Assembly (NCBI GenBank): GCA_903887005.1
Contig: CAISOH010000208.1
Span: 5,252-69,251, forward strand
DNA: 64,000 nt
DNA from: an uncultured Bacteroidota bacterium
Lineage (GTDB): Bacteria > Bacteroidota > Bacteroidia > Chitinophagales > Chitinophagaceae
Reading direction: 5' to 3'
Positions within the stretch are counted from its first letter, which is position 1. Each line of letters opens with the position of its first letter. This document shows positions 1-64,000 of this stretch, one piece after another. Both the position numbers and the translations under genes were made by a program. The notes beneath the pieces are model-generated. The model did no database searches. It saw nothing but the letters and a program-made list of their open reading frames with translations, and was not told the DNA's origin.

Positions 1-61
1 TCTTTGCATTGCTTATAGGTTAATTAAAACGCAACAATACAATTTTAATTTCCGCATATAA

Positions 62-1222
62 ATGAATAAAAAGAAGATTTTATTATTAACCTTAGTTCAC
101 CCCGATTTCCTTCCCCCGGTATATGCAATAGCGCAGGTATTGAGAGATGAAAATTACAATATTCACATACTAACGTTTGATTCACTTGTTCCTGCCCAAA
201 TTGATTTAGGTGCTAACATAGAATTAGAGACTCTTGGAAAGCATTATAATTCTAATACTCTGGATAGATTAAGATTAAGGAATAAATTCAGGAAAAGAGC
301 AAAGCAACTTGCAAAAGAAAACCCTTTCGCAATTATAGCCTTCTGTCCATTTTCATTTAATTGCGGATTAAAAATTAAAAACAATAATCCGCTAATTTAT
401 TTTGCATTGGAAATAGCTGATTTTATTTTACCGGTATTTTTCCATTCGCCATTATCCAACTATAGAAATCTAAAGGCTTTACAAAATATAAAAAAAGCCG
501 ACATAGTAGTTACGCCATCTATTCGACGTTCGGCATGGATGGCGGGACGGTGTCATCTGAATACCATGCCATATACAGTACTTAATACCGCCTACATGAC
601 GGGTAATGATGATGGTAATAAATTGGATATATTTAATGAAATTGTACCTTCTGAATTCCTTAATAAAAAAATAATCCTATATACAGGCGCTGTAAATACC
701 GAGCATTGCATCCTGGAACTGGCTGAAGCTTTTGACATTGTAAATAATGAACAAAGCGCATTAATAATTACAGGGATTAAAGACAATGAATATTGTGATC
801 TGGTAAAAGCGTTTGTTGAGAAATGTAATTCCAGGAAAAGAATCTTACTCTTCCCATACCTGACAAGAGTTCAAATGTTATCTCTTCAATCAAACGCTCA
901 TATTGGTGTTTGCTTTGAAAAAGAGTACCAAAATAACGTAAGATCAAAAATGGCAGCGCCAAATAAAGTTGGCGAATATATTTCAAAAAATTTATACATT
1001 ATTGGCTTGCAGAATGAATACCTGAGAGTATTTGAAATGATTGGAATTGCATCATTAGCAAAAGCCACTGACCCAAAAGCAATTAGTAATGCAATAATTG
1101 ATGCATTAATAGCTGTAAATGAATCGGATTATAAAATCAGGGTGCAAAATTTTTTCAAAAATTATTATTGTATGCAGCAACAGCTAACTCCAATAATAAA
1201 ATATTTAAATGAGAACAATTGA
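62..1222 (+). CDS. putative glycosyltransferase-like protein (polysaccharide-biosynthesis context)
   Basis: 386-aa ORF in an AT-rich segment next to asnB-type amidotransferase, an arrangement typical of O-antigen/EPS loci. No signal peptide. Size is consistent with a GT-B fold, but no catalytic motif was recognised by eye. Confidence 0.3.
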   Translation: MNKKKILLLTLVHPDFLPPVYAIAQVLRDENYNIHILTFDSLVPAQIDLGANIELETLGKHYNSNTLDRLRLRNKFRKRAKQLAKENPFAIIAFCPFSFNCGLKIKNNNPLIYFALEIADFILPVFFHSPLSNYRNLKALQNIKKADIVVTPSIRRSAWMAGRCHLNTMPYTVLNTAYMTGNDDGNKLDIFNEIVPSEFLNKKIILYTGAVNTEHCILELAEAFDIVNNEQSALIITGIKDNEYCDLVKAFVEKCNSRKRILLFPYLTRVQMLSLQSNAHIGVCFEKEYQNNVRSKMAAPNKVGEYISKNLYIIGLQNEYLRVFEMIGIASLAKATDPKAISNAIIDALIAVNESDYKIRVQNFFKNYYCMQQQLTPIIKYLNENN

Positions 1223-1349
1223 ACATACCTATCTTAACTAAAGTAAACATTATTAACTTTAAATTAAAGGAATTATGTTTGCCTGAAAAAAATAAAATAT
1301 AATACTATTGATGGGTTCTCAAAAACATATTCAATTTTTATAAAAACTT

Positions 1350-3191
1350 ATGTGTGGTATAGCGTGCTACTTGGGCAATAACAAAGATGATGGTTTAAAA
1401 TTTGGCACTAAATCATGGGCCCAACTTTGGCATAGAGGCCCGGATGATAAAGGCATTTATAATGAGGATAATATAACACTTGCACACACACGCTTATCTA
1501 TATTGGAATTGTCTGAACTTGGACATCAGCCAATGAATTCCTCCTGCGGGAGATATGTCATTATTTATAATGGAGAAATATATAATCACCTTGAATTAAG
1601 AAAAAAATATTTAGGCAACCATTGTTTCAAAGGGCATTCTGATACAGAAACATTAATAGAGCTTTTCTGCATTCAAAAAGAGAAAATGCTTTCGGACATG
1701 GTTGGCATGTGGGCAATAATTATATGGGATAAGGAATCAAAAAAGATATTTATTAGCAGAGATCGCTTTGGTCAGAAGCCTTTGTATATACGACAGATGA
1801 ATAAATCATGGCTTTTTTCAAGTGAAATAAAACCATTGTTAAATGAAAATGAACATAATACTTACGACCCAACTGCTTTGGTAGAATACCTTGCATTAGG
1901 GAATTATGGTCATTTGGGAGTACATACATTTTTTAATAATATAAATCAATTTCCTGAAGGTTGTTATGCCTGGCTAAGCTCGGATCAAAAAAATATAGAC
2001 AGTAAAAAATATTGGGTTCTGCCCAATATTGATGAAAAAGATAAAATTCCATTTAATAAAACTGTTCAAAAAGCATTGCATGATTGCATTGTAGAAGCTG
2101 TTTTATCTCAAACATTATCAGATGTACCAATTGGAATTACCTTATCGGGAGGTATAGACTCATCTATTATTGCCGGGATATTAGCAACTTATTACGATAA
2201 AGGAATAAATATTTTTACAGCCCAATCTCTTGAAAGCAAGTATGACGAAACTAAATATGCAAACGATGTAATTAAAATGAATAATAACAACAATTTCATC
2301 GTTCATAGAAATAATTTAAATGAGCTTTCCATAAAAGATAATCTTGAAAAATATATTAAAATCCAGGAAGAACCATTTGGCGATCCGTCTATTATTGCAC
2401 ATGGTTTTTTAATGAATATGGCTGCCAGTGCCGGCGTTAAAGTTATTCTGAATGGACAGGGCGCCGATGAATTATTCTTCGGATATAACAATATGGCACA
2501 GGCCATCTTATCAAAGCAACTTAAATCATTGCAATTAAATAAATTCTATCAGAACTTAAGTATAATGAAATTAGGAAACAGGTACCTGTTTCGTTCAATA
2601 CTTGAATCTTTTTTGCCTGGCCTTGAATATAACTTAAGAACAAAATCACGCATAAGCAGAAGAAACATAATAAACAATAGCATTATAAATCAAGTTGATG
2701 ATAGCATTATTTCATTACATAATTATAACAACATATATAATGTGTGGATGGAATCTATTTATGGTGTTCACATTCCTCATTTAGTACATTACGATGATAG
2801 AAACGGAATGTCATGCAGTATAGAAGGACGCATGCCATTCCTTGATCATAGGATTGCTGAATGTGTAGCTAACATTAAGACTACTGATTTTTTGAAAAAT
2901 GGATTGAGAAAATATATACTTCGTGAATCCTGCAAACAATACATACCTAAAAGTGTATATAACAGAACTGATAAGATCGGATTCTATACACCACTTGTAA
3001 ATGCCCTGAAGAAAGATAAGAATTGGGTTTTTGCCAAACTAAAAGACAATACTTTATATAAAAATGAACATACCAAAGAGTTATTGGATAAAATGAACAT
3101 GGATAAACTTAACGTAAATGAAGCTTTGCATATCTGGAGATGCCTTTCAGTAATAATATGGATGAATGAATATAAAATAAAACTGAACTGA
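1350..3191 (+). CDS. asnB: asparagine synthase (glutamine-hydrolysing), class II amidotransferase
   Basis: N-terminal MCGI with catalytic Cys2 (Ntn amidotransferase). PP-loop SGGIDSS in the synthetase domain. 613 aa, typical AsnB length. Confidence 0.9.
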   Translation: MCGIACYLGNNKDDGLKFGTKSWAQLWHRGPDDKGIYNEDNITLAHTRLSILELSELGHQPMNSSCGRYVIIYNGEIYNHLELRKKYLGNHCFKGHSDTETLIELFCIQKEKMLSDMVGMWAIIIWDKESKKIFISRDRFGQKPLYIRQMNKSWLFSSEIKPLLNENEHNTYDPTALVEYLALGNYGHLGVHTFFNNINQFPEGCYAWLSSDQKNIDSKKYWVLPNIDEKDKIPFNKTVQKALHDCIVEAVLSQTLSDVPIGITLSGGIDSSIIAGILATYYDKGINIFTAQSLESKYDETKYANDVIKMNNNNNFIVHRNNLNELSIKDNLEKYIKIQEEPFGDPSIIAHGFLMNMAASAGVKVILNGQGADELFFGYNNMAQAILSKQLKSLQLNKFYQNLSIMKLGNRYLFRSILESFLPGLEYNLRTKSRISRRNIINNSIINQVDDSIISLHNYNNIYNVWMESIYGVHIPHLVHYDDRNGMSCSIEGRMPFLDHRIAECVANIKTTDFLKNGLRKYILRESCKQYIPKSVYNRTDKIGFYTPLVNALKKDKNWVFAKLKDNTLYKNEHTKELLDKMNMDKLNVNEALHIWRCLSVIIWMNEYKIKLN

Positions 3192-3386
3192 TTTGACTGT
3201 CTCTGACTCAATTGTAACTTCCACAACAGATAGGGAAAAAACAAGATCAATTATCTTGTGAAACGGTATCCCCACTATGTTAGAAAAAAAAATTGCAAAT
3301 AATACCCACCTTTTCTACATTGTAAGCTTATTGCTCAGGTGAACAAAAAATCAATTTCACCATTCCTGTAAAAGGTATTATTAATA

Positions 3387-4289
3387 ATGAAAAACATTTT
3401 TACAATCGTATTATTTACCATCGCTACTAACCTATTTGCCCAACCTACCTTTAAAGTAGGTTGGAATACTTATAAAACCGGAATAATAACCCATCAATAT
3501 ACTTACAAATACACATACTCCGACAGCACCATACTCTCGCTGATTGATACAATGCAAATTTTAGCTACCAGCGATAGCCTGGTAACATGTTGTATCCATA
3601 CTCCAATGCATGAAAGATATGTTTATAAAACCGCAGATTTTCGAAATGTCAAAAAGCAGATTATAAAAACAGAAGAATATAAAGATGAAAACCTGGTAAC
3701 GAATAAAGAATGGAAATATGACGATAAAAACCGTAAAAATTACCATATTGAAGAGAATAAAGTAAACGGCAATAATTATAAAAAAACTTACGAATACGGC
3801 TCAGATAAAAAGACCGGAGATTTTGTTATTTCAGAGAGTTCCTATTATAATGGTAAAATAGAATTCTATACGAAAAGCTACTACGATAAAAATAGTGTGA
3901 AATACAAAGAGGTCCGGCTTAACGACAATAATAAAGACATCATACATATTGAGTCCTATAGCTATGGTGATAATGGAAAAATAAGAGAACGATCCGTATT
4001 TTTTCCTGAATTTAAAGTCACCAAGAAATTCGTAGAAAAGGAAGGTAACCTTCCTGCTAAATGCTTCAGGACATTACCAATGGGTACACTTGAAAAACCC
4101 AGCATAAATGCAAGGATATCATTCATTAAGAAAGTACTTACAAAGAACCAGGCTATCATCTATGATAAAGAGTGTGATGAATTTGAATACAAGTTCACTA
4201 ATGGAACGAATTGCGAGATTGTTGTATCAACTACAAAAACTCCAAATGTCTGGCAGGTGATATTCCGTTTCAGGGAAAGGGTACAATAG
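3387..4289 (+). CDS. hypothetical secreted protein
   Basis: 300-aa ORF with an N-terminal signal peptide (MKNIFTIVLFTIATNLFAQ). Lys/Tyr/Asn-rich. No recognised domain. Confidence 0.5.
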   Translation: MKNIFTIVLFTIATNLFAQPTFKVGWNTYKTGIITHQYTYKYTYSDSTILSLIDTMQILATSDSLVTCCIHTPMHERYVYKTADFRNVKKQIIKTEEYKDENLVTNKEWKYDDKNRKNYHIEENKVNGNNYKKTYEYGSDKKTGDFVISESSYYNGKIEFYTKSYYDKNSVKYKEVRLNDNNKDIIHIESYSYGDNGKIRERSVFFPEFKVTKKFVEKEGNLPAKCFRTLPMGTLEKPSINARISFIKKVLTKNQAIIYDKECDEFEYKFTNGTNCEIVVSTTKTPNVWQVIFRFRERVQ

Positions 4290-4370
4290 TTGTTTGCTTC
4301 AAGCCTGCCCTGTTTTTGTTTGTAGTTTGCAGTACAAAATCCATATAAGAAATCAATAGTTATTCAAATA

Positions 4371-4949
4371 TTGAATTCCATGTCTTTTAACAGTTACTTC
4401 TCCAAAATGGCATGTATAATAATCATACCTGCTACCCTGCTTTGCTGCAACTCAAAGCAGGTAGAAACCAAAGCAAAAAATGATAGTTTAACAGCAACTA
4501 CAACTGCTTCTGTTAAAGATAGTTCTGGCAGCAGCACCAGCGACATAGGTACAACCGATAATGTAACATTATACTTTACCATTGCCGATACCGGGCAGAA
4601 TTATTTTGCACTCAGAGAAAAAATGTTCGTACTTAACAAAGCTCTTAATATCCCTATTGACACTATGAACAGATATTATAACAGGGAGAAAAACGAAATA
4701 ATCCTTTCGGAAAATGATGAGGATGACATGTACCGGGGTGAATATTTTCCACGAAGGTTCCCATCTCAAAATCTCAGTCTTGAATATTATCATACTTATA
4801 TTGACAATTCCACACAAAAAAACATAGCATTAGTGACTGGTATCTATGAAACCAGGAAAAGCGCCGACTCCGCATTAACTATACTAAGGCCTTATGCTGT
4901 ACATGCTTTTGTAGTGAAAGCAATAGTATATGAAGGATGTGTGCATTAG
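4371..4949 (+). CDS. hypothetical lipoprotein
   Basis: ORF with a lipobox-like IIIPATLLCCNS followed by a Ser/Thr-rich linker. The start is uncertain: TTG at 4371, ATG at 4380 or ATG at 4407. Confidence 0.45.
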   Translation: MNSMSFNSYFSKMACIIIIPATLLCCNSKQVETKAKNDSLTATTTASVKDSSGSSTSDIGTTDNVTLYFTIADTGQNYFALREKMFVLNKALNIPIDTMNRYYNREKNEIILSENDEDDMYRGEYFPRRFPSQNLSLEYYHTYIDNSTQKNIALVTGIYETRKSADSALTILRPYAVHAFVVKAIVYEGCVH

Positions 4950-5213
4950 CGCTTTTGCATTTCCCTATTCAAAGAATTTATGTACTCTGCAGATATCTGC
5001 AAATCGGGATGGAGAAAACCTTTTTACGATCGTTTTAAAATCATTTAAATAATAATAATCAAAAACTTATGGATTATTAAATAAAAGAAGTAATTTAGTA
5101 TAAAGTTTCTCCATGAAAAGGAACCCTTAACCTGCGTTATAATCAAAACTTTGCAAATATTCCAACATTATAATTCCAGGTTGCAATAATTATATTAGCC
5201 TAAAACCAAGAGC

Positions 5214-8200
5214 ATGAAAAAATCTATCCTATTTATTCTGGTTACAATGATCCGGATCAATTCTATTGCACAAATCCCTTCCTATATTCCATTAACCGGA
5301 CTTAAATCATGGTACCCCTTTAATAATAATGCAAATGATTTAAGTGGTTTTGCAAATAATGGAGTGCAATATGGAAGCGTATCTTATGGAACAGACAGAT
5401 TTGGGGCCGCACTTAGTTGTTATACAGGAAACGGGGCATCCGGTATTGATGTCCCTGTAAATAATTTCCCTATAGGGAATGCGGCACGAAGTATTTCCGT
5501 TTTTTTTAAAAGCATTTTGCCATATCCTGGAGGTTACAGAGAATTATTCGCAAATGGAAACAATTCAGCTTTAGGACAGCGATTTGGATTTATCACATAC
5601 GATACGATGATTGGATTGGAATATATTAATGGAAATGTCGTAACCCACTTCACTCCCGACTCGTCATGGCATCTCTTGGTAGGCACCTATTCCGGCTCCG
5701 GAGGTTCTTCAAGTGTAAAAGTTTACCTGGATGGAGCAATAACATCTACAACCACTTTAGCTCCTGTCACTTTCTTCAGTACGGCAACAAGTCCCATTCA
5801 TGGTATCGGGACACTTTTTTTGTCCCCGACTTATACATATAGCTGGGTAGGCAGTTTAGATGACGTTGGTGTTTGGGATAGAGATTTAAATCCTTGTGAA
5901 GTATATCAAATATGGAAAGGGACAACGTCATTTTCCAGTACAATTACGGGCGCCCCGAATGTTTGTGTGGGATCAACCATAGCTTTATCAGCTTCCCCTT
6001 CTGGAGGGACCTGGAGTAGCAGTAATACTTCTATTGCAACAATTACATCCGGCGGAGTAGTGACAGGTATATCAACCGGTACCGGTACGATTAGCTTTTC
6101 CGTAACCAATGTTTGCGGAACTTTTACAGCAACTCATACAATAACAATAAATCCCTCACCAACCATCTCAGGAACAACGGTATTAGCCATTGGATCAACA
6201 AGTACTCTAAGTGATCTTTCAGGCGGCAGCGGTACCTGGAGCAGCAGTAATTCTCTTGTGGCAACTATCGGTGGCAGTACAGGACTTGTAACAGCAATAA
6301 CAACAGGCACAACAACTATTACCTATACCCTTGGAACAGGTTGTGCATCATCGGTTATAATAACAGTTACCGCACCATCGTCCTGCGCACAAATCATTAC
6401 CACAATAGCAGGAAACGGGACTGTAGGTTATAGCGGTGATGGAGGTCCTGCAACTGCAGCTTTATTATATTATCCATGGGGTATAGCTGTAGATGCGGCA
6501 AACAACATTTACTTTACTCAGAACGGTAACAACTGTGTCCGTAAAATAGATGCTTCCGGCATAATTACAACGTTTGCAGGTACAGGAGTATCTGGTTATG
6601 GAGGAGATGGGGGGCCTGCTACTGCTGCTCAAATGAATGGTGTCGCAGGTGTAGCAATTGATGTTGCAGGCAATATTTATATTTCAGAAAATCTTGGCAG
6701 CAGAATTCGTAAGGTTAATACAGCCGGGATCATTTCAACTGTTGCGGGAACAGGGGTAAATGGTTATAGTGGAGATGGAGGGCCTGCTACTGCCGCAAAA
6801 ATAAATAGTCCAAATGAGGTCTGTGTTGATAATGCTGGTAATATATATATTCCTGATCAGGGTAACAGGATTCGCAAAGTTGATCCATCAGGTATCATCA
6901 CTACAATCGCAGGAACCGGGACTGGTGGATATAGCGGGGATGGAGGTGCAGCAACTTTGGCTAAACTGAATTTACCAAATGATGTATATGTTGATGTATA
7001 TGGGAACGTATTTTTCTCTGAATATAATAACAGCACTATACGGAAGGTGAATACATCAGGCATTATCAGCACTATTGTTGGAAATGGAACAGGTGGATTT
7101 AGCGGGGATGGCGGGCCTGCGACTGCGGCTTTATTGCGTGGGCCTGCAGGAGTAGATATGTTTTCCGGTGAAGTAATTATCAGTGACGTTGATAATAACA
7201 GGTTACGCAAGATTAATGCGGCAGGAATAATCAGTACTATTGCAGGTACCGGAACAGCTGGTTTTAGCGGAGATGGTGGCAGCCCAACAGCGGCAAAGTT
7301 AAATCGTCCTAACAAACATGCTCATGATGCGGCAGGGAACATATATATAGCTGATATTAACAACCACCGAATTCGTAAGATCTATAGCTATAACCACCCA
7401 CCTGTATTTACAGGCGGGGCAAAACAGGCTTTAACTATTTGTGAAAATTCAACAGCTAATCCAATTAATTCATTATTGGCGGTAAATGATCTTGATATAG
7501 GACAGTCAGAAACATGGAGTGTTCTTTCCGCTCCGGCTCATGGAACATTAGTCGCCTCCTATTCTGCTACTTCTACAGGAAGTATTCTTACACCATCCGG
7601 ACTGTCATATACTCCCACTCCAGGCTATTCAGGTCCTGATACTTTTAAAGTACAAGTAAATGATTGCAGCGGCGCAGTTGACTATACACTCGTTCATGTT
7701 ACTATTAATCCTTTACCATCTATCACAGGAACAACGATTTTAGCTATTGGATCTACAAGTACCCTAAGTGATCTTTCTGGCGGCAGTGGCACCTGGAGCA
7801 GCAGTAATGTACTTGTTGCAACTATTGGCAGCAGCACAGGTATTGTAACAGGTATAACAGCCGGAACAACAACTATTACCTATACGACCGGAACTGGTTG
7901 CGCATCATCGGTTATGATTACGGTAACTACTCCATTGTCTTCATGTGCACAAATTATTACCACCATAGCCGGAAACGGAACAGCAGGTTATTCAGGAGAT
8001 GGCGGTATGGCCACAGCAGCCAGGCTAAATCAACCTTGGGGAATAAAATCAGATGGTTCAGGAAATATTCTTTTTGCGGATTATTCGAACAACCGGGTCC
8101 GGATGATTAGCAAGACAGGAATTATTACTACTATAGCGGGAAATGGAACCCCAGGGTTTAGCGGAGATGGAATACCTGCAACTTCAACTGAATTGAATAC

Positions 8201-11200
8201 ACCTGTTGGAATAGCTATTGATGCTGCGGGAAATGTATATATTGGTGATGCCAATAATAATCGCATTCGAAAAATCAATTCATCAGGAATCATCACAACA
8301 ATAGCAGGAAATGGAACTGCAGGTTTTGGTGGTGATGGCGGGTCAGCTATATTGGCAAATTTAAACCACCCGGCTGGTATAGCTTTAGACGCTACCGGAA
8401 ACCTTTATGTTGCTGATTTTAATAACGCCCGTATTCGTAAAGTTGATCTCTCCGGAGCTATTACAACAATTGCCGGGACAGGAATTGCAGGTTTGAGTGG
8501 AGATGGCGGCCCGGCAACTGTTGCCAGGATTAATAATCCATATGGTGTATATGCTGATGGTTCAGGTAATATTTATATAGCAGATGGCTCTAACAACCGT
8601 GTTCGAAAAATTACATCAGGAATAATTTCAACTATTGCAGGAGGCGGCATAAGTTTAGGAGATGGCGGTCTGGCGACTGCGGCTCAAATAAATGTTGCTA
8701 TTGACGTCACAACTGATGGTGGCGGAAATTTATATATTTCCGATGGAAATAATAGCAGGATACGCAGAGTAAATTCTTCGGGTGTAATTACGTCTTTAAC
8801 AGGGACTGGATTAGCCGGTTATACCGGAGATGGCGGCCCGGCATCGGCGGCTGAAATAAATCATCCCGGGGGAGTAGCAGTGGATGGCTCGGGAACTATT
8901 TATATTGCTGACTGGGGTAACAACCGGGTACGCAAAGTGAGTGGGAATAGTATTGCCCCTTCATTTACAGGCGGGAATAGCCAAAGCTTAACCGTTTGCG
9001 AAAATTCAACCGCTAATCCAATTAATTCATTATTGGCAATAAATGATCCTGATATCGGGCAGTCTGAAACATGGAGTGTTTTATCAGCACCTGTTCATGG
9101 CACATTAGTTGCATCCTATTCCACCACATCTACAGGTGGTATCCTTACACCTGCAGGACTTTCATACACTCCCACACCCGGTTATTATGGTTCCGATTCG
9201 TTTATAGTGCAAATAGTTGATTGCAGTGGAGCTTCTGACTATACAACAATCCATGTTACTATTACACCACTTGGCGCCGGAACTATTACCGGGCCTGCAG
9301 GTGTTTGTGTTGGTTCAACAATCGCACTATCGAATGCTGTTTCAGGTGGTGTATGGAGCAGCAGTAATGCCAATGCAACTGTTTCAGGAGGGCTGACTAC
9401 AGGCGTATCTGCAGGTTCAGCTACCATTAGCTATACAGTAACAGGTCCATGCGGCAGTGCAACAGCAACAGCCACTATTACAATCAGCCCCTCTCCAGCC
9501 GTAATTGCCGGGCCTGCGAATGTATGCTCCGGCGCAACTATAGTTTTAAGCGACCCTGCCATTGGCGGGGTATGGAATAGTAGCAATACCCTGAAAGCAA
9601 CAGTCGGAGCACTTACAGGTATTGTAACTGGTGTTGCAATGGGGACAACTACTATTACCTATTCTACCGGCATGGGTTGTACAGTTTCCAATACAATTAC
9701 CATATACACTTCACCTTCTCCAATAACAGGTAGCTCAGCAATATGTATTGGCGGAGCAACCAACCTTAGCGATGGCATAACCGGCGGTGCATGGAGCAGC
9801 AGCAATACATCCATAGCAACTATCAGTTCCGGAGGTATTGCCACAGGAATACTAACAGGTACAACAACCATAAGTTACACACTTCCGGGCGGCTGCACTG
9901 CCACTAAAATGCTCTCCGTTAATACATCTCCAACTGCAATCACCGGCATTCTGACCGTATGTGGTGGAAATACATCAACGTTATCTGATGGTATCAGTGG
10001 CGGTACATGGACCAGCAGTAATACAACCTCCGCAACCGTTACTTTAAGTAGTGGTATCGTTACCGGTATAGCGGCTGGTACATCAACTATTGTTTATTCT
10101 CTTGGTGCGGGTTGTACAGTGAGCAAAACGGTTACTGTAAATTCAGGCCCGACACCTGTCACGGGAAGCGCAGCAGTATGTATCGGTGGTACGATCAGTG
10201 TAAGCGATGGAATAAGCGGAGGGGCATGGAACAGTAGTAATACCACTATAGCAACTATCAGCTCAGGTGGCATTATCTCAGGCATTTCAACGGGTACAAC
10301 GACCATCAGTTATACACTTCCGGGCAGGTGTATGGCTGTTAAAATAATAGCAGTCAATCCTACACCAACGGCAATCACCGGTGCCTCAACTGTATGCGTC
10401 GGTAATACGACAATGCTTTCGGATGCGATAAGCGGAGGCACATGGAACAGTCCATACCTGGCGGTTGTAATTGGTTCAGCTACAGGAATAGTGACAGGAA
10501 TATCGGCAGGTACGGCCACTATTACCTATTCACTTGGACTGAGTTGCGGGGTCACAAAAACGGTAACTGTATTTCCTTTATCTCCAATAACAGGAACAAC
10601 CTCAGTTTGCCCCGGGCAAACCACCTTGTTGTCAGACATTACACCAGGCGGATCCTGGAACAGCAGTATTACTGCTACAGCTATAATATCAATTTCAGGT
10701 GTTGTTACCGGAGTATCAGCAGGTACAACCACTATTACTTATACCTTGCCTACAGGCTGCACCACCACTGCTATTATTACCGTTAATTCATTTCCTCCGG
10801 CAATAACCGGCAGCACCAATGTCTGCATCGGGGGAACTGCTGCTTTAAGCGATGCTACCGGCCTGGGAACCTGGAGCAGCAGTAATATCGCAAAAGCAAC
10901 GATTGGGGCAACAACCGGTATTATGTCGGGCATAGCTTCAGGAACCGCTACTATTACTTATTCAACCGGCACTGGCTGCAATACGACGACACCAATTACC
11001 GTCAACCCGCTTCCTGCTGCAATTACGGGCGTATCGAAAGTATGTGTTGGCGATATGATAACTTTGAGCGACGCTCCTGGCGGGTCATGGAACAGCCCTG
11101 ATTTGACGGTTTGGGTTGATGCGACAATGGGTATTGTATCAGGCGTATCGGCAGGTACGGCGACAGTAAGCTATACTGCAGCTACAGGTTGTGTGATTAC

Positions 11201-13406
11201 CAAAACAATAACGATAAACCCATTGCCCTCTGCGATAAGCGGAAGCAGCAATGTGTGTATTGGCGGTACTACAACCTTGAGTGATGCCGGAGGCGGGACG
11301 TGGAGTACTTCCGGCGGAAGTATCCTTTCCATTGGCATAGCCACAGGTATAGTTACAGGCAAATCAATCGGTATGGCAACCATTAGTTATACAATTCCTA
11401 CCGGCTGCTCAACTACTTTATTGATGACAGTAAATCCTTTACCGGCAGCAATAACAGGGCCTGCGAATGTTTGCGGCAGCAGGACAATAGCGTTAAGCGA
11501 CAGCATTACAGGAGGCACATGGAGCAGCCCGGGATATTCAGGGGTTGTATCAGTAGGTTGGACAAGCGGAGTAGTTACCGGGATAACGGGGGGAACGGCT
11601 GTTATTACATATACAACGGGCCCGGGTTGCATAGCGACAAAGCCGGTAACTGTCAGCCCCGGGGTATCGCCCATTACCGGAGTAAAGAATTTGTGCGAAG
11701 GCGGCATAACTATGTATGTATATGATGCAGATACGCCAAAAGGTATATGGAGCAGTACTTTAGTAAGTATAACCAGCGGAGGTATGGTTACCACATCCAT
11801 ACCAGGCGCGGCAATGATTACTTATACTTTACCTGCAGGATGCTATACAACAGCTGTATTTACCGTTAATCCCCTGCCATTGTCTATAACAGGAAGTAAT
11901 ACTGTTTGTACAGGCAATACAGTGGCTTTAACGGATTCTTCAACAGGAGGTACATGGAGCCCAGCAACAGGCGCGATTGCAACTGTTTCAGGCGCAGGTA
12001 CTGTCAGCGGGATATCTGCCGGTACGGCAGTTATCAGCTACACCTTACCAACCGGATGTATGACTACTGATACCATAACGGTTTATCCAACACCATCTGC
12101 AATTACCCCGATAAGTATCGGGGCAACAAATGTGTGTATTGGGTCAGCCATTACATTCAGTGATTCATTAAGCGGCGGGACGTGGAGTTCTTCGTCGGGT
12201 AATGCTACGGTTGGTTTGGGTACAGGTATTGTTACAGGCATTTCGGCAGGTACAACCATGATAACCTATAAAACCACCGGTGGCTGTATGACGCATAAAA
12301 CGGTTGCAGTTTTGGCTTTGCCTGGTACCTATGGCATAACTGGCGGAGGTAGTTTTTGCGCGGGAGATTCAGGCGCTCATGTATTTTTAATCGGTTCAGC
12401 AATTGGGTTCAATTACAAGCTATATAATGGAAGCGTGTTTACAGACAGTTTAAAAGGAACGGGAGATACGCTTGATTTTGGATTAATTACCACCGGCGGT
12501 ATTTATACGGTAGTTGCCGTCAATGCGGTTACAGGCTGCAGCAGCAATATGACCTGCACTGTGACTGTAACAGTCCTTCCTTTATTGGCGCCTGCTATCA
12601 ACATTCTTACGGCCCCAGGAGATACGGTATGTGGCGGCACTCCTGTCACCTTTACTGCAATACCTGTGAATGGCGGTACGCATCCAACCTATCAATGGCG
12701 GGTAAACGGGATTTTAACAACCGACACTTTTAATAATTACAGTTATACTCCGGTATATGCTGATGTTGTGACTGCCCTGATGACAAGTAATACCGTATGC
12801 GCTACCCCTTCCAGGGCTTATACATCAGTTGCCATGTCGGTCGTTGCTCCGGTAGCCCCTGCAATTAAGATCACCTCTGACCCCGGCATAAGAATAGGCA
12901 AGGGGCAAAATGTAACATTTACGGCTAAAGTCACCAATGGCGTTCCTTCGCTGACATATCAATGGCTGGTAAACAAGGTAGCCATAGCAGGCGAAACAAA
13001 TGCAACTTATACCAGCAACAGCCTTGCTGATAATGATGCAGTCAGTTGTGAAGTGACAACTAACAGTATTTGTATTGTGTCGGCAACAGAAGGTCTGCAG
13101 ATGGGAGTGAGCAGTGATGCCTCACCCCAACCCTCTCAAAAGGAGAGGGAGATGTTGCGGGTGTTTCCTAATCCTAATGGAGGTGAGTTTACAATAAAGG
13201 GAACGTTGGGTTCGATGAATGACGAGGAGGTAGCTTTGGAAATAACTAATATGGTGGGACAGGTGGTTTATAAGGATAAAGTAATGGTAAAGAACGGGAC
13301 TATAAATACGCGTGTACAACTGAGGAATACAATAGCTAGCGGGATGTATTTGCTGAACGTTCATTCAGGTGCGGGGAACAGGGTATTTCATATAGTGGTG
13401 GAATAA
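5214..13406 (+). CDS. giant T9SS-secreted surface protein: LamG-like N-domain, two NHL beta-propeller modules, cadherin-like domains, about 17 Big_2-type Ig repeats, Por_Secre_tail C-terminal domain
   Basis: 2730-aa uninterrupted ORF with a signal peptide. NHL-type repeats recur (GxGxxGxSGDGGPATxAxLNxPxGVAxDxxGNxYIADxxNxRIRKV). Ig repeats recur (ITGxxxVCxGxTxxLSDxxxGGxWSSSNxxxATV...GxTTITYT). The C-terminus FPNPNGGEFTI...MYLLNVHSGAGNRVFHIVVE is typical of a T9SS sorting domain. Confidence 0.9.
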   Translation: MKKSILFILVTMIRINSIAQIPSYIPLTGLKSWYPFNNNANDLSGFANNGVQYGSVSYGTDRFGAALSCYTGNGASGIDVPVNNFPIGNAARSISVFFKSILPYPGGYRELFANGNNSALGQRFGFITYDTMIGLEYINGNVVTHFTPDSSWHLLVGTYSGSGGSSSVKVYLDGAITSTTTLAPVTFFSTATSPIHGIGTLFLSPTYTYSWVGSLDDVGVWDRDLNPCEVYQIWKGTTSFSSTITGAPNVCVGSTIALSASPSGGTWSSSNTSIATITSGGVVTGISTGTGTISFSVTNVCGTFTATHTITINPSPTISGTTVLAIGSTSTLSDLSGGSGTWSSSNSLVATIGGSTGLVTAITTGTTTITYTLGTGCASSVIITVTAPSSCAQIITTIAGNGTVGYSGDGGPATAALLYYPWGIAVDAANNIYFTQNGNNCVRKIDASGIITTFAGTGVSGYGGDGGPATAAQMNGVAGVAIDVAGNIYISENLGSRIRKVNTAGIISTVAGTGVNGYSGDGGPATAAKINSPNEVCVDNAGNIYIPDQGNRIRKVDPSGIITTIAGTGTGGYSGDGGAATLAKLNLPNDVYVDVYGNVFFSEYNNSTIRKVNTSGIISTIVGNGTGGFSGDGGPATAALLRGPAGVDMFSGEVIISDVDNNRLRKINAAGIISTIAGTGTAGFSGDGGSPTAAKLNRPNKHAHDAAGNIYIADINNHRIRKIYSYNHPPVFTGGAKQALTICENSTANPINSLLAVNDLDIGQSETWSVLSAPAHGTLVASYSATSTGSILTPSGLSYTPTPGYSGPDTFKVQVNDCSGAVDYTLVHVTINPLPSITGTTILAIGSTSTLSDLSGGSGTWSSSNVLVATIGSSTGIVTGITAGTTTITYTTGTGCASSVMITVTTPLSSCAQIITTIAGNGTAGYSGDGGMATAARLNQPWGIKSDGSGNILFADYSNNRVRMISKTGIITTIAGNGTPGFSGDGIPATSTELNTPVGIAIDAAGNVYIGDANNNRIRKINSSGIITTIAGNGTAGFGGDGGSAILANLNHPAGIALDATGNLYVADFNNARIRKVDLSGAITTIAGTGIAGLSGDGGPATVARINNPYGVYADGSGNIYIADGSNNRVRKITSGIISTIAGGGISLGDGGLATAAQINVAIDVTTDGGGNLYISDGNNSRIRRVNSSGVITSLTGTGLAGYTGDGGPASAAEINHPGGVAVDGSGTIYIADWGNNRVRKVSGNSIAPSFTGGNSQSLTVCENSTANPINSLLAINDPDIGQSETWSVLSAPVHGTLVASYSTTSTGGILTPAGLSYTPTPGYYGSDSFIVQIVDCSGASDYTTIHVTITPLGAGTITGPAGVCVGSTIALSNAVSGGVWSSSNANATVSGGLTTGVSAGSATISYTVTGPCGSATATATITISPSPAVIAGPANVCSGATIVLSDPAIGGVWNSSNTLKATVGALTGIVTGVAMGTTTITYSTGMGCTVSNTITIYTSPSPITGSSAICIGGATNLSDGITGGAWSSSNTSIATISSGGIATGILTGTTTISYTLPGGCTATKMLSVNTSPTAITGILTVCGGNTSTLSDGISGGTWTSSNTTSATVTLSSGIVTGIAAGTSTIVYSLGAGCTVSKTVTVNSGPTPVTGSAAVCIGGTISVSDGISGGAWNSSNTTIATISSGGIISGISTGTTTISYTLPGRCMAVKIIAVNPTPTAITGASTVCVGNTTMLSDAISGGTWNSPYLAVVIGSATGIVTGISAGTATITYSLGLSCGVTKTVTVFPLSPITGTTSVCPGQTTLLSDITPGGSWNSSITATAIISISGVVTGVSAGTTTITYTLPTGCTTTAIITVNSFPPAITGSTNVCIGGTAALSDATGLGTWSSSNIAKATIGATTGIMSGIASGTATITYSTGTGCNTTTPITVNPLPAAITGVSKVCVGDMITLSDAPGGSWNSPDLTVWVDATMGIVSGVSAGTATVSYTAATGCVITKTITINPLPSAISGSSNVCIGGTTTLSDAGGGTWSTSGGSILSIGIATGIVTGKSIGMATISYTIPTGCSTTLLMTVNPLPAAITGPANVCGSRTIALSDSITGGTWSSPGYSGVVSVGWTSGVVTGITGGTAVITYTTGPGCIATKPVTVSPGVSPITGVKNLCEGGITMYVYDADTPKGIWSSTLVSITSGGMVTTSIPGAAMITYTLPAGCYTTAVFTVNPLPLSITGSNTVCTGNTVALTDSSTGGTWSPATGAIATVSGAGTVSGISAGTAVISYTLPTGCMTTDTITVYPTPSAITPISIGATNVCIGSAITFSDSLSGGTWSSSSGNATVGLGTGIVTGISAGTTMITYKTTGGCMTHKTVAVLALPGTYGITGGGSFCAGDSGAHVFLIGSAIGFNYKLYNGSVFTDSLKGTGDTLDFGLITTGGIYTVVAVNAVTGCSSNMTCTVTVTVLPLLAPAINILTAPGDTVCGGTPVTFTAIPVNGGTHPTYQWRVNGILTTDTFNNYSYTPVYADVVTALMTSNTVCATPSRAYTSVAMSVVAPVAPAIKITSDPGIRIGKGQNVTFTAKVTNGVPSLTYQWLVNKVAIAGETNATYTSNSLADNDAVSCEVTTNSICIVSATEGLQMGVSSDASPQPSQKEREMLRVFPNPNGGEFTIKGTLGSMNDEEVALEITNMVGQVVYKDKVMVKNGTINTRVQLRNTIASGMYLLNVHSGAGNRVFHIVVE
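6157..9262 (+). repeat. in-gene tandem duplication of a ~1.55-kb module (Big_2 + NHL propeller + cadherin-like domain), copies ~6157-7703 and ~7704-9262
   Basis: Both copies start INP(S/L)P(T/S)I(S/T)GTT(V/I)LAIGSTSTLSDLSGGSGTWSSSN and end ...CENSTANPINSLLA(V/I)ND(L/P)DIGQSETWSVLSAP(A/V)HGTLVASYS...HVTI. Long near-identical nucleotide runs are visible at both module ends. Confidence 0.8.
9263..12330 (+). repeat. array of ~14 consecutive Big_2-like Ig-domain coding repeats (~230 bp each)
   Basis: The peptide frame V(N/S)PxPxAITGxxxVCxGxT...GGxWSSSN...GxxTITYT recurs about 14 times in the translated ORF. Confidence 0.7.
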
Positions 13407-13408
13407 GA

Positions 13409-13467
13409 GAATGGTTCAATGGCTTAATTGCTCAATGGCTCAATGGCTCAATGGCTCAATTGGTTAA
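13409..13467. repeat. 8-nt periodic tandem repeat (TCAATGGC family)
   Basis: aatggttcaatggcttaattgctcaatggctcaatggctcaatggctcaattggttaat lies immediately after the stop of the giant gene. The same word family occurs at 53026-53065 and 55363-55402. Confidence 0.85.
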
Positions 13468-13566
13468 TAGGAGCAATCATAATCATGTTGGGTGCTCTAT
13501 CACAAGGCAGCCCTTGATTCCTTCCTGACGGAATTTACAGCATGGCTATAATCGGACAACAAACAG

Positions 13567-14679
13567 TTATGCCAAAGCTGCAACAGATAAGAAGGGGGTA
13601 ATGTCTATCTTCTTTGTACGGGACCTTAAAAATGCTATGATCTCTTCATCGGAATTGAAGCGGTTGCCAATATTTACAAAGTGCTTTGAAAGTAGATCAT
13701 AACGATCGCGCATCAGGTACACAAATACATGCAAAAAGTGAATACCGTCAAATACAATCGCATTATTGGTGGCATATTCCTGCAGTGTACCTTTAAAGAA
13801 AATGGGATGTTCCGTCCAGTGCATAGTCGGGTTTATATGATGGCTGATGTGGTATCCATCGTTCCAGCATTTTACATTGTACATGGTGTTGATGCAGGTT
13901 ACACTGTTCTTATAGGTGTTGGCCGGATCATCAGGGTCAATAAATGCGTGTTGCGCCCAGTTGCCGGTCATCGCTATTACACGGAACGTAATAAATGGCA
14001 GAATGAATACAACCAACGTTGCAGGCCAATTCACAAAACATAATGCAACGCACATGACTATAAAAAGCAGTTCACCTCTTACAGAGCGGTAAAGCAAACG
14101 TTTCCTTTTTTTGCGTACAAAATAACTGCACAAATGATACATACCCATAAACAGGAAAGTACCGAGATAAACTAAAAAACCTTTGACAGAATCGCGCTGG
14201 TAATGCATGGTGGAGCTTTCATCTTCAGGCATATTATTTTCCGGGTGATGCATCCCTACATGATGAGTATAGTATGTTTCCGGCGTTTGCCCGAAGAAGG
14301 GGCCAATGACCCAGGGAAGATAGTGGTTCATAAAGCCATACTCCGCTTTAAAGAAAGGACGATGGCTGGTACAATGCATCATGAGGCCATAAGGTCCTTT
14401 AAAGGCAACATTATTGAGGTATTGATACGCTATTGCGACAACCCACCATAGCCAGGCAGGAAGGGAAGGCACATAAAGCAGCACCGCAAGCGGGATAAGA
14501 GTAAAAGTGATCTTTAAAGTAAGATAAACAAATGGAAGGTCGCGCTCATCACGTAGCAGGGACGCAAAAAAACGGCCTGAATGACTATCAGGTTTTTGAA
14601 CACTTATGGGATCACTGATTTCAGATAATGCAATCATTTGTAGTAAATATACAGCAGCAAGATACAATTTCCGGCGCAT
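13567..14679 (-). CDS. membrane fatty-acid desaturase family protein
   Basis: Three histidine boxes (HCTSH, HHVGMHH, HISHH) are spaced among hydrophobic segments, the hallmark of membrane di-iron desaturases/hydroxylases. Substrate specificity was not determined. Confidence 0.75.
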   Translation of the reverse strand: MRRKLYLAAVYLLQMIALSEISDPISVQKPDSHSGRFFASLLRDERDLPFVYLTLKITFTLIPLAVLLYVPSLPAWLWWVVAIAYQYLNNVAFKGPYGLMMHCTSHRPFFKAEYGFMNHYLPWVIGPFFGQTPETYYTHHVGMHHPENNMPEDESSTMHYQRDSVKGFLVYLGTFLFMGMYHLCSYFVRKKRKRLLYRSVRGELLFIVMCVALCFVNWPATLVVFILPFITFRVIAMTGNWAQHAFIDPDDPANTYKNSVTCINTMYNVKCWNDGYHISHHINPTMHWTEHPIFFKGTLQEYATNNAIVFDGIHFLHVFVYLMRDRYDLLSKHFVNIGNRFNSDEEIIAFLRSRTKKIDITPFLSVAALA

Positions 14680-14740
14680 TCAGGAAACGTTAATGCGGTA
14701 TTTATCAATCAATATCCAGGCTAATTGGGTCGTATCATCT

Positions 14741-15211
14741 TCATTTAAAAACAACCTGGGCTTTTGCCACAAATTGCTGAATTTCCGGGCTGCTGGTGCT
14801 TTGGTTATCGTGGAACTTCCAGTCGTATAATATGCCATTGATCTTTGTGCGGATATCTGTATATCCTCCGTCTGCTGCAACGTTTGATATACCAATCTCT
14901 TTGTGGTTCAGTCCTAAAATCTCAGAAGGTATTGATTGAAGAATATCTTTAACTGCGGCATGTTTCGGAGAGGGCATGGTGTCATTGAAATTGAACAGGC
15001 TTATATCTGCAGGCGGGTTGTATATGCTAACAGTTGTATCCGCAATTAACTGACTATTTGTTAGATAATAGAAAGTGCCCTGCGGTGGCCGGAAACCGCC
15101 TCCGGGGCCAATGACCATATAATTGGCAGTAACATTGTAGCTGCCCGGCTTATGAGTACAGGAGGTAATAAAGAAGGTCAATAATAAAAGCAAAAGAAGT
15201 ATCTGTTTCAT
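14741..15211 (-). CDS. hypothetical lipoprotein
   Basis: Signal peptide with lipobox MKQILLLLLLLTFFITSC. 156 aa. Confidence 0.5.
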   Translation of the reverse strand: MKQILLLLLLLTFFITSCTHKPGSYNVTANYMVIGPGGGFRPPQGTFYYLTNSQLIADTTVSIYNPPADISLFNFNDTMPSPKHAAVKDILQSIPSEILGLNHKEIGISNVAADGGYTDIRTKINGILYDWKFHDNQSTSSPEIQQFVAKAQVVFK

Positions 15212-15301
15212 AAAATGGTATTAAAAACATCAGATCGAACATAAACGAAAGACGTTTCCTTATGAACAATAAAACTAATGAAATTATGTGAAGGCATATT
15301 G

Positions 15302-15341
15302 TAAAAAAAGAAAACCGTCCCCATTTTTAATGGAACGGTTT
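15302..15341 (-). terminator. putative rho-independent terminator downstream of trxA
   Basis: On the minus strand, aaaccgttccattaaaaatggggacggttt forms an imperfect stem-loop followed by tctttttttac. Confidence 0.5.
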
Positions 15342-15371
15342 AATGTTTAATTAAGTTATGCCTCAGAGACT

Positions 15372-15695
15372 TTATGCGCTCAATATCTTCTGTATCTTCT
15401 TGTCGAATGCTGCTTTGGGAGCGGCACCAACCTGCTTATCCACTACCTGGCCGTTCTTGATGAACAACACACACGGAATGCTGGTAACGCCATAATTGAT
15501 AGACAGGTTGGGGTTCTCATCCACGTTCACCTTGCCTACATTTACCTTGCCGTCATATTCTTTAGAGAGGGCTTCTATGGTTGGGCCTAAAGCCAAACAC
15601 GGGCCACACCATGGAGCCCAGAAATCTATTACAGAAAGCTTATCCGCCTTAAGTACTTCTTTGTCGAAATTTGAATCAGTGAATACTGCTGCCAT
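15372..15695 (-). CDS. trxA: thioredoxin
   Basis: 107 aa with the canonical WCGPC active site and thioredoxin-fold length. It lies directly downstream of dnaE. Confidence 0.92.
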
Positions 15696-15843
15696 TGTTA
15701 TTTTTTTATTATTGTTTTTTAAAAAGGAAAGACAAAGTTAACGGATTATATACTCATGGATAAATAGAATCGCAAAATACGGGTATAATCTATCCACATA
15801 GAGTTAACAATTTAAGGTAATCTTCACATTTGACATTATATAC

Positions 15844-18800
15844 CTAAGTTTTATCAAGCGAATATCTGATCTCCTCATGTTCCTGCAGAAATTTTATCAA
15901 TTCATCATTTACTTCTATTTTCCTGTTTTGTGATTTCAGCCGCACTGCCATATCACTTTCTTCATCTTTTACAGTGATAATAAGGTCCGTATTTCCTGGA
16001 TATTTCTTTACATTGCCTTCTATGAAACCGGTAAATTCCGCGCTTACTTTTTCAAGTGGCAATACCAGGTGTATCTTCTTTGTAAGGGTCTTTCTAACCT
16101 CATCAAGCAGCATCATATTCTGTATCTGAAACTCCATTGTGCCGGGGCGGTATTTATGTTCATCATACACCCCCTGTATCATCAGCTTCTGCCCGTTTAC
16201 CAGGTAGTTACCATAAGCGACATAGTTCTTTTCCCAAAGCAATATCTCTAAGTTGCCGGAATAGTCGTTTATGGTCATTTTACCAAACTTGCTGCCCTTC
16301 TTTGTAGTCATGTGGCCTACATCGGTAATATAACCGGCTATACGTATGTTCCTGCCCCTGTTAGCATCCAGTTCATTTACAGGCGTCATACCATAGTTAT
16401 CCATCTCGAATTTGAAACCATCGAGGGGATGCGCACTGAGGTAAATACCAACTACTTCTTTTTCCCTGTCGAGTAATTCAGGCAGCCCCCATTTATCACA
16501 GTCAGGCATTAGCGGTGGCTTTACTTCCGGCATTACCGATGCCCCAAACAAGCTGTTTGCAGCCATTGATGAGCTCGCCTGGAACTGGTTGCCAAACTTC
16601 ACTAACCGCTCCAATCCTGTAATAGGGTCTGTGGGCGGCGCATAGAAATATTGCGCCCTGTGCAATTGCTGTGAAAAACAATCGAGCGCCCCGGCCAGCA
16701 CCAGGTTTTCCATTGACTTTTTATTTACCGTTCGCTGGTTAACACGCTTAATAAAGTCATATACGGTAATATAAGGTCCGCTGGCCTCACGTTCCGCTAT
16801 GATATCTTCCACAGCAGCCTCTCCCACTCCCTTAATGGCGTTCAGGCCAAAGCGCACTACATTTTCCTTGGCAACGGCAAAACCTTTCAGGCTTTCATTT
16901 ACATCCGGCCCAAGCACCTGCAACCCCATGCGCTGGCACTCTTCCATGTAAAATTTAACCTTATCAATATTATTCTGGTTATTGAGTACGGCAGCCATGT
17001 ATTCTGCAGGGTAATGCGCCTTCAGGTAGGCGGTCTGGTAGGCGACAAGCGCATAACAGGTAGAATGCGATTTATTGAAGGCGTATTGCGCGAAGGCTTC
17101 CCAGTCGGTCCATATCTTTTGCAGCTTGTCCTCGGGGTGCCCCTTTGCCTTGGCCCCTTCTATAAACTGCCCCTTCATTTTATCAAGCACCGACTTTTGC
17201 TTCTTACCCATCGCCTTACGCAATACATCGGCATCTCCCTTACTAAAACCACCAATGCTTTGCGACAGTAACATCACCTGCTCCTGGTAAACGGTAATAC
17301 CATAAGTGTCACCCAGATATTCCTCCATGTCAGGAACATCATAAGTTATTGCCTCCTGCCCATGCTTACGTTTTATATAATTGGGTATATACTCCATGGG
17401 CCCCGGACGGTACAGGGCATTCATGGCTATCAGGTCATCAAATTTATCCGGTTTCAGGTTGATGAGATGCTTCTGCATTCCGGCGCTTTCAAACTGGAAC
17501 GTGCCATTGGTATCGCCTGCCTGGTAGAGTTCATAAGTCTCTTCATCATCCAGTGGTATTGTATCAATATCTATTATAACGTTGTAATTCCTTTTTATCA
17601 GAGCCAGTGCATCCTTTATGATGGTAAGGGTTTTCAGGCCCAGGAAGTCCATCTTTATTACGCCTGCATTCTCTATCACATTGCCCTCATATTGTGTTAT
17701 GAGTGAGTCCACATCCTTTGCCATAAAAACAGGCAATAAATCTGTAAGGTCTGATGGGGCTATTATTATGCCTGCCGCATGTATGCCCGTATTCCGCACA
17801 GAGCCTTCCAGCTTTTCCGCGGAATGCAATACCTGTCCGTGAAGTGTTGGCTGGTTATATATTTCGCGAAGTTTATTGACCCATTCTATTTCTTCTGCTC
17901 CCAATCCTTCTTTCTGGTCAAGGCTACCCTCCCCTTTCAGGTCAGCATGAAGCAGGCGCTTTAATGTTATACCCGGACGCTCAGGTACCAGCTTGGCAAG
18001 CATATTACTTTCTGACAGCGGCAGGTCCAGCGCTCGCGCTACATCCTTAATACTGCTCTTGGCCGCCATGGTACCATAAGTAACTATCTGCGCCACCTGG
18101 TTCTTGCCGTATTTTTTTACCACATAATCTATCACCTTCTGCCGGCCCACATCGTCAAAGTCCGTATCTATATCCGGCATGCTTTTACGGTCAGGGTTAA
18201 GAAAACGCTCAAACAGCAGTTTGTATTTTATCGGGTCAATATTTGTAATGCCAATACAATATGCCACTGCTGAACCAGCGGCAGAACCTCGCCCCGGACC
18301 TATAAAAACGCCCATATTGCGCCCTTCTTTTATGAAGTCGCTCACAATAAGGAAGTAACCCGCAAAGCCCATTGTCCTTATGATAAACAACTCATACTTT
18401 ATGCGTTCATCTACTTCGGCGGTTATCTCTTTATACCGCTCTTTAGCCCCCATCCATGTGATGTGCTCTAAAAATGCGTTCTGGTCGTTATTGAATTCAA
18501 CCGGCACCACAAAGTGTGGCAGCAGTATATCCCGCTCCAGTTTCAGCGGTTTTATCTTATCAAGTATCTGGTTGGTATTATCCAGCGCTTCGGGTATGTC
18601 GCTGAATGTATGCGCCATCTCCGCATTGGTCTTGAAATAAAACTTATCGTTGGGAAATGCAAATCGGCCGCCCTTTACCGGTGTTTCATCATCATCGCCT
18701 ATTTCTTTCCATTTCTGGTCGCTTTGCTTGGAACCTGTATTGATACACAATAAAATATCGTGTGCGTTGGCGTCTCCCTGGTCCACATAATGACTGTCAT

Positions 18801-19461
18801 TGCTGGCGATAACGGGTACATTATACTTTGATGCAAAGCGCATCAGCACTTCATTCACCTTTACCTGGTCGGCTATGTCGTGACGCTGCAACTCTATGTA
18901 ATAATCTTCACCAAAAAGGTCGAGCCACCATTTAAACACCCGTTCTCCCTCTTCCGCCCCCTTTCTCAGTATGGTGCGCGGTACCTCCGCTGCAAGGCAG
19001 CAGGTAGTAGCAATAAGCCCCTCATGATATTGAAGTACCAATTCCTTGTCTATACGCGGGTACTTGCCATACAAGCCCTCCATATAGCCTAAGGAACACA
19101 ACTTGACGAGGTTCTTATAACCTGTTTCGTCCTTGGCAAGAAATAACTGGTGATAGCGAATGTCTTTATCGTCTTTGGAGAATTGCCGTTTAAACCGGTT
19201 GTCCACGAGGTAAAACTCGCAGCCTACCACAGGCTTCACTACTGGCTCTTCTATATCCTTTCCCTCAGCAGTCTTACCGACTACTTTTTTCTTCTTCCAA
19301 GCCTCTGCCACGAAGTCGAATACGCCAAACATATTGCCGTGGTCGGTAATTGCCATGGCTGGCATATTATCGTTTCGGGCCTTATCGTAAAGCTTTGAAA
19401 TATTGGAAGCCCCGTCGAGCAGGGAGTATTGGGTATGATTATGTAAATGTGAGAATTTCAT
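15844..19461 (-). CDS. dnaE: DNA polymerase III alpha subunit
   Basis: About 1205 aa. N-terminal PHP domain (FSHLHNHTQYSLLDG). Polymerase core motifs (GPGRGSAAGS, PDIDTDF) and a C-terminal OB-fold region are present. The ATG at 19461 is preferred over the GTG at 19473. Confidence 0.95.
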   Translation of the reverse strand: MKFSHLHNHTQYSLLDGASNISKLYDKARNDNMPAMAITDHGNMFGVFDFVAEAWKKKKVVGKTAEGKDIEEPVVKPVVGCEFYLVDNRFKRQFSKDDKDIRYHQLFLAKDETGYKNLVKLCSLGYMEGLYGKYPRIDKELVLQYHEGLIATTCCLAAEVPRTILRKGAEEGERVFKWWLDLFGEDYYIELQRHDIADQVKVNEVLMRFASKYNVPVIASNDSHYVDQGDANAHDILLCINTGSKQSDQKWKEIGDDDETPVKGGRFAFPNDKFYFKTNAEMAHTFSDIPEALDNTNQILDKIKPLKLERDILLPHFVVPVEFNNDQNAFLEHITWMGAKERYKEITAEVDERIKYELFIIRTMGFAGYFLIVSDFIKEGRNMGVFIGPGRGSAAGSAVAYCIGITNIDPIKYKLLFERFLNPDRKSMPDIDTDFDDVGRQKVIDYVVKKYGKNQVAQIVTYGTMAAKSSIKDVARALDLPLSESNMLAKLVPERPGITLKRLLHADLKGEGSLDQKEGLGAEEIEWVNKLREIYNQPTLHGQVLHSAEKLEGSVRNTGIHAAGIIIAPSDLTDLLPVFMAKDVDSLITQYEGNVIENAGVIKMDFLGLKTLTIIKDALALIKRNYNVIIDIDTIPLDDEETYELYQAGDTNGTFQFESAGMQKHLINLKPDKFDDLIAMNALYRPGPMEYIPNYIKRKHGQEAITYDVPDMEEYLGDTYGITVYQEQVMLLSQSIGGFSKGDADVLRKAMGKKQKSVLDKMKGQFIEGAKAKGHPEDKLQKIWTDWEAFAQYAFNKSHSTCYALVAYQTAYLKAHYPAEYMAAVLNNQNNIDKVKFYMEECQRMGLQVLGPDVNESLKGFAVAKENVVRFGLNAIKGVGEAAVEDIIAEREASGPYITVYDFIKRVNQRTVNKKSMENLVLAGALDCFSQQLHRAQYFYAPPTDPITGLERLVKFGNQFQASSSMAANSLFGASVMPEVKPPLMPDCDKWGLPELLDREKEVVGIYLSAHPLDGFKFEMDNYGMTPVNELDANRGRNIRIAGYITDVGHMTTKKGSKFGKMTINDYSGNLEILLWEKNYVAYGNYLVNGQKLMIQGVYDEHKYRPGTMEFQIQNMMLLDEVRKTLTKKIHLVLPLEKVSAEFTGFIEGNVKKYPGNTDLIITVKDEESDMAVRLKSQNRKIEVNDELIKFLQEHEEIRYSLDKT

Positions 19462-19743
19462 TGGTTCGCGCACACTTGCCTGCCGGCAGGCAGGCTCTTT
19501 CAGCGTCTTACAAAGTAACGAAATAATGAGGAGGGAGAAAAAGGGAGTTATCCACAGCGGGGATTAAATTGTTGTAATAATTTCAAATTGACAAATTAGT
19601 ACGTTTTATTAATATATAATATCTCCACTGTAATACCAGGCCGAGCGGAAGGAGCCAGAACAGCTTAAAGAAGGATTTCCAATATTTGTGGATATCTTTT
19701 CATAGGATGGATTTTTTTCGGAATGGAGGTTATCATTAATCGC

Positions 19744-20322
19744 TTACTTCGTCAGAAAAATAGAATTCACTTCGTACTGTTTGTCGAAACCACCATAGGA
19801 ATATGTTTTCCCGTTTACGGCATACGATGCAAAATGCAGGTAGCAGGAGCCGTATATTTTGTTGCCTTTCTGATCGCAGGTTTCAACCGTCTGACTGGTT
19901 GTACCGGTTACTTTTATGCCAGATACCCGAAAAGTGCGCCCTGCCTTGGGGATAGATATCTCCCAGTCGTAGGGTGTAAAGTCTGCACTGGAGTCATAGA
20001 GATTGTATTTGTTGAGCTGTGTATCGAAGCAAAGGAGGGAATCCCATTCGGTACCGAAAAGCGGGTTCCAGGTGAAGTAAGGGCCGTTGGTTGTGGCACC
20101 CATCATGGAGTCGAGAATCACTGCACTGTCCAGCGGGTTGCTGAAAGAGTTGTCGGCTTTATAGACCTTTACTATTACCGTCCGGAGGGTGGCGCTGTCG
20201 AAGCCCACCATCACGAAATTATAGCCGGTGCTACAGGCCACCGTCTCGGGACAAGTGTATTTTTTACAGCCAAATGCCAGCAGCATTACTGCGGTACTGA
20301 GGAAAAACATCACCTTTTTCAT
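19744..20322 (-). CDS. hypothetical lipoprotein
   Basis: MKKVMFFLSTAVMLLAFGC lipobox. Preferred over the fully overlapping plus-strand ORF 19723-20331, which has no signal peptide and an atypical composition. Confidence 0.5.
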   Translation of the reverse strand: MKKVMFFLSTAVMLLAFGCKKYTCPETVACSTGYNFVMVGFDSATLRTVIVKVYKADNSFSNPLDSAVILDSMMGATTNGPYFTWNPLFGTEWDSLLCFDTQLNKYNLYDSSADFTPYDWEISIPKAGRTFRVSGIKVTGTTSQTVETCDQKGNKIYGSCYLHFASYAVNGKTYSYGGFDKQYEVNSIFLTK

Positions 20323-20411
20323 GTGTATTAACAAGCAAATACTATGCCAGAAATTGAGCGCACTGTACCATTGTCTTTACAACGTTTCGACAAGTTGTGA
20401 GCTAATTTTTT

Positions 20412-20990
20412 CTAATCATCTAATCCCTTCCCATCCAGAATGTGCGGTATATATTTTTCAACCCTTGACTCCCGGGTTTTGGACTGTTTGGGCTGAGAAA
20501 AATGAAACAGGTAGGCTCTTTGCCGCCCCGGTGTCAACGCCTTAAAAGCAGTTTTCAATGCAGCATTTTTGTCCAGTTTACTTTGAAATTCTTCCGGAAT
20601 TTTATACTCTTCCGTCTTTTTTAATTCCACCTTCAAACCTACTTCTTCCACTTCAACTGCTTCATAAATATAGGCTTTCACGGTGGCTTCCATCTTTGCT
20701 ATTTCCCCGGCACTGGTGAACCGGATCTGGCGGGCTGACTGCACATTTTCCGTTTGTTGGATCAGAATGCCTTTGGCATCCTTTAGCAAGGCACCCTTGA
20801 AAAACAGCAACGCGCAGTATTCTTTAAAAACATGTATCAATACTATGTTGCTTTTCTGAAAAGTGTAACAAGGACAACCCCACTTCAATTCTTCCGTAAG
20901 ATGACAGTCAAGAACGATCGTTCTCAATAGCTCAATTTCTTCCTGCCACTTTTTGGCTTTACTAAAATAAAAATCAACCTTAGGATTCAT
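20412..20990 (-). CDS. YdeI/OmpD-associated family protein with DUF1801-like N-domain
   Basis: The N-terminus FYFSKAKKWQEEIELLRTIVLDCHLTEELKWGCPCYT and the C-terminus FKALTPGRQRAYLFHFSQPKQSKTRESRV resemble the YdeI/YdhG-like family as I remember it. Confidence 0.55.
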   Translation of the reverse strand: MNPKVDFYFSKAKKWQEEIELLRTIVLDCHLTEELKWGCPCYTFQKSNIVLIHVFKEYCALLFFKGALLKDAKGILIQQTENVQSARQIRFTSAGEIAKMEATVKAYIYEAVEVEEVGLKVELKKTEEYKIPEEFQSKLDKNAALKTAFKALTPGRQRAYLFHFSQPKQSKTRESRVEKYIPHILDGKGLDD

Positions 20991-21431
20991 GCTATTCTTT
21001 TATTGATTAACTAAAATAACGTTACAGGCAGAACGGATTAAATGCGTCCCTGTTATTATAACAAAGATGTTTCATCAAAGATACAAAAACCACTTTTCAA
21101 ATTCAATGAAGTGATTATATTCGTTATAGGTTGGCTGCATGTTGCACAATGGGACTGATGCCCGTGAGGACGTAAACAAAGTTTACGCCCAACTACGTTC
21201 TTTTTATTTTTTTTGAAGTTATGACCAATTAGTGGAATCACAGAGTAATGAAATTGTAAGTACTAGTTATTTTATCCACAGAAAGCACAACCAAAACATG
21301 CAATATCTTCCAATATGAGGCGCCGATGCATGAAAAATTTGTGCTGTAACCATCTTCCAAAGGGCGCAAATTCCACTAAAGACTTGCACTTTTGATAAAT
21401 CTGAAAAAATCCGAAAAATACAACAAATCCG

Positions 21432-21731
21432 TTGTCGGCTTTCTCATTTGGCCTGAATAGTTTTGTGTTTCCAAAAGGCACTTATGAAAAGAAGAAAATA
21501 CCATCTATTGATGCACCTGCAATCAGCAAACCGCTAAAAGAAGAATTTGAAAAATTCCTGGAATATGCACCTGCCAGACGATTAAGCTGCAACCTCCGCA
21601 ACCTGCTCCTGTGGTACCTTATACATGCTGAAGGTGAATATTTCTTTAACATGGATGACCTTTTATGTGACCTTACCTACTTGTTTGATTTACTTGATAC
21701 TGCGGAAAAAGAATTTCCAATCAACAAATAA
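21432..21731 (+). CDS. hypothetical protein (weak call)
   Basis: 99-aa ORF with only a TTG start. No motifs. It lies between an orphan copy of the pepE 3' end and pepE. Confidence 0.25.
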   Translation: MSAFSFGLNSFVFPKGTYEKKKIPSIDAPAISKPLKEEFEKFLEYAPARRLSCNLRNLLLWYLIHAEGEYFFNMDDLLCDLTYLFDLLDTAEKEFPINK

Positions 21732-21816
21732 AACAAACAGTAAATCAGGCAAATCACGGCTAATCTGAGGTTCAGATTAAGATATTCCCCTACTTTTACC
21801 CCCTAAAATACACACA

Positions 21817-22542
21817 GTGCAATATCCCATACTACTTATTTCCAGCTCGGCCGTGCATGGCTATGGTTATCTGGAATGTAACAAAGACGCCATAAAGGCA
21901 TTGATAAAAGACATCAGCACACCGGTGCTGTTCGTGCCATATGCGGCTGCCAGGAATGAATGGGATTCCTATACTGATAAAGTAAGGGCATTTTTCAGAA
22001 CGCTGGATATAGCGGTAACCGGCATACACACTGTGCCTCACGAAAAAATATTTACAGACTATGATGTGATATTTGTCGGTGGAGGCAACACGTTTCGCCT
22101 GCTCTATGAACTGCAACAGCAGGACTTGATGGGCTCTATACAGGAGGCAGTGCTTTCGGGCAAAATGAGGTATATGGGCAGCTCGGCCGGCACTAACCTG
22201 GCTACGCGCAGTATATGCACCACCAACGATATGCCCATTGTTTACCCAACTGGTGGATTTGAAGGACTTAACCTTTTTACTTACCAGGTAAATCCGCACT
22301 ATCTTGATCCGGAGCCGGACACCAGCCATAAGGGCGAAACCCGCGACCAGCGGCTGGCTGAGTTTCACCAGGAGAATAATACAACGGTAATAGGCCTGCG
22401 TGAGGGCGCTTACATCAATATTGACATAAACTTCGCTACTAACCATGAGCTATATATAGGCGGAATAAACGGCGCCAGAATATTCATGAAGGGCAAAGCG
22501 CCGTATGAGGCGCCGATGCATGAAAAGTTTGTACTGGAATGA
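21817..22542 (+). CDS. pepE: dipeptidase E (peptidase S51)
   Basis: 241 aa. LLISSS...GYGYL N-terminus, GGGNTF motif and a Ser nucleophile context (YMGSSAG), as in PepE. GTG start. Confidence 0.8.
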   Translation: MQYPILLISSSAVHGYGYLECNKDAIKALIKDISTPVLFVPYAAARNEWDSYTDKVRAFFRTLDIAVTGIHTVPHEKIFTDYDVIFVGGGNTFRLLYELQQQDLMGSIQEAVLSGKMRYMGSSAGTNLATRSICTTNDMPIVYPTGGFEGLNLFTYQVNPHYLDPEPDTSHKGETRDQRLAEFHQENNTTVIGLREGAYINIDINFATNHELYIGGINGARIFMKGKAPYEAPMHEKFVLE

Positions 22543-22630
22543 TACTTTCCTGGCGCAAAAAGCATCCAATTTTATATATCCTTTATGACTTGCTGGTACT
22601 TTTTTTGAACATACTTCATAAAACAGAAGT

Positions 22631-22849
22631 ATGAACCGGTTATTAATAATATTGGGTCTTATTATCATCCTCGCTGCCGGACTAAGTTCCTGCGCGGTAG
22701 ATTTATATCCCGGCGGGTATTATTATGGATATAGCTATCCCGTGTATGGTGGCGTTTACTACAGAGGGCATTACCATCATGATAATGGCTATCACGGCGG
22801 GCACCGGGGAGGCAGTTATCATGGCGGCCACCGCGGTGGCAGGCGATAG
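22631..22849 (+). CDS. small Gly/Tyr/His-rich lipoprotein
   Basis: Lipobox LAAGLSSC followed by low-complexity GGYYYGYSYPVYGG...HGGHRGGSYHGGHRGG. Confidence 0.45.
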   Translation: MNRLLIILGLIIILAAGLSSCAVDLYPGGYYYGYSYPVYGGVYYRGHYHHDNGYHGGHRGGSYHGGHRGGRR

Positions 22850-22960
22850 ATTAGAGGCGCCGTTGATTTTGGGCGTCTTACTTGCATTGCTGTAGTTTGG
22901 CTGGTTTTTTCATTTTCAGGTTGCGAAGAGTTTTCTTATAATATTTATTCTTTAAGTACG

Positions 22961-22976
22961 ACTGATTAATATCAGT
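22961..22976. promoter_or_regulatory. FNR/CRP-box-like palindrome ACTGAT-TAAT-ATCAGT upstream of marR copy 1
   Basis: Perfect inverted repeat about 80 bp upstream of the ATG at 23053. It resembles the TTGAT-N4-ATCAA class of Crp/Fnr sites. Confidence 0.45.
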
Positions 22977-22983
22977 CCTCCAC

Positions 22984-22995
22984 TGACGAAGGTCA
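22984..22995. promoter_or_regulatory. TGAC-N4-GTCA palindrome upstream of marR copy 1 (candidate MarR operator)
   Basis: TGACGAAGGTCA lies 58 bp before the ATG. The same palindrome occurs at the same distance before copy 3 and further upstream of copy 2. Confidence 0.4.
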
Positions 22996-23052
22996 TTGCC
23001 ATGTTTCTTAACCAGCTTCAACTTTGTACCACCATTAAAAGTAGTAACAACA

Positions 23053-23535
23053 ATGACACTAGAAAAAGAAATACACCAGGTAAGGCCTTTCCGGAATGAT
23101 TATCACAGAGCATTTGTAAACATTATTTATTCCGGCAAATGGATGTTACAGTTTAGTAATGATTTGCTGAAACCATATAATTTAACCCCTCAGCAATATA
23201 ACATCCTTCGCATTTTAAGGGGCCAGTATCCCGAGGCAAGCACCATCATATATATCCGCGAAAGGATGCTTGACCGCATGAGCGATGCATCAAGAATTGT
23301 TGAGGTCCTCCGGAAAAAAGGATTGGTTGAAAGAAATGTTTGCGAAGGCAACAGGCGCAGGATGGATGTTTTAATAACTGAGAAAGGGCTCTATCTGCTG
23401 TCGGAAATAGAAAAGGAAGAAAATGAACGGATGGATAAACACCTCTCCGCCTTGGATGAACAGGAGATTAACCAGCTAAATCTCCTTCTTGATCAACTAA
23501 GGAACCATACGGATTACGCTTTAAAATCAGCTTAA
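23053..23535 (+). CDS. MarR-family transcriptional regulator, paralogue 1
   Basis: Winged-helix core LTPQQYNILRILRG...IRERMLDRMSDASRIVEVLRKKGLVER...RRRMDVLITEKG. The ATG at 23053 is chosen by alignment with the paralogues (MTLEKEI...). Confidence 0.85.
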   Translation: MTLEKEIHQVRPFRNDYHRAFVNIIYSGKWMLQFSNDLLKPYNLTPQQYNILRILRGQYPEASTIIYIRERMLDRMSDASRIVEVLRKKGLVERNVCEGNRRRMDVLITEKGLYLLSEIEKEENERMDKHLSALDEQEINQLNLLLDQLRNHTDYALKSA

Positions 23536-23553
23536 TCATATTTTAGCGGATCC

Positions 23554-23579
23554 TAAAGTATGCGAAAACGCATACTTTA
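23554..23579 (+). terminator. perfect hairpin between marR copies 1 and 2 (terminator or operator)
   Basis: taaagtatgcg-aaaa-cgcatacttta has an 11-bp perfect stem. There is no clear T-tract, so its function is uncertain. Confidence 0.35.
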
Positions 23580-23582
23580 ATC

Positions 23583-23594
23583 TGACAAAAGTCA
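23583..23594. promoter_or_regulatory. TGAC-N4-GTCA palindrome upstream of marR copy 2
   Basis: TGACAAAAGTCA, 141 bp before the ATG at 23735. Confidence 0.3.
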
Positions 23595-23734
23595 TTTGTT
23601 AGCCGCAGAACCACGAATACTTTTGTATTCAATCAAACTCAGCAGGGGAATTCAGTGCCATATGCCGTAGAATACGGGTAAAAACATCAACTGCTAAAGC
23701 TATGCTCATTTAAACCGTTAATCAATTATTTACA

Positions 23735-24190
23735 ATGCTACCCGAAATAGAAATACAACAAACCAGGAACTTCAGGAATAATTATCATAAAGCATTTGTA
23801 AACATCATCTCTACCGGAAAATCGATGTTGCAATTTAATTCCGATTTCCTGAAGCCATACAACATAACTCCTCAGCAATTTAATATCCTTCGCATTTTAC
23901 GGGGTAAATATCCCGAAGCGCTGACAATAATATATATACGTGAAAGAATGCTTGATCGCATGAGCGATGCATCAAGAATTGTTGAACTTCTCAGGAAAAA
24001 AGGACTAATTGAAAGAAATATTTGTGAAGGCAACAGGCGAAGGATGGATGTTTTGTTAACTCAAAAAGGGCTCAATCTGCTGGATGAAATAGAAAAAGAA
24101 AATGAACGGATAGATAATCGTCTCTCCTCTTTAAAGGAGCAGGAGATCCTCCAACTCAATTTCCTTCTTGATAAACTAAGAAATCCTTAA
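23735..24190 (+). CDS. MarR-family transcriptional regulator, paralogue 2
   Basis: 151 aa, collinear with paralogues 1, 3 and 4. Identical core IIYIRERMLDRMSDASRIVELLRKKGLIERNICEGNRRRMDVL. Confidence 0.85.
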   Translation: MLPEIEIQQTRNFRNNYHKAFVNIISTGKSMLQFNSDFLKPYNITPQQFNILRILRGKYPEALTIIYIRERMLDRMSDASRIVELLRKKGLIERNICEGNRRRMDVLLTQKGLNLLDEIEKENERIDNRLSSLKEQEILQLNFLLDKLRNP

Positions 24191-24216
24191 TCTTTTATTT
24201 TTCGTGAACAGATTGA

Positions 24217-24230
24217 CTGATGAACATCAA
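24217..24230. promoter_or_regulatory. FNR/CRP-box-like site CTGAT-GAAC-ATCAA upstream of marR copy 3
   Basis: It holds the same position relative to the TGAC-N4-GTCA palindrome as the site upstream of copy 1, about 23 bp upstream of it. Confidence 0.4.
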
Positions 24231-24239
24231 TATCATCGC

Positions 24240-24251
24240 TGACAAAGGTCA
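24240..24251. promoter_or_regulatory. TGAC-N4-GTCA palindrome upstream of marR copy 3
   Basis: TGACAAAGGTCA lies 58 bp before the ATG at 24309, the same spacing as for copy 1. Confidence 0.4.
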
Positions 24252-24308
24252 GTGCCTAGTACTACAGCATATTGCACATTTGTATCGTCAATAATAGTGA
24301 TAACAACA

Positions 24309-24764
24309 ATGACATTAGAAAAAGACATACAACAGATTAAGCCATTCAGAAATGATTACCATAAAGCATTTGTAAACATTATTTTTACCGGCAAATGGGT
24401 GTTACAGTTTAATTATGATTTGCTGAAGCCATATAATTTAACTCCCCAGCAATACAACATACTTCGCATTTTACGGGGTAAATATCCCCAGGCAAGTACA
24501 ATAATTTATATCCGCGAAAGGATGCTTGACCGCATGAGCGATGCATCAAGGATCGTTGAGCTCCTCCGGAAAAAAGGATTGATTGAAAGGAATATTTGTG
24601 AAGACAACAGGCGCCGGATGGATGTTTTAATAACCCAAAAAGGGCTTGACCTGCTGGAGGAAATAGAACAGGAAAATGATCGTGTTGACAGCCGCCTCTC
24701 TGCATTAAATAATAAAGAAATTATTCAACTCAATTCCCTTCTGGATAAGCTAAGAGATGCATGA
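24309..24764 (+). CDS. MarR-family transcriptional regulator, paralogue 3
   Basis: 151 aa starting MTLEKDIQQIKPFRNDYHKAF. By-eye identity to paralogue 1 is roughly 75-80 percent. Confidence 0.85.
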   Translation: MTLEKDIQQIKPFRNDYHKAFVNIIFTGKWVLQFNYDLLKPYNLTPQQYNILRILRGKYPQASTIIYIRERMLDRMSDASRIVELLRKKGLIERNICEDNRRRMDVLITQKGLDLLEEIEQENDRVDSRLSALNNKEIIQLNSLLDKLRDA

Positions 24765-24848
24765 TCTTTATTAACCATTATCATTATTCATTTATATTTC
24801 ATTTTTATTCTAATATTTGCCCTTATTAATTGAAAACCATTTGATTGA

Positions 24849-24862
24849 CTGATTAAAATCAA
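24849..24862. promoter_or_regulatory. FNR/CRP-box-like site CTGAT-TAAA-ATCAA upstream of the Crp/Fnr gene
   Basis: It lies within gactgattaaaatcaa, about 80 bp before the predicted start at 24938. Confidence 0.45.
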
Positions 24863-24870
24863 TTCTATTT

Positions 24871-24884
24871 ATGATTATAATCAT
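24871..24884. promoter_or_regulatory. second palindrome ATGAT-TATA-ATCAT upstream of the Crp/Fnr gene
   Basis: Perfect 14-bp palindrome with a TGAT-N4-ATCA core, 22 bp downstream of the first box. Confidence 0.4.
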
Positions 24885-24937
24885 TATCTTGCTCTGTAAC
24901 CATAAAGACATTTGCCAATAATTTTTGTAACATTTCT

Positions 24938-25714
24938 TTGTTTACAATTAACAGTAAAAATTTGAAAACCATCAATTGTAAATCCTGCTTATGTGCAGAT
25001 TGTTTTGTAAAGTTGTGTTCTCCGGAATGGGTTCAGCAAATTGATCTTCTGAAATACCAGACTCTTTATAAGAAAAATCAAAACATCATCAATGAAGGTT
25101 TCCGGATTTTTGGTATTTTCTTTATTTTAAAAGGAAAAGTGAAAGTTTTTTCTACCGGATTAAACGGAAGGGAGCAAATCGTACGTTTTGCCAGTGACGG
25201 ACATATCCTTGGACACAGAAGTATTGGAAATGAAGTATATCCGGTTAGCGCCACAGCTATGGAAGACTCTCTCATCTGCTTTATCGAAAATGATACGCTG
25301 AATGAAATGTTTGTTGCCAATCCCGAATTTGTAATAGCACTGATGATGTATTATTCCCGTGAACTGCGCAAGTTAGAAAACAGGGTTAAGAACATTGTGC
25401 AGATGAACATAAGGGAGAAAACTGCAGAGACATTATTATTGATGCTTGAAAACTTCGGTATAAACAGAAGTAATGAATTGAACCTGTCTTTCTCCCGCGA
25501 AGACTTTGCCAGCTTTGCAGGCAGCACCCGGCAGCAGGTAGCCATGCAACTTACCGAATTTGAAAAAGACGGTTTTATTGAAAAACGCGGAAAAAAAATA
25601 GCCATGAATAATATTGAAGGATTACAAAAAATCATTGGTGCATTCAACCTGCAAATACCCTCCAATACATATCATCAGCAGCCTGAAAAGCAGCTTAACC
25701 TTAAGAACAACTAA
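24938..25714 (+). CDS. Crp/Fnr-family transcriptional regulator with N-terminal cysteine cluster (FNR-like)
   Basis: cNMP-binding-like beta-roll (FFILKGKVKVF...GREQIVRF) and a C-terminal HTH (SREDFASFAGSTRQQVAMQLTEFEKDGFI). The N-terminus has CKSCLCADCFVKLC (5 Cys), and a further Cys lies in LICFIEN. TTG start, no in-frame ATG nearby. Confidence 0.85.
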   Translation: MFTINSKNLKTINCKSCLCADCFVKLCSPEWVQQIDLLKYQTLYKKNQNIINEGFRIFGIFFILKGKVKVFSTGLNGREQIVRFASDGHILGHRSIGNEVYPVSATAMEDSLICFIENDTLNEMFVANPEFVIALMMYYSRELRKLENRVKNIVQMNIREKTAETLLLMLENFGINRSNELNLSFSREDFASFAGSTRQQVAMQLTEFEKDGFIEKRGKKIAMNNIEGLQKIIGAFNLQIPSNTYHQQPEKQLNLKNN

Positions 25715-26192
25715 TCACTTTATAACCTTAAAAAGCTCCCCTGAAGCTCTTCTTGCTGAGTACCCACCTTTAAGCCAAAGGGAAAAATATGAATGACTGA
25801 ATTCCCCGCGGAATCTGACACGCTTTTAGTAAATTATTTATAAACACTCATTGTAAGGGTGAAATAATCTATTTATCCTTAAGACCCCTCCGGTAACCTG
25901 GATAAGTAAAATGAACTGCAAACAAATGCAACTCATACTTCTTAGCGGCCTGGGCTTAAATGGCCCTTTTAAATTCATTTTCCCCTCTTCTATACTGGTT
26001 TTTGCAGGAAATGTCCGAAATAATTTGTAAAAAGTGTCCGAAAAAAGACAAATTAATATAAGCTAAGTCATGAAATGTTTTTTTTATACCCGATACATTT
26101 ACACCAACAATTGTTATAACAACTGTTGTTGTATTTAAATGTTGTTATACAATTCAAAATAAAGTATAAAAATATTTATGATATAAAAGCAA

Positions 26193-26206
26193 CTGATTAA
26201 AATATT
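26193..26206. promoter_or_regulatory. half-site CTGATTAAAATATT upstream of the nrfC-like operon
   Basis: It shares AACTGATTAAAAT with the sites at 24847 and 33574. The right half is degenerate. About 105 bp before the ATG at 26310. Confidence 0.25.
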
Positions 26207-26309
26207 ACTACGGAATAAAACACCTTTATATCTTTTTTTATAGCGTAATTTTTATATTTAGCATATTTTTTTATAGTTTTTTATTAAACCATTTAAATTT
26301 TCCCATATA

Positions 26310-27299
26310 ATGGCAGACCAAAATAACAAAAACGAAGACGGCTCCACCCTACCCGCTAGTAATTCAGGCAGGCGTAATTTCCTCAAGTTCGGTGCTTTGG
26401 CAGCAGGGCTTACTGTGGTGGGTGGCGGACTAACGAAAGTATTTTCCGGTGAAAAAGGTCAGAAAGTAAAATTGCTCTCCCCTGACGGCAAAGTGTACGA
26501 GGCGAATTCCGATCATCTGAAAGAGTTTCGTCCACCACCGGTTAGCAACGAAGAAGCGCGCAAAGGAATTCCGAACAAAAAATTCGTTATGGTAATTGAC
26601 CTGGCCAAATGCGACGGATGCAAGAAATGCACTGAAGCATGCCAGGCAATGCACTATACGGAATCTGACCGGGAATGGATCAAAGTATTCAAAATGCAGG
26701 AAGCAAATGCAGAAGCTCCTTTTTATTTTCCCAAACCCTGTTTCCATTGCGATAACCCTACCTGCACCAAAGTTTGTCCGGTGAATGCTACCTTCAAAAG
26801 GGAGGATGGAATAGTGCTGATAGATAATGAACGCTGCATAGGTTGCCGCATGTGCATGGCTGCCTGCCCTTATTCTACCCGTTTTTTCAACTGGAGCCAT
26901 CCAAGTTCAGCCCAGACCGCTGCACTTGGCAATATAAAGTATTCACCTGAACAGAGTGTTCCCCGCAGAATGGGTACTGTAGAAAAATGTGATTTCTGTC
27001 CGGATATGCTCCGTCAAGGTAAGATGCCTGCCTGCGTTAGCGGATGCCCGATGAACGTCATTTATTTTGGCGACCAGAATGAAGATGCAGTCACCAATGC
27101 AGCAGGAGTAACAGTTAAGTTAAGCAAATTACTTGCAGACAATGCCGGGTATAGGCACCTGGAAGAATTGGGAACCGAGCCGCGTGTATATTATCTGCCA
27201 CCCAAAAACAGAAAATATCCTGTTCCCGAAATGGAAAATATCGGAACAGATAAGAAGGTAAAAAAACACAATACAGACATGGGCAATATGGGAATGTAA
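26310..27299 (+). CDS. Tat-exported 4Fe-4S ferredoxin-type subunit (NrfC/PsrB/ActB2-like)
   Basis: Twin-arginine signal SGRRNFLKFGALAAG. Four Cys clusters: CDGCKKCTEAC, CFHCDNPTCTKVCP, CIGCRMCMAACP and CDFCPD...CVSGCP. Confidence 0.88.
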   Translation: MADQNNKNEDGSTLPASNSGRRNFLKFGALAAGLTVVGGGLTKVFSGEKGQKVKLLSPDGKVYEANSDHLKEFRPPPVSNEEARKGIPNKKFVMVIDLAKCDGCKKCTEACQAMHYTESDREWIKVFKMQEANAEAPFYFPKPCFHCDNPTCTKVCPVNATFKREDGIVLIDNERCIGCRMCMAACPYSTRFFNWSHPSSAQTAALGNIKYSPEQSVPRRMGTVEKCDFCPDMLRQGKMPACVSGCPMNVIYFGDQNEDAVTNAAGVTVKLSKLLADNAGYRHLEELGTEPRVYYLPPKNRKYPVPEMENIGTDKKVKKHNTDMGNMGM

Positions 27300-27347
27300 C
27301 ACTGTTATTAAACAAATAATTAATAATTAACAAAAAACTTTTCAATT

Positions 27348-28808
27348 TTGGCAAACGAAAAATATAATCTGAAAAACGAGATAGAAACCCTCCGCGAAGA
27401 TTGCCTTCGCCCTACAAGGACTTTTGGGCGCTCTACTCAAATATGGGTAGGTTGTTTACTTGTTATCATTGGATGGGGGCTTTATTGCTACATTCATCAA
27501 CTCAGGGACGGGTTGGGGGTAACAGCCATGCGAAACTATGTTTCCTGGGGGTTATACATTTCCACCTTTGTATTCTTTATAGGCATCAGCCACTCCGGCA
27601 CGCTTGTATCAGCCATCCTCCGTATTACCAAACAGGAATGGAGACGGCCTATAACACGTTCAGCAGAGCTGCTCACATTCGTATCCCTGTGCTTCGGCGG
27701 AATTCAACCCATCATTGATTTGGGACGCCCGGACAGGATCATGAACCTTGTCTTTTTCGGAAGGATACAATCACCACTCATATGGGATATTATCTCCATC
27801 ATGACCTACTTTACAGGCAGTACGGTATTCCTTTTCCTCCCTATGATACCTGATATGGCGCTTTGCCGGGACAGGTTAACCGTTGTCGATACCCGGTATA
27901 AGAAATTTAAAAAATGGTTGTACAAATTCCTGGCTATCGGATGGCAAGGCACTAAATCACAATGGCACCGTTTGGAATTGACCATGACCATTATGACTAT
28001 CGTGATTATTCCGGTGGCAGTATCCGTGCACACAGTGGTAAGTTACATTTTCGCCATGACATTGCGCCCGGGTTGGGACAGTACCGTATTCGGCCCCTAC
28101 TTTGTGGTTGGCGCGCTTTACTCAGGTTCTGCCTGTGTAATATTAGGAATGGCAGCATTCCGGAAACTGTACCACCTGGAAAAATATATCACTCCCCGGC
28201 ATTTTGATTTGATTGGACGTGTAGTATTGGCGCTGACAATGATTTATGCTTACATGAATCTGAATGAATACTGGATACCTGCTTATAAAATGGCAACCGC
28301 TGAAGGACATTTGCTGAACGACCTGTTTACCGGCAGTTACTCCACAGCATTCTGGACATGCCAGTTCGGTACCGTATTGTTGCCTATTGTTATTATGGCG
28401 TTCCCTAAAGGGCGAAAAATAACACCGCTTGTTATTACCTGCATTATTATAGCGGCGGGTGCATGGGTAAAAAGATACCTCATAGTGGTGCCAACACTAT
28501 TACATCCCTTTATGCCCATACAGGAAGTTCCGGGTACATGGTCCACTTACTTTCCTAACTATGTAGAGTTCTCTGTTACTGCAGCATGCCTGGCTGGAAT
28601 ATTTCTAATCATTACCCTCTTTTCAAAACTCTTCCCCATGATGGCTGTTTGGGAAGTAGAAGAAGGAATAGAAATAGATCACGATAAGCAAATGGCAATA
28701 GAACTCAGGGAGATAAGGTTAGCAGAGGAAGCGAAATTACTTGACCTGGCCAAAACAAATGGAGGAGTTGTAAATGAAGGTAACAAATCAATCACACAAC
28801 CAGCATAA
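27348..28808 (+). CDS. NrfD/PsrC/ActC-like polytopic quinol-interacting membrane subunit
   Basis: 486 aa with about 10 or more TM segments. SWGLYISTFVFFIGISHSGTLVSAILR...WRRPITRSAE matches my memory of the NrfD/ActC family consensus. It lies directly downstream of the NrfC-like gene. TTG start. Confidence 0.8.
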   Translation: MANEKYNLKNEIETLREDCLRPTRTFGRSTQIWVGCLLVIIGWGLYCYIHQLRDGLGVTAMRNYVSWGLYISTFVFFIGISHSGTLVSAILRITKQEWRRPITRSAELLTFVSLCFGGIQPIIDLGRPDRIMNLVFFGRIQSPLIWDIISIMTYFTGSTVFLFLPMIPDMALCRDRLTVVDTRYKKFKKWLYKFLAIGWQGTKSQWHRLELTMTIMTIVIIPVAVSVHTVVSYIFAMTLRPGWDSTVFGPYFVVGALYSGSACVILGMAAFRKLYHLEKYITPRHFDLIGRVVLALTMIYAYMNLNEYWIPAYKMATAEGHLLNDLFTGSYSTAFWTCQFGTVLLPIVIMAFPKGRKITPLVITCIIIAAGAWVKRYLIVVPTLLHPFMPIQEVPGTWSTYFPNYVEFSVTAACLAGIFLIITLFSKLFPMMAVWEVEEGIEIDHDKQMAIELREIRLAEEAKLLDLAKTNGGVVNEGNKSITQPA

Positions 28809-28823
28809 TAAATCAAATATATT

Positions 28824-29705
28824 ATGAAGATGAACAACATAATCAAAAAAACAGCGCTTGCAATAACCTTAACCGGATTGTTTTCCATAACTGCATCCGC
28901 ACAGGACCAGGGTAAGAGTGAAGCCACTATTGTAATGTCGTACAGCAAAAATGCAGACCTGAGCAAAACTGCAACCGCAATCATAAAAGTGAAAAATAAA
29001 GATGGAAAGTTTGTGGCGGCAAAAAATGCAAAGGTTAATTTCTATCTGATGCACGACAAGCAGGAGCAACTGCTGAAAAGCGCCAATACAGATAATACCG
29101 GCCTGGCAGTTATTGTGCTTCAGAAGGATATGCCATTAGATGACAGCCTCTCTTTCACCATCGTGGCAAAGGTTGAAAATGATCCTTTGTATGAAAATGC
29201 TTCCGAACAGATGCATTACAAAGACGCCAACCTAAGCATAAAACTAAATCCTGCCGATACCGGACGGGTAGTTATCGCTAAAGTAACGCAAACAGGTAAA
29301 GACGGAAAAGAAATAGCTATAAAGGGTACTGAAGTGAAATTTTATGTAAAGCGCTTGTTTGGCAATATGCCTGCTGCCGAAGAATATGCCGTAAGCACGG
29401 AGGATAATGGGGAAGCTTCTTTTATTATTCCAAAAAACATACCCGGGGATTTAGAAGGTAAAGTCACAGTTGTTGCGAAAATTGAAGACAATGATAAATT
29501 CGGGAATGTAGAAGGCAATGCAGATACAAAATGGGGCAAGCCGCTTGCGACAATAAAAGATCCTTTTCCACGTGAGTTATGGAGTCCTTATGCTCCGTTG
29601 CCATTAGTAATTACTATTTCAACACTCTTTGGTGGTGTGTGGTTCACTTATTTTTTCCTCTTCTACCAGTTAGTAAAAATAAAAAAAGACACAGCAAAAG
29701 CTTAA
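28824..29705 (+). CDS. hypothetical periplasmic protein with two beta-sandwich-like repeats and a C-terminal TM anchor
   Basis: Signal peptide. Internal repeat (KVKNKDGKFVAAKNAKVNFYL / TQTGKDGKEIAIKGTEVKFYV). C-terminal hydrophobic helix LPLVITISTLFGGVWFTYFFLFYQLV. Confidence 0.55.
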   Translation: MKMNNIIKKTALAITLTGLFSITASAQDQGKSEATIVMSYSKNADLSKTATAIIKVKNKDGKFVAAKNAKVNFYLMHDKQEQLLKSANTDNTGLAVIVLQKDMPLDDSLSFTIVAKVENDPLYENASEQMHYKDANLSIKLNPADTGRVVIAKVTQTGKDGKEIAIKGTEVKFYVKRLFGNMPAAEEYAVSTEDNGEASFIIPKNIPGDLEGKVTVVAKIEDNDKFGNVEGNADTKWGKPLATIKDPFPRELWSPYAPLPLVITISTLFGGVWFTYFFLFYQLVKIKKDTAKA

Positions 29706-29736
29706 TTCCTAACAATAAACATAAATAACAAACAAT

Positions 29737-30174
29737 ATGAAAAAAAACATAGCACAAGTAAAGAAAATAAAATATCCGGGGTTCCTGGTAACCGGAGCTA
29801 TAGCAGGCGCAATAACTCTTCTGTATGCCTTCGCTCCCATGCCGGGGAAAAACACTCCATGGATTGCTCCGGCTACAGCAGACGCCGTAAAAAATCCTAT
29901 TGCATCGGACGCTGCGTCTATTGAAGCCGGTAAAGCCGTTTATAAAAAAAGCTGCTACGACTGCCATGGCAAAAAAGGGAAAGGCGATGGTCCGAAAAGC
30001 GGGGAATTAGACCAAAACCCACAGGACTTCACCAAACCGGAATTCCAAAAACAAACAGATGGCGCACTCTTCTGGAAAATCTCAGAAGGCAGAAAGCCAA
30101 TGCCTTCTTTTAAAAGTGAAATTACTAAGGAGCAGCGCTGGCAGGCCATCAATTATATACGTACACTGAAATAG
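29737..30174 (+). CDS. membrane-anchored monohaem cytochrome c (ActE/CBB3-type class I)
   Basis: CYDCHGKKGKGDG haem-binding motif, distal PMPSF Met, N-terminal TM anchor. Paralogous to ORF 35522-35929 (shared QTDGALFWKI...PMPS...NYIRTL). Confidence 0.85.
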   Translation: MKKNIAQVKKIKYPGFLVTGAIAGAITLLYAFAPMPGKNTPWIAPATADAVKNPIASDAASIEAGKAVYKKSCYDCHGKKGKGDGPKSGELDQNPQDFTKPEFQKQTDGALFWKISEGRKPMPSFKSEITKEQRWQAINYIRTLK

Positions 30175-30248
30175 AACACATCAAAAAGGCAACACACTCA
30201 CAAAATAAATAAACAATTATAATCAATTAACAATTTAATCTCATAAAT

Positions 30249-31526
30249 ATGAAAAAGTTTACCAAACAAACAATTGCTGTCCTTGCCATATTAACAGTAA
30301 TATTTACTGCTGTTAAATGCACAAAACATAACCAGGTACTGGATTCTACTCCTGCAGCAGCCAATACTGATAGCTTAAGTTGTATTAAGGGAACTGCTAC
30401 CCTTCAGCCTATTGGTGGGTCTGCATGGGATGGTACTATTGAAGCCGTCTGGAACAATGTACCAAAACTGACAGTTCATGCCACAGTTCCTGATTTAGGA
30501 AATGGCACATTTGCCGGGTTTATTGGCAATTCTACAGACATTACTTTGCGTTCCATGTATGATGCAGCAAACATCTACTTTCTCGTGGAGTGGAATGCTG
30601 ACATGAAATGCCTGGCATCTTCACCATGGTACTATAACCCTACTACAATGCGTTGGGCCCAGGAAGCTTCTGCACCTGTTCAGAATTCGGGTGCTACCAC
30701 ATTCAGGCCTCCTTTTATCCAGGATCAATTTGTAATAATGTTTAACATTGCAAATTCCTGCCCTACTTTTAATTCTTTATCTTGCTATGCTGCATGCCAT
30801 GTAAATACAACTTTCGGTGATTCAACAATGACAGGAGGAGTAATGCACACAAACGGCCCTACTGAATTATTAGATGTATGGAGAGCCCGTATGCTCCAGG
30901 TTATGAATGTGAACCAGGCAAATGACTGCTATATAGATAATGGCGCCGGTGCTTTAAATGCGAATGAAGTTCATAATGATCTCCAGGTAAATAACGGACC
31001 TACTCCTGCAGCAGACGGCGGTTTCAGTAACAAACAAACCTTAAAAATTTCAGGGTTAGTAACTACAATTAAAGTATCGGTTCCCATGTTTGTAATACCA
31101 AGCGGAATATACAGCAATGGCGCTATCATGCAGAGCGATACACTCCCGGGCGGCAAAGCAGTAAAAGTAACCAAAGTTGATACTTTTGGAGTTCTTACGC
31201 TTGCCAATGGAGTAAAACTTGACCCCAGCACAGCAACATCAGGTACCGCATTTCAACAAGTGGGTACCGGCGACGGACCAAATTGTATTCCCGGCAGCAT
31301 AGTATCTAATTATACTGGAAGCCGTGGCGACGTAACCGCTAATGCTTATTGGACTGGAACAGGATGGAGATTATTATTGAAGCGCGCATTGAAAACAGCT
31401 GATGCTGTCAATGATGTTGATCTTTCCTCTTTGGCCACTCAGCCGTTCGGCGTAGGCGCAATGTTTAACGGAGCCGATAATGAACATGCCATTGTAGCAG
31501 GTCTGAAGTTGCACTTTAACAAATAA
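30249..31526 (+). CDS. secreted protein, possible DOMON / EB_dh / CBM9-fold (haem-b-binding-like) domain protein
   Basis: Signal peptide or lipobox (FTAVKC). The N-domain pattern TIEAVWNNVPKLTVHA...SMYDAANIYFLVEWNAD resembles ethylbenzene-dehydrogenase gamma / DOMON-type domains. This assignment is from memory only. Confidence 0.35.
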   Translation: MKKFTKQTIAVLAILTVIFTAVKCTKHNQVLDSTPAAANTDSLSCIKGTATLQPIGGSAWDGTIEAVWNNVPKLTVHATVPDLGNGTFAGFIGNSTDITLRSMYDAANIYFLVEWNADMKCLASSPWYYNPTTMRWAQEASAPVQNSGATTFRPPFIQDQFVIMFNIANSCPTFNSLSCYAACHVNTTFGDSTMTGGVMHTNGPTELLDVWRARMLQVMNVNQANDCYIDNGAGALNANEVHNDLQVNNGPTPAADGGFSNKQTLKISGLVTTIKVSVPMFVIPSGIYSNGAIMQSDTLPGGKAVKVTKVDTFGVLTLANGVKLDPSTATSGTAFQQVGTGDGPNCIPGSIVSNYTGSRGDVTANAYWTGTGWRLLLKRALKTADAVNDVDLSSLATQPFGVGAMFNGADNEHAIVAGLKLHFNK

Positions 31527-31548
31527 AAATTCACCATTAATTTTTTTC

Positions 31549-31950
31549 ATGATGAAAAAAATAGCAATAACAACGCTTGCACTTGGTGTACTGTCAGTTG
31601 CTCTAATCACAGGTTGTCAAAAAGACACCACGCTTTACATCAGGAATGAAGTGGCAGTTTCCGGGACCGTTTCTTTCAAAAAAGACCTGGTACCCATATT
31701 CACTGCTAACTGCGCTTTAAGCGGTTGCCATGCAAGTGGTGGTCATAAACCGGATTTATCGTCTGACAAAGCATATAATTCATTGAAAAGTGGAAAATTT
31801 GTTGACACAACGACAGCCGCCAGCAGCATCATATACGAGAGGTTAACAGGAAAACTTAGCCCTGCTATGCCTATGGGTAAAGCAACCAATCCATCCAATA
31901 TCAACTCGCTGATACTTGCATGGATAAAACAAGGGGCAAAGAACAATTAA
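31549..31950 (+). CDS. lipoprotein with Planctomycete-cytochrome-c-like (PSCyt1-like) segment carrying a CX4CH motif
   Basis: Lipobox LITGC. FTANCALSGCHASGGHKPDLSS...IIYERLTG...PAMPMG resembles PSCyt1-type domains, but with C-x4-CH instead of CxxCH. Confidence 0.45.
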   Translation: MMKKIAITTLALGVLSVALITGCQKDTTLYIRNEVAVSGTVSFKKDLVPIFTANCALSGCHASGGHKPDLSSDKAYNSLKSGKFVDTTTAASSIIYERLTGKLSPAMPMGKATNPSNINSLILAWIKQGAKNN

Positions 31951-31978
31951 TTGAATCATAAAATTAAATTAATTTAAT

Positions 31979-32914
31979 ATGAAAATACTAAAAAAAATAA
32001 AACAGTCTCATGGTATTTGTCTGTTGATAATTGCCTGCTGCTGTTTACCTTCTGCCAGTGGCTATGCCCAGGACGGCAATAGTGCAGATAACACTGCACC
32101 TGTAGAAAAGACCTACACAAGAAATACCTTTGCAGGCAATATGATTATTGACAATCAATCGGTAATGGTGCCATTGGAAAAAACCATTGAGTTTGCCATT
32201 CAGCACCGCTTTGGCATAATCAATAACGGGTATGCCGATTTTTATGGAATGTTCGCTCCGGCAAACATTCGCCTGGGAATGAACTATACACCAATTAAAA
32301 ACCTGCAATTAGGTATTGGCTTAACAAAAGGTAATATGCTTGTGGACGGTAACCTCAAATATGCCATTATCAAACAAGCGGAAAGCGGTGGTTCCCCGGT
32401 AAGCGTTACCTATTATGGAGATATGGCAATATCAACCATTCCCCAGGCAGGTAATTTCGTAAACAATGCCGACAGAATCTCTTATTTTAACCAGTTGATT
32501 ATAGCGAGGAAAGTTACCAAAGAATTCTCTGTGCAGGTATCGCCAAGTTTATCTTACTTTAATAATATAGTGGGATACGTGGCTCCCGATGGAAGCATTC
32601 AGCCGACAATGAAAAACGCAAATTTTTCCATTGCCTTCAGCGGCAGGTATAAGGTGACCGGGGCTATGAGCATAATGGTAAATTATGATCAGCCTCTTAC
32701 GCAAAATCTGACCAATAACCCGCTTCCAAATATCAGTCTTGGATTGGAGTTCAGTACAACCGGACATACTTTCCAGATATTTGCAACAGACTATCAAGGA
32801 ATCATTCCTCAATATAACAACGTCTTTAACCAGATTGACTGTTCAAAGGGACAATTCCTGATTGGGTTTAACATAACCAGGAGATGGTATCATGACTCAG
32901 ACAAAGAGAAATAA
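31979..32914 (+). CDS. putative outer-membrane beta-barrel protein
   Basis: Signal peptide. Alternating hydrophobic/polar strands with aromatic girdle residues throughout (e.g. FSIAFSGRYKV, SLGLEFST, FLIGFNITRRW). Confidence 0.45.
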   Translation: MKILKKIKQSHGICLLIIACCCLPSASGYAQDGNSADNTAPVEKTYTRNTFAGNMIIDNQSVMVPLEKTIEFAIQHRFGIINNGYADFYGMFAPANIRLGMNYTPIKNLQLGIGLTKGNMLVDGNLKYAIIKQAESGGSPVSVTYYGDMAISTIPQAGNFVNNADRISYFNQLIIARKVTKEFSVQVSPSLSYFNNIVGYVAPDGSIQPTMKNANFSIAFSGRYKVTGAMSIMVNYDQPLTQNLTNNPLPNISLGLEFSTTGHTFQIFATDYQGIIPQYNNVFNQIDCSKGQFLIGFNITRRWYHDSDKEK

Positions 32915-32939
32915 ATTTTTAGGTAAGTGAGTAATGATT

Positions 32940-32969
32940 GCGCGCGCAGAGAAGTTCTGCGCGCGCTTT
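32940..32969 (+). terminator. GC-rich rho-independent terminator ending the seven-gene operon
   Basis: gcgcgcgcaga-gaagt-tctgcgcgcgc (11-bp GC-rich stem) followed by ttt, 26 bp after the stop at 32914. It stands out in an AT-rich context. Confidence 0.65.
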
Positions 32970-33011
32970 AGGAATCCAATGTTTCGCTGCGGAATGTCAA
33001 TGGTTAGTACT

Positions 33012-33467
33012 ATGTCACTTGAGAAAGAAATACACCAGGTCCGGCCATTCAGGAATGAATACCATAAAGCAACTGTCAACATTATTTATACTGGCAAATG
33101 GATGTTGCAGCTTATCTTAGATGTGCTGAGGCCATATAAATTAACGCTCCAGCAATACAATATCCTTCGCATCTTACGGGGTAAATTTCCTGAAGCAATT
33201 ACAGTAACTTACTTTCGCGACAGATTGCTTGACAGGATGAGCGATGCCTCAAGAATAATTGAAGTCCTCAGAAAAAAAGGATTGGTAAAAAGAAATATCT
33301 GCGAAGAAAACAGGCGCAGGATGGATGTTTTAATAACTCAAAAAGGAATCCAGCTGCTTGATGAAATAGAAAAAGAAAATGAGCGGATGGATAAGTACTC
33401 TTCCTCATTAAATGACCAGGAAATAATTCAACTCAATTTCCTGCTCGATAAGCTAAGAAATCTTTAA
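33012..33467 (+). CDS. MarR-family transcriptional regulator, paralogue 4
   Basis: MSLEKEIHQVRPFRNEYHKA... is collinear with paralogues 1-3. The ATG at 33012 lies downstream of the terminator hairpin, so the 5' extension in the ORF track is rejected. Confidence 0.85.
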   Translation: MSLEKEIHQVRPFRNEYHKATVNIIYTGKWMLQLILDVLRPYKLTLQQYNILRILRGKFPEAITVTYFRDRLLDRMSDASRIIEVLRKKGLVKRNICEENRRRMDVLITQKGIQLLDEIEKENERMDKYSSSLNDQEIIQLNFLLDKLRNL

Positions 33468-33556
33468 TCTTTAATCTTTATTGCAAATTCCCACCTCAAT
33501 TTAATCTGCATATCTGTTTATGCAATAAATAAATATATCAATTTGGAGTAATACCC

Positions 33557-33608
33557 GATTGTTGCAAAAATAAAACTGATTAAAATCAGTTTTATTTTTG
33601 CAACAATC
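33557..33608. promoter_or_regulatory. perfect 52-bp palindrome (25-bp arms, 2-nt centre) with a CTGAT-TAAA-ATCAG core
   Basis: gattgttgcaaaaataaaactgatt-aa-aatcagttttatttttgcaacaatc. All 25 arm positions were verified as complementary. It lies between marR copy 4 and the porin operon. Confidence 0.8.
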
Positions 33609-33653
33609 ATTACTTTTACACTAACAACTGATGTTATAACATAATTCGGTATG

Positions 33654-33691
33654 ACATCAATGGAAATAACATCAATTGGCTAAACATCAAT
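33654..33691. promoter_or_regulatory. three direct repeats of ACATCAAT spaced exactly 15 bp apart
   Basis: ACATCAAT occurs at 33654, 33669 and 33684, about 200 bp upstream of the porin gene start. Confidence 0.5.
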
Positions 33692-33889
33692 TAAACAGAC
33701 ATAATCATAAATAAATAGCATTATTCTGTTTTTCTATGGCATGAAATTTTTGATTTCGATTTAAATGAAAATTTGAGTTGCAAATAATTTAAATTTAAAA
33801 CAAATATGAACATTTTCTTGTCCGGATAATATTGCAATACAGGATTCAATCAACTACACACAATTTTCATTAACATAAAAACAAAGCGT

Positions 33890-35092
33890 ATGAAACCAAA
33901 TAAATTAATTACAAAAGTTTTATTGTTTGCTGTATTCGCTTTTTTAAAGGCGAATACTTCAATTGCACAGGGAACCGACAATACAGATGTATCCAAACAA
34001 GTATCCGCACTGAAACCAGGAGAGAGTAATTTCATGATGGTAGGCCTGGTAACGTTTGGTTTTGTAAATCAAAACATCACCACCACCGGACTATCTCCCA
34101 ACAAAACAAATAGCATAGGAGACGCAGACCGTTATGAATTCAGCCCGATGTTCCTTTGGCGCCATGGCGATAAACTGCTTGCCGAATTTGAACCATCATG
34201 GGATGGCAATGCAATAGGCGTAAACTGGGCTGATGTGTCCTATTATGTTGCTCCCGGTTTTATAGTAAGAGGGGGGTATTTGGTTTTGCCTTTCGGAACC
34301 TATTCAAAGCGTTTGGCCGCCGGATGGATCAATAAATTACCTTCTGATCCTTATGGTATGGATATGCCCGGAAGTGATTTTGGAGTAGAAGTGGAAGGTG
34401 GATTCCCATTAGGAAGTATGAAATGGAGCTATGATATTGCGGTTTCAAACGGGTTTCAGTTGAACCCGAACGGACAAATTGCAGGCGTTGGGATTAATGC
34501 GATAAATAATGGCAAAACAGTAACAGGCAGGTTAGCTTTATTACCGCTTTCCAATTCAAGCCTGGAAATTGGTGTTTCAGGCTTAATGGGTAGCCTTGCT
34601 ACACCTACAGGCGATTCCAATATTTATAATAACCCAATGGCCTCTATGTACGCAGTTGACTTCAATTTTATAAAAAATATTAATCCGGTACAGATTAATA
34701 TTAAAGGGCAATATAATATTTCAAATATAAATAAACAGACTTATTCAAGTCCTGATTCTTCACTTCCAAAATATTCCTTTGAAAATAATGCAAGTTCCTA
34801 CTTTGCACAACTGTCATTAAGGCCTTCAAAATCAAAAAATAAGATCCTTAGAAATTTTGAGTTGGCCGGACGTTATGTAAACTATACCACTCCCAAGCAG
34901 TCTTTATGGGGACAAAATTATTCCGAAATGGACATATGCCTGGATTACTGGCTAAGCTGGAGAACCGTAATTAAGTTAGGGTATGAAAGTACTAAGTCAG
35001 ACGGGACTACATCCCAGTCCGTTTCAACAGGATTAGATGGCACTTCTACAACTGTAAACAGAATGATTATCCAATTTTCCACCGAATTTTAA
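33890..35092 (+). CDS. outer-membrane porin-like beta-barrel protein
   Basis: Signal peptide, beta-strand periodicity, and a C-terminal ...IQFSTEF ending in Phe as in OMP sorting signals. 400 aa, similar in size to phosphate-selective porin O/P-like proteins. Confidence 0.6.
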   Translation: MKPNKLITKVLLFAVFAFLKANTSIAQGTDNTDVSKQVSALKPGESNFMMVGLVTFGFVNQNITTTGLSPNKTNSIGDADRYEFSPMFLWRHGDKLLAEFEPSWDGNAIGVNWADVSYYVAPGFIVRGGYLVLPFGTYSKRLAAGWINKLPSDPYGMDMPGSDFGVEVEGGFPLGSMKWSYDIAVSNGFQLNPNGQIAGVGINAINNGKTVTGRLALLPLSNSSLEIGVSGLMGSLATPTGDSNIYNNPMASMYAVDFNFIKNINPVQINIKGQYNISNINKQTYSSPDSSLPKYSFENNASSYFAQLSLRPSKSKNKILRNFELAGRYVNYTTPKQSLWGQNYSEMDICLDYWLSWRTVIKLGYESTKSDGTTSQSVSTGLDGTSTTVNRMIIQFSTEF

Positions 35093-35104
35093 AAAACAAC
35101 TTTT

Positions 35105-35389
35105 ATGAAAATAACGAGTATTCAAAAAATAGCAACAATAATAATAATTTGCTCTGGAATTTTTGGCCTGATTACTGTAAATGGCTGCGTGGAAAGCAAA
35201 CAGGTAGCTGCAAAAAGCGGTGCGCAACTGTGGGGAGAAAATTGCTCAAGATGCCATAATATGCCTGCTCCTGCTACTTTTTCACAGGAACAATGGAAAA
35301 CCGTAGGTATGCATATGCAAAGCCGTGCGCTGCTTACTAATAAGGAAAAGGATAAAATTGTAGAATTTCTGCAGCAATCAAGTAATTAA
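35105..35389 (+). CDS. small monohaem cytochrome c (lipoprotein-like)
   Basis: CSRCH haem motif. Hydrophobic N-terminus ending in VNGC. 94 aa. Confidence 0.65.
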   Translation: MKITSIQKIATIIIICSGIFGLITVNGCVESKQVAAKSGAQLWGENCSRCHNMPAPATFSQEQWKTVGMHMQSRALLTNKEKDKIVEFLQQSSN

Positions 35390-35423
35390 TATACAATATC
35401 CCGATTCTAATTTCAATATAGTG

Positions 35424-35497
35424 GCTGTCTCAAAAGTAAATGAAATAATACAGTTAGTTTTAATTAAAGCTATTATAATTTCAACTTTTGAGACAGC
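35424..35497 (+). other. long-range inverted repeat within the operon (14-bp perfect arms, 46-nt spacer)
   Basis: gctgtctcaaaagt (35424-35437) pairs with acttttgagacagc (35484-35497), between two cytochrome c genes. Confidence 0.6.
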
Positions 35498-35521
35498 ATG
35501 CTAAATTTAAAATAATTAAAA

Positions 35522-35929
35522 ATGAAAAAAATAACAAATGGCGCCTCACTGCTGATTTTAGCCAATGTAATATGCTTTTCAACTTTTGCTCAGCAAAAAG
35601 TATTTACCGCTCCGGCTTCAGCTGATGGTATGCAAAATCCATTTAAAGACAATGCAGCAGCAACTGCAAATGGCAAAACAACCTATACCACCTTTTGTGT
35701 GCCATGCCATGGCGATAAAGGTAAAGGCGATGGCGTTGCAGCCGCTGGATTACAAAAACAACCTGCTGATCATACTTCAGCTAAAATTCAGGCGCAAACT
35801 GATGGCGCTTTGTTTTGGAAGATATTTACCGGCAACAATCCTATGCCCAGTTATAAGATGCTATCTCAAACCCAGATATGGGAATTAGTGAATTATATAC
35901 GCACCTTATCTAAAGCTAAGAAAAAGTAG
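35522..35929 (+). CDS. periplasmic monohaem cytochrome c (class I, CBB3/ActE-type)
   Basis: Signal peptide. CVPCHGDKGKGDG. Distal PMPSY Met. Paralogue of 29737-30174. Confidence 0.85.
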   Translation: MKKITNGASLLILANVICFSTFAQQKVFTAPASADGMQNPFKDNAAATANGKTTYTTFCVPCHGDKGKGDGVAAAGLQKQPADHTSAKIQAQTDGALFWKIFTGNNPMPSYKMLSQTQIWELVNYIRTLSKAKKK

Positions 35930-36051
35930 CAAAATTAATTAAAATAGCACCTATTTGATTTGGCGAAAACAGGTGTACTATTTCCATATTGCGTCTTTCT
36001 GGTTTAGGTTTATAATAACGGTATATTAGAGTATTATTAAATACTGCGTCT

Positions 36052-37326
36052 ATGAAATATGGCAAACAATTCTGGATTACAGTTGCCCTGTTTAATCTAT
36101 GTATTGTAGCAGCTTTGGGCGTTTTGTTGAGAACCAAAATGGTCTTCCCCCTGGAATCAATTGAATTCAGCAATATTCTGGAAGCGCATTATCATTTCGC
36201 AATGAATGGATGGATAACATCCACCTTAATGGTTTTGATGGTATATGAACTACTGCCGGAGTTAATTAATAGAAAACCTGTTTATCAATGGATGCGTTGG
36301 GGGATGTTGCTCAGTAGTTATGGTTTGGCATTGAGCTTCATTATTGATGGTTATACAACAGTTACAATGATAATTATTACTTTTTACATTGTCCTGGTAT
36401 TTTTATTTTCATGGATATTCATCAAGGACTTAATTAAAGCAAAGCCGGTTAAGCCGGTATTAATACTCTGTACTTGCGCACTGGTATCTTTGGTGTTGTC
36501 TTGTATAGGCCCGGAAACTTTTCTGGGTTTTGTGCTTGCCGCCCATTCCATGAATATACTTTTATTCCGCGATACTGCTTATACTTATTTGCACTTTCAA
36601 TACAACGGTTTTTTTCCGCTGGCTATTTTTGCGTTATTTTTCAATTACATTGGCAGTAAGGATATTTCATTGAAAGCACAGAAGTATATGCATAAAATAG
36701 CCATCATGCTGCCTGTAATTATTCTACCCACTCTTTTTTTATCCTATCTCTGGCATTACCCCAATGTGTACGTACGTTCAATTGCAGCTTTGGGATGCAT
36801 TTGCATGTTTGTGTTTATGTTCCTCTTCTACAGATTACTAAGTTCTGTATGGGCGCATTTAAAACTAATGGACCGGTATTCAAAGTTTTTAGGCGTCTTA
36901 TCTATTATTTCGTTGACTGTAAAAGTCATTTTACAAACCGGGACTTTGATACCATATGTTGGTATTATTGTTTTCGGTAACAGGCCAATTATCATAGGAT
37001 ATATTCATTTGGTAATGCTTGGCTTTATTACCTTATTTCTTCTGTCTTATTTTTTGCAAAATGCCTTTCTAAATAGCAATACGACAGTTACCAAAACCGC
37101 CATTCTTATTTTTGCATCAGGAGTAGTGATTAATGAATTATTATTGATGCTGCAGGGCCTCAGCCAGATTCTTATGAAGTTTTATCCAATTTACGGATGG
37201 CTGCTTTGGGGAGCAGTGATATGGTTGTTAACAGGAGCGGTCGCAATCCTGGCTTCAAGGCTAAAATACAGGAAGCTTGTTTCCGTCAATATCCTTGAAA
37301 ACAGGCACAAAATTATGACCCGTTGA
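36052..37326 (+). CDS. 12-TM integral membrane protein with three His-containing intramembrane motifs (possibly NnrS-like, unassigned)
   Basis: 424 aa and almost entirely hydrophobic. Recurring motifs HYHFAMNGW, YLHFQYNGFF and YIHLVMLGF lie in separate helices. No HCO-type HH motif. Confidence 0.6.
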   Translation: MKYGKQFWITVALFNLCIVAALGVLLRTKMVFPLESIEFSNILEAHYHFAMNGWITSTLMVLMVYELLPELINRKPVYQWMRWGMLLSSYGLALSFIIDGYTTVTMIIITFYIVLVFLFSWIFIKDLIKAKPVKPVLILCTCALVSLVLSCIGPETFLGFVLAAHSMNILLFRDTAYTYLHFQYNGFFPLAIFALFFNYIGSKDISLKAQKYMHKIAIMLPVIILPTLFLSYLWHYPNVYVRSIAALGCICMFVFMFLFYRLLSSVWAHLKLMDRYSKFLGVLSIISLTVKVILQTGTLIPYVGIIVFGNRPIIIGYIHLVMLGFITLFLLSYFLQNAFLNSNTTVTKTAILIFASGVVINELLLMLQGLSQILMKFYPIYGWLLWGAVIWLLTGAVAILASRLKYRKLVSVNILENRHKIMTR

Positions 37327-37461
37327 TTTTTAAAATATTATTATTGAAATTGAAAAAATTGTATAAATTTATGATGCATGTAAAACCATCCAAATCTTAA
37401 TTCGAAGTTTCGTTTGATCACAAGTTCAATTATTTTATAAAAAAGTTAAACAAAAAATGTT

Positions 37462-37935
37462 ATGAAAAAAACTTATTTATTTGCATTAATGATTTCAGCA
37501 AGCCTGGTCATTTTTAGCTGTGGTAACTCCCAACAAAATAATGAAGATAGCAAAAATGCAGCGGCTACTTCTGCTCCCAAACCTGCCGAAGGCGGAGACC
37601 AGGGTGTGGGAAGTTATAAGAATGTGGAATTGACGCACCCGGTTGATCAAAGTATGGCAGAAAAAGGAAAAGAAATTTATGGCGTGAAATGCATTGCCTG
37701 CCATAAAATTACAGCCGAGAAGATGATAGGCCCCGGATGGAAGGGCGTTACAGAGAGAAGGAGGCCCGAGTATATACTGAATTTTGTAACCAATACAGAC
37801 GAAATGCTTGACAAAGATCCTAATGCCAAAGCCTTACTTTCTGTATGCATGGTAAGAATGCCTAACCAGCACCTTACGGATATTGAAGCCCGTTCGGTAC
37901 TTGAATTCATGCGTAAAAACGATGGAAAAAATTAA
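37462..37935 (+). CDS. cytochrome c lipoprotein (c551/c552-like)
   Basis: Lipobox LVIFSC. CIACHKITAEKMIGPGWKGV and distal VRMPNQ. It resembles the small cytochromes encoded in Bacteroidota denitrification loci. Confidence 0.8.
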   Translation: MKKTYLFALMISASLVIFSCGNSQQNNEDSKNAAATSAPKPAEGGDQGVGSYKNVELTHPVDQSMAEKGKEIYGVKCIACHKITAEKMIGPGWKGVTERRRPEYILNFVTNTDEMLDKDPNAKALLSVCMVRMPNQHLTDIEARSVLEFMRKNDGKN

Positions 37936-37955
37936 AAAGATAAATTTTTAAAAAA

Positions 37956-37989
37956 GGCATTTCTGTTAAATCAGGAATGCCTTTTTTTT
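37956..37989 (+). terminator. rho-independent terminator ending the second cytochrome operon
   Basis: ggcatttctg-ttaaat-caggaatgcc followed by tttttttt. Confidence 0.8.
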
Positions 37990-38147
37990 GTTTTGAAGAG
38001 CTATTGGAATTCTTCCGCAGCTACCTTCTCTATACATGTTGAAACAACTGAATCCCTGTTTTTTTATAAAAAAAAGTTTCTCTGAAAAACACAGAGAGAA
38101 AGACGTCTCCCATAAACACCTCCCAAATTGTTAGTATAATTGAGACC

Positions 38148-40418
38148 TTAACCCTTCACCTGCGCTTCCACAACCGACAATGCTATGATATTTACAATCT
38201 GCCGGACAGTACTTCCCAATTGCAGTACATAAACCGGTTTGCGAAGCCCGAGCAATATAGGGCCAACAGCTTCAGCTCCACCTACTTCCTGTAACAGGTG
38301 ATAGGCAATATTGCCTGCAGCCAGGTTGGGGAATATCAATACATTGGGTGATTCATTTACCAGGTCGGAGAATGGATAGTTTTCCTTTAACAGGTCTTTA
38401 TTAAAAGCAATACCAGCCTGCACTTCACCGTCAATTATCATATCCGGGCGCATTTCTTTTATCCGTGCGACCACATTACTAACCAGCATAGCCTCCTGCG
38501 ACTGGCTGCTGCCGAAATTGGAATAAGAAAGCATAGCTATACGCGGCTTTATATTGTAGTTGCCCACCACATTAGCCGTCAGTAGTGTAATATCTATCAG
38601 TTCATCTTCCGTAGGGTTGAAATTAAGCGTGGTGTCGGCAAAGAAAAGAGGCCCTTTTTTGGTAAGCATTATATACATGCCCGCCACTCTTTTTGCTCCA
38701 TCTTCCATCCCGATTATTTCAAGTGCCGGGCGGATGGTGTCAGGATATTTACGGGTTAAGCCCGAGATCATAGCATCAGCCTCCCCGCCATCAACCATCA
38801 TACAACCATAGTAAACCCGTTCCCGCATTGTCTTCTTTGCTTCATAAAGATTGTACCCCCTGCGTTTACGTTTCTCAAAAAACTTTTCGCCATATTCACA
38901 ACGCTTCTTTTCAGCAGTATCATCTTTAGGATCTATTATTTCCACATCTTCAAGGTGCAGGTTATTTTCCAAAATCATCAGGCGTATTTTCTCTTCATTA
39001 CCAAGCAATATCGGTATGGCTATGCCCTCATCCTTAGCTATCTGGGCGGCTTTCAGGATCTTAATGTTCTCTGCCTCTGCAAATACAACGCGTTTGGGGT
39101 TTTGTTTCGCTTTATTGATTATAAACTTCAACAGGTTATCGTCAGTGCCTAAGCGGTGGTATAACGCCGCTTCATAGGCATCCCAGTCTGTAATAGGTTT
39201 TTTGGCAACTCCGCTGTCCATTGCCGCCCTGGCTACTGCGGTAGATACCTTTACTAACAGGCGCGGATCCATTGGTTTTGGGATAATGTAGGTAGGCCCA
39301 AACTGAAGGCTGATATCATTATAAGCCACGTTCACAATATCCGGCACGGGTTCTTTCGCAAGCGCTGCCAAAGCCTTTACTGCGGCAAGCTTCATTTCTT
39401 CATTGATGCTGCCGGCACGTACATCGAGCGCTCCCCTGAATATATACGGGAAGCCCAGCACATTATTGACCTGGTTTGGATAGTCGCTGCGGCCTGTAGC
39501 CATAATCACATCAGGGCGGGCCGCCATAGCTTCGTCATAGGTTATCTCCGGATCAGGATTCGCCAAGGCGAATACTATTGGCTTCTTAGCCATACCCTTC
39601 ACCATATCCTGCGATACTACATTCCCTTTCGAAAGGCCTATAAATACATCAGCGTCTTTCATTGCTTCATGCAGGTCCACCGGTTTCATATCCTGTGCAA
39701 ACTGTAATTTATAACTTTCAAGTTCTGTCCTGCTCTTTACGATCAGCCCTTTCCTGTCGAACATGTACATGTTCTTAACATTTGCGCCAAGAGCAAGGTA
39801 TATCTTGCAGCAGGAAATAGCCGAAGCACCTGCCCCGCTGATCACAATCTTCACATCTCCTATCTTCTTGCCTACAACGTCTAATGCGTTTAGCAGCGCT
39901 GCACCTGATATTATGGCTGTGCCATGCTGGTCGTCATGCATGATGGGAATGCTGAGTTCTTCTTTCAGCCTTCGCTCAATTTCAAAACATTCGGGGGCTT
40001 TAATATCCTCTAAATTTATGCCGCCGAAAGTAGGTTCCAGGGCCTTCACCACTTTCACAAAATCCTCTATTTCCCTTACATTCAGCTCTATATCAAAAAC
40101 ATCAATGTCCGCATATATTTTAAACAGCAGTCCCTTCCCCTCCATCACCGGTTTTGAGGCTTCCGGGCCTATATCGCCCAATCCCAGCACAGCCGTACCA
40201 TTGGTGATAACAGCTACTAAATTACCTTTTGCAGTGTAGCGATATACATCTTCCGGGTTAGCATGTATTTCCATACAGGGTACCGCTACTCCCGGAGAAT
40301 AGGCAAGTGCGAGGTCGCGCTGCGTCTTTGTTTCCTTGGTAGGAATTACTTCTATTTTTCCCGGCCTTCCCTTCTCATGATATTCAAGTGCATCTTCTTT
40401 TCTTATCAATTGTGCCAT
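38148..40418 (-). CDS. maeB: NADP-dependent malic enzyme (malic enzyme domain fused to a PTA-like domain)
   Basis: About 756 aa. N-terminus ALEYHEKGRPGKIEV..TKP..TQRDLALAYSPGVA, Rossmann motif ISGAGASA, and a long C-terminal phosphate-acetyltransferase-like domain. The ATG at 40418 is preferred over the TTG at 40451. Confidence 0.92.
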   Translation of the reverse strand: MAQLIRKEDALEYHEKGRPGKIEVIPTKETKTQRDLALAYSPGVAVPCMEIHANPEDVYRYTAKGNLVAVITNGTAVLGLGDIGPEASKPVMEGKGLLFKIYADIDVFDIELNVREIEDFVKVVKALEPTFGGINLEDIKAPECFEIERRLKEELSIPIMHDDQHGTAIISGAALLNALDVVGKKIGDVKIVISGAGASAISCCKIYLALGANVKNMYMFDRKGLIVKSRTELESYKLQFAQDMKPVDLHEAMKDADVFIGLSKGNVVSQDMVKGMAKKPIVFALANPDPEITYDEAMAARPDVIMATGRSDYPNQVNNVLGFPYIFRGALDVRAGSINEEMKLAAVKALAALAKEPVPDIVNVAYNDISLQFGPTYIIPKPMDPRLLVKVSTAVARAAMDSGVAKKPITDWDAYEAALYHRLGTDDNLLKFIINKAKQNPKRVVFAEAENIKILKAAQIAKDEGIAIPILLGNEEKIRLMILENNLHLEDVEIIDPKDDTAEKKRCEYGEKFFEKRKRRGYNLYEAKKTMRERVYYGCMMVDGGEADAMISGLTRKYPDTIRPALEIIGMEDGAKRVAGMYIMLTKKGPLFFADTTLNFNPTEDELIDITLLTANVVGNYNIKPRIAMLSYSNFGSSQSQEAMLVSNVVARIKEMRPDMIIDGEVQAGIAFNKDLLKENYPFSDLVNESPNVLIFPNLAAGNIAYHLLQEVGGAEAVGPILLGLRKPVYVLQLGSTVRQIVNIIALSVVEAQVKG

Positions 40419-40652
40419 TTTACTTTCTGATTTGAACCTGCTAAGGTACAAATAAGGCTATGAAATTTATACATGATATATATCATACACAGCAGGTTAA
40501 TAGTTATTAAATCGTCATAGGTTTAGGTATAATTGTTAAATTCCATTTTTTTTAAACTTTTAGTTTAAAAAGTAAATACCTGCTACTTATTTTTTTTTGA
40601 AAAACAAATAATAAGTTATTACTTTACGTTTTAACCTAAAAAACAAGACAAA

Positions 40653-41018
40653 ATGAAAAAGATATTATTGCTGGCAGGATTTTGTTTCTGCACCGGTTTT
40701 GCCCACGGCCAAATATTGAAATCAGATGGTTCCTATTTAAATGCCACCGGCACAATTGGTTATTATAAAAGCGACGGTACAGTGGAAGATAAATCACATT
40801 CCACACTTGGATATATTAAAAGCGACGGCACTATTGAAGACAATCATCATGCCGCAATTGGCTTTATGAAAAGCGATGGAACACTGGAAGATAGCCACCA
40901 TGCAACTATTGGTTATTATAAAAGTGATGGTACGCTTGAAGACAATCACCATAGCACAATTGGTCATTACAGCAGCAGCACGGAAGCGTTATTGAGGCAA
41001 TACTTCTTTAATAATTAA
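40653..41018 (+). CDS. small secreted protein with 4.3 tandem 17-aa repeats (xIGYxKSDGTxEDxxHx)
   Basis: Signal peptide. 51-nt repeats span about 40752-40972. The repeats differ mostly at synonymous positions. Confidence 0.65.
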   Translation: MKKILLLAGFCFCTGFAHGQILKSDGSYLNATGTIGYYKSDGTVEDKSHSTLGYIKSDGTIEDNHHAAIGFMKSDGTLEDSHHATIGYYKSDGTLEDNHHSTIGHYSSSTEALLRQYFFNN

Positions 41019-41058
41019 ATAGTTAAAATTAAAAATATATTTAAAATGTATTTTGCCG

Positions 41059-41090
41059 GCCGGAAATAATTTTGTTTCCGGCTTTCTATT
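41059..41090 (+). terminator. putative rho-independent terminator
   Basis: gccggaaa-taattttg-tttccggc followed by tttctattt. Confidence 0.55.
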
Positions 41091-41494
41091 TAATAAAAAA
41101 TTTTCCTGGAATTTATTTTTTATTAAACCCAAGATTTCCTGTTGATTATACGTCTATTAAAGTAGAAAACAAGACATAAGGGAATAATATTACATTATGT
41201 AGTAATGTATATTTTAACCATGCCATGCTTTTTTGATAGGATAATTGTTATTTTTTTGTGAGATTTAATTACAAAAAAGTAACAAAAATTTAAGTTTGTA
41301 TGACCAAATAAATTATGTACAGATTGATATTCTAATATGCATAAAATGGTTTGAATTTGTTTAAATTTGCCCCCTTATAGTTTTTTGAGTACAAATATTG
41401 TCATATGCCATGTTCAGTAATATTGATTTAACTTACCCCAAATGACAATATTTTTTATCTGAAAATTGCTTTACAAAAAATTAAAAAACAAAAT

Positions 41495-43678
41495 ATGAAA
41501 AAAGGTTTTTACTTACAAAGTTTACTTGTTTTTTGCTTCATTTTATTTTCAGTTGTTGCTAAGGCTACAGTGCCTGTAATCACTTCAAACCCACGTGATA
41601 CAGCTGTTTGTAAAGGAGATTCCGCGTATTTCTCTATAGTAGCTAATGATACACCCGGAACTTTAACTATGTATTATACCTGGCAGGTATCTACCGATGG
41701 CGGTACAAACTGGTCAACATTAATTGATGTACTATCTAAATATAGAGGCGCAGCTACTGATACCCTTTGGATTACCACAGATATTAGCCTCAACAATAAT
41801 TTATACAGAGTAATAGACTCTAATACAGATGGTTTAGATACTTCCTTATATGGAAAACTTACAGTAAAACATGCGGATGCCGGAACAATAACCGGAGCAT
41901 CTGCCGTATGTAAAGCAGGGACAACCACCTTATCCGATGCTGTAACAGGCGGTGTATGGCTCAGTATTACAAAGACAATCGCTACTGTAGGCAGTGCCAG
42001 TGGTATAGTTACCGGAGTTGCACATGGTTATGATACCATTAAATATGCTGTAACCAATACATGCGGCCCTGATACTACATGGACAATAATAAGAGTTGAT
42101 ACAGTTGCAATAGTAAAGCCTATTACAGGTCCTACTACAACATGTAAGGGCAGTTATCCTATAAACTTATATAACACAAATGTATTAGGCACATGGATAT
42201 GGAGTGCAAGCAACGGACATGCTTCAGTTTCATCAGGCGGTGTGGTTTATGGATTATCTGGTGGTTTGGATACCATCTCATATATTTTCACAAATGCTTG
42301 TAATTCTGTTACATCAACTATGGTCGTTACTGTAGATACTTTATTAAAGCATGGCGTCATTTCCGGGTTCGATACTGTATGTGCGGGATCGTGGATCCAT
42401 TTAAGTGAATCTGTAACCGGAGGCATGTGGATAACCGGTAGTGGTTCCATTGCAATGGTTGATGGATTGGGCAATGTTACCGGTGTATCGCAAGGCATCG
42501 TGCCAATATCTTATTTTCTGTCTAATGGATGCGGCCCCAGCATTGCGCTTGATACTGTTTATGTATTTCAGGATGCTGCCCCTATTAATGGTTTGGATAG
42601 CGTTGGTATAGGCAATACAAGAGCTTTTACTGATGTAACATTTGGCGGATGGTGGATGAGCCATGATACTTCAATAGCTACTATTGACACTAATACAGGT
42701 ATTGCTACTGGTGTTGCTACTGGCACCACCGTAATTACTTATACTGTAACAAATATTTGTGGTACCAGCATTGCTACCATTACTTTAAATGTTGGCCCTG
42801 TTCCTGCAGTTTCCGGTATTTATAGCGCTGGCGGCACTGATATTGGTATATGCGTAGGTGGAACAATTCAATTATCTGATTCTACAACAGGTGGCGTAGG
42901 CCAATGGAGCAGCACCAGGGATAGCATAGCTTCAGTTGATAATAACGGCCTTGTAACAGGTATTCAAACCGATTTCAGCACCAAATTCGATACAATTAAC
43001 GTTGGAATAGATACAATCGCTTATACCTTTACTAATGGTTTTGGAACAGTAAGAGTAACGATTCCGGTTATTATTAATCAGGCGCCTGTGATACATTTAT
43101 CAGGCCCGTCAATTGTATCAACAGGTGGCAACTATCTGTTCAGAGGAACTCCTTATTATAGCTGGATACGTACTCCAAATAACTTTTATGCGCCAGGCAC
43201 TTCTGCTTCCAGTGTTGGTGTCTGGAGTGACAGCAATTCCAAGATGGGTACATTTGTGAGCGTTATTGATTCTTCCAATATACACATTACAAGTTTTGGT
43301 TCTTTTATTGTTCTGAAAACCGGAAGGGATAATATTACTTATACTGTTCATAATGGTTGCGGTACTACTCATAAAAGCTGGTCAATATTTCTTCCTACTG
43401 ATACCACCGTTTCTGTAAATCCGGTTAATAATTCAATTAATGCATTAAAAGTATATCCAAACCCAACCGATGGAGCAATTACTATTAACTTATCTTCAGA
43501 TGTAAATGAAGATGCGTTTGTTACTATCACCAATGTTATTGGAGAGAAAGTGAAAGAAATAAAAATTACTACCAACAAGGCATATGAAATCAAACTTAAC
43601 GAGCCTGCAGGTATGTATTTCCTTTCAGCTTCCGGTTCGGCAGGAAAATATGATGCAAAAATCATTATAGGAAAATAG
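41495..43678 (+). CDS. T9SS-secreted Big_2/Ig-repeat surface protein
   Basis: Signal peptide. Repeated ITG...VC.G.T..LSD...GG.W frames. C-terminal KVYPNPTDGAITINL...GMYFLSASGSAGKYDAKIIIGK sorting domain. Confidence 0.85.
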   Translation: MKKGFYLQSLLVFCFILFSVVAKATVPVITSNPRDTAVCKGDSAYFSIVANDTPGTLTMYYTWQVSTDGGTNWSTLIDVLSKYRGAATDTLWITTDISLNNNLYRVIDSNTDGLDTSLYGKLTVKHADAGTITGASAVCKAGTTTLSDAVTGGVWLSITKTIATVGSASGIVTGVAHGYDTIKYAVTNTCGPDTTWTIIRVDTVAIVKPITGPTTTCKGSYPINLYNTNVLGTWIWSASNGHASVSSGGVVYGLSGGLDTISYIFTNACNSVTSTMVVTVDTLLKHGVISGFDTVCAGSWIHLSESVTGGMWITGSGSIAMVDGLGNVTGVSQGIVPISYFLSNGCGPSIALDTVYVFQDAAPINGLDSVGIGNTRAFTDVTFGGWWMSHDTSIATIDTNTGIATGVATGTTVITYTVTNICGTSIATITLNVGPVPAVSGIYSAGGTDIGICVGGTIQLSDSTTGGVGQWSSTRDSIASVDNNGLVTGIQTDFSTKFDTINVGIDTIAYTFTNGFGTVRVTIPVIINQAPVIHLSGPSIVSTGGNYLFRGTPYYSWIRTPNNFYAPGTSASSVGVWSDSNSKMGTFVSVIDSSNIHITSFGSFIVLKTGRDNITYTVHNGCGTTHKSWSIFLPTDTTVSVNPVNNSINALKVYPNPTDGAITINLSSDVNEDAFVTITNVIGEKVKEIKITTNKAYEIKLNEPAGMYFLSASGSAGKYDAKIIIGK

Positions 43679-43703
43679 CTTTCAACATTACTGAACTTAA
43701 AAA

Positions 43704-43732
43704 GGGCCGGCTTCAATGCCGGCCCTTTTTTT
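43704..43732 (+). terminator. rho-independent terminator
   Basis: gggccggc-ttcaat-gccggccc followed by ttttttt. Confidence 0.85.
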
Positions 43733-43822
43733 ATTTACCATGATTATCCACTATTGTTGTTACCCCTATAAATCAAAATGAACTCTATATTACTATTTGT
43801 ATAAAATTTTGATAATAAACTC

Positions 43823-45145
<1,323 letters not shown>

Positions 45146-45157
45146 ATTCCATGTAGT

Positions 45158-45448
45158 ATGAAAAAGGTATTCAGGGTCCTTACAAATAAGTATTTGCTGG
45201 TCACAGTAGGTTTCATTGCATGGACGGTATTTTTCGACCAGAATGACTGGTTAACTTTACAACAGCGCCAGAAAGAGCTGAATGGCATTAAGGATAACAT
45301 TGCCTATCTGAATACTGAAATAACGCGGATGAATGCAGAACGAATGGCCCTGCTCAATAATCCTCATGAACTGGAAAAATATGCACGTGAGACTTTCCGT
45401 ATGAAGCATGAGGGGGAAGATATTTATGTGATTGATAAAGGAAAATAA
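45158..45448 (+). CDS. septum formation initiator (FtsB/DivIC-like)
   Basis: 96 aa with one N-terminal TM helix followed by a coiled coil. It lies immediately downstream of eno, as ftsB does in many bacteria. Confidence 0.6.
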   Translation: MKKVFRVLTNKYLLVTVGFIAWTVFFDQNDWLTLQQRQKELNGIKDNIAYLNTEITRMNAERMALLNNPHELEKYARETFRMKHEGEDIYVIDKGK

Positions 45449-45572
45449 TTTTGCAGTTGAATTAAGTTGGCAGTTTGCAGTTGACAGTCCCAGTGACTAT
45501 GAACAGCAAACTGCCATTTGTTAATTATGAACCGTCAACTGTAAACTATAAACTGCCAACTGCCAACTTCAA
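45449..45572. repeat. 7-nt word repeats (GCAGTT family) arranged as a long imperfect inverted repeat
   Basis: The left arm ttggcagtttgcagttgacagt faces the right arm actgtaaactataaactgccaactgccaa. It could fold into a long hairpin downstream of the ftsB-like gene. Confidence 0.75.
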
Positions 45573-45680
45573 ATTGTATTTCACTATGTGGCAATAAAAA
45601 GAAATTGTTGAGTAAGCCTTTCCTTATTGCACTTTATTTGGCAAATAGTACCCAACTTTGTTTTTAATTCTCATTATCGA

Positions 45681-46181
45681 ATGACAACAGTAATCTCCGG
45701 AACTAATCGTACAGATAGCATGACGCTGCGAATAGCAACGTTATATTGTAAGCTGCTTTCTGAAAGAGCGGATAATGTGCATCTATTATCTTTGGAAAAT
45801 AAACAGGTATGGGAGCGTGGCGCGGCAATGATAGCATTGGAAAAACAATACCTGATCCCCGCTCAGAAATTTGTATTCATCATGCCGGAATACAACGCCA
45901 GTTTCCCCGGAATACTAAAGCTGATGATAGACAACAGCGATATAAAAAACAGCTGGTGGTTCAAGAAGGCCGCCCTTGTAGGCATATCTGACGGGCGCGC
46001 GGGCAATCTGCGCGGCATTGAGCACATGACGTCAATCCTGCATTATTTGAAAGTACATGTACTCTATAACAAACTAGTCATTTCAAGAATAAATGAAGAA
46101 ATGGATAGTTCGGGTGCATTGATAAAGCAGGAAACCGCAGAAGCTATTAATCAGCAGATTGATGATTTCATGAAATTCTAA
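45681..46181 (+). CDS. NAD(P)H-dependent FMN reductase-like oxidoreductase
   Basis: MTTVISGTNR..S.T N-terminus and PEYNASFPG motif, typical of the flavodoxin-like FMN reductase family. The ATG at 45681 is preferred. Confidence 0.65.
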   Translation: MTTVISGTNRTDSMTLRIATLYCKLLSERADNVHLLSLENKQVWERGAAMIALEKQYLIPAQKFVFIMPEYNASFPGILKLMIDNSDIKNSWWFKKAALVGISDGRAGNLRGIEHMTSILHYLKVHVLYNKLVISRINEEMDSSGALIKQETAEAINQQIDDFMKF

Positions 46182-46249
46182 TAACCAACAGCCTACCCTG
46201 CTGTTCAACTATTGAATATCTGCTATTTACTTTGTACTAATTACTATCG

Positions 46250-46332
46250 GCTTTTGACTTTCTACTTTTCTACTTTTTGACTTTTTGACTTTTTGACTTT
46301 TTGACTTTTTGACTTTTGAATTTTGAATTAAT
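46250..46332. repeat. 8-nt periodic tandem repeat (TTTTGACT / TTTCTACT family)
   Basis: cttttgac tttctact tttctact ttttgact x4 tttgaatt ttgaatta, ending 2 nt before the ATG at 46334. Confidence 0.9.
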
Positions 46333-46333
46333 T

Positions 46334-47581
46334 ATGAAGCTAAGATTGTTTATTATTCTCAGTATTATCGGGTTGGCTGAATATTACAGCTTCATAGTGG
46401 TGCGCTCTTCTGTTCGCAATTTACCTTCTGTTTGGCGCATTTCACTCACAACTGTTTACTTACTGTTCACTACTATAAGCTGGCTTGGGCTGATATTCTT
46501 CCGGCAAATCAACTGGGCTGAAATGCCCCACCTGTTACGCAATGTTTATATCTCCTTTGTACTGGGGTTTGTAGTCGGTAAGATACTGGTATTGCTGGTA
46601 ATGCTGGTGGACGATATACGCAGGCTGGTTACCTGGCTTATTGCGTCGCTGGTATATAGTAATTCAGCAAGTTCAGATGCGGTTGGTAATATAGACCGAT
46701 CTCTTTTCATGAAACGTACTGCATTGGTGCTTGGCGGCCTATCCTTAATGGGTTTCACTTACGGAATCCGCAACAGGTATAACTTCCGGGTGAGAAAAGT
46801 AAAGCTGAGTTTTTCTTCTTTGCCCGAAGCCTTCAAAGGATTGAGGATCGTACAAATATCGGACATACATACAGGAAGTTTTGATAACCACAGGGCAGTG
46901 GAACATGGCATTCAGAGAGCGCTCGATCAGAAGGCTGATATTATCTTTTTCACAGGTGACCTGGTTAATAATCATTCCATTGAAGTTGATGCGAAATACC
47001 AGGAAATTTATTCCCGGCTGAAAGCGCCTATGGGAGTGTATTCCACCTTGGGCAACCATGATTATGGCGACTATGTGCAATGGCCTTCACCTCAGGCTAA
47101 AATAGATAATCTCAATAATTTGAAAAGCATTCATGCCTCAATGGGTTGGCGGCTGTTAATGAATGAGCATGTAGTCCTCGAACGCGGCGCCGATAAGATA
47201 GCGCTGATAGGTATAGAGAATTGGAGCGCAAAAGCCAACTTCCCAAAATATGGAGATATGGGCAAGGCATACCGCGGGCTGAAAGAGAAAAATATTCCTT
47301 TCAAAATTCTGCTCTCTCACGACCCCTCTCACTGGCATGCACAGGTGATACCTGAATACAGTGATGTGCAGTTGACCCTTAGCGGGCATACGCACGGCAT
47401 GCAGTTTGGCGTGGACAGCAAGTGGTTTAAGTGGAGCCCGGTGCAATATATGTATAACGAATGGGCAGGGCTTTATACCGAAGGAAGCCAGCATCTTTAT
47501 GTAAACAGGGGCTTTGGTTTTCTGGGCTATCCCGGCAGGCTCGGCGTATTACCGGAGATAACGGTGTTTGAATTGGGTTAA
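46334..47581 (+). CDS. membrane-anchored metallophosphoesterase (YkuE-like)
   Basis: N-terminal TM helices, then calcineurin-like motifs ISDIHTG, GDLVNN, GNHDYG and SGHTHG. Confidence 0.85.
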   Translation: MKLRLFIILSIIGLAEYYSFIVVRSSVRNLPSVWRISLTTVYLLFTTISWLGLIFFRQINWAEMPHLLRNVYISFVLGFVVGKILVLLVMLVDDIRRLVTWLIASLVYSNSASSDAVGNIDRSLFMKRTALVLGGLSLMGFTYGIRNRYNFRVRKVKLSFSSLPEAFKGLRIVQISDIHTGSFDNHRAVEHGIQRALDQKADIIFFTGDLVNNHSIEVDAKYQEIYSRLKAPMGVYSTLGNHDYGDYVQWPSPQAKIDNLNNLKSIHASMGWRLLMNEHVVLERGADKIALIGIENWSAKANFPKYGDMGKAYRGLKEKNIPFKILLSHDPSHWHAQVIPEYSDVQLTLSGHTHGMQFGVDSKWFKWSPVQYMYNEWAGLYTEGSQHLYVNRGFGFLGYPGRLGVLPEITVFELG

Positions 47582-47606
47582 TGATTTTTTCACTAAATTT
47601 GCATAT

Positions 47607-47825
47607 ATGAAACAGCTAACTATTCATATTCCCGAAGGAAAATTTCATTTCGTGATGGAATTACTGCGCAGCCTTAGCTTTGTAAAAATAGATGCACCCG
47701 CAGAGAAATTCATTATTACAGAAGAGCAGAAAGCCCTTGTGGATGAGGAGTTTAGAAAATTGGAAGAAAACCCAAACTATGCGTTAGACTGGGATGAAGT
47801 AAAACATCAATTATTTGCTGATTGA
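47607..47825 (+). CDS. putative type II antitoxin (addiction-module component-like)
   Basis: 72 aa and acidic. The C-terminus TEEQKALVDEEFRKLEENPNYALDWDEVKHQL resembles addiction-module antitoxins. Its stop overlaps the start of the next gene (TGATG). Confidence 0.6.
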   Translation: MKQLTIHIPEGKFHFVMELLRSLSFVKIDAPAEKFIITEEQKALVDEEFRKLEENPNYALDWDEVKHQLFAD

Positions 47826-48106
47826 TGAAGTACATGTTAAAACTAATGCCAGCAGCCTATTCTGATATACGGAAGGGTTATGATTACTACAATAATCAGC
47901 AAAAAGGATTGGGCAAACGTTTCGAATCTGTTATTAAGGATACGCTTGCCAAAATTCAGAAAATGCCTTTCTCTGCTTCCATGGCTTATGGAGATACTCG
48001 CTATAAAGTGGTTGCTAAATTCCCTTACATCATACTGTATAGGATACAGGAGAATGTTATTTTTATTGCCCATGTTTTCAATACGTACCAGCAACCGGTT
48101 TATTAA
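47825..48106 (+). CDS. parE: RelE/ParE-family type II toxin (ParE-like)
   Basis: 93 aa. It shows the pattern A..DI....DYY...........F......L.KI...P......YGDTRY..V.KFPYIILYRI.EN.I.I..V. Confidence 0.7.
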   Translation: MKYMLKLMPAAYSDIRKGYDYYNNQQKGLGKRFESVIKDTLAKIQKMPFSASMAYGDTRYKVVAKFPYIILYRIQENVIFIAHVFNTYQQPVY

Positions 48107-48127
48107 CAATCGCCGACATTAATAAAT

Positions 48128-48709
48128 ATGGAAGAAAACGAAGAAATAACCTATTTTGAGAAAAAGTTTGAGAACATTTCTTATGAAGAAAGAAAATTCG
48201 TTGGCAGGTATTTTGATACCTGTACTTTCAGTAAATCGAATCTGAAAAGCTGTAGTTTTGAAAAATGCCGTTTCGTGAATTGTAAGTTTGAAGATTGTGA
48301 TCTGTCGCTCATAAAATTTAAGAATACCTCGTTTAACAATATTGAGATAATTAACTCTAAAGCCATTGGGGTAATGTGGTTTCATGCGGGCGATCCCTTC
48401 TCCATTAATTTTGCCAACTCCCGGATCAGCTACTCCAGTTTTTTTGGTAAAAACCTCAAGAAAGCGAAGTTCATAAATTGTAATGCCGATGAAGTGGACT
48501 TCAGTGAATGTAACCTCATGCAAGCCGACTTCAGCGAAACAGATTTAAGGAATGCCGTATTTTCAAATTCCGACCTTTCGCTTGCCAACTTCGTTAATGC
48601 GAAAAATTACATTATTGACATCCGCAACAATAAAGTGAAAAAAGCAAAATTCAGCTTGCCGGAAGCGCTTTCTTTGTTGTATGGGTTGGATGTGATTATT
48701 GAGGAGTAG
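48128..48709 (+). CDS. pentapeptide-repeat protein, Qnr/MfpA-like
   Basis: Continuous A(D/N)LXX-type pentapeptide register (CTFSKSNLKSCSFEKCRFVNCKFEDCDLSLIKF...) interrupted once. The C-terminus LPEALSLLYGLDVIIEE resembles the Qnr dimerisation tail. Confidence 0.8.
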   Translation: MEENEEITYFEKKFENISYEERKFVGRYFDTCTFSKSNLKSCSFEKCRFVNCKFEDCDLSLIKFKNTSFNNIEIINSKAIGVMWFHAGDPFSINFANSRISYSSFFGKNLKKAKFINCNADEVDFSECNLMQADFSETDLRNAVFSNSDLSLANFVNAKNYIIDIRNNKVKKAKFSLPEALSLLYGLDVIIEE

Positions 48710-48738
48710 AGCCGTTTACAGTTGGCAGTTCCGGCATT

Positions 48739-48962
48739 GGTTTCAGTCTCAGCGACAGCGTGACTGAAATCCAACATTAAAAACCAGGACTATGTCCGGC
48801 AAAATCCTTGATAAAGCAAAATAACATATCCAGATGTCCCACACCTTTTTCGGTGTGTGGGACATCTACGTAACATGAACGCACCACCGGTTTCAGTCTT
48901 AGCGACAGCATACCGATGGCTATCGGAAGAAATCCGGCAATAAAAACCAGGACTATTTCCGT
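48739..48962. repeat. two diverged copies of an intergenic element flanking a perfect hairpin
   Basis: Copy 1 (48739-48800) is ggtttcagtctcagcgacagcgtgactgaaatcc...aaaaaccaggactatgtccg. Copy 2 (48889-48962) is ggtttcagtcttagcgacagca...gaaatccggcaataaaaaccaggactatttccg, with an internal insertion. Confidence 0.7.
48833..48866. other. perfect 12-bp-stem hairpin (possible terminator or small RNA element)
   Basis: gatgtcccacac-ctttttcggt-gtgtgggacatc. Confidence 0.6.
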
Positions 48963-49119
48963 CGCATCTTAAAATCCGGTTTCCCCCTCGCTTCCGCTCT
49001 GTTTCTCCGCTCTGAAGTTTCTCTCCGCATTTTTTATTATTTCTTAAACTAATCGGGGCACGGTTTTTTTACCTTATCAGTGACAAATAATGTTCAAAAC
49101 AGCAAAAACAGAGATACTT

Positions 49120-49386
49120 ATGAAAAAGATTATGATAGCACTGGCACTAATAGGGATGTCCTATACCGGCGCAGAAGCACAAACGAAGAGTTCAGAAGCA
49201 AAAACAACCTGTAAATGCGCTTCAATAGCAAAAAAGGATAAGGCTAGTGGGTTTGCGCACGTTCACAAACACTCCGGTGGCACCACAAAATCCACCGACA
49301 CATACCAGGTGTGCCGCGAAAAGGGGGGGCATTACGATTGCTGCACGCATCATAAAACAGTAGTTACCAAGGTAGCTGCAAACTAG
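49120..49386 (+). CDS. small secreted basic Cys/His-rich protein
   Basis: Signal peptide MKKIMIALALIGMSYTGAEAQ. 88 aa. The YQVC motif is shared with the next ORF. Confidence 0.5.
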   Translation: MKKIMIALALIGMSYTGAEAQTKSSEAKTTCKCASIAKKDKASGFAHVHKHSGGTTKSTDTYQVCREKGGHYDCCTHHKTVVTKVAAN

Positions 49387-49422
49387 CCAAATGAAATTTT
49401 TTAACTAAAAAAAGAAAAGACT

Positions 49423-49905
49423 ATGAAACAAGTATTGATGACGCTGGTAATTGTCGCATTTGCGTTTGCCAGCGCAGAAGCACAGACAAACTGTAAGGTA
49501 GCCGCACCTAAGCACAGAACGGCGGTAAAACATAAAAGTGTAGTGCACAAACAAACTACTATAACGGTGACGGCATGCCGGATGGTCCCATACCAGGTGT
49601 GTACTATATTGCCCGGCAGAAGGTCTGTCAGTTGCTATAAGACCATTGACTCGGCCAACGAGACTCCAATGGGACCAGCAACCATTTATGGCCCCACGGG
49701 CCCAATGCCGGGCGAGGTTGTGCATTTTAAGGTACGGACCATTGTAATAAAAGGCCAAAGCAAGGGCAGTTACTGTAAAAGAGATGCAACCAACAAACAA
49801 ACTATCTGTTATCAGCCGGGTTATCTTATCAGGGATGAGGACGGCTACTATAGTTATGGCGAAGCTGTATCACAAAACGATGACGGTAGTGTGACGATAA
49901 AATAA
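49423..49905 (+). CDS. small secreted basic protein
   Basis: Signal peptide ending ASAEAQ. 160 aa with several Cys. Confidence 0.5.
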   Translation: MKQVLMTLVIVAFAFASAEAQTNCKVAAPKHRTAVKHKSVVHKQTTITVTACRMVPYQVCTILPGRRSVSCYKTIDSANETPMGPATIYGPTGPMPGEVVHFKVRTIVIKGQSKGSYCKRDATNKQTICYQPGYLIRDEDGYYSYGEAVSQNDDGSVTIK

Positions 49906-50087
49906 AGTAACAATGCACTATTTTGGACGAATCTCCATGCGGGGATTCGTCTTCTTTTGCTTAGTATCACTGCATAGCTCTACCATGGCGTGAGTATTGC
50001 AATTGGTAGCGACAAAATTCCGGCAAGAGCAAACGGCTGGAAGATATTAACTAAGGCACACGTGCCATAGTTAATTTTTGTGTACAA

Positions 50088-50363
50088 TTAAGTATTGATA
50101 GGCCAGTTGCCGTTGCAAGTGTATTTTGCCGGACCGTCCTCACTTATTACCACCAGGTAATTGTCCGCATTGGGATTTTGGGTGGCTTTAGAGTTATATG
50201 TTATGTTCATCCCCGCAGTGAAATTCCTTATTGCTGGTTCACTTTTCATAACAACTACCCATGTTCCTGTCGTTGGACCCGTTTGGGTAACTCTTACTTC
50301 TGTTACTGCTGCAATATTGTTCCCGTCAGCAGATTCGAATACGCATCCTCCTTGAAATGTCAT
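50088..50363 (-). CDS. hypothetical small protein
   Basis: 91-aa ORF with no signal peptide and no recognisable motif. Confidence 0.35.
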   Translation of the reverse strand: MTFQGGCVFESADGNNIAAVTEVRVTQTGPTTGTWVVVMKSEPAIRNFTAGMNITYNSKATQNPNADNYLVVISEDGPAKYTCNGNWPINT

Positions 50364-50623
50364 GGTGACTATTTTTTTGTGTTAAGCATTAAATGAATGT
50401 CAAAACTACTCACTCATTGCCTAAATTTGTACCGTTAAAAAACGGTATTTATTTTAATAATATGTTACTTGCAGTATCCCAATCTGCACATATTTAAAAC
50501 CTGACGTTGTCCAACGGTGCAAAAGCATGGATGGATTTTGATAAAAGAGGGACTTGGCGTCAATCACCGCACTATAGCTGGCTGCCCCGGTAACACCAAA
50601 ATCACAATCAAATACCACACGTT

Positions 50624-50992
50624 GTGCCTGATGTTAGCAAAGCGGAGCAGGAATTAAAAATATTAATAAAAGAGTATGAAAAGGGGCGAAATTTTACTAA
50701 AATAATTGATTCACATATTTATTTTTACAATAAAAATATTTACTTACCATCAACTGGAGATACCACCTGGATACCATATCAGGATGGAATAGGGATAAAC
50801 TATAGGTATGATGTTTTATTGTTGTTTCCATTAATAAATAAGGAATATAAAATAAGGGATATAAACGTTAAGAGCGACAGAATGGATACTCATCATTGTA
50901 CCAACGGTTATACATTATATCTGAATGATACATTTCATAATGTTCCAACATTTCCTGATACCCACACTTCCGAAATTACTATTTATAGATAA
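50624..50992 (+). CDS. hypothetical protein in a markedly AT-rich patch
   Basis: 122-aa ORF with a GTG start and Asn/Tyr/Ile/Lys-rich composition. Confidence 0.3.
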   Translation: MPDVSKAEQELKILIKEYEKGRNFTKIIDSHIYFYNKNIYLPSTGDTTWIPYQDGIGINYRYDVLLLFPLINKEYKIRDINVKSDRMDTHHCTNGYTLYLNDTFHNVPTFPDTHTSEITIYR

Positions 50993-51002
50993 ATCTGCTT
51001 AA

Positions 51003-51060
51003 GCTTTTCACTTTTAACTTTTGACTTAGCATAACGCTTTTGCCTTTTGCCTTAACTTCG
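51003..51060. repeat. 8-nt periodic repeat (CTTTTCAC/TTTTGACT/CTTTTGCC family)
   Basis: cttttcac ttttaact tttgactt agcataac gcttttgc cttttgcc ttaacttc, directly upstream of the ABC-F gene. Confidence 0.75.
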
Positions 51061-51067
51061 CAGCCTT

Positions 51068-53029
51068 ATGTTAATGTCATTACAAAATATTTCATTCTAT
51101 TTCGGGGCGCGGGCTATATTGGAAAACGCCAACTGGCAGATAGGTACAGGCGAGCGAATTGGCCTTGTTGGCAGCAATGGAGCAGGCAAATCCACATTAT
51201 TACGCTTAATGACAGGGGCTTATACCCTTGATAGTGGTGTTATAAACAAACCAAAAGATGTATCCCTGGGGTTTTTCAACCAGGATTTATTAAGTTTCTC
51301 TACCAACGATACTATTCTACGGGTGGGCATGATGGCTTTTGAAAAAGCACACGAGGTGGAAAAGGAAATGGACCGTATCATAAAAGAACTGGAACATAAA
51401 CCCGATGATGCAGACCTGCTGGATGATTACAGCCATGCACTCCATGATTTTGAAGTAGCGGGCGGTTATGAAATGGAACACAAAACGGCGGAAGTACTGG
51501 AAGGCCTTGGCTTTTCCACAGCCGATCTCTCCCGTCCATATGACGAGTTTAGCGGTGGATGGCGGATGCGGGTATTGCTCGCCAAAATGATGCTGCAACA
51601 GCCAGAGTTGCTGCTGCTCGACGAACCTACCAACCACTTGGATCTGCCATCCATAGAATGGCTGGAACGCTACCTTATCAGCTATCCCGGCAGCGTAGTT
51701 ATCGTATCGCACGACCGTTACTTCCTCGACCGCATGGTGACCAAAATAGTGGAAGTCTGGCAAAGGGACCTCGTACAATATAGTGGCAATTATACCTTCT
51801 TCCAGAAAGAAAAGGTGGAACGAATGGTACTACAGCAACGTGCTTTTGAAAACCAGCAGGATTATATCAAACAGCAGGAGCGGTTTATAGAGCGGTTCCG
51901 TGCAAAGGCTACCAAGGCTGCAGCTGCGCAAAGCGCCATAAAAAGATTAGATAAATTAGACGTAATAGAAGCGCCTGATTCGTCGGTACCGTTAATGAAC
52001 ATCAACTTTGATATCGCTGTTCAGCCGGGGAAGATAATTACTGAACTTAAAGGAATTACCAAACGCTACGGTGCTCTTACAATACTCGATAATGCCGATG
52101 CAGAGATATTGCGTGGTGATAAAATAGCACTGATAGGCGCTAATGGTAAAGGGAAGTCCACTTTGCTGCGTATAATCACAGGGCAGGAAACATTTGAAGG
52201 CGACCGTAAATGGGGCCATAATGTGGAAGAAAGCTTTTATGCACAGCACCAGCTTGAAGCTTTGACGATAGAGAATGAGGTACTGGAAGAATTAAAGATG
52301 TGCGGCAGCGGCAAGAACGAACTGGAGCTACGCCAGCTTCTTGGTTGCTTCCTGTTCAGCGGTGATGACGTATTTAAAAAGATAAAAGTACTGTCGGGCG
52401 GTGAAAAGGCAAGGGTGGCCCTGGCGAAGGTAATAGCTGCTAAAGGCAACTTCCTGCTGCTCGATGAGCCTACCAACCACTTAGATATGCAATCGGTGGA
52501 GATGCTGATAGATGCCCTCAATAAATACAAGGGTACGCTTATACTCGTATCGCACGACCGTTATTTCATCAGCAGGACGGCAAATAAAATATGGAACATT
52601 GAAGATGGTAAGATAAATGAATTTAACGGGCCCTACGATGAATGGGCGCAATGGCACGCTGATAAACTAAAACGTGAACAGGCAGCAAAAATACCTGCGG
52701 CAAAGGCAGCGCCTGCCCCTAAGAAAGAAGAAAAGCAATCTCCCAAGGCCAATATCAACAATGAGCAGCAAAACGCCTGGCGCAAGGAACTGCAGAAACA
52801 ACAGAAAATATTCCAGAGGCAGGAAGAAGACATCAATAAACTGAAGCAGGAAAAGCTGGACCTGGAAGCCAAATTAGGAGACCCCTCTTTCTATGCTTCC
52901 AACAAGGCGGAGTTCCTGAAAGTAGATGAAAAATACCGCCAGGTTTCCGCCCGTTATACCTCTCTTTCCGCTGAGTACGACAAGGTGTTTGAGGTGATAA
53001 TGGAGTTGGAGGAAAAATTGGCTACTTAA
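51068..53029 (+). CDS. ABC-F family ATPase (two ABC domains, no TM domain, C-terminal coiled coil)
   Basis: Walker A motifs GSNGAGKST and GANGKGKST. Signature motifs FSGGWRMRVLLA and LSGGEKARVALA. Lys/Glu-rich C-terminal tail. Confidence 0.92.
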   Translation: MLMSLQNISFYFGARAILENANWQIGTGERIGLVGSNGAGKSTLLRLMTGAYTLDSGVINKPKDVSLGFFNQDLLSFSTNDTILRVGMMAFEKAHEVEKEMDRIIKELEHKPDDADLLDDYSHALHDFEVAGGYEMEHKTAEVLEGLGFSTADLSRPYDEFSGGWRMRVLLAKMMLQQPELLLLDEPTNHLDLPSIEWLERYLISYPGSVVIVSHDRYFLDRMVTKIVEVWQRDLVQYSGNYTFFQKEKVERMVLQQRAFENQQDYIKQQERFIERFRAKATKAAAAQSAIKRLDKLDVIEAPDSSVPLMNINFDIAVQPGKIITELKGITKRYGALTILDNADAEILRGDKIALIGANGKGKSTLLRIITGQETFEGDRKWGHNVEESFYAQHQLEALTIENEVLEELKMCGSGKNELELRQLLGCFLFSGDDVFKKIKVLSGGEKARVALAKVIAAKGNFLLLDEPTNHLDMQSVEMLIDALNKYKGTLILVSHDRYFISRTANKIWNIEDGKINEFNGPYDEWAQWHADKLKREQAAKIPAAKAAPAPKKEEKQSPKANINNEQQNAWRKELQKQQKIFQRQEEDINKLKQEKLDLEAKLGDPSFYASNKAEFLKVDEKYRQVSARYTSLSAEYDKVFEVIMELEEKLAT

Positions 53030-53065
53030 TTGCTTAATTGCGCAATGGCTTAATGGCTCAATTCC
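53026..53065. repeat. 8-nt periodic repeat (TTAATTGC/TCAATGGC family)
   Basis: ttaattgc ttaattgc gcaatggc ttaatggc tcaattcc, overlapping the ABC-F stop codon. Confidence 0.8.
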
Positions 53066-53138
53066 TCCTGCAATATTGTTGGTAAAGAACGTCAATAATA
53101 GTGGGAGAAGCAAACTGTCAATTGTTAACTGCCCGCCG

Positions 53139-53354
53139 CTACCTGGCAAGCGCTGTAATGCAGGTATCCCAGCCATATTTTGATGCCATCATTTTGTTGG
53201 TAAAGTCAGGATTGCCGCAGTCGCTCTTATCCAACTCATAACTACTTCCGCCCTTGCCCGCAGAATAACATTGGCATATGCATGTAGAATGATAGCAGGA
53301 ACCAAGGCACAAAGCACCCGCACCCAGGGATAGCAATAATATCAACCGTTTCAT
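53139..53354 (-). CDS. small Cys-rich lipoprotein
   Basis: Lipobox-like LCLGSC. 71 aa with 8 Cys. Confidence 0.45.
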   Translation of the reverse strand: MKRLILLLSLGAGALCLGSCYHSTCICQCYSAGKGGSSYELDKSDCGNPDFTNKMMASKYGWDTCITALAR

Positions 53355-53414
53355 AAGAATATAATTTCATCAGTTATGCCGGACACTTTTAGCTTTTCAC
53401 TTTTTACTTTTAAC

Positions 53415-53924
53415 TTAATGCCCCACCAAAAACGTCCCTGACTTTAACACAGAATTAAATGTAAACGTAGCCACCCGCGCATTTTTAAAGTTCATGTAAT
53501 ACGTCTGGTCAAGTGATGTGGAATCATACGGGGCATTTTCCACCACGTAATCCTTGCCGTCCGTAACTTTCCCTATGCCCGTAGTAAAAGCCACGAATGC
53601 GAGTATGGGCGTCTTATCGTCCTTGTCTTTCTTTTTGTAAGTAGCGAAAAACGATAACGCACCCGATTTATTCTCCACCACATATTGCTGATCAGTACTC
53701 AAATCTATGTCCTTAGCCTTGTAATAAGAATACTCAGCATCCTTCTTTGAAAACTCACCCTTATAGCTTTTAAAACCATCTGGCATCGCCTCTATTGCTT
53801 TCAGCATCTCCCTGGCTATTTCCAGCGATTTTTTTACCTTCTCCGTATTACCCGTCATAGTACCCTGCCCATGTGCTAATACAGGCAGCAAAATTATTAT
53901 CAGCAATGTAACAATGTGCTTCAT
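53415..53924 (-). CDS. hypothetical secreted protein
   Basis: Signal peptide MKHIVTLLIIILLPVLAHG. The 25-codon 5' extension in the ORF track is a translation of the intergenic word repeats and is rejected. Confidence 0.55.
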   Translation of the reverse strand: MKHIVTLLIIILLPVLAHGQGTMTGNTEKVKKSLEIAREMLKAIEAMPDGFKSYKGEFSKKDAEYSYYKAKDIDLSTDQQYVVENKSGALSFFATYKKKDKDDKTPILAFVAFTTGIGKVTDGKDYVVENAPYDSTSLDQTYYMNFKNARVATFTFNSVLKSGTFLVGH

Positions 53925-53957
53925 TTTAGTTGGCAGTTTACAGTTTGCAGTTGTCCG

Positions 53958-54001
53958 AAAAAAGCAAGTTTGCAGTTTACACACAAATGTAAACTGCAAA
54001 C
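53958..54001 (-). terminator. rho-independent terminator downstream of sucC
   Basis: On the minus strand, gtttgcagtttaca-tttgtg-tgtaaactgcaaac (14-bp perfect stem) is followed by ttgctttttt. Confidence 0.75.
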
Positions 54002-54068
54002 CGATAATATTAAATTACATCCGGGAACAATCCCAATTCCTAATTACAAATTCCCAATTCCAATCAAA

Positions 54069-55289
54069 TTAATTCCCTGCCACCGCACGCTGCACCAGAT
54101 CCGCCGCTTCGCTCAGCAATATCGCGCTTTGCACCTTCAGGCCGCTTTCTTTCAATAGTTTCTGTGCAGCCTCGGCATTAGTACCCTGCAGTCGCACTAT
54201 GATTGGTATGTTGATATTACCCATCTTGGTATAAGCCTCGATAACGCCCGCCGCTACCCTGTCGCAACGCACGATACCTCCGAAGATGTTCACCAGTATT
54301 GCCTTTACATTCGGGTCCTTCATGATGATGCGGAAACCAGCCTCAACCGTCTGCGCATTAGCCGAACCACCCACGTCTAAGAAGTTAGCGGGTTCACCGC
54401 CTGCCAGCTTTATCATGTCCATGGTAGCCATAGCCAGACCAGCGCCGTTCACCATGCAACCTACATTACCATCCAGTTTCACATAGTTCAGATTGTACTC
54501 CCCTGCTTCTACTTCTGTTGGGTCTTCCTCGCTCTTGTCGCGCATGTCGGCAAGGTCGGGATGACGCATCAGTGCGTTATCGTCCAGGTTCATCTTGCAG
54601 TCCACGGCCAGCACCTTGTCATCCGCGCTTTTGAAAAGCGGGTTTATCTCCAGCATGGAGCAGTCGAGGCCCACATAAGCTTCATACAGATTGGTTACAA
54701 ACTTCACCATGTTCTTAAACGCCAGCCCGCTCAATCCAAGGTTGAAAGCTATCTTCCGCGCCTGGAAAGCCTGCAGTGGAGAGTTAGCATGTACCCATTC
54801 CTTGAATATAAGTTCCGGTGTATTATGTGCCACCGTTTCTATGTCCATACCGCCTTCGGTGCTGTACATGATCACATTTTGCTTCTTCGCACGGTCCAGC
54901 AATATGCTCAGGTAAAATTCCTTACGCTCACTCGGCCCGTCATAATACATATCCTGCGCTATCAGTATCTTGTTTACTTTCTTACCTGCAGGGCCGGTTT
55001 GAATAGTCACCAGCGTATGGCCCAGTATGTTCTTGGCCACGCGCTCCACATCTTCCGCGCTCTTCACCACCTGTACACCGCTCTGGTCCGGCACCTCTTT
55101 CATGCGCCCCTTACCGCGGCCACCCGCATGTATCTGCGCTTTTACCACGGCAAACTTAGTGCCGTTGCTTACTGACATTTGTTTATATGCGTTAACCGCA
55201 TCATCCACTTTATCCACTGCTATGCCTTCCTGGGTAGGTACATGATAGCGTTTCAAAAGTTCTTTGGCCTGGTATTCATGCAAGTTCAT
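54069..55289 (-). CDS. sucC: succinate--CoA ligase (ADP-forming) beta subunit
   Basis: MNLHEYQAKELLKRY N-terminus. ATP-grasp region KAQIHAGGRGKG. C-terminal ligase-CoA domain. The ATG at 55289 is preferred. Confidence 0.95.
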   Translation of the reverse strand: MNLHEYQAKELLKRYHVPTQEGIAVDKVDDAVNAYKQMSVSNGTKFAVVKAQIHAGGRGKGRMKEVPDQSGVQVVKSAEDVERVAKNILGHTLVTIQTGPAGKKVNKILIAQDMYYDGPSERKEFYLSILLDRAKKQNVIMYSTEGGMDIETVAHNTPELIFKEWVHANSPLQAFQARKIAFNLGLSGLAFKNMVKFVTNLYEAYVGLDCSMLEINPLFKSADDKVLAVDCKMNLDDNALMRHPDLADMRDKSEEDPTEVEAGEYNLNYVKLDGNVGCMVNGAGLAMATMDMIKLAGGEPANFLDVGGSANAQTVEAGFRIIMKDPNVKAILVNIFGGIVRCDRVAAGVIEAYTKMGNINIPIIVRLQGTNAEAAQKLLKESGLKVQSAILLSEAADLVQRAVAGN

Positions 55290-55328
55290 CTCTGAAAATT
55301 TTTTTTTGTGGGGCAAAGGTAATATTTA

Positions 55329-55445
55329 ATGTGGAAATGCGGGAATGTGAAAATGTGTAAATCTTAATGGCTCAATAGCTTAATGGCTCAATGGCTTAAT
55401 TAATGATTAGCTGATTTACCGGAATTTGTAATTGGAAATTTGTTT
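55329..55445. repeat. composite of 8-nt word repeats (GGAAATGT, CTTAATGG/CTCAATGG and GAATTTGT families)
   Basis: ggaaatgc gggaatgt gaaaatgt gtaaatct, then cttaatgg ctcaatag cttaatgg ctcaatgg cttaatta, then ggaatttgtaattggaaatttgt. Confidence 0.75.
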
Positions 55446-55990
55446 ATTTCGTATCTGCACCACTGCTAAAGCTATGACTGTTGATAAGGGCGAGGCTCGG
55501 AAAGGACAGAATATATATGAGTGGTTGAATATGCATTTCCAGATCATGGAGAAAACCACTCATAATCAATACAAAAACATCTTTTGAACTTAATAACTTC
55601 CATGAATCGTCTACAATTAAATCATTAATCGCACGCAGGACACCATTAATTAATATGCCGAATTCCACGATCTGTATATTCATTGAAAAAATAAAGATTG
55701 TTGTCAGAATAGATTTGCGAAAAATTATTTCTAATACTTAATATGTTTCCTTGCAAATTATTAGGGGCCAGTTCTAGTTTTCTTTTGAAACGCTCAGGAA
55801 TATCTATTGTGTGTATAATACTTTAGCTTCCTAAAAAATTTTAAGCAAGCATGAAAATATATTACAATTTGTAAAGGAAGTAACAAATTCATCAATTTTG
55901 TTGAAATGTTTTATTTTGTCTCACAAAAACAATATCCCCTTAAAGGTCTCGCTTCAGCCTGTTGGAGCAAAATCTAACTTACCATTTGCG

Positions 55991-56012
55991 TTCTACTTTC
56001 TACTTTTGAATT
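55991..56012. repeat. short TTCTACTT word repeat containing a TAnnTTTG match immediately upstream of a start codon
   Basis: ttctactttctacttttgaatt ends 3 nt before the ATG at 56016. TACTTTTG matches the Bacteroidota -7 consensus. The same words occur at 46259-46332. Confidence 0.6.
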
Positions 56013-56015
56013 AGA

Positions 56016-58175
56016 ATGGCTTATCTCCAATCATATAAACGGCTAAATGCGCTGATACAAAACGAAAGTTTTGAACCAATGATCAGTTGGGGATTGCGTA
56101 TGGCATTATCTGGCACCTTGCCTATATTATGGGGGCTGGCAACAGGAAGGTTGGTGGATGCAGTATGGATAACGCTTACTGCGGAAGCCATATCGTGGGT
56201 AGAAATGAAAGGGTCTTTTGCATGGCGGGTACGCACTTTATTATCCGGCGCTATATTGGCGATATTTTTTTCGGTACTTGGCACGGTGACGGGGTTTGAT
56301 ATATGGCTGAGCGTGTTGTGTATGTTCATAGTAGGCTATGTGGCTACGGTGCTGAAAGACATTGGCGACCGCGCAAGCGGGCTTGCTATCTGTGTATATC
56401 TGTTATTTATCATCTGCAATGCCTTTCCGGCAACAGCGTATCACGAAGTTACAAAACGCTTAGAGCTGATAACAGCAGGCGCGGTATTGCCGGTAATTAT
56501 TGGCATTGTAACTTCCTTATTAATGCCCGCAGAACAGCCGTTCCGGAGGCAGATAGCCCTTATATGGCGATCTATATCTGTGCTAATTGGAACTATATCT
56601 AAAAGCGGTATTGAAAAGAGTATCAGAGAGGGAATTGGCGAGGTTTACCTGAAAGAAAATGATGTGCGGGCTGCCATAAATAAGTCGTACGAGTTTTACG
56701 GACGAATGGCGCACCAGGTAAATCAAAAAGACAACCGGCAATACCAGTTGGCTCTGCTTAGAAAGGCTGCCGGGCTGGTTGCAGTAAATGTGATAGCAAT
56801 TGCTGAGGAGATGGCACATGTGCCTGTGTCTGAACTCGATGAAAAACTACGAATAAAGGCCGCTACCTTATACAGCGCTATGAAGGAAGCCGTAAGCCGC
56901 ATTTCCATCTTTGTAATTACATTGAAACCTGAAGAAAAACTGCTGGCTGTTTCACATATTAACCGGATGAAAAAACTAACCGCGTTAATCAGGGAGTACC
57001 CACCATCTCCTGATGAAAAACAAGCCATCTCCATAAAAAGGATACTGCAACTGACTGACAGAACTGTAAAGCTGCTGGAGAGCGCCATACAACGTATAGA
57101 ACAAATGGGAACCGATGTGATTGTTGCCAGGTCTTATTCGTTTACAAAAACATTATTCATTTTAAAACCCCGATACTTCTTCAACAGCCTGCGTGTCTTT
57201 TTTAATCCAGATACTTTTACCACACGGTATGCATTACGTTCGGCAATAGCGGCTACCGTTGCTTTATTCATTTATAAGTGGTTCCATATAGATCATGGTT
57301 ACTGGCTGCCTTTCAGCGTTATGATCATTATCCAGCCATATTTTGGCGCTACCTTTAAGAAAGCGATAGACAGGGTGGTTGGAACATTGCTGGGCGGCTT
57401 GGCCGGAGGCCTTTTGTTACATCTGCCAACCGGATTACACCTGAAAGAAGTGATAATATTCATCACATTTATTCTGATGGTGTATTATATCAGGAAACGA
57501 TACGCGGTGGCCGCATTCATCATAACCCTGAATCTTGTATTGCTATTCAATATAGAGTCCGCTTACTCTGATATGCTGATGGTAACCAGAGCGCTATGTA
57601 CCATCGGAGGGGCGGCGCTTGCAGTAATATCAGGCTTTGCTCTTTTGCCAACCTGGGATAAAAAATGGCTGCCCTCGCATCTTGCGGCAGCCATACAATG
57701 CAACTACGAATATTTTACCAATACTTTCTTTTCAGCAAGCAGGAATCTCAACTGGATACGGGATAAAAGAAACGCCGAGTCGAAAAACAGTAATGTTTTT
57801 GAATCATTCACTCGTTATATGGAGGAACCTGGCAAAGAAAAATCTGAGATCTATTATGACCTTATCACTACCAATGTACGCATAACCCGCAATCTGAACA
57901 ACATACACCTCGAACAGGACGAAAAGAAAAATGAACCTGACTTATCCGCAACTATTAACCAGCAAATCAGGATCAATGAATGCCTGGAATGTTTCAATAA
58001 GATTATGGGCTACTTACCGCATCTGGAGCCGGTAATAAACGCCAACACAATTGAAAATGACAAACTGTACCTTTCTCCTTTCAGGCTTGATGACACGCAA
58101 ATGATCTCCCTGGAAAAACTGATCATTGAATTAAAATCAATGCAGCAGGATATGGAGAAAGTCGCGGGTGTTTAA
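56016..58175 (+). CDS. FUSC/YccS-family integral membrane protein (putative aromatic-acid/fusaric-acid-type exporter)
   Basis: 719 aa with two hydrophobic multi-TM blocks separated by a long cytoplasmic helical region. ALRSAIAATVALFIYKWFHIDHGYWLPFSVMIIIQP is typical of the FUSC family. Confidence 0.7.
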   Translation: MAYLQSYKRLNALIQNESFEPMISWGLRMALSGTLPILWGLATGRLVDAVWITLTAEAISWVEMKGSFAWRVRTLLSGAILAIFFSVLGTVTGFDIWLSVLCMFIVGYVATVLKDIGDRASGLAICVYLLFIICNAFPATAYHEVTKRLELITAGAVLPVIIGIVTSLLMPAEQPFRRQIALIWRSISVLIGTISKSGIEKSIREGIGEVYLKENDVRAAINKSYEFYGRMAHQVNQKDNRQYQLALLRKAAGLVAVNVIAIAEEMAHVPVSELDEKLRIKAATLYSAMKEAVSRISIFVITLKPEEKLLAVSHINRMKKLTALIREYPPSPDEKQAISIKRILQLTDRTVKLLESAIQRIEQMGTDVIVARSYSFTKTLFILKPRYFFNSLRVFFNPDTFTTRYALRSAIAATVALFIYKWFHIDHGYWLPFSVMIIIQPYFGATFKKAIDRVVGTLLGGLAGGLLLHLPTGLHLKEVIIFITFILMVYYIRKRYAVAAFIITLNLVLLFNIESAYSDMLMVTRALCTIGGAALAVISGFALLPTWDKKWLPSHLAAAIQCNYEYFTNTFFSASRNLNWIRDKRNAESKNSNVFESFTRYMEEPGKEKSEIYYDLITTNVRITRNLNNIHLEQDEKKNEPDLSATINQQIRINECLECFNKIMGYLPHLEPVINANTIENDKLYLSPFRLDDTQMISLEKLIIELKSMQQDMEKVAGV

Positions 58176-58209
58176 TAGATTAACAAGTAATAATAATGAA
58201 CTAATCCCT

Positions 58210-59394
58210 TCAAATCTCCATCATCTTTTCCAGATGATGGTAACCAATTCCGAAGTATGCTTTTGCACTTTTTATCTTTTGTAATATCTCTTCTTTATTT
58301 GCAGCTAATTTTTCACTCTTAATACCAGTTATCATTACATTTTTGGGCGTGTGGGCGTCTGAGATAAATTCAAAGACTTTTGTCTTGTATCCGAAATATT
58401 CGAGTATCAACGCCCTTATGCCATCCGTAACCATTTCAGCCTGTCGTTCTAAAAAAATACCATGCTTTGTGAGGAAATCGAGGTCATTATGAACCTTATG
58501 CTTTTCCATCTCACGCCTAATCTGTTTATGACAACAGGGCGCCACAACTATCAGGTCTACATTTGCGGCGATGCCTTTGTAAATTGCGTCATCGGTTGCA
58601 GTATCGCAGGCATGAAGGGCTATAAGTATGTTGGTACCCGTACTGTCGTAATGTTCTATTGTGCCTTCTGCAAAATGCAGCTTATCAAATCTGCTGTTCC
58701 ATGCAATCTTATTGCATAGCTCCACCAGGTCAGGACGAAATTCAACGCCTGTCACCTCTGGCTGCAAATGAAGTACATTCGTGAGATAGTCATATAATGC
58801 AAAAGTTAAGTACCCTTTGCCGCAGCCCATGTCGGTTACCTTTTTAAGATGCCCGGCAGGAATATCTTTGATCAGCGGGCTCAGTATCTCTATATAGTGG
58901 TTGATCTGCCGGTATTTATCCTGTGCGCTTTTGAAAACATTTCCTTCTTTGTCAGTAATATTTAATTCAGTAAGGTATGCTTTGTCCTTTGCTGTAATTA
59001 ATCGCTGCTTATTCTTATCATGCTCTAAAGAAGGCACAGCGTTTTTTGTCGGTGCAATTTTCCTGATAGTTACTTTAGCATCATTAAAATTCTCGAGGAT
59101 CAAATCAAAACTGGTTGTAAAAAGCGTTGCAACTTTGAATCCTTCATGGAGCATTTTCTGCACAATGGCTATCCCTTCTTCTGTCGAAAAATTCTTAACA
59201 ATGTCCTTTGTTTTATACCGGTAGGTAACACTCATTTTCACTTCCTTCTTTATCGTAGCCAGCTTTATGTAAATGTTTTTCAGGTTTTCTACACTGCCTT
59301 TATAGTTACCCAAAGAAATGGCTGCAAAAGTATTGTCAGGCAAAGACTGCTTTATGAAGGAAATGAATTCTACAATTTTTTCAGAAACATTCAT
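58210..59394 (-). CDS. class I SAM-dependent methyltransferase (Methyltransf_32-like)
   Basis: Motif I VTDMGCGKGYLTF. ALHACDTATDDAI and VAPCCH motifs are characteristic of that family as I remember it. Confidence 0.7.
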   Translation of the reverse strand: MNVSEKIVEFISFIKQSLPDNTFAAISLGNYKGSVENLKNIYIKLATIKKEVKMSVTYRYKTKDIVKNFSTEEGIAIVQKMLHEGFKVATLFTTSFDLILENFNDAKVTIRKIAPTKNAVPSLEHDKNKQRLITAKDKAYLTELNITDKEGNVFKSAQDKYRQINHYIEILSPLIKDIPAGHLKKVTDMGCGKGYLTFALYDYLTNVLHLQPEVTGVEFRPDLVELCNKIAWNSRFDKLHFAEGTIEHYDSTGTNILIALHACDTATDDAIYKGIAANVDLIVVAPCCHKQIRREMEKHKVHNDLDFLTKHGIFLERQAEMVTDGIRALILEYFGYKTKVFEFISDAHTPKNVMITGIKSEKLAANKEEILQKIKSAKAYFGIGYHHLEKMMEI

Positions 59395-59467
59395 TTTTAT
59401 TTTTTAAGAAGAGTTAATCCTATGTAATGGCCGCAATTTAAAACATTAATCCTGTACCAGAGATTCA

Positions 59468-60214
59468 TTATTCCAGTTCTATTTGTATCCTTCTGAAGTC
59501 AGTCAGCGGAGCTTCATTGCTTATATATACTTCCCCGTTTGCCAGTAACCCTTTAGCAGTAATCAATCCATCCGCATATTGCTGAATATCTGACAACCTT
59601 GCTACCAATGTAATGCAATAAGGTACAGCGGGCAAATTAGGAGCGCCTTCCCTTGTATCCTTGCACCCATAATAAATGCTGAACCCAACATACTTTATCT
59701 CGCTGGCTTTAAATTCATCCAGCGCTTTGAGAGAGGGCAGGAGACAATTTTGCAAAGCCACTTTAATGATCCTGCCTTCCTTCATTTTGCTCAGGTTATA
59801 TACGTCGCCGTCTTTCAGCGCCTTGATATGCAATGCCAATGCAGTATCGTTATAAAAACAGAACTGATAAGGTGTGCCGGTATATAAAAAGCTGGACGCT
59901 ACGGTTGTTTTATTAGTGGTGGTTAGAAAGAAATGCCTCAGCGGATCAAATTGTTTCATTAATAAAATATCGCTGTATTTTTTGGTTTTAGGCATGGAAT
60001 CAATGTACTTTTCAATATCGAGTATGATTGAATTAACATCATGCTCTTCTGAATGGCTGCTTAAATTCCGGATATACAACGGCAAATTCTCTACTGCCGT
60101 CTGAATGCATTTGTTCATTCCCGGCAGATCGTTTTTGGGAGCGCCTTTTTTATCCTGTGCATTTAATCTAAAAAGTAAACACACACAAAATACAACTAAC
60201 AAAAATTGTTTCAT
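59468..60214 (-). CDS. hypothetical secreted protein
   Basis: Signal peptide MKQFLLVVFCVCLLFRLNAQ. 248 aa. Confidence 0.5.
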   Translation of the reverse strand: MKQFLLVVFCVCLLFRLNAQDKKGAPKNDLPGMNKCIQTAVENLPLYIRNLSSHSEEHDVNSIILDIEKYIDSMPKTKKYSDILLMKQFDPLRHFFLTTTNKTTVASSFLYTGTPYQFCFYNDTALALHIKALKDGDVYNLSKMKEGRIIKVALQNCLLPSLKALDEFKASEIKYVGFSIYYGCKDTREGAPNLPAVPYCITLVARLSDIQQYADGLITAKGLLANGEVYISNEAPLTDFRRIQIELE

Positions 60215-60340
60215 AGAAGGAATTTTTTACAAATATAGACAATAAGCAAATAATAAATTCAATTTCACTTAAGAAGCACGTAGTTCAGGGAGCCCTGGAT
60301 TAATGTTATTTCAAAGAAATTTTAGTCCTAATTTTACATC

Positions 60341-60820
60341 ATGTCTCTAAGCAACTATGAAAGAATGATCCAACTGGTCACTGATGTTTTTGACGTCAAG
60401 AACGATCCTGACCAGCTTAATGTAAATGAAGATATCATCAAACACCTTCAGCTGATTCACCCTGCTACAATGTCCGAGTATGCTGATGAAAACGGCCCGG
60501 CTGTTTGGTTACTATTAATTCCTACTACTACTGAACTGATGGATCAATTTATTTCCTGTAAAATAAACGAACAGCAGCTATATGCCCTCACTCCTGTTGA
60601 CACGGAATACCAGGCCATATACCTTTGTTCCGCTATGGCACTGCCGGAATACAGAGGAAAAGGGATAGCAAAACGCCTGGCTTTGGAAGCGATTGAATCT
60701 ATTCGTAAAGACCACCCCATACAAACACTTTTTGTATGGCCATTCACTAAACAAGGGGATGAACTGGCGGAAAAGCTTGCACAGCAAATCGGTTTACCAT
60801 TGCTTAAACGATCCTGTTAA
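60341..60820 (+). CDS. probable GNAT-family N-acetyltransferase
   Basis: YRGKGIAKRLALEAI resembles the acetyl-CoA-binding motif A (R/Q-x-x-G-x-G/A). 159 aa. Confidence 0.5.
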   Translation: MSLSNYERMIQLVTDVFDVKNDPDQLNVNEDIIKHLQLIHPATMSEYADENGPAVWLLLIPTTTELMDQFISCKINEQQLYALTPVDTEYQAIYLCSAMALPEYRGKGIAKRLALEAIESIRKDHPIQTLFVWPFTKQGDELAEKLAQQIGLPLLKRSC

Positions 60821-60827
60821 GAACAGA

Positions 60828-61346
60828 TTACATACCCGGAAATAATAACCCGCTGAGGAAAGCATCTGCGTAGTATTCATTCGGGAAATTATTGGCAGCA
60901 ACGTACATGAACCCTATATATTTACCATCAGTCCAGCATTTTATTTTCAATGTCTCATGATTTTTGGTTTTCCAGTAGTCAAGTACTCCCCGTGTATCTT
61001 GAACGCTTCTCAACCTTTGACCCTTCCCATAACCCGAAGCGCTGATAACATCAAATGTACTTTTCAGGCTGTCAAGATAAGCCATAAGAAACTCTTCACC
61101 TTTTTCCATGTTCTTTATCCGTTTCTTCAGCTTAAAGCAAATCAGCCCGAATCTCATACCACCTTCCGAACATTTTCCTGAATAAACATCTTTTGAATAC
61201 TGGTTTTGCGTATGTTCAAAGGTGCCGGGATCACAATAGAATGACGCAGAGCATCCGCTGTTACCAATTGGGTATTGTTTCAGGGCCTGGCTATATGAAC
61301 TATAAGTAACGAGTACAGAAATAAGTAAAGTTATTAATGGCTTCAT
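60828..61346 (-). CDS. hypothetical secreted protein
   Basis: Signal peptide MKPLITLLISVLVTYSSYSQA. 172 aa. Confidence 0.5.
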   Translation of the reverse strand: MKPLITLLISVLVTYSSYSQALKQYPIGNSGCSASFYCDPGTFEHTQNQYSKDVYSGKCSEGGMRFGLICFKLKKRIKNMEKGEEFLMAYLDSLKSTFDVISASGYGKGQRLRSVQDTRGVLDYWKTKNHETLKIKCWTDGKYIGFMYVAANNFPNEYYADAFLSGLLFPGM

Positions 61347-61392
61347 GAAGTAAATTTATGTAAATCAAACCAATTTTCCCATACTATGCAGC

Positions 61393-62721
61393 CTACTTTT
61401 TAGGGGCTCTTTTTATAGGTTTTTTATATTTTTTCTTCATCAGGTCAGAATGCTTCACCTTAGCATTTACCTTTTTGTTCTTAGCTGATTTTTCATGGAA
61501 TGCAGGGCCGCTATCTTCTCTTTTGGGTAATTTTATCTGTATCTCTTTCATTCGCACCTTAGGCTGTTCGTCTTCGGTAAGCACCTCAGAGATTTCCAGA
61601 TCTTCCGGCAATGACAAGATGGGTATCCGGTAATTCATCAGACTTTCAATTTTAGCCTGGTACTCTTTTTCCTTTTCTGTAATAAAGGTGATGGATATAC
61701 CTTTTTTATCGGCTCTCCCGGTTCTGCCTATACGATGCATATAGTTTTCCGGAACTTCCGGTGTATCAAAATTAATTACGTGAGTCACCTCGGCAATATC
61801 AAGCCCCCTGGCTATAATATCAGTAGCTATAATAAAACGATAATTACCCGCCTGGAACTGGTTTACTGTATTAAACCGGTGGTTCTGTTCTTTGTTACTA
61901 TGAATTACCCCGGCCTTTCCGGGAAATTTCGGTTCCAGTTGTTCGTACAATTGATCTGCAAGTCGCTTTGTTGCCACAAATACCAGTACTTTGGTCATCT
62001 CAGCATCCTTTGTAAGCAAAAGCTCCAGGAGATTCACCTTTGTATAAAAGTTAGGTACATAATACGCTGCCTGGTTAATATTCTCTAACGGAGTCCCCGT
62101 CGGTGCTGCCTCTACCCTTACCGGACTGTTAAAATAAGCATTCATCAGCGTCTGTACTTCATCAGTAATGGTTGCTGAAAACAACAGGTTTTGCCTTTTG
62201 GCAGGTAGCAGGTCCAGAATGTTATTTAGTTGTGTACGAAAGCCCAGGTTGAACATCTCATCTACTTCATCTATAACCAGTTTTTTGATGGCTTTCAGTT
62301 TTAATGAACCATCATAGGCGAGGTCTAATAACCGGCCCGGAGTAGCAACTACAATGTCCATACCATTTTCTACAGCAGTTCGCTGAGGTTTCATGGGCAC
62401 ACCGCCATACACGCCCACAACTTCCAGCGTCATATAGGTAGTCAATTGTTTCACCGCTTCCGTTACCTGTACCACCAGTTCGCGTGTAGGCACAATTATC
62501 AGAATTTGCGGAAATCTATCTTTGGAATACTTCCATTGCCGTAGGATAGGAAGCAGGTATGCGAATGTTTTACCGGTTCCCGTTTGGGCTATTCCACACA
62601 CATCCCGCCCGGACATCATTACTGAAAATACCCTTCCCTGGATAGTGGTAGGTGTAATATAACCGAGGTCGTTTAAAGCGTTTAATAAAGGGGTACTTAA
62701 ATTTAAATCATTAAAAGTCAT
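61393..62721 (-). CDS. DEAD-box ATP-dependent RNA helicase
   Basis: Q-motif region, motif I AQTGTGKT, motif II DEVD, motif III SAT, motif VI HRIGRTGRA, and a basic Lys-rich C-terminal tail. Confidence 0.93.
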   Translation of the reverse strand: MTFNDLNLSTPLLNALNDLGYITPTTIQGRVFSVMMSGRDVCGIAQTGTGKTFAYLLPILRQWKYSKDRFPQILIIVPTRELVVQVTEAVKQLTTYMTLEVVGVYGGVPMKPQRTAVENGMDIVVATPGRLLDLAYDGSLKLKAIKKLVIDEVDEMFNLGFRTQLNNILDLLPAKRQNLLFSATITDEVQTLMNAYFNSPVRVEAAPTGTPLENINQAAYYVPNFYTKVNLLELLLTKDAEMTKVLVFVATKRLADQLYEQLEPKFPGKAGVIHSNKEQNHRFNTVNQFQAGNYRFIIATDIIARGLDIAEVTHVINFDTPEVPENYMHRIGRTGRADKKGISITFITEKEKEYQAKIESLMNYRIPILSLPEDLEISEVLTEDEQPKVRMKEIQIKLPKREDSGPAFHEKSAKNKKVNAKVKHSDLMKKKYKKPIKRAPKK

Positions 62722-62859
62722 AACAAAACAATATAAACGAAGGTAGTCTATTCTTCAGTTAGTGGGATCCTGTGTTCCATTTCCCTGGAAATGCGGCAAT
62801 GGTATCTGAAAAAAACATGCTGGTATAATTTTTATACCATTTTTATAAAAAACAATAAT

Positions 62860-63474
62860 ATGCGTTACCTGATCTTACCTTTAGCAGCATTAGTCATTAT
62901 CATTACGTCTGCCTTTACAAAAATAAAAAGCCTTACTGTTACAAGTACAGCTTTTACAAATAATAGTCCGATACCTGTAAAATATACCTGCCTTGGCCAG
63001 GGACTTAACCCTCCTCTCTCTATTGCTGATATACCGCCTGAAGCAAAGTCAATGGTTATTATTGTGTGCGACCCAGATGCTACGACAAAGGTAGTAACAC
63101 CTGTTTCTGCTACCCAGGTAGTGAATAAGAAAGGTTCCCATAAGAAAACTACTGTTAAAAAAGGTATGAGGACCACAGAAACCTGTGCTGTGAATGGCTA
63201 TACCAACTGGATTGTCTGGAACATAGAAGTTACTGACATGATACCGGAGGATTATAGATCGGAAGCAATGGGAATGAACAGCGCTGATCTCAGAGGCTAC
63301 CAGGGGATGTGCCCGCAAACAGGAACACACACTTATCATTTCAGGGTTTATGCACTTGACAGCAAGTTGAACATTGATAAAAACATTAACATAGCAGGAT
63401 TGGAAAAGGTAATGGAAGGGCATATTTTAGCGAAAGGCGAGTTAACAGGCCAATACAATAAAACGTATAGATAG
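62860..63474 (+). CDS. YbhB/YbcL (PEBP) family protein, secreted
   Basis: Signal peptide. CDPDA and HTYHFRVYALD motifs of bacterial PEBPs. A Lys/Thr-rich insertion of about 30 aa follows the DPDA motif. Confidence 0.7.
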   Translation: MRYLILPLAALVIIITSAFTKIKSLTVTSTAFTNNSPIPVKYTCLGQGLNPPLSIADIPPEAKSMVIIVCDPDATTKVVTPVSATQVVNKKGSHKKTTVKKGMRTTETCAVNGYTNWIVWNIEVTDMIPEDYRSEAMGMNSADLRGYQGMCPQTGTHTYHFRVYALDSKLNIDKNINIAGLEKVMEGHILAKGELTGQYNKTYR

Positions 63475-63530
63475 TTGGCAATTTGCAGTTGGCAATTGGA
63501 ACCAACGGATGATAAAACGCTTGTTACTCA

Positions 63531-63561
63531 GATTTGTCAACTTTTAAAAAGTTGACAAATC
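63531..63561. terminator. perfect 31-bp palindrome between convergent genes (bidirectional terminator candidate)
   Basis: gatttgtcaactttt-a-aaaagttgacaaatc, with 15-bp arms. Confidence 0.55.
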
Positions 63562-63621
63562 TACCATGCAGCTAATCAAAAAAAACCGAAACTCTTATTG
63601 TAAGAAACCACAGTCCTTTGG

Positions 63622-64000
63622 CTACACTTTGTCATCCTGGTGATGCATGGTTCTCCGGCTGCCATCATACAATTCATACTCCATCAACCGGCAATCTATA
63701 ATACTGGTATAAAATTCTATTCTTCTTTTTGCTTTCAGCCCTATTTTTTTGGCAAGCTCCAGGTTGCCCGTAAATATGTAACCGAAATAACCTCCGCATT
63801 TCTTTTTCATAAAATCACCAATGCGCTTGTAAGTAACTTCCAGCTCTGATTCTTCACCAAGGCGCTCGCCATATTCCGGGTTCATGAACATGATACCTCC
63901 TGCACCCTGGGGCACCTCAGTATCTTCAAAATCACAGACAGAAAATTTAATTAAGTCCGCTACACCTGCTGCCACGGCATTCTTCCGGGCACTTACTATG
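63622..64000 (-). CDS. THUMP-associated class I SAM-dependent RNA (N6-adenine-type) methyltransferase, C-terminal part (gene continues beyond the window)
   Basis: FMNPEYGERLG is a variant of the NPPYGERL catalytic motif of RlmL/UPF0020 enzymes. The reading frame stays open to position 64000 (..IVSARKNAVAAGVADLIKF..). Confidence 0.7.
   Translation of the reverse strand, partial: IVSARKNAVAAGVADLIKFSVCDFEDTEVPQGAGGIMFMNPEYGERLGEESELEVTYKRIGDFMKKKCGGYFGYIFTGNLELAKKIGLKAKRRIEFYTSIIDCRLMEYELYDGSRRTMHHQDDKV

Follow-up and report, generated by a model that had tools for sequence, protein, structure and literature searches.

Two conserved respiratory gene modules in a regulator-dense cytochrome and iron–sulphur island of an uncultured Bacteroidota bacterium

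Where do the electrons go in a gene island that encodes quinol-interacting proteins, cytochromes and outer-membrane barrels, and no familiar terminal enzyme? The question is raised by 17 genes, all on the forward strand between 22996 and 37935 of a 64,000-nucleotide stretch of Bacteroidota DNA (the window). An earlier note on this DNA had counted the same genes and read them as one complete, uncharacterised system leading from the quinone pool to the periplasm or outer membrane. Its observation is confirmed and its interpretation partly supported: a path from that pool to outer-membrane-associated proteins is plausible, and no description of this gene order was found in the searchable literature, but the island is a composite of two conserved modules, A (26310–32914) and B (33890–37935), not a single system. 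Both modules are conserved yet unstudied respiratory gene sets. A palindrome specific to the island links them, as do its FNR-type regulator and its four MarR paralogues. We tentatively favour a composite low-oxygen, nitrogen-oxide-linked branch from menaquinol to outer-membrane cytochromes, in which A and B share regulation.

Composition of the island

Proteins were assigned by Pfam and NCBIfam profile searches (Table 1). These searches and a motif scan agree with the earlier inventory of four MarR proteins, one FNR-like Crp-family protein, four cytochromes c (one CXXCH motif each), one CX4CH protein and two outer-membrane barrels. Profile HMMs detected no known terminal enzyme among the 17 genes, and no molybdoenzyme, NrfA, NosZ, MccA or multihaem protein in the island or the rest of the window. 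A palindrome marks the left end of the island and a hairpin the right, and beyond these ends lie genes with housekeeping roles, such as those for peptidase S51 and malic enzyme.

Table 1. Features of the island, in window coordinates
Feature	Position	Strand	Evidence
Palindromic box ACTGATTAATATCAGT, upstream of first MarR gene	22961–22976		Motif search
MarR paralogue 1	22996–23535	+	PF12802; true start likely near 23050
MarR paralogue 2	23735–24190	+	Pfam/NCBIfam profile search; alignment with other MarR paralogues
MarR paralogue 3	24252–24764	+	Profile search; start likely near 24306; box upstream at 24216–24231
Crp/Fnr-family regulator	24938–25714	+	cNMP_binding + HTH_Crp_2; box upstream at 24848–24863
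TGTTATAACA palindrome, nrfC upstream region	26112–26121		Exact-copy count
Tat-exported NrfC/ActB2-like FeS protein	26310–27299	+	Fer4_11; RRNFLK motif
ActC-like (NrfD-family) quinol-interacting membrane subunit	27348–28808	+	PF03916, 105 bits
Ig-fold (Big_1-like) periplasmic anchor protein, 293 aa	28824–29705	+	Signal peptide, C-terminal TM anchor
Monohaem class-I cytochrome c	29737–30174	+	CYDCH, Met122; N-terminal membrane anchor
EB_dh-fold lipoprotein	30249–31526	+	PF09459, 48 bits (cutoff 33)
CX4CH lipoprotein, 133 aa	31549–31950	+	Invariant CALSGCH, conserved Met107-Pro
DUF5777 outer-membrane beta-barrel	31979–32914	+	PF19089, 248 bits
MarR paralogue 4	32934–33467	+	Profile search; alignment with other MarR paralogues
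Perfect 25-nt inverted repeat centred on box ACTGATTAAAATCAGT	33557–33608		Repeat search
Porin-like outer-membrane protein (porin400), 400 aa	33890–35092	+	Signal peptide, C-terminal Phe
Lipoprotein monohaem cytochrome c (cytc94), porin partner, 94 aa	35105–35389	+	CSRCH
Soluble monohaem class-I cytochrome c (cytc135)	35522–35929	+	CVPCH
12-TM protein (TM12), haem-copper-oxidase subunit-I fold	36052–37326	+	AF2 model + Foldseek
Lipoprotein monohaem cytochrome c (cytc157), 157 aa	37462–37935	+	CIACH
Terminator-like hairpin, right island end	37950–37987	+	Inverted-repeat search

Module A, a seven-gene cassette

The core arrangement of module A recurs in 39 independent, EB_dh-seeded Bacteroidota loci, which exceeds chance, and the neighbourhood check proposed in the earlier note found an invariant internal order. 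The succession NrfC, NrfD, Ig-fold anchor is kept in 28 of 28 loci, with the anchor gene always following that for NrfD, and that of EB_dh, CX4CH and DUF5777 in 37 of 37; a class-I cytochrome c of the same kind is found in 36 of the 39, and its CXXCH and Met motif is invariant. This outer-membrane trio is an autonomous unit, standing alone in several genomes, cultured Mucilaginibacter included. These solitary trios have neither a dedicated electron input nor a regulator, a distribution that tells against the favoured reading.

On the input side, the NrfC-like protein has 16 Cys in four Cys4 motifs, indicating four FeS clusters, and these are conserved in homologue alignments. Its best NCBIfam match is DsrO (185 bits, below the cutoff of 200) and its PDB matches include PsrB (2vpw_B, 2e-29) and the C-terminal domain of ActB (82 bits). 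The anchor protein has no conserved Cys or His in the homologue alignment. The membrane subunit, previously labelled NrfD-like, does belong to the NrfD family but is more specifically ActC-like, the best solved relative being 6btm_C (E = 8.7e-65 over residues 31–439). The statement that known NrfCD partners are absent holds for NrfA, NosZ, MccA and molybdoenzymes; for components of Alternative Complex III it is to be qualified by this clear ActC homologue.

Could module A then be simply a small version of Alternative Complex III (ACIII), a low-oxygen menaquinol:cytochrome c oxidoreductase that feeds the cytochromes c of the periplasm at large? Other parts of the genome would then supply conventional terminal enzymes (such as cbb3 or caa3 oxidases, NirK, cNOR and NosZ) to draw on this pool, module A would have the role that NosGH has for clade II NosZ, and the trio would be coupled to it loosely, as an accessory. 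The ActC homology speaks for it, as does the dependence of Bacteroidota on ACIII rather than bc1 (PMC8076601, PMC8552683). Some genomes have a second NrfCD-anchor copy whose first-cluster motif has three Cys as in ACIII, at locus L057 the NrfCD-anchor-cytochrome set adjoins an Rrf2-TM12-RIC-nos cluster, and the cytochromes that precede nosZ are homologues of cytc157. We nevertheless consider it improbable. The NrfCD-anchor module is physically joined to the trio, in two permuted arrangements, in 32 of the 39 loci, which argues for a specific partnership, and the invariant partners, a barrel and two non-canonical cytochromes, would be left unaccounted for.

For the EB_dh lipoprotein, the earlier DOMON/EB_dh label stands, but an invariant CX3CH haem-c motif, Cys179-x3-Cys183-His184 (CYAACH), had been overlooked. 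Invariant residues in the family alignment are C24, C179, C183, H184, M199 and H413 together with numerous Asp and Arg, and 24 of 26 distant EB_dh representatives have the CX3CH motif. In Foldseek, the AF2 model (pLDDT 78) matches NxrC (7b04_C, 1.7e-8) and also EbdC (2ivf_C). The protein is probably a c-type cytochrome; in both it and the CX4CH lipoprotein the motifs suggest covalent haem attachment. The profile of the latter points to a FoxE/PSCyt1-like monohaem cytochrome domain: its best PDB match is FoxE (5mab_A, E = 3.1e-5, covering only the C-terminal 50 residues), the PccH match is weak, and Cytochrome_CBB3 weakly matches 8 of 17 family members. The DUF5777 barrel has a conserved His76 (in QHRFG) and His263.

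The main rival to the favoured reading, which we think unlikely, starts from this trio and makes module A an electron conduit of the outer membrane that serves the redox chemistry of metals or humics. The DUF5777 barrel with the CX4CH and EB_dh proteins, and porin400 with cytc94, would each be a split porin-cytochrome of the Cyc2 type, with Fe(II)/Fe(III), Mn or humic quinones as partners. The ACIII-like genes would connect the menaquinone pool, by quinol oxidation for extracellular reduction or, with reverse flow, in Fe(II) oxidation. Two adjacent barrel-plus-lipoprotein-cytochrome pairs are indeed present, an iron oxidase is the nearest solved relative of the CX4CH profile, and all solved haem proteins of EB_dh/DOMON fold are electron shuttles, not catalysts. 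In three genomes the cassette includes, or lies close to, genes for T9SS-secreted proteins with an N-terminal CxxCH, and archaeal surface anchors occur on distant EB_dh-CX3CH homologues. All 38 genome matches are MAGs, and their sources are boreal lakes, permafrost peat and groundwater, habitats assumed to be iron- and humic-rich. The island cytochromes are, however, all monohaem, whereas the trans-outer-membrane conduits that we know of besides Cyc2 are multihaem. With only ~250 residues, the DUF5777 barrel domain probably leaves too little width for a cytochrome inside it, the FoxE match is short, His/Met haems would be expected to have a high potential, and there are no iron-related regulators or genes nearby. 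Nor does the EB_dh lipoprotein have the Bacteroidota surface-export signal C-X-K-(D/E)2 (PMC5080379), found in 0 of 27 sequences.

Module B and its nitrogen-oxide neighbourhoods

A second conserved module, separate from the cassette, comprises the genes for porin400, cytc94, cytc135, TM12 and cytc157; at least 13 metagenome loci have it and lack the cassette. Porin400 has no family assignment in Pfam or NCBIfam; its gene is paired with the next one in 6 of the cassette loci and in 13 of the TM12 loci. TM12 has no sequence match in Pfam, NCBIfam or the PDB. The earlier description of a His-motif 12-TM protein stands and gains a fold: the AF2 model (pLDDT 91) is closest to NorB (3o0r_B, TM 0.75, E = 1.9e-7), and the top Foldseek ranks are exclusively haem-copper oxidase or NO-reductase entries. 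The claim that no terminal enzyme is encoded, although upheld by HMM, is thus qualified by the fold of an NO-reductase/oxidase catalytic subunit. Only H46, H48, H181 and H319 are invariant His, and since two of the six His of canonical haem-copper oxidases are missing, TM12 may be non-catalytic.

The TM12 family resides in denitrification or nitrosative-stress gene neighbourhoods of Bacteroidota. Neighbours in 80 metagenome loci include cytc157-type cytochromes (58), RIC (31), Rrf2 (28), NosZ (20), NirK (14) and cytc135-type cytochromes (16); homologues also lie beside NsrR-like genes, and cultured Mucilaginibacter, Taibaiella and Chitinophaga have TM12 in the same denitrification-type context. 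In other genomes, homologues of cytc157 are found on the flanks of TM12 and ahead of nosZ. Canonical NORs accompany TM12 in 11 of these loci, which weighs against the favoured reading. For module A, no nirK, nor, nos, Rrf2 or RIC gene lies within 10 kb of the 39 EB_dh-seeded loci; its nitrogen-oxide link therefore consists of the adjacency of A and B in the window and in L050, L057 and L105, four genomes that are divergent, and of the regulator types.

A bolder reading would see here a short denitrification pathway that had gone unrecognised. Its new terminal reductase would be the EB_dh CX3CH lipoprotein, a haem enzyme that might reduce nitrite or NO while tethered, like AniA, at the outer membrane, and TM12 would be a new type of NO reductase. 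FNR, NarXL-like and NsrR-like regulation resembles that of nitrite/NO respiration, and the NorB fold of TM12, its nos/nirK context and the abundant invariant Asp and Arg of the EB_dh family fit as well. We know, however, of no catalytic precedent for the EB_dh fold, and the conserved candidate sixth ligands, His413 and Met199/His200, suggest a six-coordinate, electron-transfer haem. Many genomes already pair TM12 with NirK and canonical NORs, and the cassette loci lack N-oxide genes nearby; we regard this pathway as very doubtful.

Regulation and the favoured electron route

The four MarR proteins share 70–80% identity (75–80% between the first and the other three). The Crp/Fnr-family protein has the Cys pattern C14-x2-C17-x4-C22-x4-C27...C113 and Fnr as top NCBIfam match (79 bits, below cutoff), making it a candidate [4Fe-4S] sensor of O2 or NO. 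The pattern is largely kept among 20 homologues adjoining related cassettes, with the fourth N-terminal Cys missing in some weaker-scoring ones. The oxygen or redox control proposed earlier finds support in that FNR-type proteins recur near the cassette (14 of 39 loci), but the regulators differ between genomes: MarR in 8 of 39, and a NarX-like kinase (PilJ + HisKA_3) with a NarL-type regulator directly upstream of nrfC in 4–6 others.

The ACTGATTAATATCAGT box has a CRP/FNR-type core, TGA-N6-TCA. Its pattern matches 8 times in the window where 1.13 matches are expected, a number that none of 100 shuffles attains; since three palindromic sites score on both strands, the distinct positions number 5. 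All four intergenic sites lie within the island (22961–22976, 24216–24231, 24848–24863 and 33575–33590), a weaker copy is found near 26191, and the island-restricted palindrome stands upstream of operons in both modules; it is not conserved in related loci. The TGTTATAACA palindrome, a candidate MarR operator, has two exact copies (0.24 expected) in the island's two long intergenic regions, the second at 33632–33641 upstream of the porin gene. The inverted repeat around ACTGATTAAAATCAGT could serve as an operator, could terminate the operon that lies upstream of it, or could do both. We infer the pairing of regulators with boxes.

From the genes present, their folds and conserved motifs, and their synteny and genomic associations, all described here, we infer the direction of electron flow and the identity of the acceptor in the branch that we favour. 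The ActC-like subunit would oxidise menaquinol and pass electrons to the FeS clusters of the NrfC-like protein, the Ig-fold protein probably serving as scaffold of their complex, and thence to the membrane-anchored cytochrome c. This would supply the EB_dh-fold and FoxE-like lipoproteins, acting with the DUF5777 barrel, and these novel haem proteins would be the last electron carriers or catalysts. The FNR-type regulator and the MarR paralogues would probably switch on both modules when O2 falls or N-oxides appear, and the island would serve nitrogen-oxide-linked respiration or detoxification. A purely periplasmic pathway does not account for an outer-membrane barrel, a point against the favoured reading.

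In comparison with known systems, module A would be a cut-down derivative of ACIII, its membrane subunit resembling ActC of the Flavobacterium johnsoniae complex and its EB_dh fold resembling that of NxrC and EbdC, which are gamma subunits with an electron-transfer role.

Composition and conservation of the island

Searches with Pfam and NCBIfam profiles bear out the 17 genes that the earlier note had read from the sequence, all consecutive on one strand and bounded by a palindrome on the left and a terminator-like hairpin on the right (see the table). The rest of the 64-kb window holds housekeeping genes or genes for T9SS cargo; the island is flanked by housekeeping genes, and there is no integrase or transposase among the window ORFs scanned. 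Profile scans of the window detected no molybdoenzyme, multihaem protein, NosZ, NirK/S or COX1-family protein, and neither Pfam nor NCBIfam identified a known terminal enzyme among the 17 proteins, in the rest of the window or among insertions in related loci. The claim that the island has no recognisable terminal enzyme thus stands at the HMM level.

Just upstream of the island, a 72-aa ORF encodes an extremely Gly/Tyr/His-rich peptide (GGYYYGYSYPVYGGVYYRGHYHHDNGYHGGHRGG...), which could bind metal. The two T9SS proteins of the window are unrelated to the island and confirm that the host belongs to the Bacteroidota.

Positions of the features discussed, in the window and in related loci (L numbers), with the basis of each assignment
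Feature	Locus	Position	Strand	Description and basis
T9SS cargo protein	Window	5214-13406	+	2730 aa; NHL/teneurin-type propellers, many Big_2, Por_Secre_tail
72-aa ORF	Window	22631-22849	+	Lipoprotein-like; signal peptide ends LSSC
Left limit of island	Window	22961-22976		Palindrome
17 consecutive ORFs	Window	22996-37935	+	Window ORFs
Four MarR proteins	Window	23050-24764, 32994-33467	+	Profile searches
Crp/Fnr protein	Window	24938-25714	+	Profile searches
Module A	Window	26310-32914	+	Seven-gene cassette
FeS protein (NrfC-like)	Window	26310-27299	+	Tat-signal ferredoxin, 16 Cys; Fer4_11
Membrane subunit	Window		+	NrfD family; profile searches
Ig-fold anchor	Window		+	293 aa, Big_1-like, C-terminal TM helix; profile searches
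Four cytochromes c	Window		+	One CXXCH per protein; profile searches, motif counts
EB_dh protein	Window	30249-31526	+	PF09459
CX4CH protein	Window	31549-31950	+	133 aa; profile searches, motif counts
DUF5777 barrel	Window	31979-32914	+	Profile searches
Inverted repeat	Window	33557-33608		Perfect 25-nt repeat, 52 nt in total
Module B	Window	33890-37935	+	
Porin-like protein (porin400)	Window		+	400 aa; profile searches
TM12	Window	36052-37326	+	12-TM protein, no family match; profile searches, TM counts
Right limit of island	Window	37950-37987		Terminator-like hairpin
Second T9SS protein	Window	41495-43678		
N-terminal CxxCH-domain protein	L026	5183-6841		SprB repeats, T9SS C-terminal sorting domain; Pfam
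N-terminal CxxCH-domain protein	L031	5315-6835		SprB repeats, T9SS C-terminal sorting domain; Pfam
N-terminal CxxCH-domain proteins	L027	506-1333, 17853-20687		
CBM9_1 + DUF5916 protein	L051	4622-6793	-	DOMON-like domain fused to predicted barrel
Second EB_dh paralogue	L037	6154-7536		460 aa, divergent
YceI-like lipoproteins	L006, L037, L051, L052	4276-4899, 5142-5984, 16331-16894, 547-1176 (respectively)		Polyisoprenoid- or quinone-binding

What did not survive is the notion of a single complete system. The island is a composite of two modules, A and B, with regulators that vary. With the EB_dh protein as probe we found 209 word-indexed homologues, and 550 cluster representatives at E <= 1e-3 among 1.84 billion; conservation was counted over 39 independent EB_dh loci from genomes and metagenomes. 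In all 37 complete loci the EB_dh gene is followed by that of a CX4CH protein of about 130 aa and then by DUF5777, a set referred to here as the trio. NrfC/NrfD are encoded in 32 of the 39 loci, the order NrfC, NrfD, Ig-fold anchor holding in 28 of 28, and a class-I cytochrome c in 36. An FNR-like gene is found in 14 of the 39, MarR in eight and the porin400/cytc94 pair in six. Of the gene order that had been singled out for comparison across Bacteroidota, both triplets (NrfC-NrfD-anchor and trio) are kept, and either may come first. The 12-TM protein occurs in none of the 39 loci.

The 38 genome hits of the EB_dh probe, without exception MAGs of uncultured Bacteroidota, come from groundwater, boreal lakes and permafrost peat; the DUF5777 family is far larger (3534 hits). 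The trio is found by itself in two MAGs and in Mucilaginibacter xinganensis, a cultured species, and one Mucilaginibacter MAG carries the full cassette. Since some genomes have the trio alone and others the cassette, the evolutionary units are the three-gene trio, the seven-gene cassette and a variable set of regulators. Modules A and B adjoin in four divergent genomes (the window, L050, L057 and L105).

Insertions in or beside the cassette include no recurrent catalytic gene in any locus examined. Among the extras that do recur are T9SS-secreted CxxCH proteins, seen in three genomes: their genes lie within the cassette in L026 and L031, and two of them flank it in L027. These are possibly secreted or surface cytochromes. 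At L051 the CBM9_1 + DUF5916 gene is divergent from a stand-alone trio, and its product may be an analogue of the trio architecture in fused form. YceI-like lipoproteins recur near both cassette and TM12 loci.

The quinol module and the trio

The membrane subunit of the cassette is ActC-like rather than a generic NrfD. It matches ActC of F. johnsoniae (6btm_C) with E = 8.7e-65 over residues 31-439 against 38-445, with similar scores for 6lod_C, 8k9e_C and 6f0k_C, and this similarity is far above that to DsrP, QrcD or HybB. The absence of the ActA/ActB1 subunits of alternative complex III (ACIII), stated in the earlier note, holds, with the qualification that the membrane subunit is a clear ActC homologue. 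The FeS protein (329 aa) bears a twin-arginine signal of its own and four Cys4 motifs; it is similar to PsrB, ArrB and the ActB FeS domain, the ActB match being confined to the C-terminal FeS part. Other genomes encode a second subtype whose first motif is CxxxxxCxxxC, with three Cys instead of four, implying a 3Fe-4S-like cluster as in ACIII; this NrfC-NrfD-anchor subtype is found in L001, L011, L013, L035 and L043, and as upstream copies in L014, L021, L027 and L034. Some genomes hold both subtypes in tandem. The Ig-fold anchor has one TM helix and no conserved Cys or His, and is thus probably structural; PDB sequence searches with this protein, porin400 and DUF5777 gave nothing useful. That the module is a generic mini-ACIII supplying enzymes whose genes lie elsewhere seems to us quite unlikely.

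The EB_dh protein scores 48.3 bits against PF09459 (cutoff 33.3), and its AF2 model (pLDDT 78) matches NxrC, EbdC and CBM9, with Foldseek E-values of 1.7e-8 for 7b04_C and 5.6e-7 for 2ivf_C. The lipoprotein Cys24 and the C179-x3-C183-H184 motif are invariant, with Met199 and His413 likewise conserved. The CX3CH motif, which implies haem c rather than haem b, is kept in 24 of 26 distant full-length representatives, some of which carry archaeal-type C-terminal surface anchors. Five distant homologues (P0428, P0441, P0452, P0480 and P0493) lack a lipobox and instead have PKD-like repeats and a C-terminal anchor of TM or PGF-CTERM-like type; these features suggest that the cytochrome also exists in cell-surface form beyond Bacteroidota, with Archaea probably among the carriers. 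The paralogue in L037 retains CX3CH and has a class-I cytochrome c domain (CNTCH) inserted; it would combine both cytochrome types in one natural dihaem protein.

In the CX4CH lipoprotein, the haem motif and a Met-Pro pair are invariant. The best PDB match of its profile is the iron oxidase FoxE (E = 3.1e-5), over about 50 C-terminal residues with the signature WIKQGAK; weaker matches are to the hydrazine synthase haem domain and PccH. The DUF5777 barrel has two conserved His. These results show that an ACIII-derived quinol module is coupled, physically and evolutionarily, to an outer-membrane barrel and a pair of lipoprotein cytochromes whose haem motifs are non-canonical.

Do the lipoproteins reach the cell surface? 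The Bacteroidota surface-lipoprotein export signal is C-X-K-(D/E)2 (PMC5080379). EB_dh has Lys at +3 in 25 of 27 cases and the two acidic residues in none of the 27, and the N-terminus of the CX4CH protein, C-Q-K-D-T, is a partial match; surface exposure by way of this signal was rejected on these grounds. The missing acidic pair also weighs, together with the monohaem nature of all the cytochromes, against the main rival account of the island, a split porin-cytochrome system for redox exchange with iron or humics. Favoured as it is by the two barrel-cytochrome pairs, the FoxE likeness of the CX4CH protein, the secreted CxxCH proteins and the habitats of the carrier MAGs, this account keeps an appreciable, if minor, share of our belief.

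Regulation, TM12 and the N-oxide neighbourhood

A 16-nt palindrome, ACTGATTAAAATCAGT, with a CRP/FNR-type TGA-N6-TCA core, lies upstream of MarR1, MarR3, the FNR gene and the porin operon, with a weaker copy upstream of nrfC. The window contains eight matches against 1.13 expected, a number reached in none of 100 shuffles; the eight represent five distinct positions, three being counted on both strands, and the last of the five, which has three mismatches, falls within the DUF5777 coding sequence. No intergenic copy occurs in the window outside the island, and the exact palindrome is absent from related loci of other genomes. A second palindrome, TGTTATAACA, is found in the window only upstream of nrfC and the porin operon. 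The FNR consensus TTGAT-N4-ATCAA is not enriched in the window (72 matches, 62 expected). The FNR-like protein has the Cys pattern C14-x2-C17-x4-C22-x4-C27...C113, largely conserved among 20 cassette-linked homologues, and an Fnr NCBIfam score of 79 against a cutoff of 228, which makes it a distant member. Candidate operator sites and an FNR-type regulator are thus common to Modules A and B. In four to six other loci, a NarX-like kinase and a NarL-like regulator are encoded directly upstream of nrfC.

Each MarR paralogue has exactly one Cys, at a common wing position (ERN[VI]CE[GDE]N), compatible with redox-sensing one-Cys MarR proteins of the OhrR type. The inverted repeat between MarR4 and the porin operon is centred on the island's palindromic box and could serve as both MarR4-operon terminator and porin-operon operator. 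No riboswitch or sRNA was found in the long intergenic regions, where the only hits were spurious hairpin matches; those of this repeat are to Rfam miRNA/sRNA families.

The 12-TM protein of Module B (TM12) has 868 word-indexed homologues, in Chitinophagaceae and Sphingobacteriaceae, and no match in Pfam, NCBIfam or PDB sequences, even at profile level. All 32 structural matches of its AF2 model (pLDDT 91) at E <= 0.001 are haem-copper oxidases or NO reductases, the best being NorB of two cNORs (3o0r_B, TM 0.75; 4xyd_A, TM 0.74). Only four His are invariant (His46, His48, His181 and His319) and none of 27 family members matches COX1, even at E <= 5, and a canonical haem-copper oxidase was rejected on these grounds. 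In hhalign comparisons with NorB, only the helix II motif AHxHFAxxGW aligns, with the HxH region of helix X, in a local match of 37 residues (35% identity, probability 7-32%); from this single match, circular permutation or rotation of the ligands is speculation. Identity with NnrS (PF05940) was rejected at the sequence level: there is no Pfam match, and hhalign gives a probability of 0.1% against an S. meliloti ORF taken as NnrS only from its position beside a putative nirK, its hydrophobicity and its HxHE motif.

In cultured Mucilaginibacter, Taibaiella and Chitinophaga, TM12 adjoins Rrf2, RIC/hemerythrin and nosZ-L-D-F-Y. Its neighbours in 80 metagenome loci include a cytc157-type cytochrome (58 loci), RIC (31), Rrf2 (28), NosZ (20), cytc135 (16), NirK (14), cytc94 (14), porin400 (13), a cNOR-like COX1 protein (6) and qNOR (5). 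Module B (porin400, cytc94, cytc135, TM12 and cytc157), centred on a protein of haem-copper-oxidase fold, thus belongs to N-oxide gene neighbourhoods, as a conserved unit of the denitrification and nitrosative-stress genes of Bacteroidota. Because canonical NORs are often encoded alongside, TM12 may serve as an accessory protein, or as a functional counterpart of NnrS, and not as the main NO reductase.

We tentatively favour a reading in which electrons would pass from menaquinol to outer-membrane cytochromes, as in ACIII, the island would be induced by low oxygen or N-oxides, and its terminal chemistry would be tied to nitrogen oxides; taken jointly, these proposals fall somewhat short of an even probability. 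That the island hides categorically new terminal haem enzymes, of two kinds, is unlikely, and the specific alternative that EB_dh and TM12 are themselves such enzymes is improbable. The first kind would comprise EB_dh/DOMON-fold c-type cytochromes that may attach haem through CX3CH; together with the FoxE-like CX4CH protein and the small barrel, EB_dh may form the end that reacts with the substrate in a dedicated quinol dehydrogenase of ACIII descent, which, if true, would be a new terminal reductase or oxidase for N-oxides or metals. The second, TM12, may be a haem-copper oxidase branch with its ligand set apparently rotated by one four-helix repeat (HxH on helix II, single His on helices VI and X, Asn-Glu replacing His-His), and may act on NO within Bacteroidota denitrification clusters.

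The locus reveals a widespread, hitherto unstudied quinol-to-outer-membrane cytochrome cassette and a haem-copper-oxidase-fold family in denitrification clusters that HMM annotation has missed. Bacteroidota are plentiful in soils, lakes and peat, and nosZ is present in many of them, which makes the phylum relevant to N2O and iron cycling. Should either module perform a terminal redox reaction, a respiratory pathway is missing from metabolic reconstructions. The cultured relatives that carry the trio (Mucilaginibacter xinganensis) or TM12 (Mucilaginibacter, Chitinophaga and Taibaiella), with the Mucilaginibacter cassette MAG, make these questions directly testable.

Comparison with known systems

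The closest comparison is with ACIII (ActABCDEF, 6BTM), with which the cassette shares a full-length ActC homologue, a docked periplasmic poly-FeS protein, a monohaem cytochrome c as output and the same phylum. In contrast to ACIII, it has neither the pentahaem ActA, each island protein having at most one haem motif, nor the molybdopterin-like ActB1, its FeS protein having a Tat signal of its own. ActD and ActF are also missing, only one NrfD-family gene is present in the island, an Ig-fold, C-terminally anchored subunit is found instead, and the output leads to the EB_dh and CX4CH lipoproteins.

A Tat-exported four-cluster ferredoxin with an NrfD-family subunit is common to NrfCD, NosGH and DsrOP, the accompanying monohaem cytochromes recall NosC1/C2, and FNR-type regulation, or NarL-type in other genomes, is similar to that in nrf operons. 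The cassette nevertheless lacks the partners NrfA, NosZ and DsrMKJ, and the nearest relative of its membrane subunit is ActC, ahead of NrfD, PsrC and DsrP. It is not an NrfABCD system, there being no multihaem protein, no NrfA (pentahaem, with CXXCK) and no NrfB, and an NrfC score (TIGR03149) of 129 bits against a cutoff of 378; nor is it DsrMKJOP, with scores of 185 against 200 for DsrO and 115 against 350 for DsrP, and no DsrMKJ.

EB_dh shares its fold (PF09459), its periplasmic location and a beta-like FeS neighbour with the gamma subunits EbdC, NxrC and SerC. It differs from them in that its haem is probably covalent, via CX3CH, rather than haem b, and in being twice as large, with insertions, and lipid-anchored. 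The molybdenum alpha subunit of the type II DMSO-reductase family is missing, and no molybdopterin domain was found in the window ORFs scanned or in the 39 related loci.

TM12 resembles NorB and subunit I of haem-copper oxidases in its 12-helix fold, has a membrane- or lipid-anchored monohaem cytochrome c as neighbour, as NorB does, and shares the gene context of nnrS and norB (nirK, nor, nos, NsrR, RIC). Unlike the haem-copper oxidases, it has four invariant His instead of the canonical six (helices II, VI, VII x2, X x2), carries HxH on helix II rather than helix X, lacks a COX1 Pfam match and often co-occurs with a canonical NOR.

Finally, the CX4CH lipoprotein has the C-terminal haem-domain signature of FoxE from Rhodobacter ferrooxidans, with a single CX4CH haem where FoxE has two CXXCH; FoxY and FoxZ are absent, no PQQ or DMT-type neighbour being present in the island or related loci. 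The pairing of a barrel gene with a monohaem cytochrome gene recalls Cyc2-type porin-cytochromes, whereas haem count and gene layout, with monohaem proteins only and cytochrome and barrel separate, set the island apart from MtrAB, PioAB and Cyc2. Neither module is described in the literature searched, including a family-wide review of NrfD (PMC8076601) and a survey of new NOR families (PMC11214002), in agreement with the uncharacterised status first given to the island. We rate its novelty as that of a quinol module of NrfCD/ACIII type with an unprecedented set of partners.

Follow-up and report, generated by a model that had tools for sequence, protein, structure and literature searches.

The four genes at positions 26310-30174 of the window, the whole 64,000-nucleotide stretch analysed here, form a real and conserved respiratory gene set that is as yet uncharacterised: a slimmed relative of alternative complex III (ACIII) with a new Ig-like subunit. 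Our best reading of the sequences is that this module would be the inner-membrane quinol:cytochrome c oxidoreductase of an electron chain that leads to the outer membrane and is induced when oxygen is low. All genes described below lie on the forward strand. An earlier, sequence-only reading had named an FeS protein, an NrfD-family protein, a C-terminally anchored beta-sandwich protein and a TM-anchored monohaem cytochrome c, and the coordinates and lengths of the open reading frames (26310-27299, 329 aa; 27348-28808, 486 aa; 28824-29705, 293 aa; 29737-30174, 145 aa) confirm all four. Its statement that ActA, ActB1 and ActF are missing from the module is likewise borne out. A single NrfD-family open reading frame was found, domain searches (Pfam among them) detect no molybdopterin domain in any gene of the operon, and no listed window frame of at least 130 aa, nor the 94-aa cytochrome described below, has more than one CXXCH motif, a check that covered all but five of the 54 listed frames (three of the five being overlapping or antisense).

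The 486-aa product (27348-28808) is an integral membrane subunit of the NrfD family with 10 helices (Pfam NrfD, 6.6e-30). As the sequence-only reading had it, ActC is its closest relative among solved structures (6btm_C, 8.7e-65): ActC proteins match at 206-223 bits and ActF at only 28, and PsrC yields no match among these structures. An HMM derived from a set of four ActC proteins scores the subunit at 280 bits, and the NCBIfam DsrP model reaches 115 bits against a cut-off of 350. Its identity to ActC proteins is 32-36%, compared with 54-68% among the ActC proteins of three phyla. In a neighbour-joining tree built without DsrP, QrcD, HmcC and PsrC sequences, it does not fall inside a characterised clade; rather, it belongs to a clade of its own, sister to ActC. 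This clade is marked by D124, I234, N304 and K375, invariant in 50 of 50 aligned members, which correspond to His139, Asp253, Tyr323 and Glu394 of ActC. All four substitutions (His139 to Asp, Asp253 to Ile, Tyr323 to Asn and Glu394 to Lys) fall at quinol-site and proton-channel positions, and the replacement of His139 and Asp253, both of the ActC quinol site, does not support the comparison with ActC. Most other residues of the ActC pocket and channel are kept (W82, I86, F89, H97, R114, R119, E122, D169, Y176, H247, E326, E338 and R395), among them E326, E338 and R395, which belong to the periplasmic half-channel of the proton-pumping quinol oxidase ActC. An Asp at position 139 is also found in the quinone reductase HybB. 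We presume that the subunit holds a menaquinol/menaquinone site.

The 329-aa protein (26310-27299) is a ferredoxin that carries four Cys motifs of the [4Fe-4S] type and whose twin-arginine signal, SGRRNFL, predicts Tat export to the periplasm. Thirteen of its 16 Cys are kept in 45 of 45 family members and the other three in 41-44 of 45, and the Tat motif is conserved. A truncated pseudogene of a molybdoenzyme subunit can be dismissed, since the protein is both conserved and full length. Its Pfam domains are Fer4 only (Fer4_11 at 7e-23), the top NCBIfam match is DsrO (185 bits, below the cut-off of 200) and the top PDB match is PsrB (2vpw_B, 2e-29). We rejected it as a specific counterpart of ActB2, since PsrB, ArrB and DsrO all match better; by these matches it is a ferredoxin of generic type.

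The 293-aa protein (28824-29705) is the new element. In its AlphaFold2 model (pLDDT 83), a signal peptide, predicted to be cleaved, precedes two Ig-like beta-sandwiches that would lie in the periplasm, and a helix at the C-terminus (residues 259-292) provides the membrane anchor, which bears a conserved motif, DPFPRALWxPYAP. The family comprises 901 representative clusters; searches find no match among PDB sequences and only generic Ig folds among structures. ActD has been described as a protein with two transmembrane helices whose N- and C-terminus both lie in the cytoplasm, and we therefore reject an assignment of the Ig-like protein to ActD. Six Verrucomicrobiota loci encode the protein as an in-frame C-terminal extension of the NrfD protein, and in the one such locus examined for this, L048, an extra 11th helix keeps the topology consistent. 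From this fusion we infer that the two proteins are physically associated.

The 145-aa protein (29737-30174) is a membrane-anchored monohaem class I cytochrome c (Pfam Cytochrome_CBB3 and Cytochrom_C) with a single CYDCH motif, a distal PMP Met and an N-terminal hydrophobic anchor at residues 14-35. The ActE-like signature quoted for it earlier is indeed present in the protein, but ActE matches far more weakly (1e-7 to 4e-6) than a Kuenenia cytochrome (6h5l_B, 4.6e-20) or c552 proteins (2e-15). We rejected the assignment to ActE, and on these matches the cytochrome is of generic type. A family member is present in 43 of 48 loci, and it is presumably the point at which electrons leave or enter the module. 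The cytochromes of the system have His/Met-type motifs and a weak top NCBIfam match, cytochrome 579. Class I cytochromes with His/Met ligation usually have a high potential and are unusual for Fe(III)-oxide reducers; such cytochromes count against an outward chain, in that they fit electron uptake, as with Cyc2, equally well. Taken subunit by subunit, the proposed mirror of ActB2-ActC-ActD-ActE holds for the membrane subunit, nearest to ActC, but not for the beta-sandwich protein, which is not ActD, nor specifically for the FeS protein and the cytochrome.

Downstream of the module lie two sets of candidate outer-membrane partners. Cassette A begins with a lipoprotein of EB_dh/DOMON-type haem fold (30249-31526; Pfam EB_dh, 1.8e-12), whose CX3CH motif (C179, C183, H184) is invariant in 40 of 40 and 24 of 24 sequences; M199 and H413 are invariant too, and its AlphaFold2 model (pLDDT 83.5) matches NxrC (7b04), EbdC (2ivf_C) and CBM9 in Foldseek. 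A 133-aa lipoprotein follows (31549-31950), with a P.MP motif and a CX4CH motif (CALSGCH); lipobox and CxxxxCH are invariant in 25 of 25 sequences. It bears only a faint similarity to a cytochrome or hydrazine-synthase haem domain and is a probable monohaem cytochrome. For the CX3CH and CX4CH proteins alike, it is the invariant motifs that suggest haem binding. The cassette is completed by a DUF5777 outer-membrane beta-barrel (31979-32914; Pfam DUF5777, 'membrane bound beta barrel', 1e-73), whose gene follows that of the 133-aa protein without exception, in 24 loci. Cassette B consists of a 400-aa porin-like protein (33890-35092) and a 94-aa monohaem cytochrome c lipoprotein (35105-35389; CSRCH, weak Cytochrome_CBB3 match), whose lipobox Cys and NC.RCH motif are kept in 19 of 19 sequences. 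The porin-like protein has no match in Pfam, NCBIfam or the PDB, and we found no relationship between it and the DUF5777 barrel. It is a putative outer-membrane protein because it has a signal peptide but no transmembrane helix and because the family ends in ...GF, with Phe as the last residue in 17 of 21 members. Its gene occurs in 20 loci, each time with that of the 94-aa cytochrome. Next comes a soluble periplasmic paralogue of the anchored cytochrome (35522-35929; 50% identity), a probable shuttle. Operon 2 further contains a 424-aa polytopic membrane protein of unassigned family (36052-37326), which has no match in Pfam, NCBIfam or the PDB, is absent from every related locus and is doubtful as a part of the system. 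It ends with a 157-aa monohaem cytochrome c lipoprotein (37462-37935), not conserved with the system in related loci, and a terminator-like hairpin (37950-37987).

The decisive evidence is gene context. In each of the 38 related loci for which 4.5 kb or more of downstream sequence is available, the module adjoins an outer-membrane barrel and a c-type cytochrome. There are four architectures: cassette A, cassette B, a Cyc2-like fused cytochrome-porin and Pcc-like pairs of a multihaem cytochrome and a porin. Cassette A is present in 17 of the 38, cassette B in 13, both in 3 and another barrel with a cytochrome in 5; the window itself has two of the four architectures, cassettes A and B. Because this adjacency to a barrel and a small cytochrome recurs in every related genome examined, the module probably connects the quinone pool of the membrane to the cell surface by electron transfer. 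The tie to the downstream genes that the sequence-only reading had suspected is thus supported, with synteny kept across three phyla. L043 and L044, as well as the short locus L042 outside the 38, encode a fused monohaem cytochrome-porin of Cyc2 architecture. L046, L051 and L052 encode lipoprotein cytochromes with 7-8 haems beside a large open reading frame, resembling Pcc gene pairs; the barrels of L046 measure 677-686 aa, and the frame in L051 spans up to 857 aa from stop to stop. The operons of L024 and L038 contain an inserted gene for a cargo protein of type IX secretion (T9SS), which bears an N-terminal haem motif, CTFCH; this link to the cell surface counts in favour of the chain. Neither a catalytic enzyme nor an oxidase gene is conserved alongside the module among the related loci.

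An FNR/CRP-family protein (24938-25714; Pfam cNMP_binding and HTH_Crp_2) carries an N-terminal Cys cluster (C14, C17, C19, C22 and C27), and its top NCBIfam match is the Fnr subfamily (79 bits, under its cut-off); we infer that it senses oxygen or redox state. In 18 loci an FNR-like gene adjoins the cluster, and almost all of these genes encode the same N-terminal CxxC...C motif; the related genomes come almost exclusively from peat, permafrost and stratified boreal lakes; both observations count in favour of the chain, and the failure to find an FNR box upstream counts against it. Four MarR-like paralogues flank the cluster (22996-23535, 23735-24190, 24252-24764 and 32934-33467), the first 70-77% identical to the other three. 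The fourth starts 19 bp past the DUF5777 gene and is the last gene of operon 1, which ends at a terminator-like hairpin with a 20-bp stem (33559-33606). Homologues in related loci match Pfam MarR_2 weakly, and a MarR gene lies beside the cluster in about nine loci.

With moderate confidence, we favour a low-oxygen-expressed chain in which quinol electrons flow outwards from the module. The four gene products would form one inner-membrane complex. Menaquinol would be bound by the ActC-like NrfD subunit at the remodelled, periplasm-side pocket, and the four-cluster ferredoxin would sit on this subunit as an electron wire leading from the quinol site. The Ig-like single-pass protein would bind the NrfD protein and serve a structural role, and the anchored cytochrome would be the output of the complex. 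Soluble or lipid-anchored monohaem cytochromes would carry the electrons to outer-membrane partners, so that the module would be the cytoplasmic-membrane end of that chain. In the window, these partners would be the EB_dh-fold haem lipoprotein with the CX4CH lipoprotein and the DUF5777 barrel on the one hand, and the porin-like barrel with the 94-aa cytochrome lipoprotein on the other; the lipoproteins would presumably be located at the outer membrane. The chain perhaps reaches beyond it, as extracellular electron transfer (EET). Expression would most likely occur at low oxygen, under the FNR-like regulator. Electrons from quinol would probably flow outwards and end on an acceptor of rather high potential whose reduction calls for no catalytic site; complexed Fe(III), Mn and humic-bound metal are examples. 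It counts against this chain that the window partners are monohaem, since each conduit would then have at most one or two haems with which to span the outer membrane.

Electrons might instead flow inwards, which we consider unlikely. The barrel/cytochrome pairs would then oxidise an external donor in a Cyc2-like manner, most plausibly Fe(II), the periplasmic cytochromes would feed mainly a high-affinity oxidase, and the module would be a Qrc-like cytochrome c:menaquinone reductase, pmf-driven or electrogenic. The pocket remodelled relative to the quinol oxidase ActC and the Asp in common with HybB suit this direction, yet E326, E338 and R395 of the periplasmic half-channel are retained, and to reduce menaquinone with electrons from a c-type cytochrome is strongly uphill. 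Likewise, the fused cytochrome-porin that replaces the cassette in three loci is the defining Cyc2 architecture, whereas the Pcc-type multihaem partners of three others are best known from metal reducers. The His/Met-type motifs with their weak cytochrome 579 match, FNR control, which is also compatible with micro-oxic Fe(II) oxidation, and the literature proposal of ACIII together with Cyc2 in Fe(II)-oxidiser pathways all agree with inward flow; the hosts, however, seem to be heterotrophs among the Bacteroidota and PVC bacteria, which would not need reverse electron flow.

Somewhat less likely still is a substitute for ACIII or bc1 at low oxygen, whose monohaem cytochromes would feed a cbb3/caa3 oxidase or periplasmic reductases while the barrels and lipoproteins serve substrate import or assembly rather than electron transfer through the outer membrane. 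L017 carries a canonical ACIII about 2 kb from the module cluster in the same genome; the two are therefore paralogues, and the module is no replacement for ACIII. The kinship to ActC, the adjoining FNR-like regulator and an anchored cytochrome that, as we take it, resembles domains donating to oxidases (c552, CcoP-like) would fit such a role, as would the genes near the module in L048 (a haem-copper oxidase and a cytochrome b) and L044 (a cytochrome b). However, the related loci show no conserved association of the module with an oxidase gene, and all 38 loci pair it with a barrel and a cytochrome in four unrelated architectures across three phyla. The small partners, moreover, are haem lipoproteins in their own right, and a secreted T9SS cytochrome is part of one variant of the operon.

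A system of metal homeostasis, altering for instance the redox state of copper or iron in the periplasm or outer membrane under stress rather than conserving energy, is improbable: the Hydrotalea flava cluster directly follows a metal-sensor-like AraC regulator with an N-terminal, HMA-like CxxC domain, and the genes after it encode HMBD proteins and efflux components of Cus/Czc type, a hint of metal handling that also counts against the favoured chain, and several MarR-family regulators surround the window's cluster, but this efflux context is limited to Hydrotalea-type loci (L003, L004 and L040), FNR-type regulators take its place in most loci, and a subunit with an ActC-like proton channel exceeds the needs of detoxification.

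Among known systems, the earlier 'NosGH-like' label stands as a functional analogy only. In NosGH (clade II nos) and NapGH, a Tat ferredoxin and a membrane subunit draw menaquinol electrons for a periplasmic pathway, and their operons include small cytochromes c; NosH, though, is presumably a NapH-type four-helix FeS membrane protein outside the NrfD family, whereas the module's subunit is of that family without Cys/FeS motifs, and the window has no nos genes. With the 'dimeric redox modules' NrfCD, PsrBC, DsrOP and QrcCD, it shares a Tat-exported ferredoxin and a cofactor-less NrfD-family subunit, it belongs to the 10-helix group, a group not partnered by standard molybdoenzymes, and its top NCBIfam models are DsrO and DsrP. 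It differs in having a third subunit of its own and outer-membrane barrel/cytochrome pairs, not a periplasmic reductase, as partners; it also lacks DsrMKJ genes and stays below the equivalog cut-offs (DsrO, 185 against 200; DsrP, 115 against 350). With ACIII it has in common a full-length 10-helix ActC homologue that keeps most quinol-pocket and proton-channel residues, and a four-cluster ferredoxin and monohaem cytochrome in the roles of ActB2 and ActE. By contrast, it has an Ig-like single-pass subunit and no pentahaem ActA, molybdopterin-like B1 domain, ActD or ActF; its membrane subunit, at 32-36% identity to ActC, has the four invariant substitutions; and it coexists with a true ACIII in L017.

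The EET systems differ from the module in their hosts, which here are Bacteroidota and PVC bacteria rather than classical metal reducers or oxidisers, and in their conduits: the window cytochromes are all monohaem, two putative haem proteins are non-canonical (CX3CH and CX4CH, one of them on an EB_dh/DOMON fold), and the DUF5777 barrel has no relationship to the other barrel, the 400-aa porin-like protein. Geobacter Cbc complexes are inner-membrane quinol oxidases of EET pathways. Like such oxidases with Pcc, Mtr or Cyc2 conduits, the module combines a quinone-reactive complex, periplasmic cytochromes c and a barrel with a cytochrome, and related loci carry recognisable Pcc-like and Cyc2-like partners. 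Its operon logic is also that of CymA and of the NrfD, FeS and cytochrome c clusters of metal reducers, which have been described as menaquinol:cytochrome c oxidoreductases.

The four genes that the sequence-only reading placed in this cluster are all where it put them, at 26310-27299 (329 aa), 27348-28808 (486 aa), 28824-29705 (293 aa) and 29737-30174 (145 aa). The first encodes an FeS protein with a twin-arginine signal (SGRRNFL) and four cysteine motifs, whose Pfam domains are exclusively of the ferredoxin type (Fer4). The second encodes a Pfam NrfD protein (6.6e-30). The 293-aa product is modeled by AlphaFold2 (pLDDT 83) as two Ig-like β-sandwich domains followed by a C-terminal helix, with a cleavable signal peptide at its start, and the 145-aa product, a class I monohaem cytochrome c, carries a hydrophobic anchor near its N-terminus and contains the signature string cited in that reading. 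The parts of alternative complex III (ACIII, ActABCDEF) that were said to be missing are indeed absent: none of the window ORFs checked has more than one CXXCH motif, as the pentahaem ActA would, no gene of the operon encodes a molybdopterin domain, and the cluster contains a single NrfD-family gene, with a similarity to ActF of just 28 bits (1e-5) in a search of PDB sequences.

Spacings of 12-74 bp join these four core genes to three more, encoding an EB_dh-fold lipoprotein (30249-31526), a 133-aa lipoprotein (31549-31950) and a DUF5777 barrel (31979-32914). The barrel gene is followed by a MarR-like gene (32934-33467) and then by a hairpin with a 20-bp stem (33559-33606). A second unit spans 33890-37935 and is closed by another hairpin (37950-37987). 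Upstream of the first operon lie three further MarR paralogues and an FNR/CRP-family regulator with an N-terminal cysteine cluster. The four MarR-like paralogues (22996-23535, 23735-24190, 24252-24764 and 32934-33467) share 70-77% identity and sit within about 10 kb around the cluster, one of them as the last gene of the respiratory operon; such a local expansion of one regulator is unusual. The FNR box TTGAT-N4-ATCAA, with at most one mismatch allowed, matched seven times against 4.8 expected, never within 595 bp upstream of the FeS gene, and scans for sigma-70 promoters gave background levels only. Between the cytochrome c genes of the second operon we noticed a 424-aa polytopic membrane protein (36052-37326) with about 12 predicted helices and the motif EAHYHFAMNGW, which has no Pfam, NCBIfam or PDB match and is missing from all related loci. 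Farther away, a 727-aa protein exported by type IX secretion (T9SS) and lacking a haem motif (Por_Secre_tail, Big_2; 41495-43678) lies 3.5 kb downstream of the cluster. The first 6,000 nucleotides of the window are markedly lower in G+C (31-37%, compared with about 41-45% elsewhere) and are followed by a 2730-aa ORF with a signal peptide (5214-13406).

The closest relatives of the NrfD protein are ActC subunits. Among all PDB sequences its best matches are the four solved ActC chains (1e-59 to 9e-65, across residues 31-441), and the same search returned no match to PsrC. The distance is nevertheless considerable: identity to ActC is 32-36%, whereas the ActC proteins of Bacteroidota, Rhodothermota and Chloroflexota are 54-68% identical among themselves, and the window protein reaches 280 bits on an HMM built from four ActC proteins, compared with 740-760 bits for true ActC. 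Of the NCBIfam models, DsrP scores highest (115 bits; cut-off 350), and ActC itself reaches only 58 bits on it. The phylogeny that the sequence-only reading had proposed as a check unites all NrfD homologues accompanied by an Ig-like gene in one group, which takes in a PVC clade and a paralogous clade besides the main Bacteroidota one; ActC is its sister group, and E. coli HybB and NrfD fall outside. This placement is provisional because the tree, a neighbour-joining tree with few outgroups, was built without DsrP, QrcD and HmcC sequences; it agrees with the published grouping of 10-helix NrfD-family members.

The quinone pocket points in the same direction. In R. marinus ActC, the charged triad of the quinol site comprises His139, Asp169 and Asp253 (PMC5928083). 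When we mapped the residues named for this protein onto an alignment of 50 clade members and four ActC proteins, only Asp169 of the triad was retained (D147 in the window protein); His139 is replaced by Asp and Asp253 by Ile or Leu in every one of the 50. Tyr323 likewise becomes Asn or Thr and Glu394 becomes Lys, with single Ser and Met exceptions at these two positions, whereas none of the four ActC proteins departs from H, D, Y and E at 139, 253, 323 and 394. Most other residues of the ActC quinol pocket and channel are retained. Because of its place in the tree, the identity gap and the replaced residues, the NrfD protein is, as judged from its sequence, a distinct subfamily with a predicted remodelled quinone pocket and not an ACIII orthologue.

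The third subunit had been likened to ActD, a view that its topology, fold and sequence contradict. ActD is a two-helix subunit whose termini both face the cytoplasm, and its Glu122 is conserved. The layout of the 293-aa protein is the reverse: after a signal peptide come two Ig domains in the periplasm and a single C-terminal helix. It has no sequence match in the PDB at E≤1, and its predicted structure matches generic Ig-like folds only. The family comprises 901 representative clusters, none of whose name-bearing listings offers a functional name, and it lacks an invariant pair of Cys or His residues that might point to a cofactor. In six Verrucomicrobiota loci, the NrfD protein continues in frame at its C-terminus into the second Ig domain and the anchor. 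The one fusion examined, in the Spartobacteria locus L048, has an extra helix in place of the signal peptide, so that the topology is consistent. Because of this in-frame fusion, we regard the evidence that the NrfD and Ig-like proteins would form one complex as strong.

The FeS protein and the cytochrome are less distinctive. The former matches DsrO (185 bits, cut-off 200), PsrB (2e-29) and ActB (1e-14 to 2e-22) and is best described as a generic ferredoxin of the NrfC/PsrB/DsrO type. Across its family the Tat motif and 16 cysteines are kept, 13 of them in 45 of 45 members and the other three in 41-44; it is therefore no truncated pseudogene. The gene for this Tat-exported multi-cluster ferredoxin adjoins that for the cofactor-less NrfD/PsrC-family protein in 42-48 loci. 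In the PDB, the anchored cytochrome reaches 75 bits with a Kuenenia cytochrome and 60 bits with c552 proteins, but only 24-35 bits with ActE chains.

With the Ig-like protein as query and one genome searched per species, 48 related loci were retrieved, and gene context is drawn mostly from metagenome-assembled genomes. Nearly all are Bacteroidota metagenome-assembled genomes from peat (palsa, fen and bog), permafrost and boreal lakes; the remainder belong to Kapaibacterium, Verrucomicrobiota and Planctomycetota, and the only isolate is Hydrotalea flava CCUG 51397. Lake metagenome assemblies contain proteins identical to those encoded in the window. The FeS-NrfD-Ig core is the same throughout, and 43 loci also have a cytochrome of the anchored type. 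For 38 loci at least 4.5 kb of downstream DNA was available. There the core is followed by the EB_dh-fold lipoprotein, 133-aa lipoprotein and DUF5777 barrel in 17, by a 400-455-aa porin-like protein and a cytochrome lipoprotein of about 94 aa in 13, and by both cassettes, as in the window, in three. The other five have different barrel and cytochrome partners. In L043 and L044 a full-length fused monohaem cytochrome-porin comes straight after the cytochrome gene, and the start of such a fusion occupies the same operon position in L042, a short locus outside the 38. In L046, L051 and L052, lipoprotein cytochromes with 7-8 haems adjoin a large ORF; the pair is tandemly duplicated in L046, with barrels of 677-686 aa, and the ORF of L051 measures at most 857 aa from stop to stop. 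The module thus adjoins a predicted outer-membrane barrel and a c-type cytochrome in all 38 loci, in four unrelated architectures. All-against-all clustering of the ORFs in the related loci revealed no further conserved partner gene and no conserved catalytic enzyme. One locus, L017, carries a canonical ACIII about 2 kb from the module and divergently transcribed, with a six-CXXCH ActA, a 1092-aa ActB (829 bits to 6btm_B) and an ActC that retains His139. Because the two coexist there, the module is a paralogous system, not a degenerate ACIII.

Several loci carry additional features. A second, more divergent FeS-NrfD-Ig copy stands in tandem upstream of the main one in L015 (1499-4716), L016 (2-2701), L023 (2340-5511) and L033 (1-5264); its NrfD protein is 43-44% identical to that of the window in the two of four copies measured and has Leu in place of His97, and in L023 a DUF5777 barrel gene and cytochrome genes of its own stand ahead of this copy. 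In L024 (9845-11365) and L038 (10707-12365), the operon contains an inserted gene for a T9SS cargo protein, along with three lipoprotein-like genes of unknown function. This cargo protein combines SprB repeats and a Por_Secre_tail domain with a CTFCH haem motif at the N-terminus and a faintly Reeler-like domain; it would be a cell-surface c-type cytochrome in Bacteroidota. In L048, a haem-copper oxidase region on the minus strand (13796-19446) adjoins the module and its porin-like cassette, encoding COX1, COX2 fused to cytochrome c, a multihaem cytochrome with an MtrC/MtrF-like domain and cytochrome b. In Hydrotalea flava (L040), where the module comes with the porin-like cassette, a gene for an AraC-family regulator with an N-terminal CxxC (HMA-like) domain (6905-7564) lies immediately 5' of the module, and Met/His-rich HMBD proteins and a Cus/Czc-type efflux system follow it (13913-20824).

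The partner proteins of the window carry at most one haem motif each. The 425-aa lipoprotein (30249-31526) gave a good model (pLDDT 83.5) that matches the haem-binding gamma subunits NxrC and EbdC as well as CBM9, and it has an invariant CX3CH motif (C179-H184) and invariant Met199 and His413. The EB_dh/DOMON-type fold binds haem b non-covalently. The 133-aa lipoprotein has an invariant CX4CH (C55-H61) and a P.MP motif; this CX4CH and the CX3CH of the EB_dh/DOMON-type fold are non-canonical haem-c-like motifs, each invariant in its family. The 94-aa protein has a lipobox and an NC.RCH motif, and the 400-aa protein has a signal peptide, no hydrophobic helix and, in 17 of 21 family members, a C-terminal Phe. 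Judged by these motifs and signals, the three lipoproteins would bind haem and the partners would sit at the outer membrane. PDB sequence searches with the EB_dh protein, the 400-aa porin-like protein and the fused cytochrome-porin returned nothing useful, profile-profile comparison detected no relationship of the 400-aa porin family to DUF5777, nor of these two families to the fused cytochrome-porin, and a period-2 amphipathicity test for β-barrels did not discriminate.

The module combines an ActC-like quinone-site subunit, a periplasmic four-cluster wire and a membrane-anchored monohaem cytochrome with an Ig-like subunit, which some loci encode as a fusion with the NrfD protein, and its genomic pairing with barrel-plus-cytochrome units is obligate. 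In the mechanism we envisage, menaquinol would be oxidised at the periplasmic face of the NrfD subunit, and the FeS clusters would relay electrons to the anchored cytochrome and on to soluble or lipid-anchored cytochromes, one of which may be a paralogue at 35522-35929 that is 50% identical to the anchored cytochrome. These shuttles would then pass the electrons to the outer-membrane units. Because no catalytic subunit is conserved, an outer-sphere redox species, with complexed iron, manganese and humic-bound metal as candidates, is the probable terminal acceptor or donor, and the FNR-like regulators with cysteine clusters, together with the anoxic, humic, iron-rich habitats, point to use at low oxygen. 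Two points favour outward electron flow: a c-type cytochrome is a downhill acceptor for electrons from menaquinol, and the hosts appear to be heterotrophs. The same two points weigh against inward use in Fe(II) oxidation, which may nonetheless apply given that the cytochromes look high-potential and a Cyc2-like variant exists. A metal-handling role may also be considered, in line with the AraC regulator, HMBD proteins and Cus-type efflux genes around the Hydrotalea module.

We tentatively advance one joint reading, whose chances as a whole we put below even: the loci may represent an unrecognised family for extracellular electron transfer (EET) in peat and humic-lake Bacteroidota and PVC bacteria, with an ACIII-derived inner-membrane engine and an interchangeable outer-membrane part. 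The engine would be a three- or four-subunit complex of FeS protein, ActC-like protein, Ig-like anchor and monohaem cytochrome. In the window, the outer part would be a minimal 'monohaem porin-cytochrome' conduit, in which the CX4CH lipoprotein lies inside the small DUF5777 barrel, together with a DOMON-fold protein that may be surface-exposed and bears covalent haem at CX3CH, and with a split version of a Cyc2-like cytochrome-porin alongside. Iron and humic-substance respiration shapes carbon turnover and methane release in peatlands, permafrost and stratified lakes, and the abundant Bacteroidota and Verrucomicrobiota of such habitats are usually scored as lacking EET genes because searches target multihaem cytochromes. 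Should the module prove to be what it looks like, the Ig-like subunit and the D/I/N/K signature of the NrfD clade would mark such metabolism, ACIII-type machinery would be workable without its pentahaem and molybdopterin-like parts, and the coupling of quinol chemistry to proton movement by NrfD-family subunits could be studied in a small natural system. As cytochromes, the CX4CH lipoprotein and an EB_dh/DOMON fold with its putative covalent haem would be unusual too. With Hydrotalea flava CCUG 51397 as a cultured carrier, the question is testable.

Compared with known systems, the ACIII-like label survives for the ActC-type 10-helix NrfD subunit; it fails at the broken quinol triad, the missing ActA, ActB1 and ActF and the absent ActD counterpart. 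In ACIII, the molybdopterin-like B1 domain of ActB is fused or adjacent to the FeS part B2, whereas the window's FeS protein has 329 aa and Fer4 domains only; an anchored cytochrome with one haem motif is present, scoring 24-35 bits with ActE chains. The gene pair that defines the NrfD-family dimeric redox module, FeS plus NrfD-like, is present. Membership in DsrOP was rejected on scores under the curated cut-offs (DsrO 185 against 200 bits, DsrP 115 against 350), and the window has no DsrM, DsrK or DsrJ genes. The membrane subunit of NosGH and NapGH is a NapH-type protein with cytoplasmic [4Fe-4S] motifs. The window's membrane subunit has a Pfam NrfD domain and no FeS domain, and no nos genes occur among the window ORFs scanned, which reduces the proposed 'NosGH-like' character to a functional analogy. 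Unlike the Pcc/Mtr porin-cytochrome conduits, the window has monohaem partner cytochromes; the 7-8-haem cytochrome/large-ORF pairs of L046, L051 and L052 do resemble Pcc gene pairs. Cyc2 is a single polypeptide of at least 365 aa with a signal peptide, one N-terminal CXXCH and a porin of roughly 16 strands (PMC8406198). In the window, the 400-aa porin-like protein, which has no haem motif, and the 94-aa cytochrome are encoded by two genes, whereas the fused cytochrome-porin of L043, L044 and in part L042 shares the Cyc2 architecture.

Quinol:cytochrome c oxidoreductases built from NrfD, FeS and cytochrome c subunits (ACIII, Qrc, NrfCD and the clusters of metal reducers) are already known, as are porin-cytochrome conduits. 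A review of NrfD-containing complexes includes no system of the present kind, our full-text searches turned up no description of the gene set, and the 'novel NrfD complex' of PMC10732223 has the gene order of canonical ACIII. What is new is an NrfD clade with a four-residue signature, an Ig-like subunit, an ACIII-type machine cut down to an FeS protein, an ActC-like protein and a monohaem cytochrome, and outer-membrane partners that are all predicted to be monohaem, with putative haem binding at CX3CH and CX4CH motifs.

Follow-up and report, generated by a model that had tools for sequence, protein, structure and literature searches.

The fourth of five adjacent same-strand genes in a 64-kb stretch of Bacteroidota DNA (the window) encodes a 424-aa membrane protein. 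This protein is one of a large and unnamed family of Bacteroidota proteins whose modelled fold is that of HCO subunit I, and in other genomes the family adjoins genes for NO stress and denitrification. What might such a protein do? The reading that accounts best for the findings, and to which we give roughly an even chance of being right, is that of an NnrS-like, cytochrome-c-fed membrane haem protein that handles NO on an HCO subunit-I scaffold.

Gene layout and regulatory sequences

The five open reading frames at 33890-37935, all on the + strand, were recovered as given in a preliminary description of the window, and each of the three cytochromes c has exactly one CxxCH motif (Table 1). Do these genes form an operon, as was proposed? 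Gaps of 12, 132, 122 and 135 bp, in this order, part the genes, a strong hairpin lies within the second of them (132 bp) and gene order varies among relatives; the cluster is best regarded as a putative single transcription unit. A transcription unit of five genes conserved as such was rejected, as relatives differ in both the order and the strand of these genes. The hairpin parts the barrel gene and the 94-aa cytochrome gene from the later three genes, and might serve in transcript processing or attenuation. The strong terminator placed earlier at 37956-37989 was found at nearly the same position.

Table 1. Features of the locus and its leader
Feature	Position	Strand	Remarks
MarR-family regulator	32934..33467	+	just 5' of leader; Pfam/NCBIfam
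Perfect 52-bp palindrome (25+2+25 nt, 100% complementary)	33557..33608	.	in 422-bp leader
Motif ACTGATTAAAAT	33575..33586	+	exact, inside palindrome region
400-aa secreted protein, probable outer-membrane beta-barrel	33890..35092	+	signal peptide, C-terminal aromatic
94-aa monohaem cytochrome c lipoprotein	35105..35389	+	lipobox VNGC, CSRCH, MHM
Long hairpin without T-run	35424..35497	+	-31.6 kcal/mol, z -7
135-aa secreted monohaem cytochrome c	35522..35929	+	CVPCH; Pfam Cytochrom_C 8.7e-12
424-aa 12-TM protein, HCO subunit-I-like fold (predicted)	36052..37326	+	AlphaFold2, Foldseek, family alignment
157-aa monohaem cytochrome c lipoprotein	37462..37935	+	lipobox IFSC, long linker, CIACH; Cytochrom_C 7.4e-8
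Intrinsic-terminator-like hairpin, then T-run	37950..37987	+	-20.6 kcal/mol, z -5

The leader is a 422-bp intergenic region (33468-33889), in agreement with the regulatory region of about 420 bp first described, and it does contain the 52-bp palindrome noted there. Folded as RNA, the palindrome reaches -31.9 kcal/mol (z -13). Its centre, CTGAT-TAAA-ATCAG, is a look-alike of an FNR/CRP box, and both arms carry a TAnnTTTG (Bacteroidota -7-like) box. The motif ACTGATTAAAAT has three exact copies in the window, every one in a regulatory gap; the other two are at 24848, 5' of an Fnr-like gene, and at 26192, 5' of an FeS/NrfD operon. When up to one mismatch is allowed there are 6 matches in the window vs 1.06 expected, and none of 100 shuffles gets to 6. 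Four MarR-family paralogues are encoded in the window, and the copy beside the leader is 73% identical to that at 23735-24190.

The first gene product is probably an outer-membrane beta-barrel, to judge from sequence features, with no family assigned. The earlier term porin is a tentative one: the protein ends in ...QFSTEF, the signal peptide and a terminal F or L are conserved in 18 homologues, and one of 14 homologues matches Porin_O_P at E 5e-4, but the window protein gave zero matches in Pfam or PDB searches. The 94-aa cytochrome, encoded 12 bp further on, scores slightly under the cut-off for Pfam Cytochrom_C (5.6e-5), which the 135-aa and 157-aa proteins pass, and its CxRCH and MHM motifs are conserved in 17 homologues. 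With their single CxxCH, a secretion signal and a distal Met, all three small proteins conform to class I monohaem cytochromes c. Barrel and 94-aa cytochrome genes co-occur in related loci; the pair is presumably akin to porin-cytochrome modules.

The 424-aa protein had been singled out as the only candidate for a catalytic component. This does not hold for the wider region, as genes for an EB_dh-domain haem lipoprotein and for an NrfCD-like module are present in the operon upstream of the locus. That operon also has a cytochrome (29737-30174) of which the 135-aa cytochrome is a 50% identical paralogue. A tblastn search of the whole 64-kb window found no NosZ, NirK, NorB-like, sNOR-like, ScdA or Rrf2 sequence, and the reported lack of denitrification enzymes is thus confirmed for NirK, NorB-like and NosZ. 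No cupredoxin gene is present alongside the 424-aa gene.

Neighbours of the family in other genomes

The family comprises 1,862 clusters at 50% identity, and the source names seen are all "hypothetical protein", save for one automatic UniRef label. Gene context was counted over 80 species-level loci. The comparison of synteny with denitrification loci that had been suggested reveals a strong link at the level of the family: recurrent neighbours are Rrf2/NsrR-like regulators, ScdA/RIC, hemerythrin, NirK, NorB-like HCOs, nos clusters and a dedicated cytochrome c. An Rrf2 gene lies directly 5' on the same strand in 25 of the 80 loci and ScdA/hemerythrin directly 3' in 23; NirK is directly 5' in 10, and NosZ is encoded <=10 kb away in 33. 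In 12 loci the palindromic operator AAGAYA-N4-TRTCTT stands directly 5' of the family gene, and it also precedes hemerythrin, Rrf2 and cytochrome genes; this Rrf2-type operator was not found in the 64-kb window. Even a distant member (P0320) retains surroundings of nos, Crp, Rrf2 and ScdA.

The family also has company among the HCOs. A separate NorB-like HCO stands beside it, two to four genes off, in 20/80 loci, which favours an accessory, NnrS-like role, and a longer COX1-family HCO with SCO1/SenC is present in 4/80. The family thus usually comes in addition to a NOR.

Prominent among the neighbours are the cytochromes. The family of the 157-aa protein is the commonest of all (63/80 loci, as immediate neighbour in 34), and the cluster of the 135-aa protein (cyt150) is found in 21/80. 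The 157-aa cytochrome is of a c551/c552-like type, as was first proposed: it has an NCBIfam cytochrome c551 match under the cut-off, and cytochromes of its type are encoded directly 5' of clade-II nosZ in many loci. The window's own clade is always accompanied by cytochromes and the barrel, not by Rrf2/ScdA, and may therefore have another role than the NO-stress paralogues. A second clade likewise has the cytochrome/barrel context.

An oxidase-type fold without the oxidase ligands

The AlphaFold2 model of the 424-aa protein (pLDDT 93.3, pTM 0.92) has 12 long helices and the His motifs are conserved, as expected of the 12-TM His-motif protein originally described. In Foldseek searches HCO subunit I accounts for every one of the best 50 PDB matches (TM 0.61-0.77, with E values as low as 1e-7), and the top ones are cNOR NorB (4xyd_A, 3o0r_B) and cbb3 CcoN (TM 0.73-0.77 over ~460 columns). 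Since these structural relatives are redox enzymes only, with cNOR NorB on top, assignment to a transporter or other non-redox family is disfavoured, in keeping with the preliminary description. The profile searches recommended there (NnrS, HCO/COX1, cytochrome b and NosR-like) were all negative, and the protein has no Pfam, NCBIfam or PDB sequence match of any family. COX1 (PF00115) gave no match at E<=10 in 36 family members; cytochrome b and NosR-like proteins gave no profile match and are not among the top fold-search matches of the model. A broad profile of NorB and NorB-like sequences aligns with the family weakly, although collinearly and over the full length (hhalign, E 8.6e-4, prob 24%, 389 columns), and this alignment beats 6/6 shuffled or reversed controls.

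Conservation was computed over 142 diverse members of 25-71% identity. R27, H46, W54, H181 and H319 are 100% conserved, K291 and E362 97%, and H48 93%, with Asn, Arg, Tyr or Val in its place in 10/142 members; Y184, N185, Q295 and R311 complete the list of conserved residues. The only columns with His in more than 30% of members are 44, 46, 48, 181 and 319. TM2 carries the motif AHYHFAMNGW and TM10 carries YIHLVMLGF. An internal triplication of a 4-TM unit is detectable (the repeats align at E 2.4e-5), a similarity whose retention sets the family apart from HCOs. H48, H181 and H319 occupy equivalent positions of the repeats, at equal depth on TM2, TM6 and TM10.

How close is this to an HCO? 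As in cNOR NorB and cbb3 CcoN there is a 12-TM fold with His at the TM2, TM6 and TM10 positions, monohaem cytochrome c genes are adjacent and the family has a denitrification neighbourhood. Unlike in these enzymes, the H-x-H is on TM2 and not on TM10, with neither the TM7 His-His nor the leading His of the TM10 H-x-H present; most HCOs are also longer than 424 aa. The set of six canonical HCO His ligands is not kept: in the NorB alignment the TM7 pair is F229/L230, Y317 stands where the catalytic haem has its proximal His, and the FeB Glu of NorB is replaced by Asn (N185). Because the canonical ligands of the binuclear centre are missing, NO chemistry is not arguable from the active site, and "catalytic component" is a putative label for the 424-aa protein. 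The cytochromes near the family gene are probably not NorC homologues; those that flank the 424-aa gene cluster apart from the NorC-like cytochrome encoded 5' of NorB-like genes.

Might the protein still be a genuine respiratory NOR, i.e. a minimal, cytochrome-c-dependent enzyme with a non-canonical site, whose N2O would be consumed by the clade-II NosZ encoded nearby in many Bacteroidota? With cNOR NorB as the best structural match, cytochrome c genes directly 5' and 3' of the 424-aa gene (cf. norCB), and nirK and nos clusters adjoining the family, the idea has appeal, and several differing HCO active sites have been argued to support NO reduction (Murali et al. 2024, PMC11214002). The HCO-type NOR families treated there, eNOR, sNOR, gNOR and nNOR, are likewise divergent HCO-fold proteins with an NO role proposed from modified active sites and genomic context, but they keep the active-site His (gNOR swaps one) and have CuA-type partner subunits (PMC11214002), whereas the present family is without most of the His and without a cupredoxin partner. 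That paper makes no mention of NnrS or Chitinophaga-type taxa. One of the three FeB/CuB His is retained here (H181), the Glu ligand and the proximal His are absent, NorB-like and COX1-family HCOs occur in addition, and so close a tie to Rrf2 and ScdA resembles a stress defence more than respiration. A respiratory NOR is thus unlikely.

The low probability we assign to a b-type electron-transfer module with two haems has other grounds. Such a module, without NO binding, would pass electrons from the menaquinol pool or another complex to the c551-like cytochrome that serves NirK/NosZ. The four conserved His on three inner helices, all at the same depth, would suit two bis-His haems, and there are no conserved open-site ligands; moreover, the most frequent immediate neighbour is the 157-aa-type cytochrome, whose paralogues precede nosZ. 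The clade-II nos clusters of Bacteroidota are not known to have NosR and NosGH. The substitutions of H48 are, however, awkward for an obligatory axial ligand, and the invariant polar cluster Y184, N185, K291, Q295, R311 and E362 points to a pocket for binding or reaction. Such a module would also leave the Rrf2/ScdA/hemerythrin association unexplained, and an NrfC/NrfD-type quinol module is already present upstream in the window.

Proposed NO handling and the comparison with NnrS

NnrS (PF05940) is an NO-responsive 12-TM haem/copper membrane protein of Proteobacteria. Like the family, it has ~400 aa and 12 TM helices, and common to both are H-x-H-x4-G-[FW] on TM2 and H-x4-G on TM10 (WHAHEMLFGF and MHVLTVGA in NnrS). 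A predicted NnrS model matches the same NorB/CcoN structures, a likeness that runs through shared matches and not through direct superposition of the two models. In S. meliloti nnrS adjoins nirK, and location beside nirK, nor and NO-responsive regulators is a feature of both families, if not of the window itself; in both, a true NOR co-occurs and is not replaced. There are also clear differences. PF05940 does not match the family, and in hhalign comparisons with S. meliloti NnrS and with an alignment of 25 NnrS sequences E is about 0.1-0.75 (a control NnrS scores 1.9e-113 in Pfam). The invariant H172, H262, H284 and H334 of S. meliloti NnrS are without conserved counterparts in the family, the NnrS-only His sites being at the TM5 end, in TM8, in TM9 and in a post-TM10 GHTG. 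Conversely, the family's invariant TM6 motif H181-x-Q-Y-N-G is absent as an NnrS feature, and the phylum is a different one.

For an NnrS-like protein we infer haem b binding, an electron path, NO as substrate and a mode of regulation along the following lines. The periplasmic or lipoprotein monohaem cytochromes c (135-aa and 157-aa) would donate electrons to a b-type haem ligated by H46/H48 of TM2 and H319 of TM10, close to the outer membrane face. A second polar site, formed by H181, Y184 and N185 of TM6 together with K291, Q295, R311 and E362, would be located where true oxidases and NORs house the binuclear centre. NO might be bound at this site and scavenged or slowly reduced, and its removal would protect the cell during nitrite/NO exposure or low-oxygen growth. 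The barrel and the 94-aa cytochrome would be a separable outer-membrane module, the upstream menaquinol-oxidising NrfC/NrfD-like module could supply the cytochromes, and an Fnr-like and/or MarR-type regulator probably governs both operons.

Is the window gene concerned with nitrogen oxides at all? Along with the barrel and the EB_dh/DUF5777/NrfCD genes upstream, its clade could serve another process linked to cytochrome c, e.g. outer-membrane electron exchange with another substrate. The barrel/cytochrome context of this clade and the second one, the lack of NO-linked genes and of the Rrf2-type operator in the window, and the presumed likeness to porin-cytochrome modules all point in this direction. 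The core residues, however, are identical between the subfamilies of porin/cytochrome context and of NO-stress context, and one bridging locus (L007) combines in one row NrfD/EB_dh/DUF5777 genes, a barrel, a small cytochrome, Rrf2, the family gene and ScdA. Four barrel-type loci also hold a COX1-family HCO, SenC and a HemN-like radical-SAM gene. A role apart from nitrogen oxides is accordingly considered quite improbable.

Least probable by our estimate, and very much so, is metal or haem handling, e.g. by a copper/iron channel or a chaperone that matures or repairs NirK, NosZ or NOR-type enzymes, with symmetric His lining a central path: three invariant His are equivalent in the threefold repeat, the Cu enzymes NirK and NosZ are among the neighbours, as are the iron-centre repair protein ScdA and, in some loci, SCO1/SenC, and NnrS reportedly contains copper, but the window has three cytochromes and no Cu enzyme, and the fold is that of a redox-enzyme subunit and of no known transporter, transporters having TM <0.3 in the NnrS control search.

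The 12-TM protein and its neighbouring genes

The 424-aa membrane protein encoded by one of the five genes studied may be an NnrS-like haem protein with the fold of the haem-copper oxidases (HCO), fed by cytochrome c and dealing with NO; the chances that this reading is right or wrong seem to us about equal. Electrons would reach the protein from the neighbouring c-type cytochromes, and NO would be handled by binding, scavenging or slow reduction.

The preliminary description listed five ORFs on one strand, with three monohaem cytochromes c, a strong terminator at the end and no canonical N-oxide reductase nearby, and this picture holds. All five lie on the + strand exactly where that description put them, each small cytochrome has a single CxxCH, and the set ends at a terminator-like hairpin with a T-run. 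The 135-aa and 157-aa proteins exceed the Pfam Cytochrom_C cut-off and the 94-aa protein falls slightly under it. There is no canonical N-oxide reductase in the window, as tblastn over the whole 64 kb with NosZ, NirK, NorB-like, sNOR-like, ScdA, Rrf2 and hemerythrin queries gave no further matches.

Do the five genes form one operon? This is plausible. The gaps between them are 12, 132, 122 and 135 bp, with a long hairpin (-31.6 kcal/mol, z -7) in the one of 132 bp. In relatives the same gene families return, with order and strand changed. The barrel and 94-aa cytochrome genes are co-located in the related loci that have them, and are treated here as a separable module. By BLAST, the 135-aa cytochrome belongs to the neighbour cluster 'cyt150' and not to the NorC-like cluster found beside NorB-like genes. 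Its gene and that of a 145-aa cytochrome are 90% identical in the DNA of the haem-binding regions, and the proteins share 50% identity overall, so the same cytochrome is encoded once in each operon.

Features of the window and their coordinates
Feature	Position	Strand
Single ORF, 2,730 aa	5214-13406	+
Three tandem MarR-family paralogues	22996-24764	
FNR-like box CTGATGAACATCAA	24217	
FNR-like box CTGATTAAAATCAA	24849	
Crp/Fnr-family regulator	24938-25714	+
Palindromic elements around TGTTATAACA and AACAACTG	26100-26133, 33622-33651	
Upstream FeS/NrfD operon, seven genes	26310-32914	+
Haem-binding region, 145-aa cytochrome gene	29962-29990	
MarR-family paralogue just 5' of the five genes	32934-33467	
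Perfect palindrome	33557-33608	
Probable outer-membrane barrel, 400 aa	33890-35092	+
Monohaem cytochrome c lipoprotein, 94 aa	35105-35389	+
Long hairpin	35424-35497	
Secreted monohaem cytochrome c, 135 aa	35522-35929	+
Haem-binding region, 135-aa cytochrome gene	35705-35733	
12-TM protein, 424 aa	36052-37326	+
Monohaem cytochrome c lipoprotein, 157 aa	37462-37935	+
Terminator-like hairpin and T-run	37950-37987	

Fold and conserved residues of the 12-TM family

Pfam and NCBIfam assign no family to the 424-aa protein, nor to 36 homologues at E<=10, and the HMM matches that had been proposed for it do not exist. The sole recurring weak Pfam matches in the family are to DUF6219 (three members) and DUF2871 (two members, E 0.016), and PDB sequence and profile searches returned nothing. 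Source databases name the members 'hypothetical protein' throughout, apart from one automatic UniRef label, 'Cytochrome oxidase subunit I profile domain-containing'. No description was found in the searchable literature, and the family is outside the coverage of a survey of divergent HCO-type NO reductases (Murali et al., 2024; PMC11214002). The family is large. There are 868 word-indexed homologue matches to the window protein, an exhaustive profile search gives at least 1,862 clusters at 50% identity (E<=1e-3; 891 of the 1,862 at E<=1e-30), and a pattern scan of species-representative genomes gives at least 504 confirmed matches. Among the matches listed, the nearest (72-82% identity) come from MAGs of uncultured Bacteroidetes and from metagenome contigs.

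The AlphaFold2 model, built from a 36-sequence alignment, is of very high confidence (pLDDT 93.3, pTM 0.92) and has 12 long helices. In a Foldseek search of the PDB the best 50 matches are exclusively HCO subunit I, led by the cNOR subunit NorB (4xyd_A, E 1e-7, TM 0.73; 3o0r_B, TM 0.75) and followed by cbb3 CcoN, then aa3, bo3 and qNOR. With alignments spanning ~455-490 columns, all 12 helices can be superposed in the same order. Compared by hhalign with a broad NorB profile (proteobacterial NorB plus 20 NorB-like proteins from related loci), the family gives a collinear full-length match (2-413 vs 6-439, 389 columns, E 8.6e-4), and six reversed or block-shuffled controls gave short matches only (E 0.005-0.2). 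We assign the family to the HCO structural superfamily as a distant member, with strong support from the predicted fold and weak support from sequence.

A 'rotated HCO', with cofactors shifted by one 4-TM repeat, was also considered and is now left as speculation. It arose from a first hhalign match of TM1-2 to NorB TM9-10 (E 0.0025-0.0047), which pairs AHYHFAMNGW in TM2 with AAHGHLAFFG in NorB TM10. A circularly permuted alignment did not lengthen the match, block-shuffled controls gave comparable E-values (0.005-0.04), and Foldseek aligned the 12 helices in direct order. The resemblance most likely stems from an H-x4-G motif shared through internal triplication. The internal 4-TM repeats are still similar (TM1-4 vs TM5-8, E 2.4e-5), with H48 (TM2), H181 (TM6) and H319 (TM10) at equivalent positions and H46 as an extra histidine.

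Across 142 family members (25-71% identity to the window protein), H46, H181, H319, W54, R27 and G186 are 100% conserved, Y184, N185, K291, E362, Q295 and R311 are 96-98% conserved, and H48 is 93% conserved. In the NorB alignment the FeB-ligating histidine of TM6 is matched by H181, the FeB glutamate by N185, and the latter of the two TM10 H-x-H histidines, a low-spin haem ligand, by H319. Y317 replaces the first histidine of that motif, which ligates the catalytic haem on its proximal side, and F229/L230 replace the TM7 His-His pair. From these residue matches the low-spin haem site (TM2 histidine plus H319) may be retained, and the canonical binuclear centre is missing. As judged from helix positions, the polar invariants Y184, N185, K291, Q295, R311 and E362 would sit on helices surrounding the pore in which true enzymes have their active site. 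Could the protein be a true, non-canonical NO reductase? We regard this as unlikely.

A broader proposal is that the family represents an unrecognised NO-converting enzyme, a minimal oxidase-superfamily protein fed by cytochrome c, with a non-canonical site and a trace of triplication; this, too, is improbable. The site would consist of H181/Y184/N185/K291/Q295/E362 instead of the canonical His3 metal site, and the sequence would still show a trace of the 4-TM triplication that gave rise to all haem-copper oxidases. If true, the family would account for the 'missing' step of NO handling in many Bacteroidota with clade-II nosZ. It would also be an extant relative of the symmetric protein ancestral to the respiratory oxidases, with NnrS possibly its proteobacterial counterpart. 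The detectable internal repeat is in any case of interest to the question of where the HCO superfamily came from.

Genomic neighbourhoods and likeness to NnrS

The strongest functional evidence for the family is its genomic context. Homologues in Taibaiella, Mucilaginibacter and Chitinophaga lie beside clade-II nosZ-nosLDFY, ScdA/hemerythrin, Rrf2 and DUF2249/DUF1858 genes. The best 80 loci, all from Bacteroidota wherever a taxon is stated, are mostly from Chitinophagaceae, Flavipsychrobacter, Chitinophaga, Mucilaginibacter, Flavisolibacter, Taibaiella and Niastella.

Neighbours of the family gene in the best 80 of at least 504 matches (species-level loci, neighbours clustered de novo)
Neighbour	Position relative to the family gene	Loci
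Rrf2	immediately upstream, same strand	25/80
NirK-like	immediately upstream, same strand	10/80
ScdA/hemerythrin	immediately downstream	23/80
157-aa-type cytochrome	immediately downstream, convergent	29/80
157-aa-type cytochrome family	within 10 kb	61-63/80
ScdA	within 10 kb	39-40/80
Rrf2	within 10 kb	33-34/80
NosZ	within 10 kb	33/80
Hemerythrin	within 10 kb	27/80
NorC-like + NorB-like pair	within 10 kb	20/80
Barrel	within 10 kb	16/80
94-aa cytochrome	within 10 kb	16-19/80

The neighbouring NorB-like HCO (~450 aa, with the NorC-like cytochrome gene 5', e.g. L070:5797-7185, L062 and L042 among the related loci) matches Pfam COX1 (3e-22) and, by hhalign, NorB (1e-19). It is itself non-canonical, with a conserved Glu at the position of the TM6 FeB histidine and a TM10 motif H-A-M, not H-x-H, which would imply His/Met ligation of the low-spin haem. 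It might be a cNOR-related family mentioned by Murali et al. (2024; PMC11214002). A palindrome, AAGAYA-N4-TRTCTT, lies within 300 nt 5' of the family gene in 12 loci, and also 5' of hemerythrin (9), Rrf2 (3) and cytochrome (4) genes. It is likely the operator of an Rrf2 (NsrR-like) regulator in Chitinophagales, and is distinct from the NsrR boxes known in Proteobacteria and Bacillus. The 424-aa protein could instead be a dihaem electron-transfer module serving NirK and NosZ cytochromes; this is unlikely.

The subfamilies track context. The window clade and one other are found with cytochromes and the barrel, and the remaining ones with Rrf2, ScdA, NirK and Nos. Core residues are identical in both context types, both types occur in one MAG (loci L009 and L011), and a distant family member keeps the same genomic context. 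In locus L007 a single row reads NrfD, Big_1, cytochrome c, EB_dh, small lipoprotein and DUF5777, followed by barrel, small cytochrome, kinase, Rrf2, the family gene and ScdA, which ties both window operons to an NO context. That the window clade, with its cytochrome and barrel surroundings, has a role other than with N-oxides is quite unlikely. Metal or haem handling as the role of the protein is very unlikely.

How does the preferred reading, an NnrS-like haem protein dealing with NO, compare with NnrS itself? The Sinorhizobium meliloti nnrS gene adjoins nirK on pSymA. The AlphaFold2 model of NnrS (pLDDT 82) matches the same cbb3 and NorB structures (TM 0.54-0.67), and the TM2 H-x-H-x4-G-[FW] and TM10 H-x4-G motifs are common to NnrS and the 12-TM family, but the remaining invariant histidines of NnrS have no counterpart in the family. 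An NnrS alignment has no profile similarity to the family; NnrS against the HCO profile was likewise negative (E 0.11). The family resembles NnrS in its architecture, in its context and in occurring alongside true NORs, but does not qualify as a member of NnrS. The interpretation in the preliminary description is partly supported. The N-oxide link and redox nature that it suggests stand at the level of fold and synteny; the canonical active site is missing, and the 424-aa protein is at most a candidate catalytic component.

Much of clade-II nosZ is carried by Bacteroidota of soil and fresh water (Chitinophagales, Sphingobacteriales), which are counted as N2O sinks, yet NO handling in these organisms is poorly annotated. 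The family recurs amid NsrR-like, ScdA, NirK, Nor and Nos genes, yet is functionally unnamed in Pfam, NCBIfam and the source databases. With its oxidase/NOR fold and a different set of conserved residues, it is a specific candidate for a part in NO tolerance or turnover there, and one that can be put to the test. Together with NnrS, the family adds a new data point on how far the haem-copper oxidase scaffold has diversified.

Other gene groups were noted in the related loci. In L035, L039, L046 and L077, a gene for a 567-aa COX1-family HCO, followed by SCO1/SenC, cytochrome c and HemN-like radical-SAM genes, is directly 5' of the barrel, small-cytochrome and family genes. Two conserved proteins with no Pfam family recur in loci of the Rrf2/ScdA type: one of ~417 aa, between DUF1858/DUF2249 and FeS_assembly_P genes (17-18 loci, e.g. 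L003:13077-14330), and one of ~602 aa (13 loci, e.g. L004:11640-13448). In Taibaiella soli a truncated (bacterial-like) globin gene (L001:8073-8468) lies just 5' of ScdA, hemerythrin and family genes.

Leader regions and regulators in the window

The regulatory region with a 52-bp palindrome that had been reported before the barrel gene is present, as a 422-bp gap 3' of a MarR gene. The palindrome is perfect (25+2+25; folding -31.9 kcal/mol, z -13), and its core, CTGAT-TAAA-ATCAG, is FNR-box-like. The 12-mer ACTGATTAAAAT has exactly three copies in the window; these are 5' of the Fnr-like gene, 5' of the FeS/NrfD operon and at the palindrome centre. With up to one mismatch it has 6 matches (1.06 expected), a count reached by 0 of 100 shuffles. 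The FNR-box-like core suggests that both window operons are under common oxygen-linked control. Taken together, k-mers common to the two leaders are in no more than modest excess over chance, and ACTGATTAAAAT alone stands out. Outside coding sequence, + strand TAnnTTTG boxes occur in the palindrome arm only; as the window has no excess of this promoter box (64 vs 78 expected), its presence in the arms is weak evidence. Rrf2-type operators (AAGAYA-N4-TRTCTT) were not found near window genes, nor an Rrf2 gene in the window by tblastn, and Rfam over 32900-38200 gave generic hairpin matches only, all sub-threshold.

The Crp/Fnr-family regulator has cysteines clustered in its N-terminal part (C-x2-C-x-C-x2-C-x4-C), like the oxygen-sensing FNR, and matches NCBIfam Fnr at 3.3e-22, under the cut-off. 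The four MarR-family paralogues share 74-81% DNA identity, and one pair compared is 73% identical. FNR-like boxes are found in two gaps 3' of MarR paralogues. Palindromic elements around TGTTATAACA and AACAACTG, present in both operon leaders, may be MarR operators.

The upstream operon encodes a 4Fe-4S protein with a TAT signal (DsrO/NrfC-like, NCBIfam 1.3e-54), a membrane protein like NrfD/DsrP, a Big_1 protein of 293 aa anchored at its C-terminus, a cytochrome c, a lipoprotein of 425 aa with an EB_dh domain, another lipoprotein of 133 aa that contains CALSGCH, and a DUF5777 barrel; this gene row is repeated in L007, directly followed there by the barrel and small-cytochrome genes. Elsewhere in the window, the single 2,730-aa ORF lies in a stretch with a G+C content of 0.44-0.48, above that of its surroundings.
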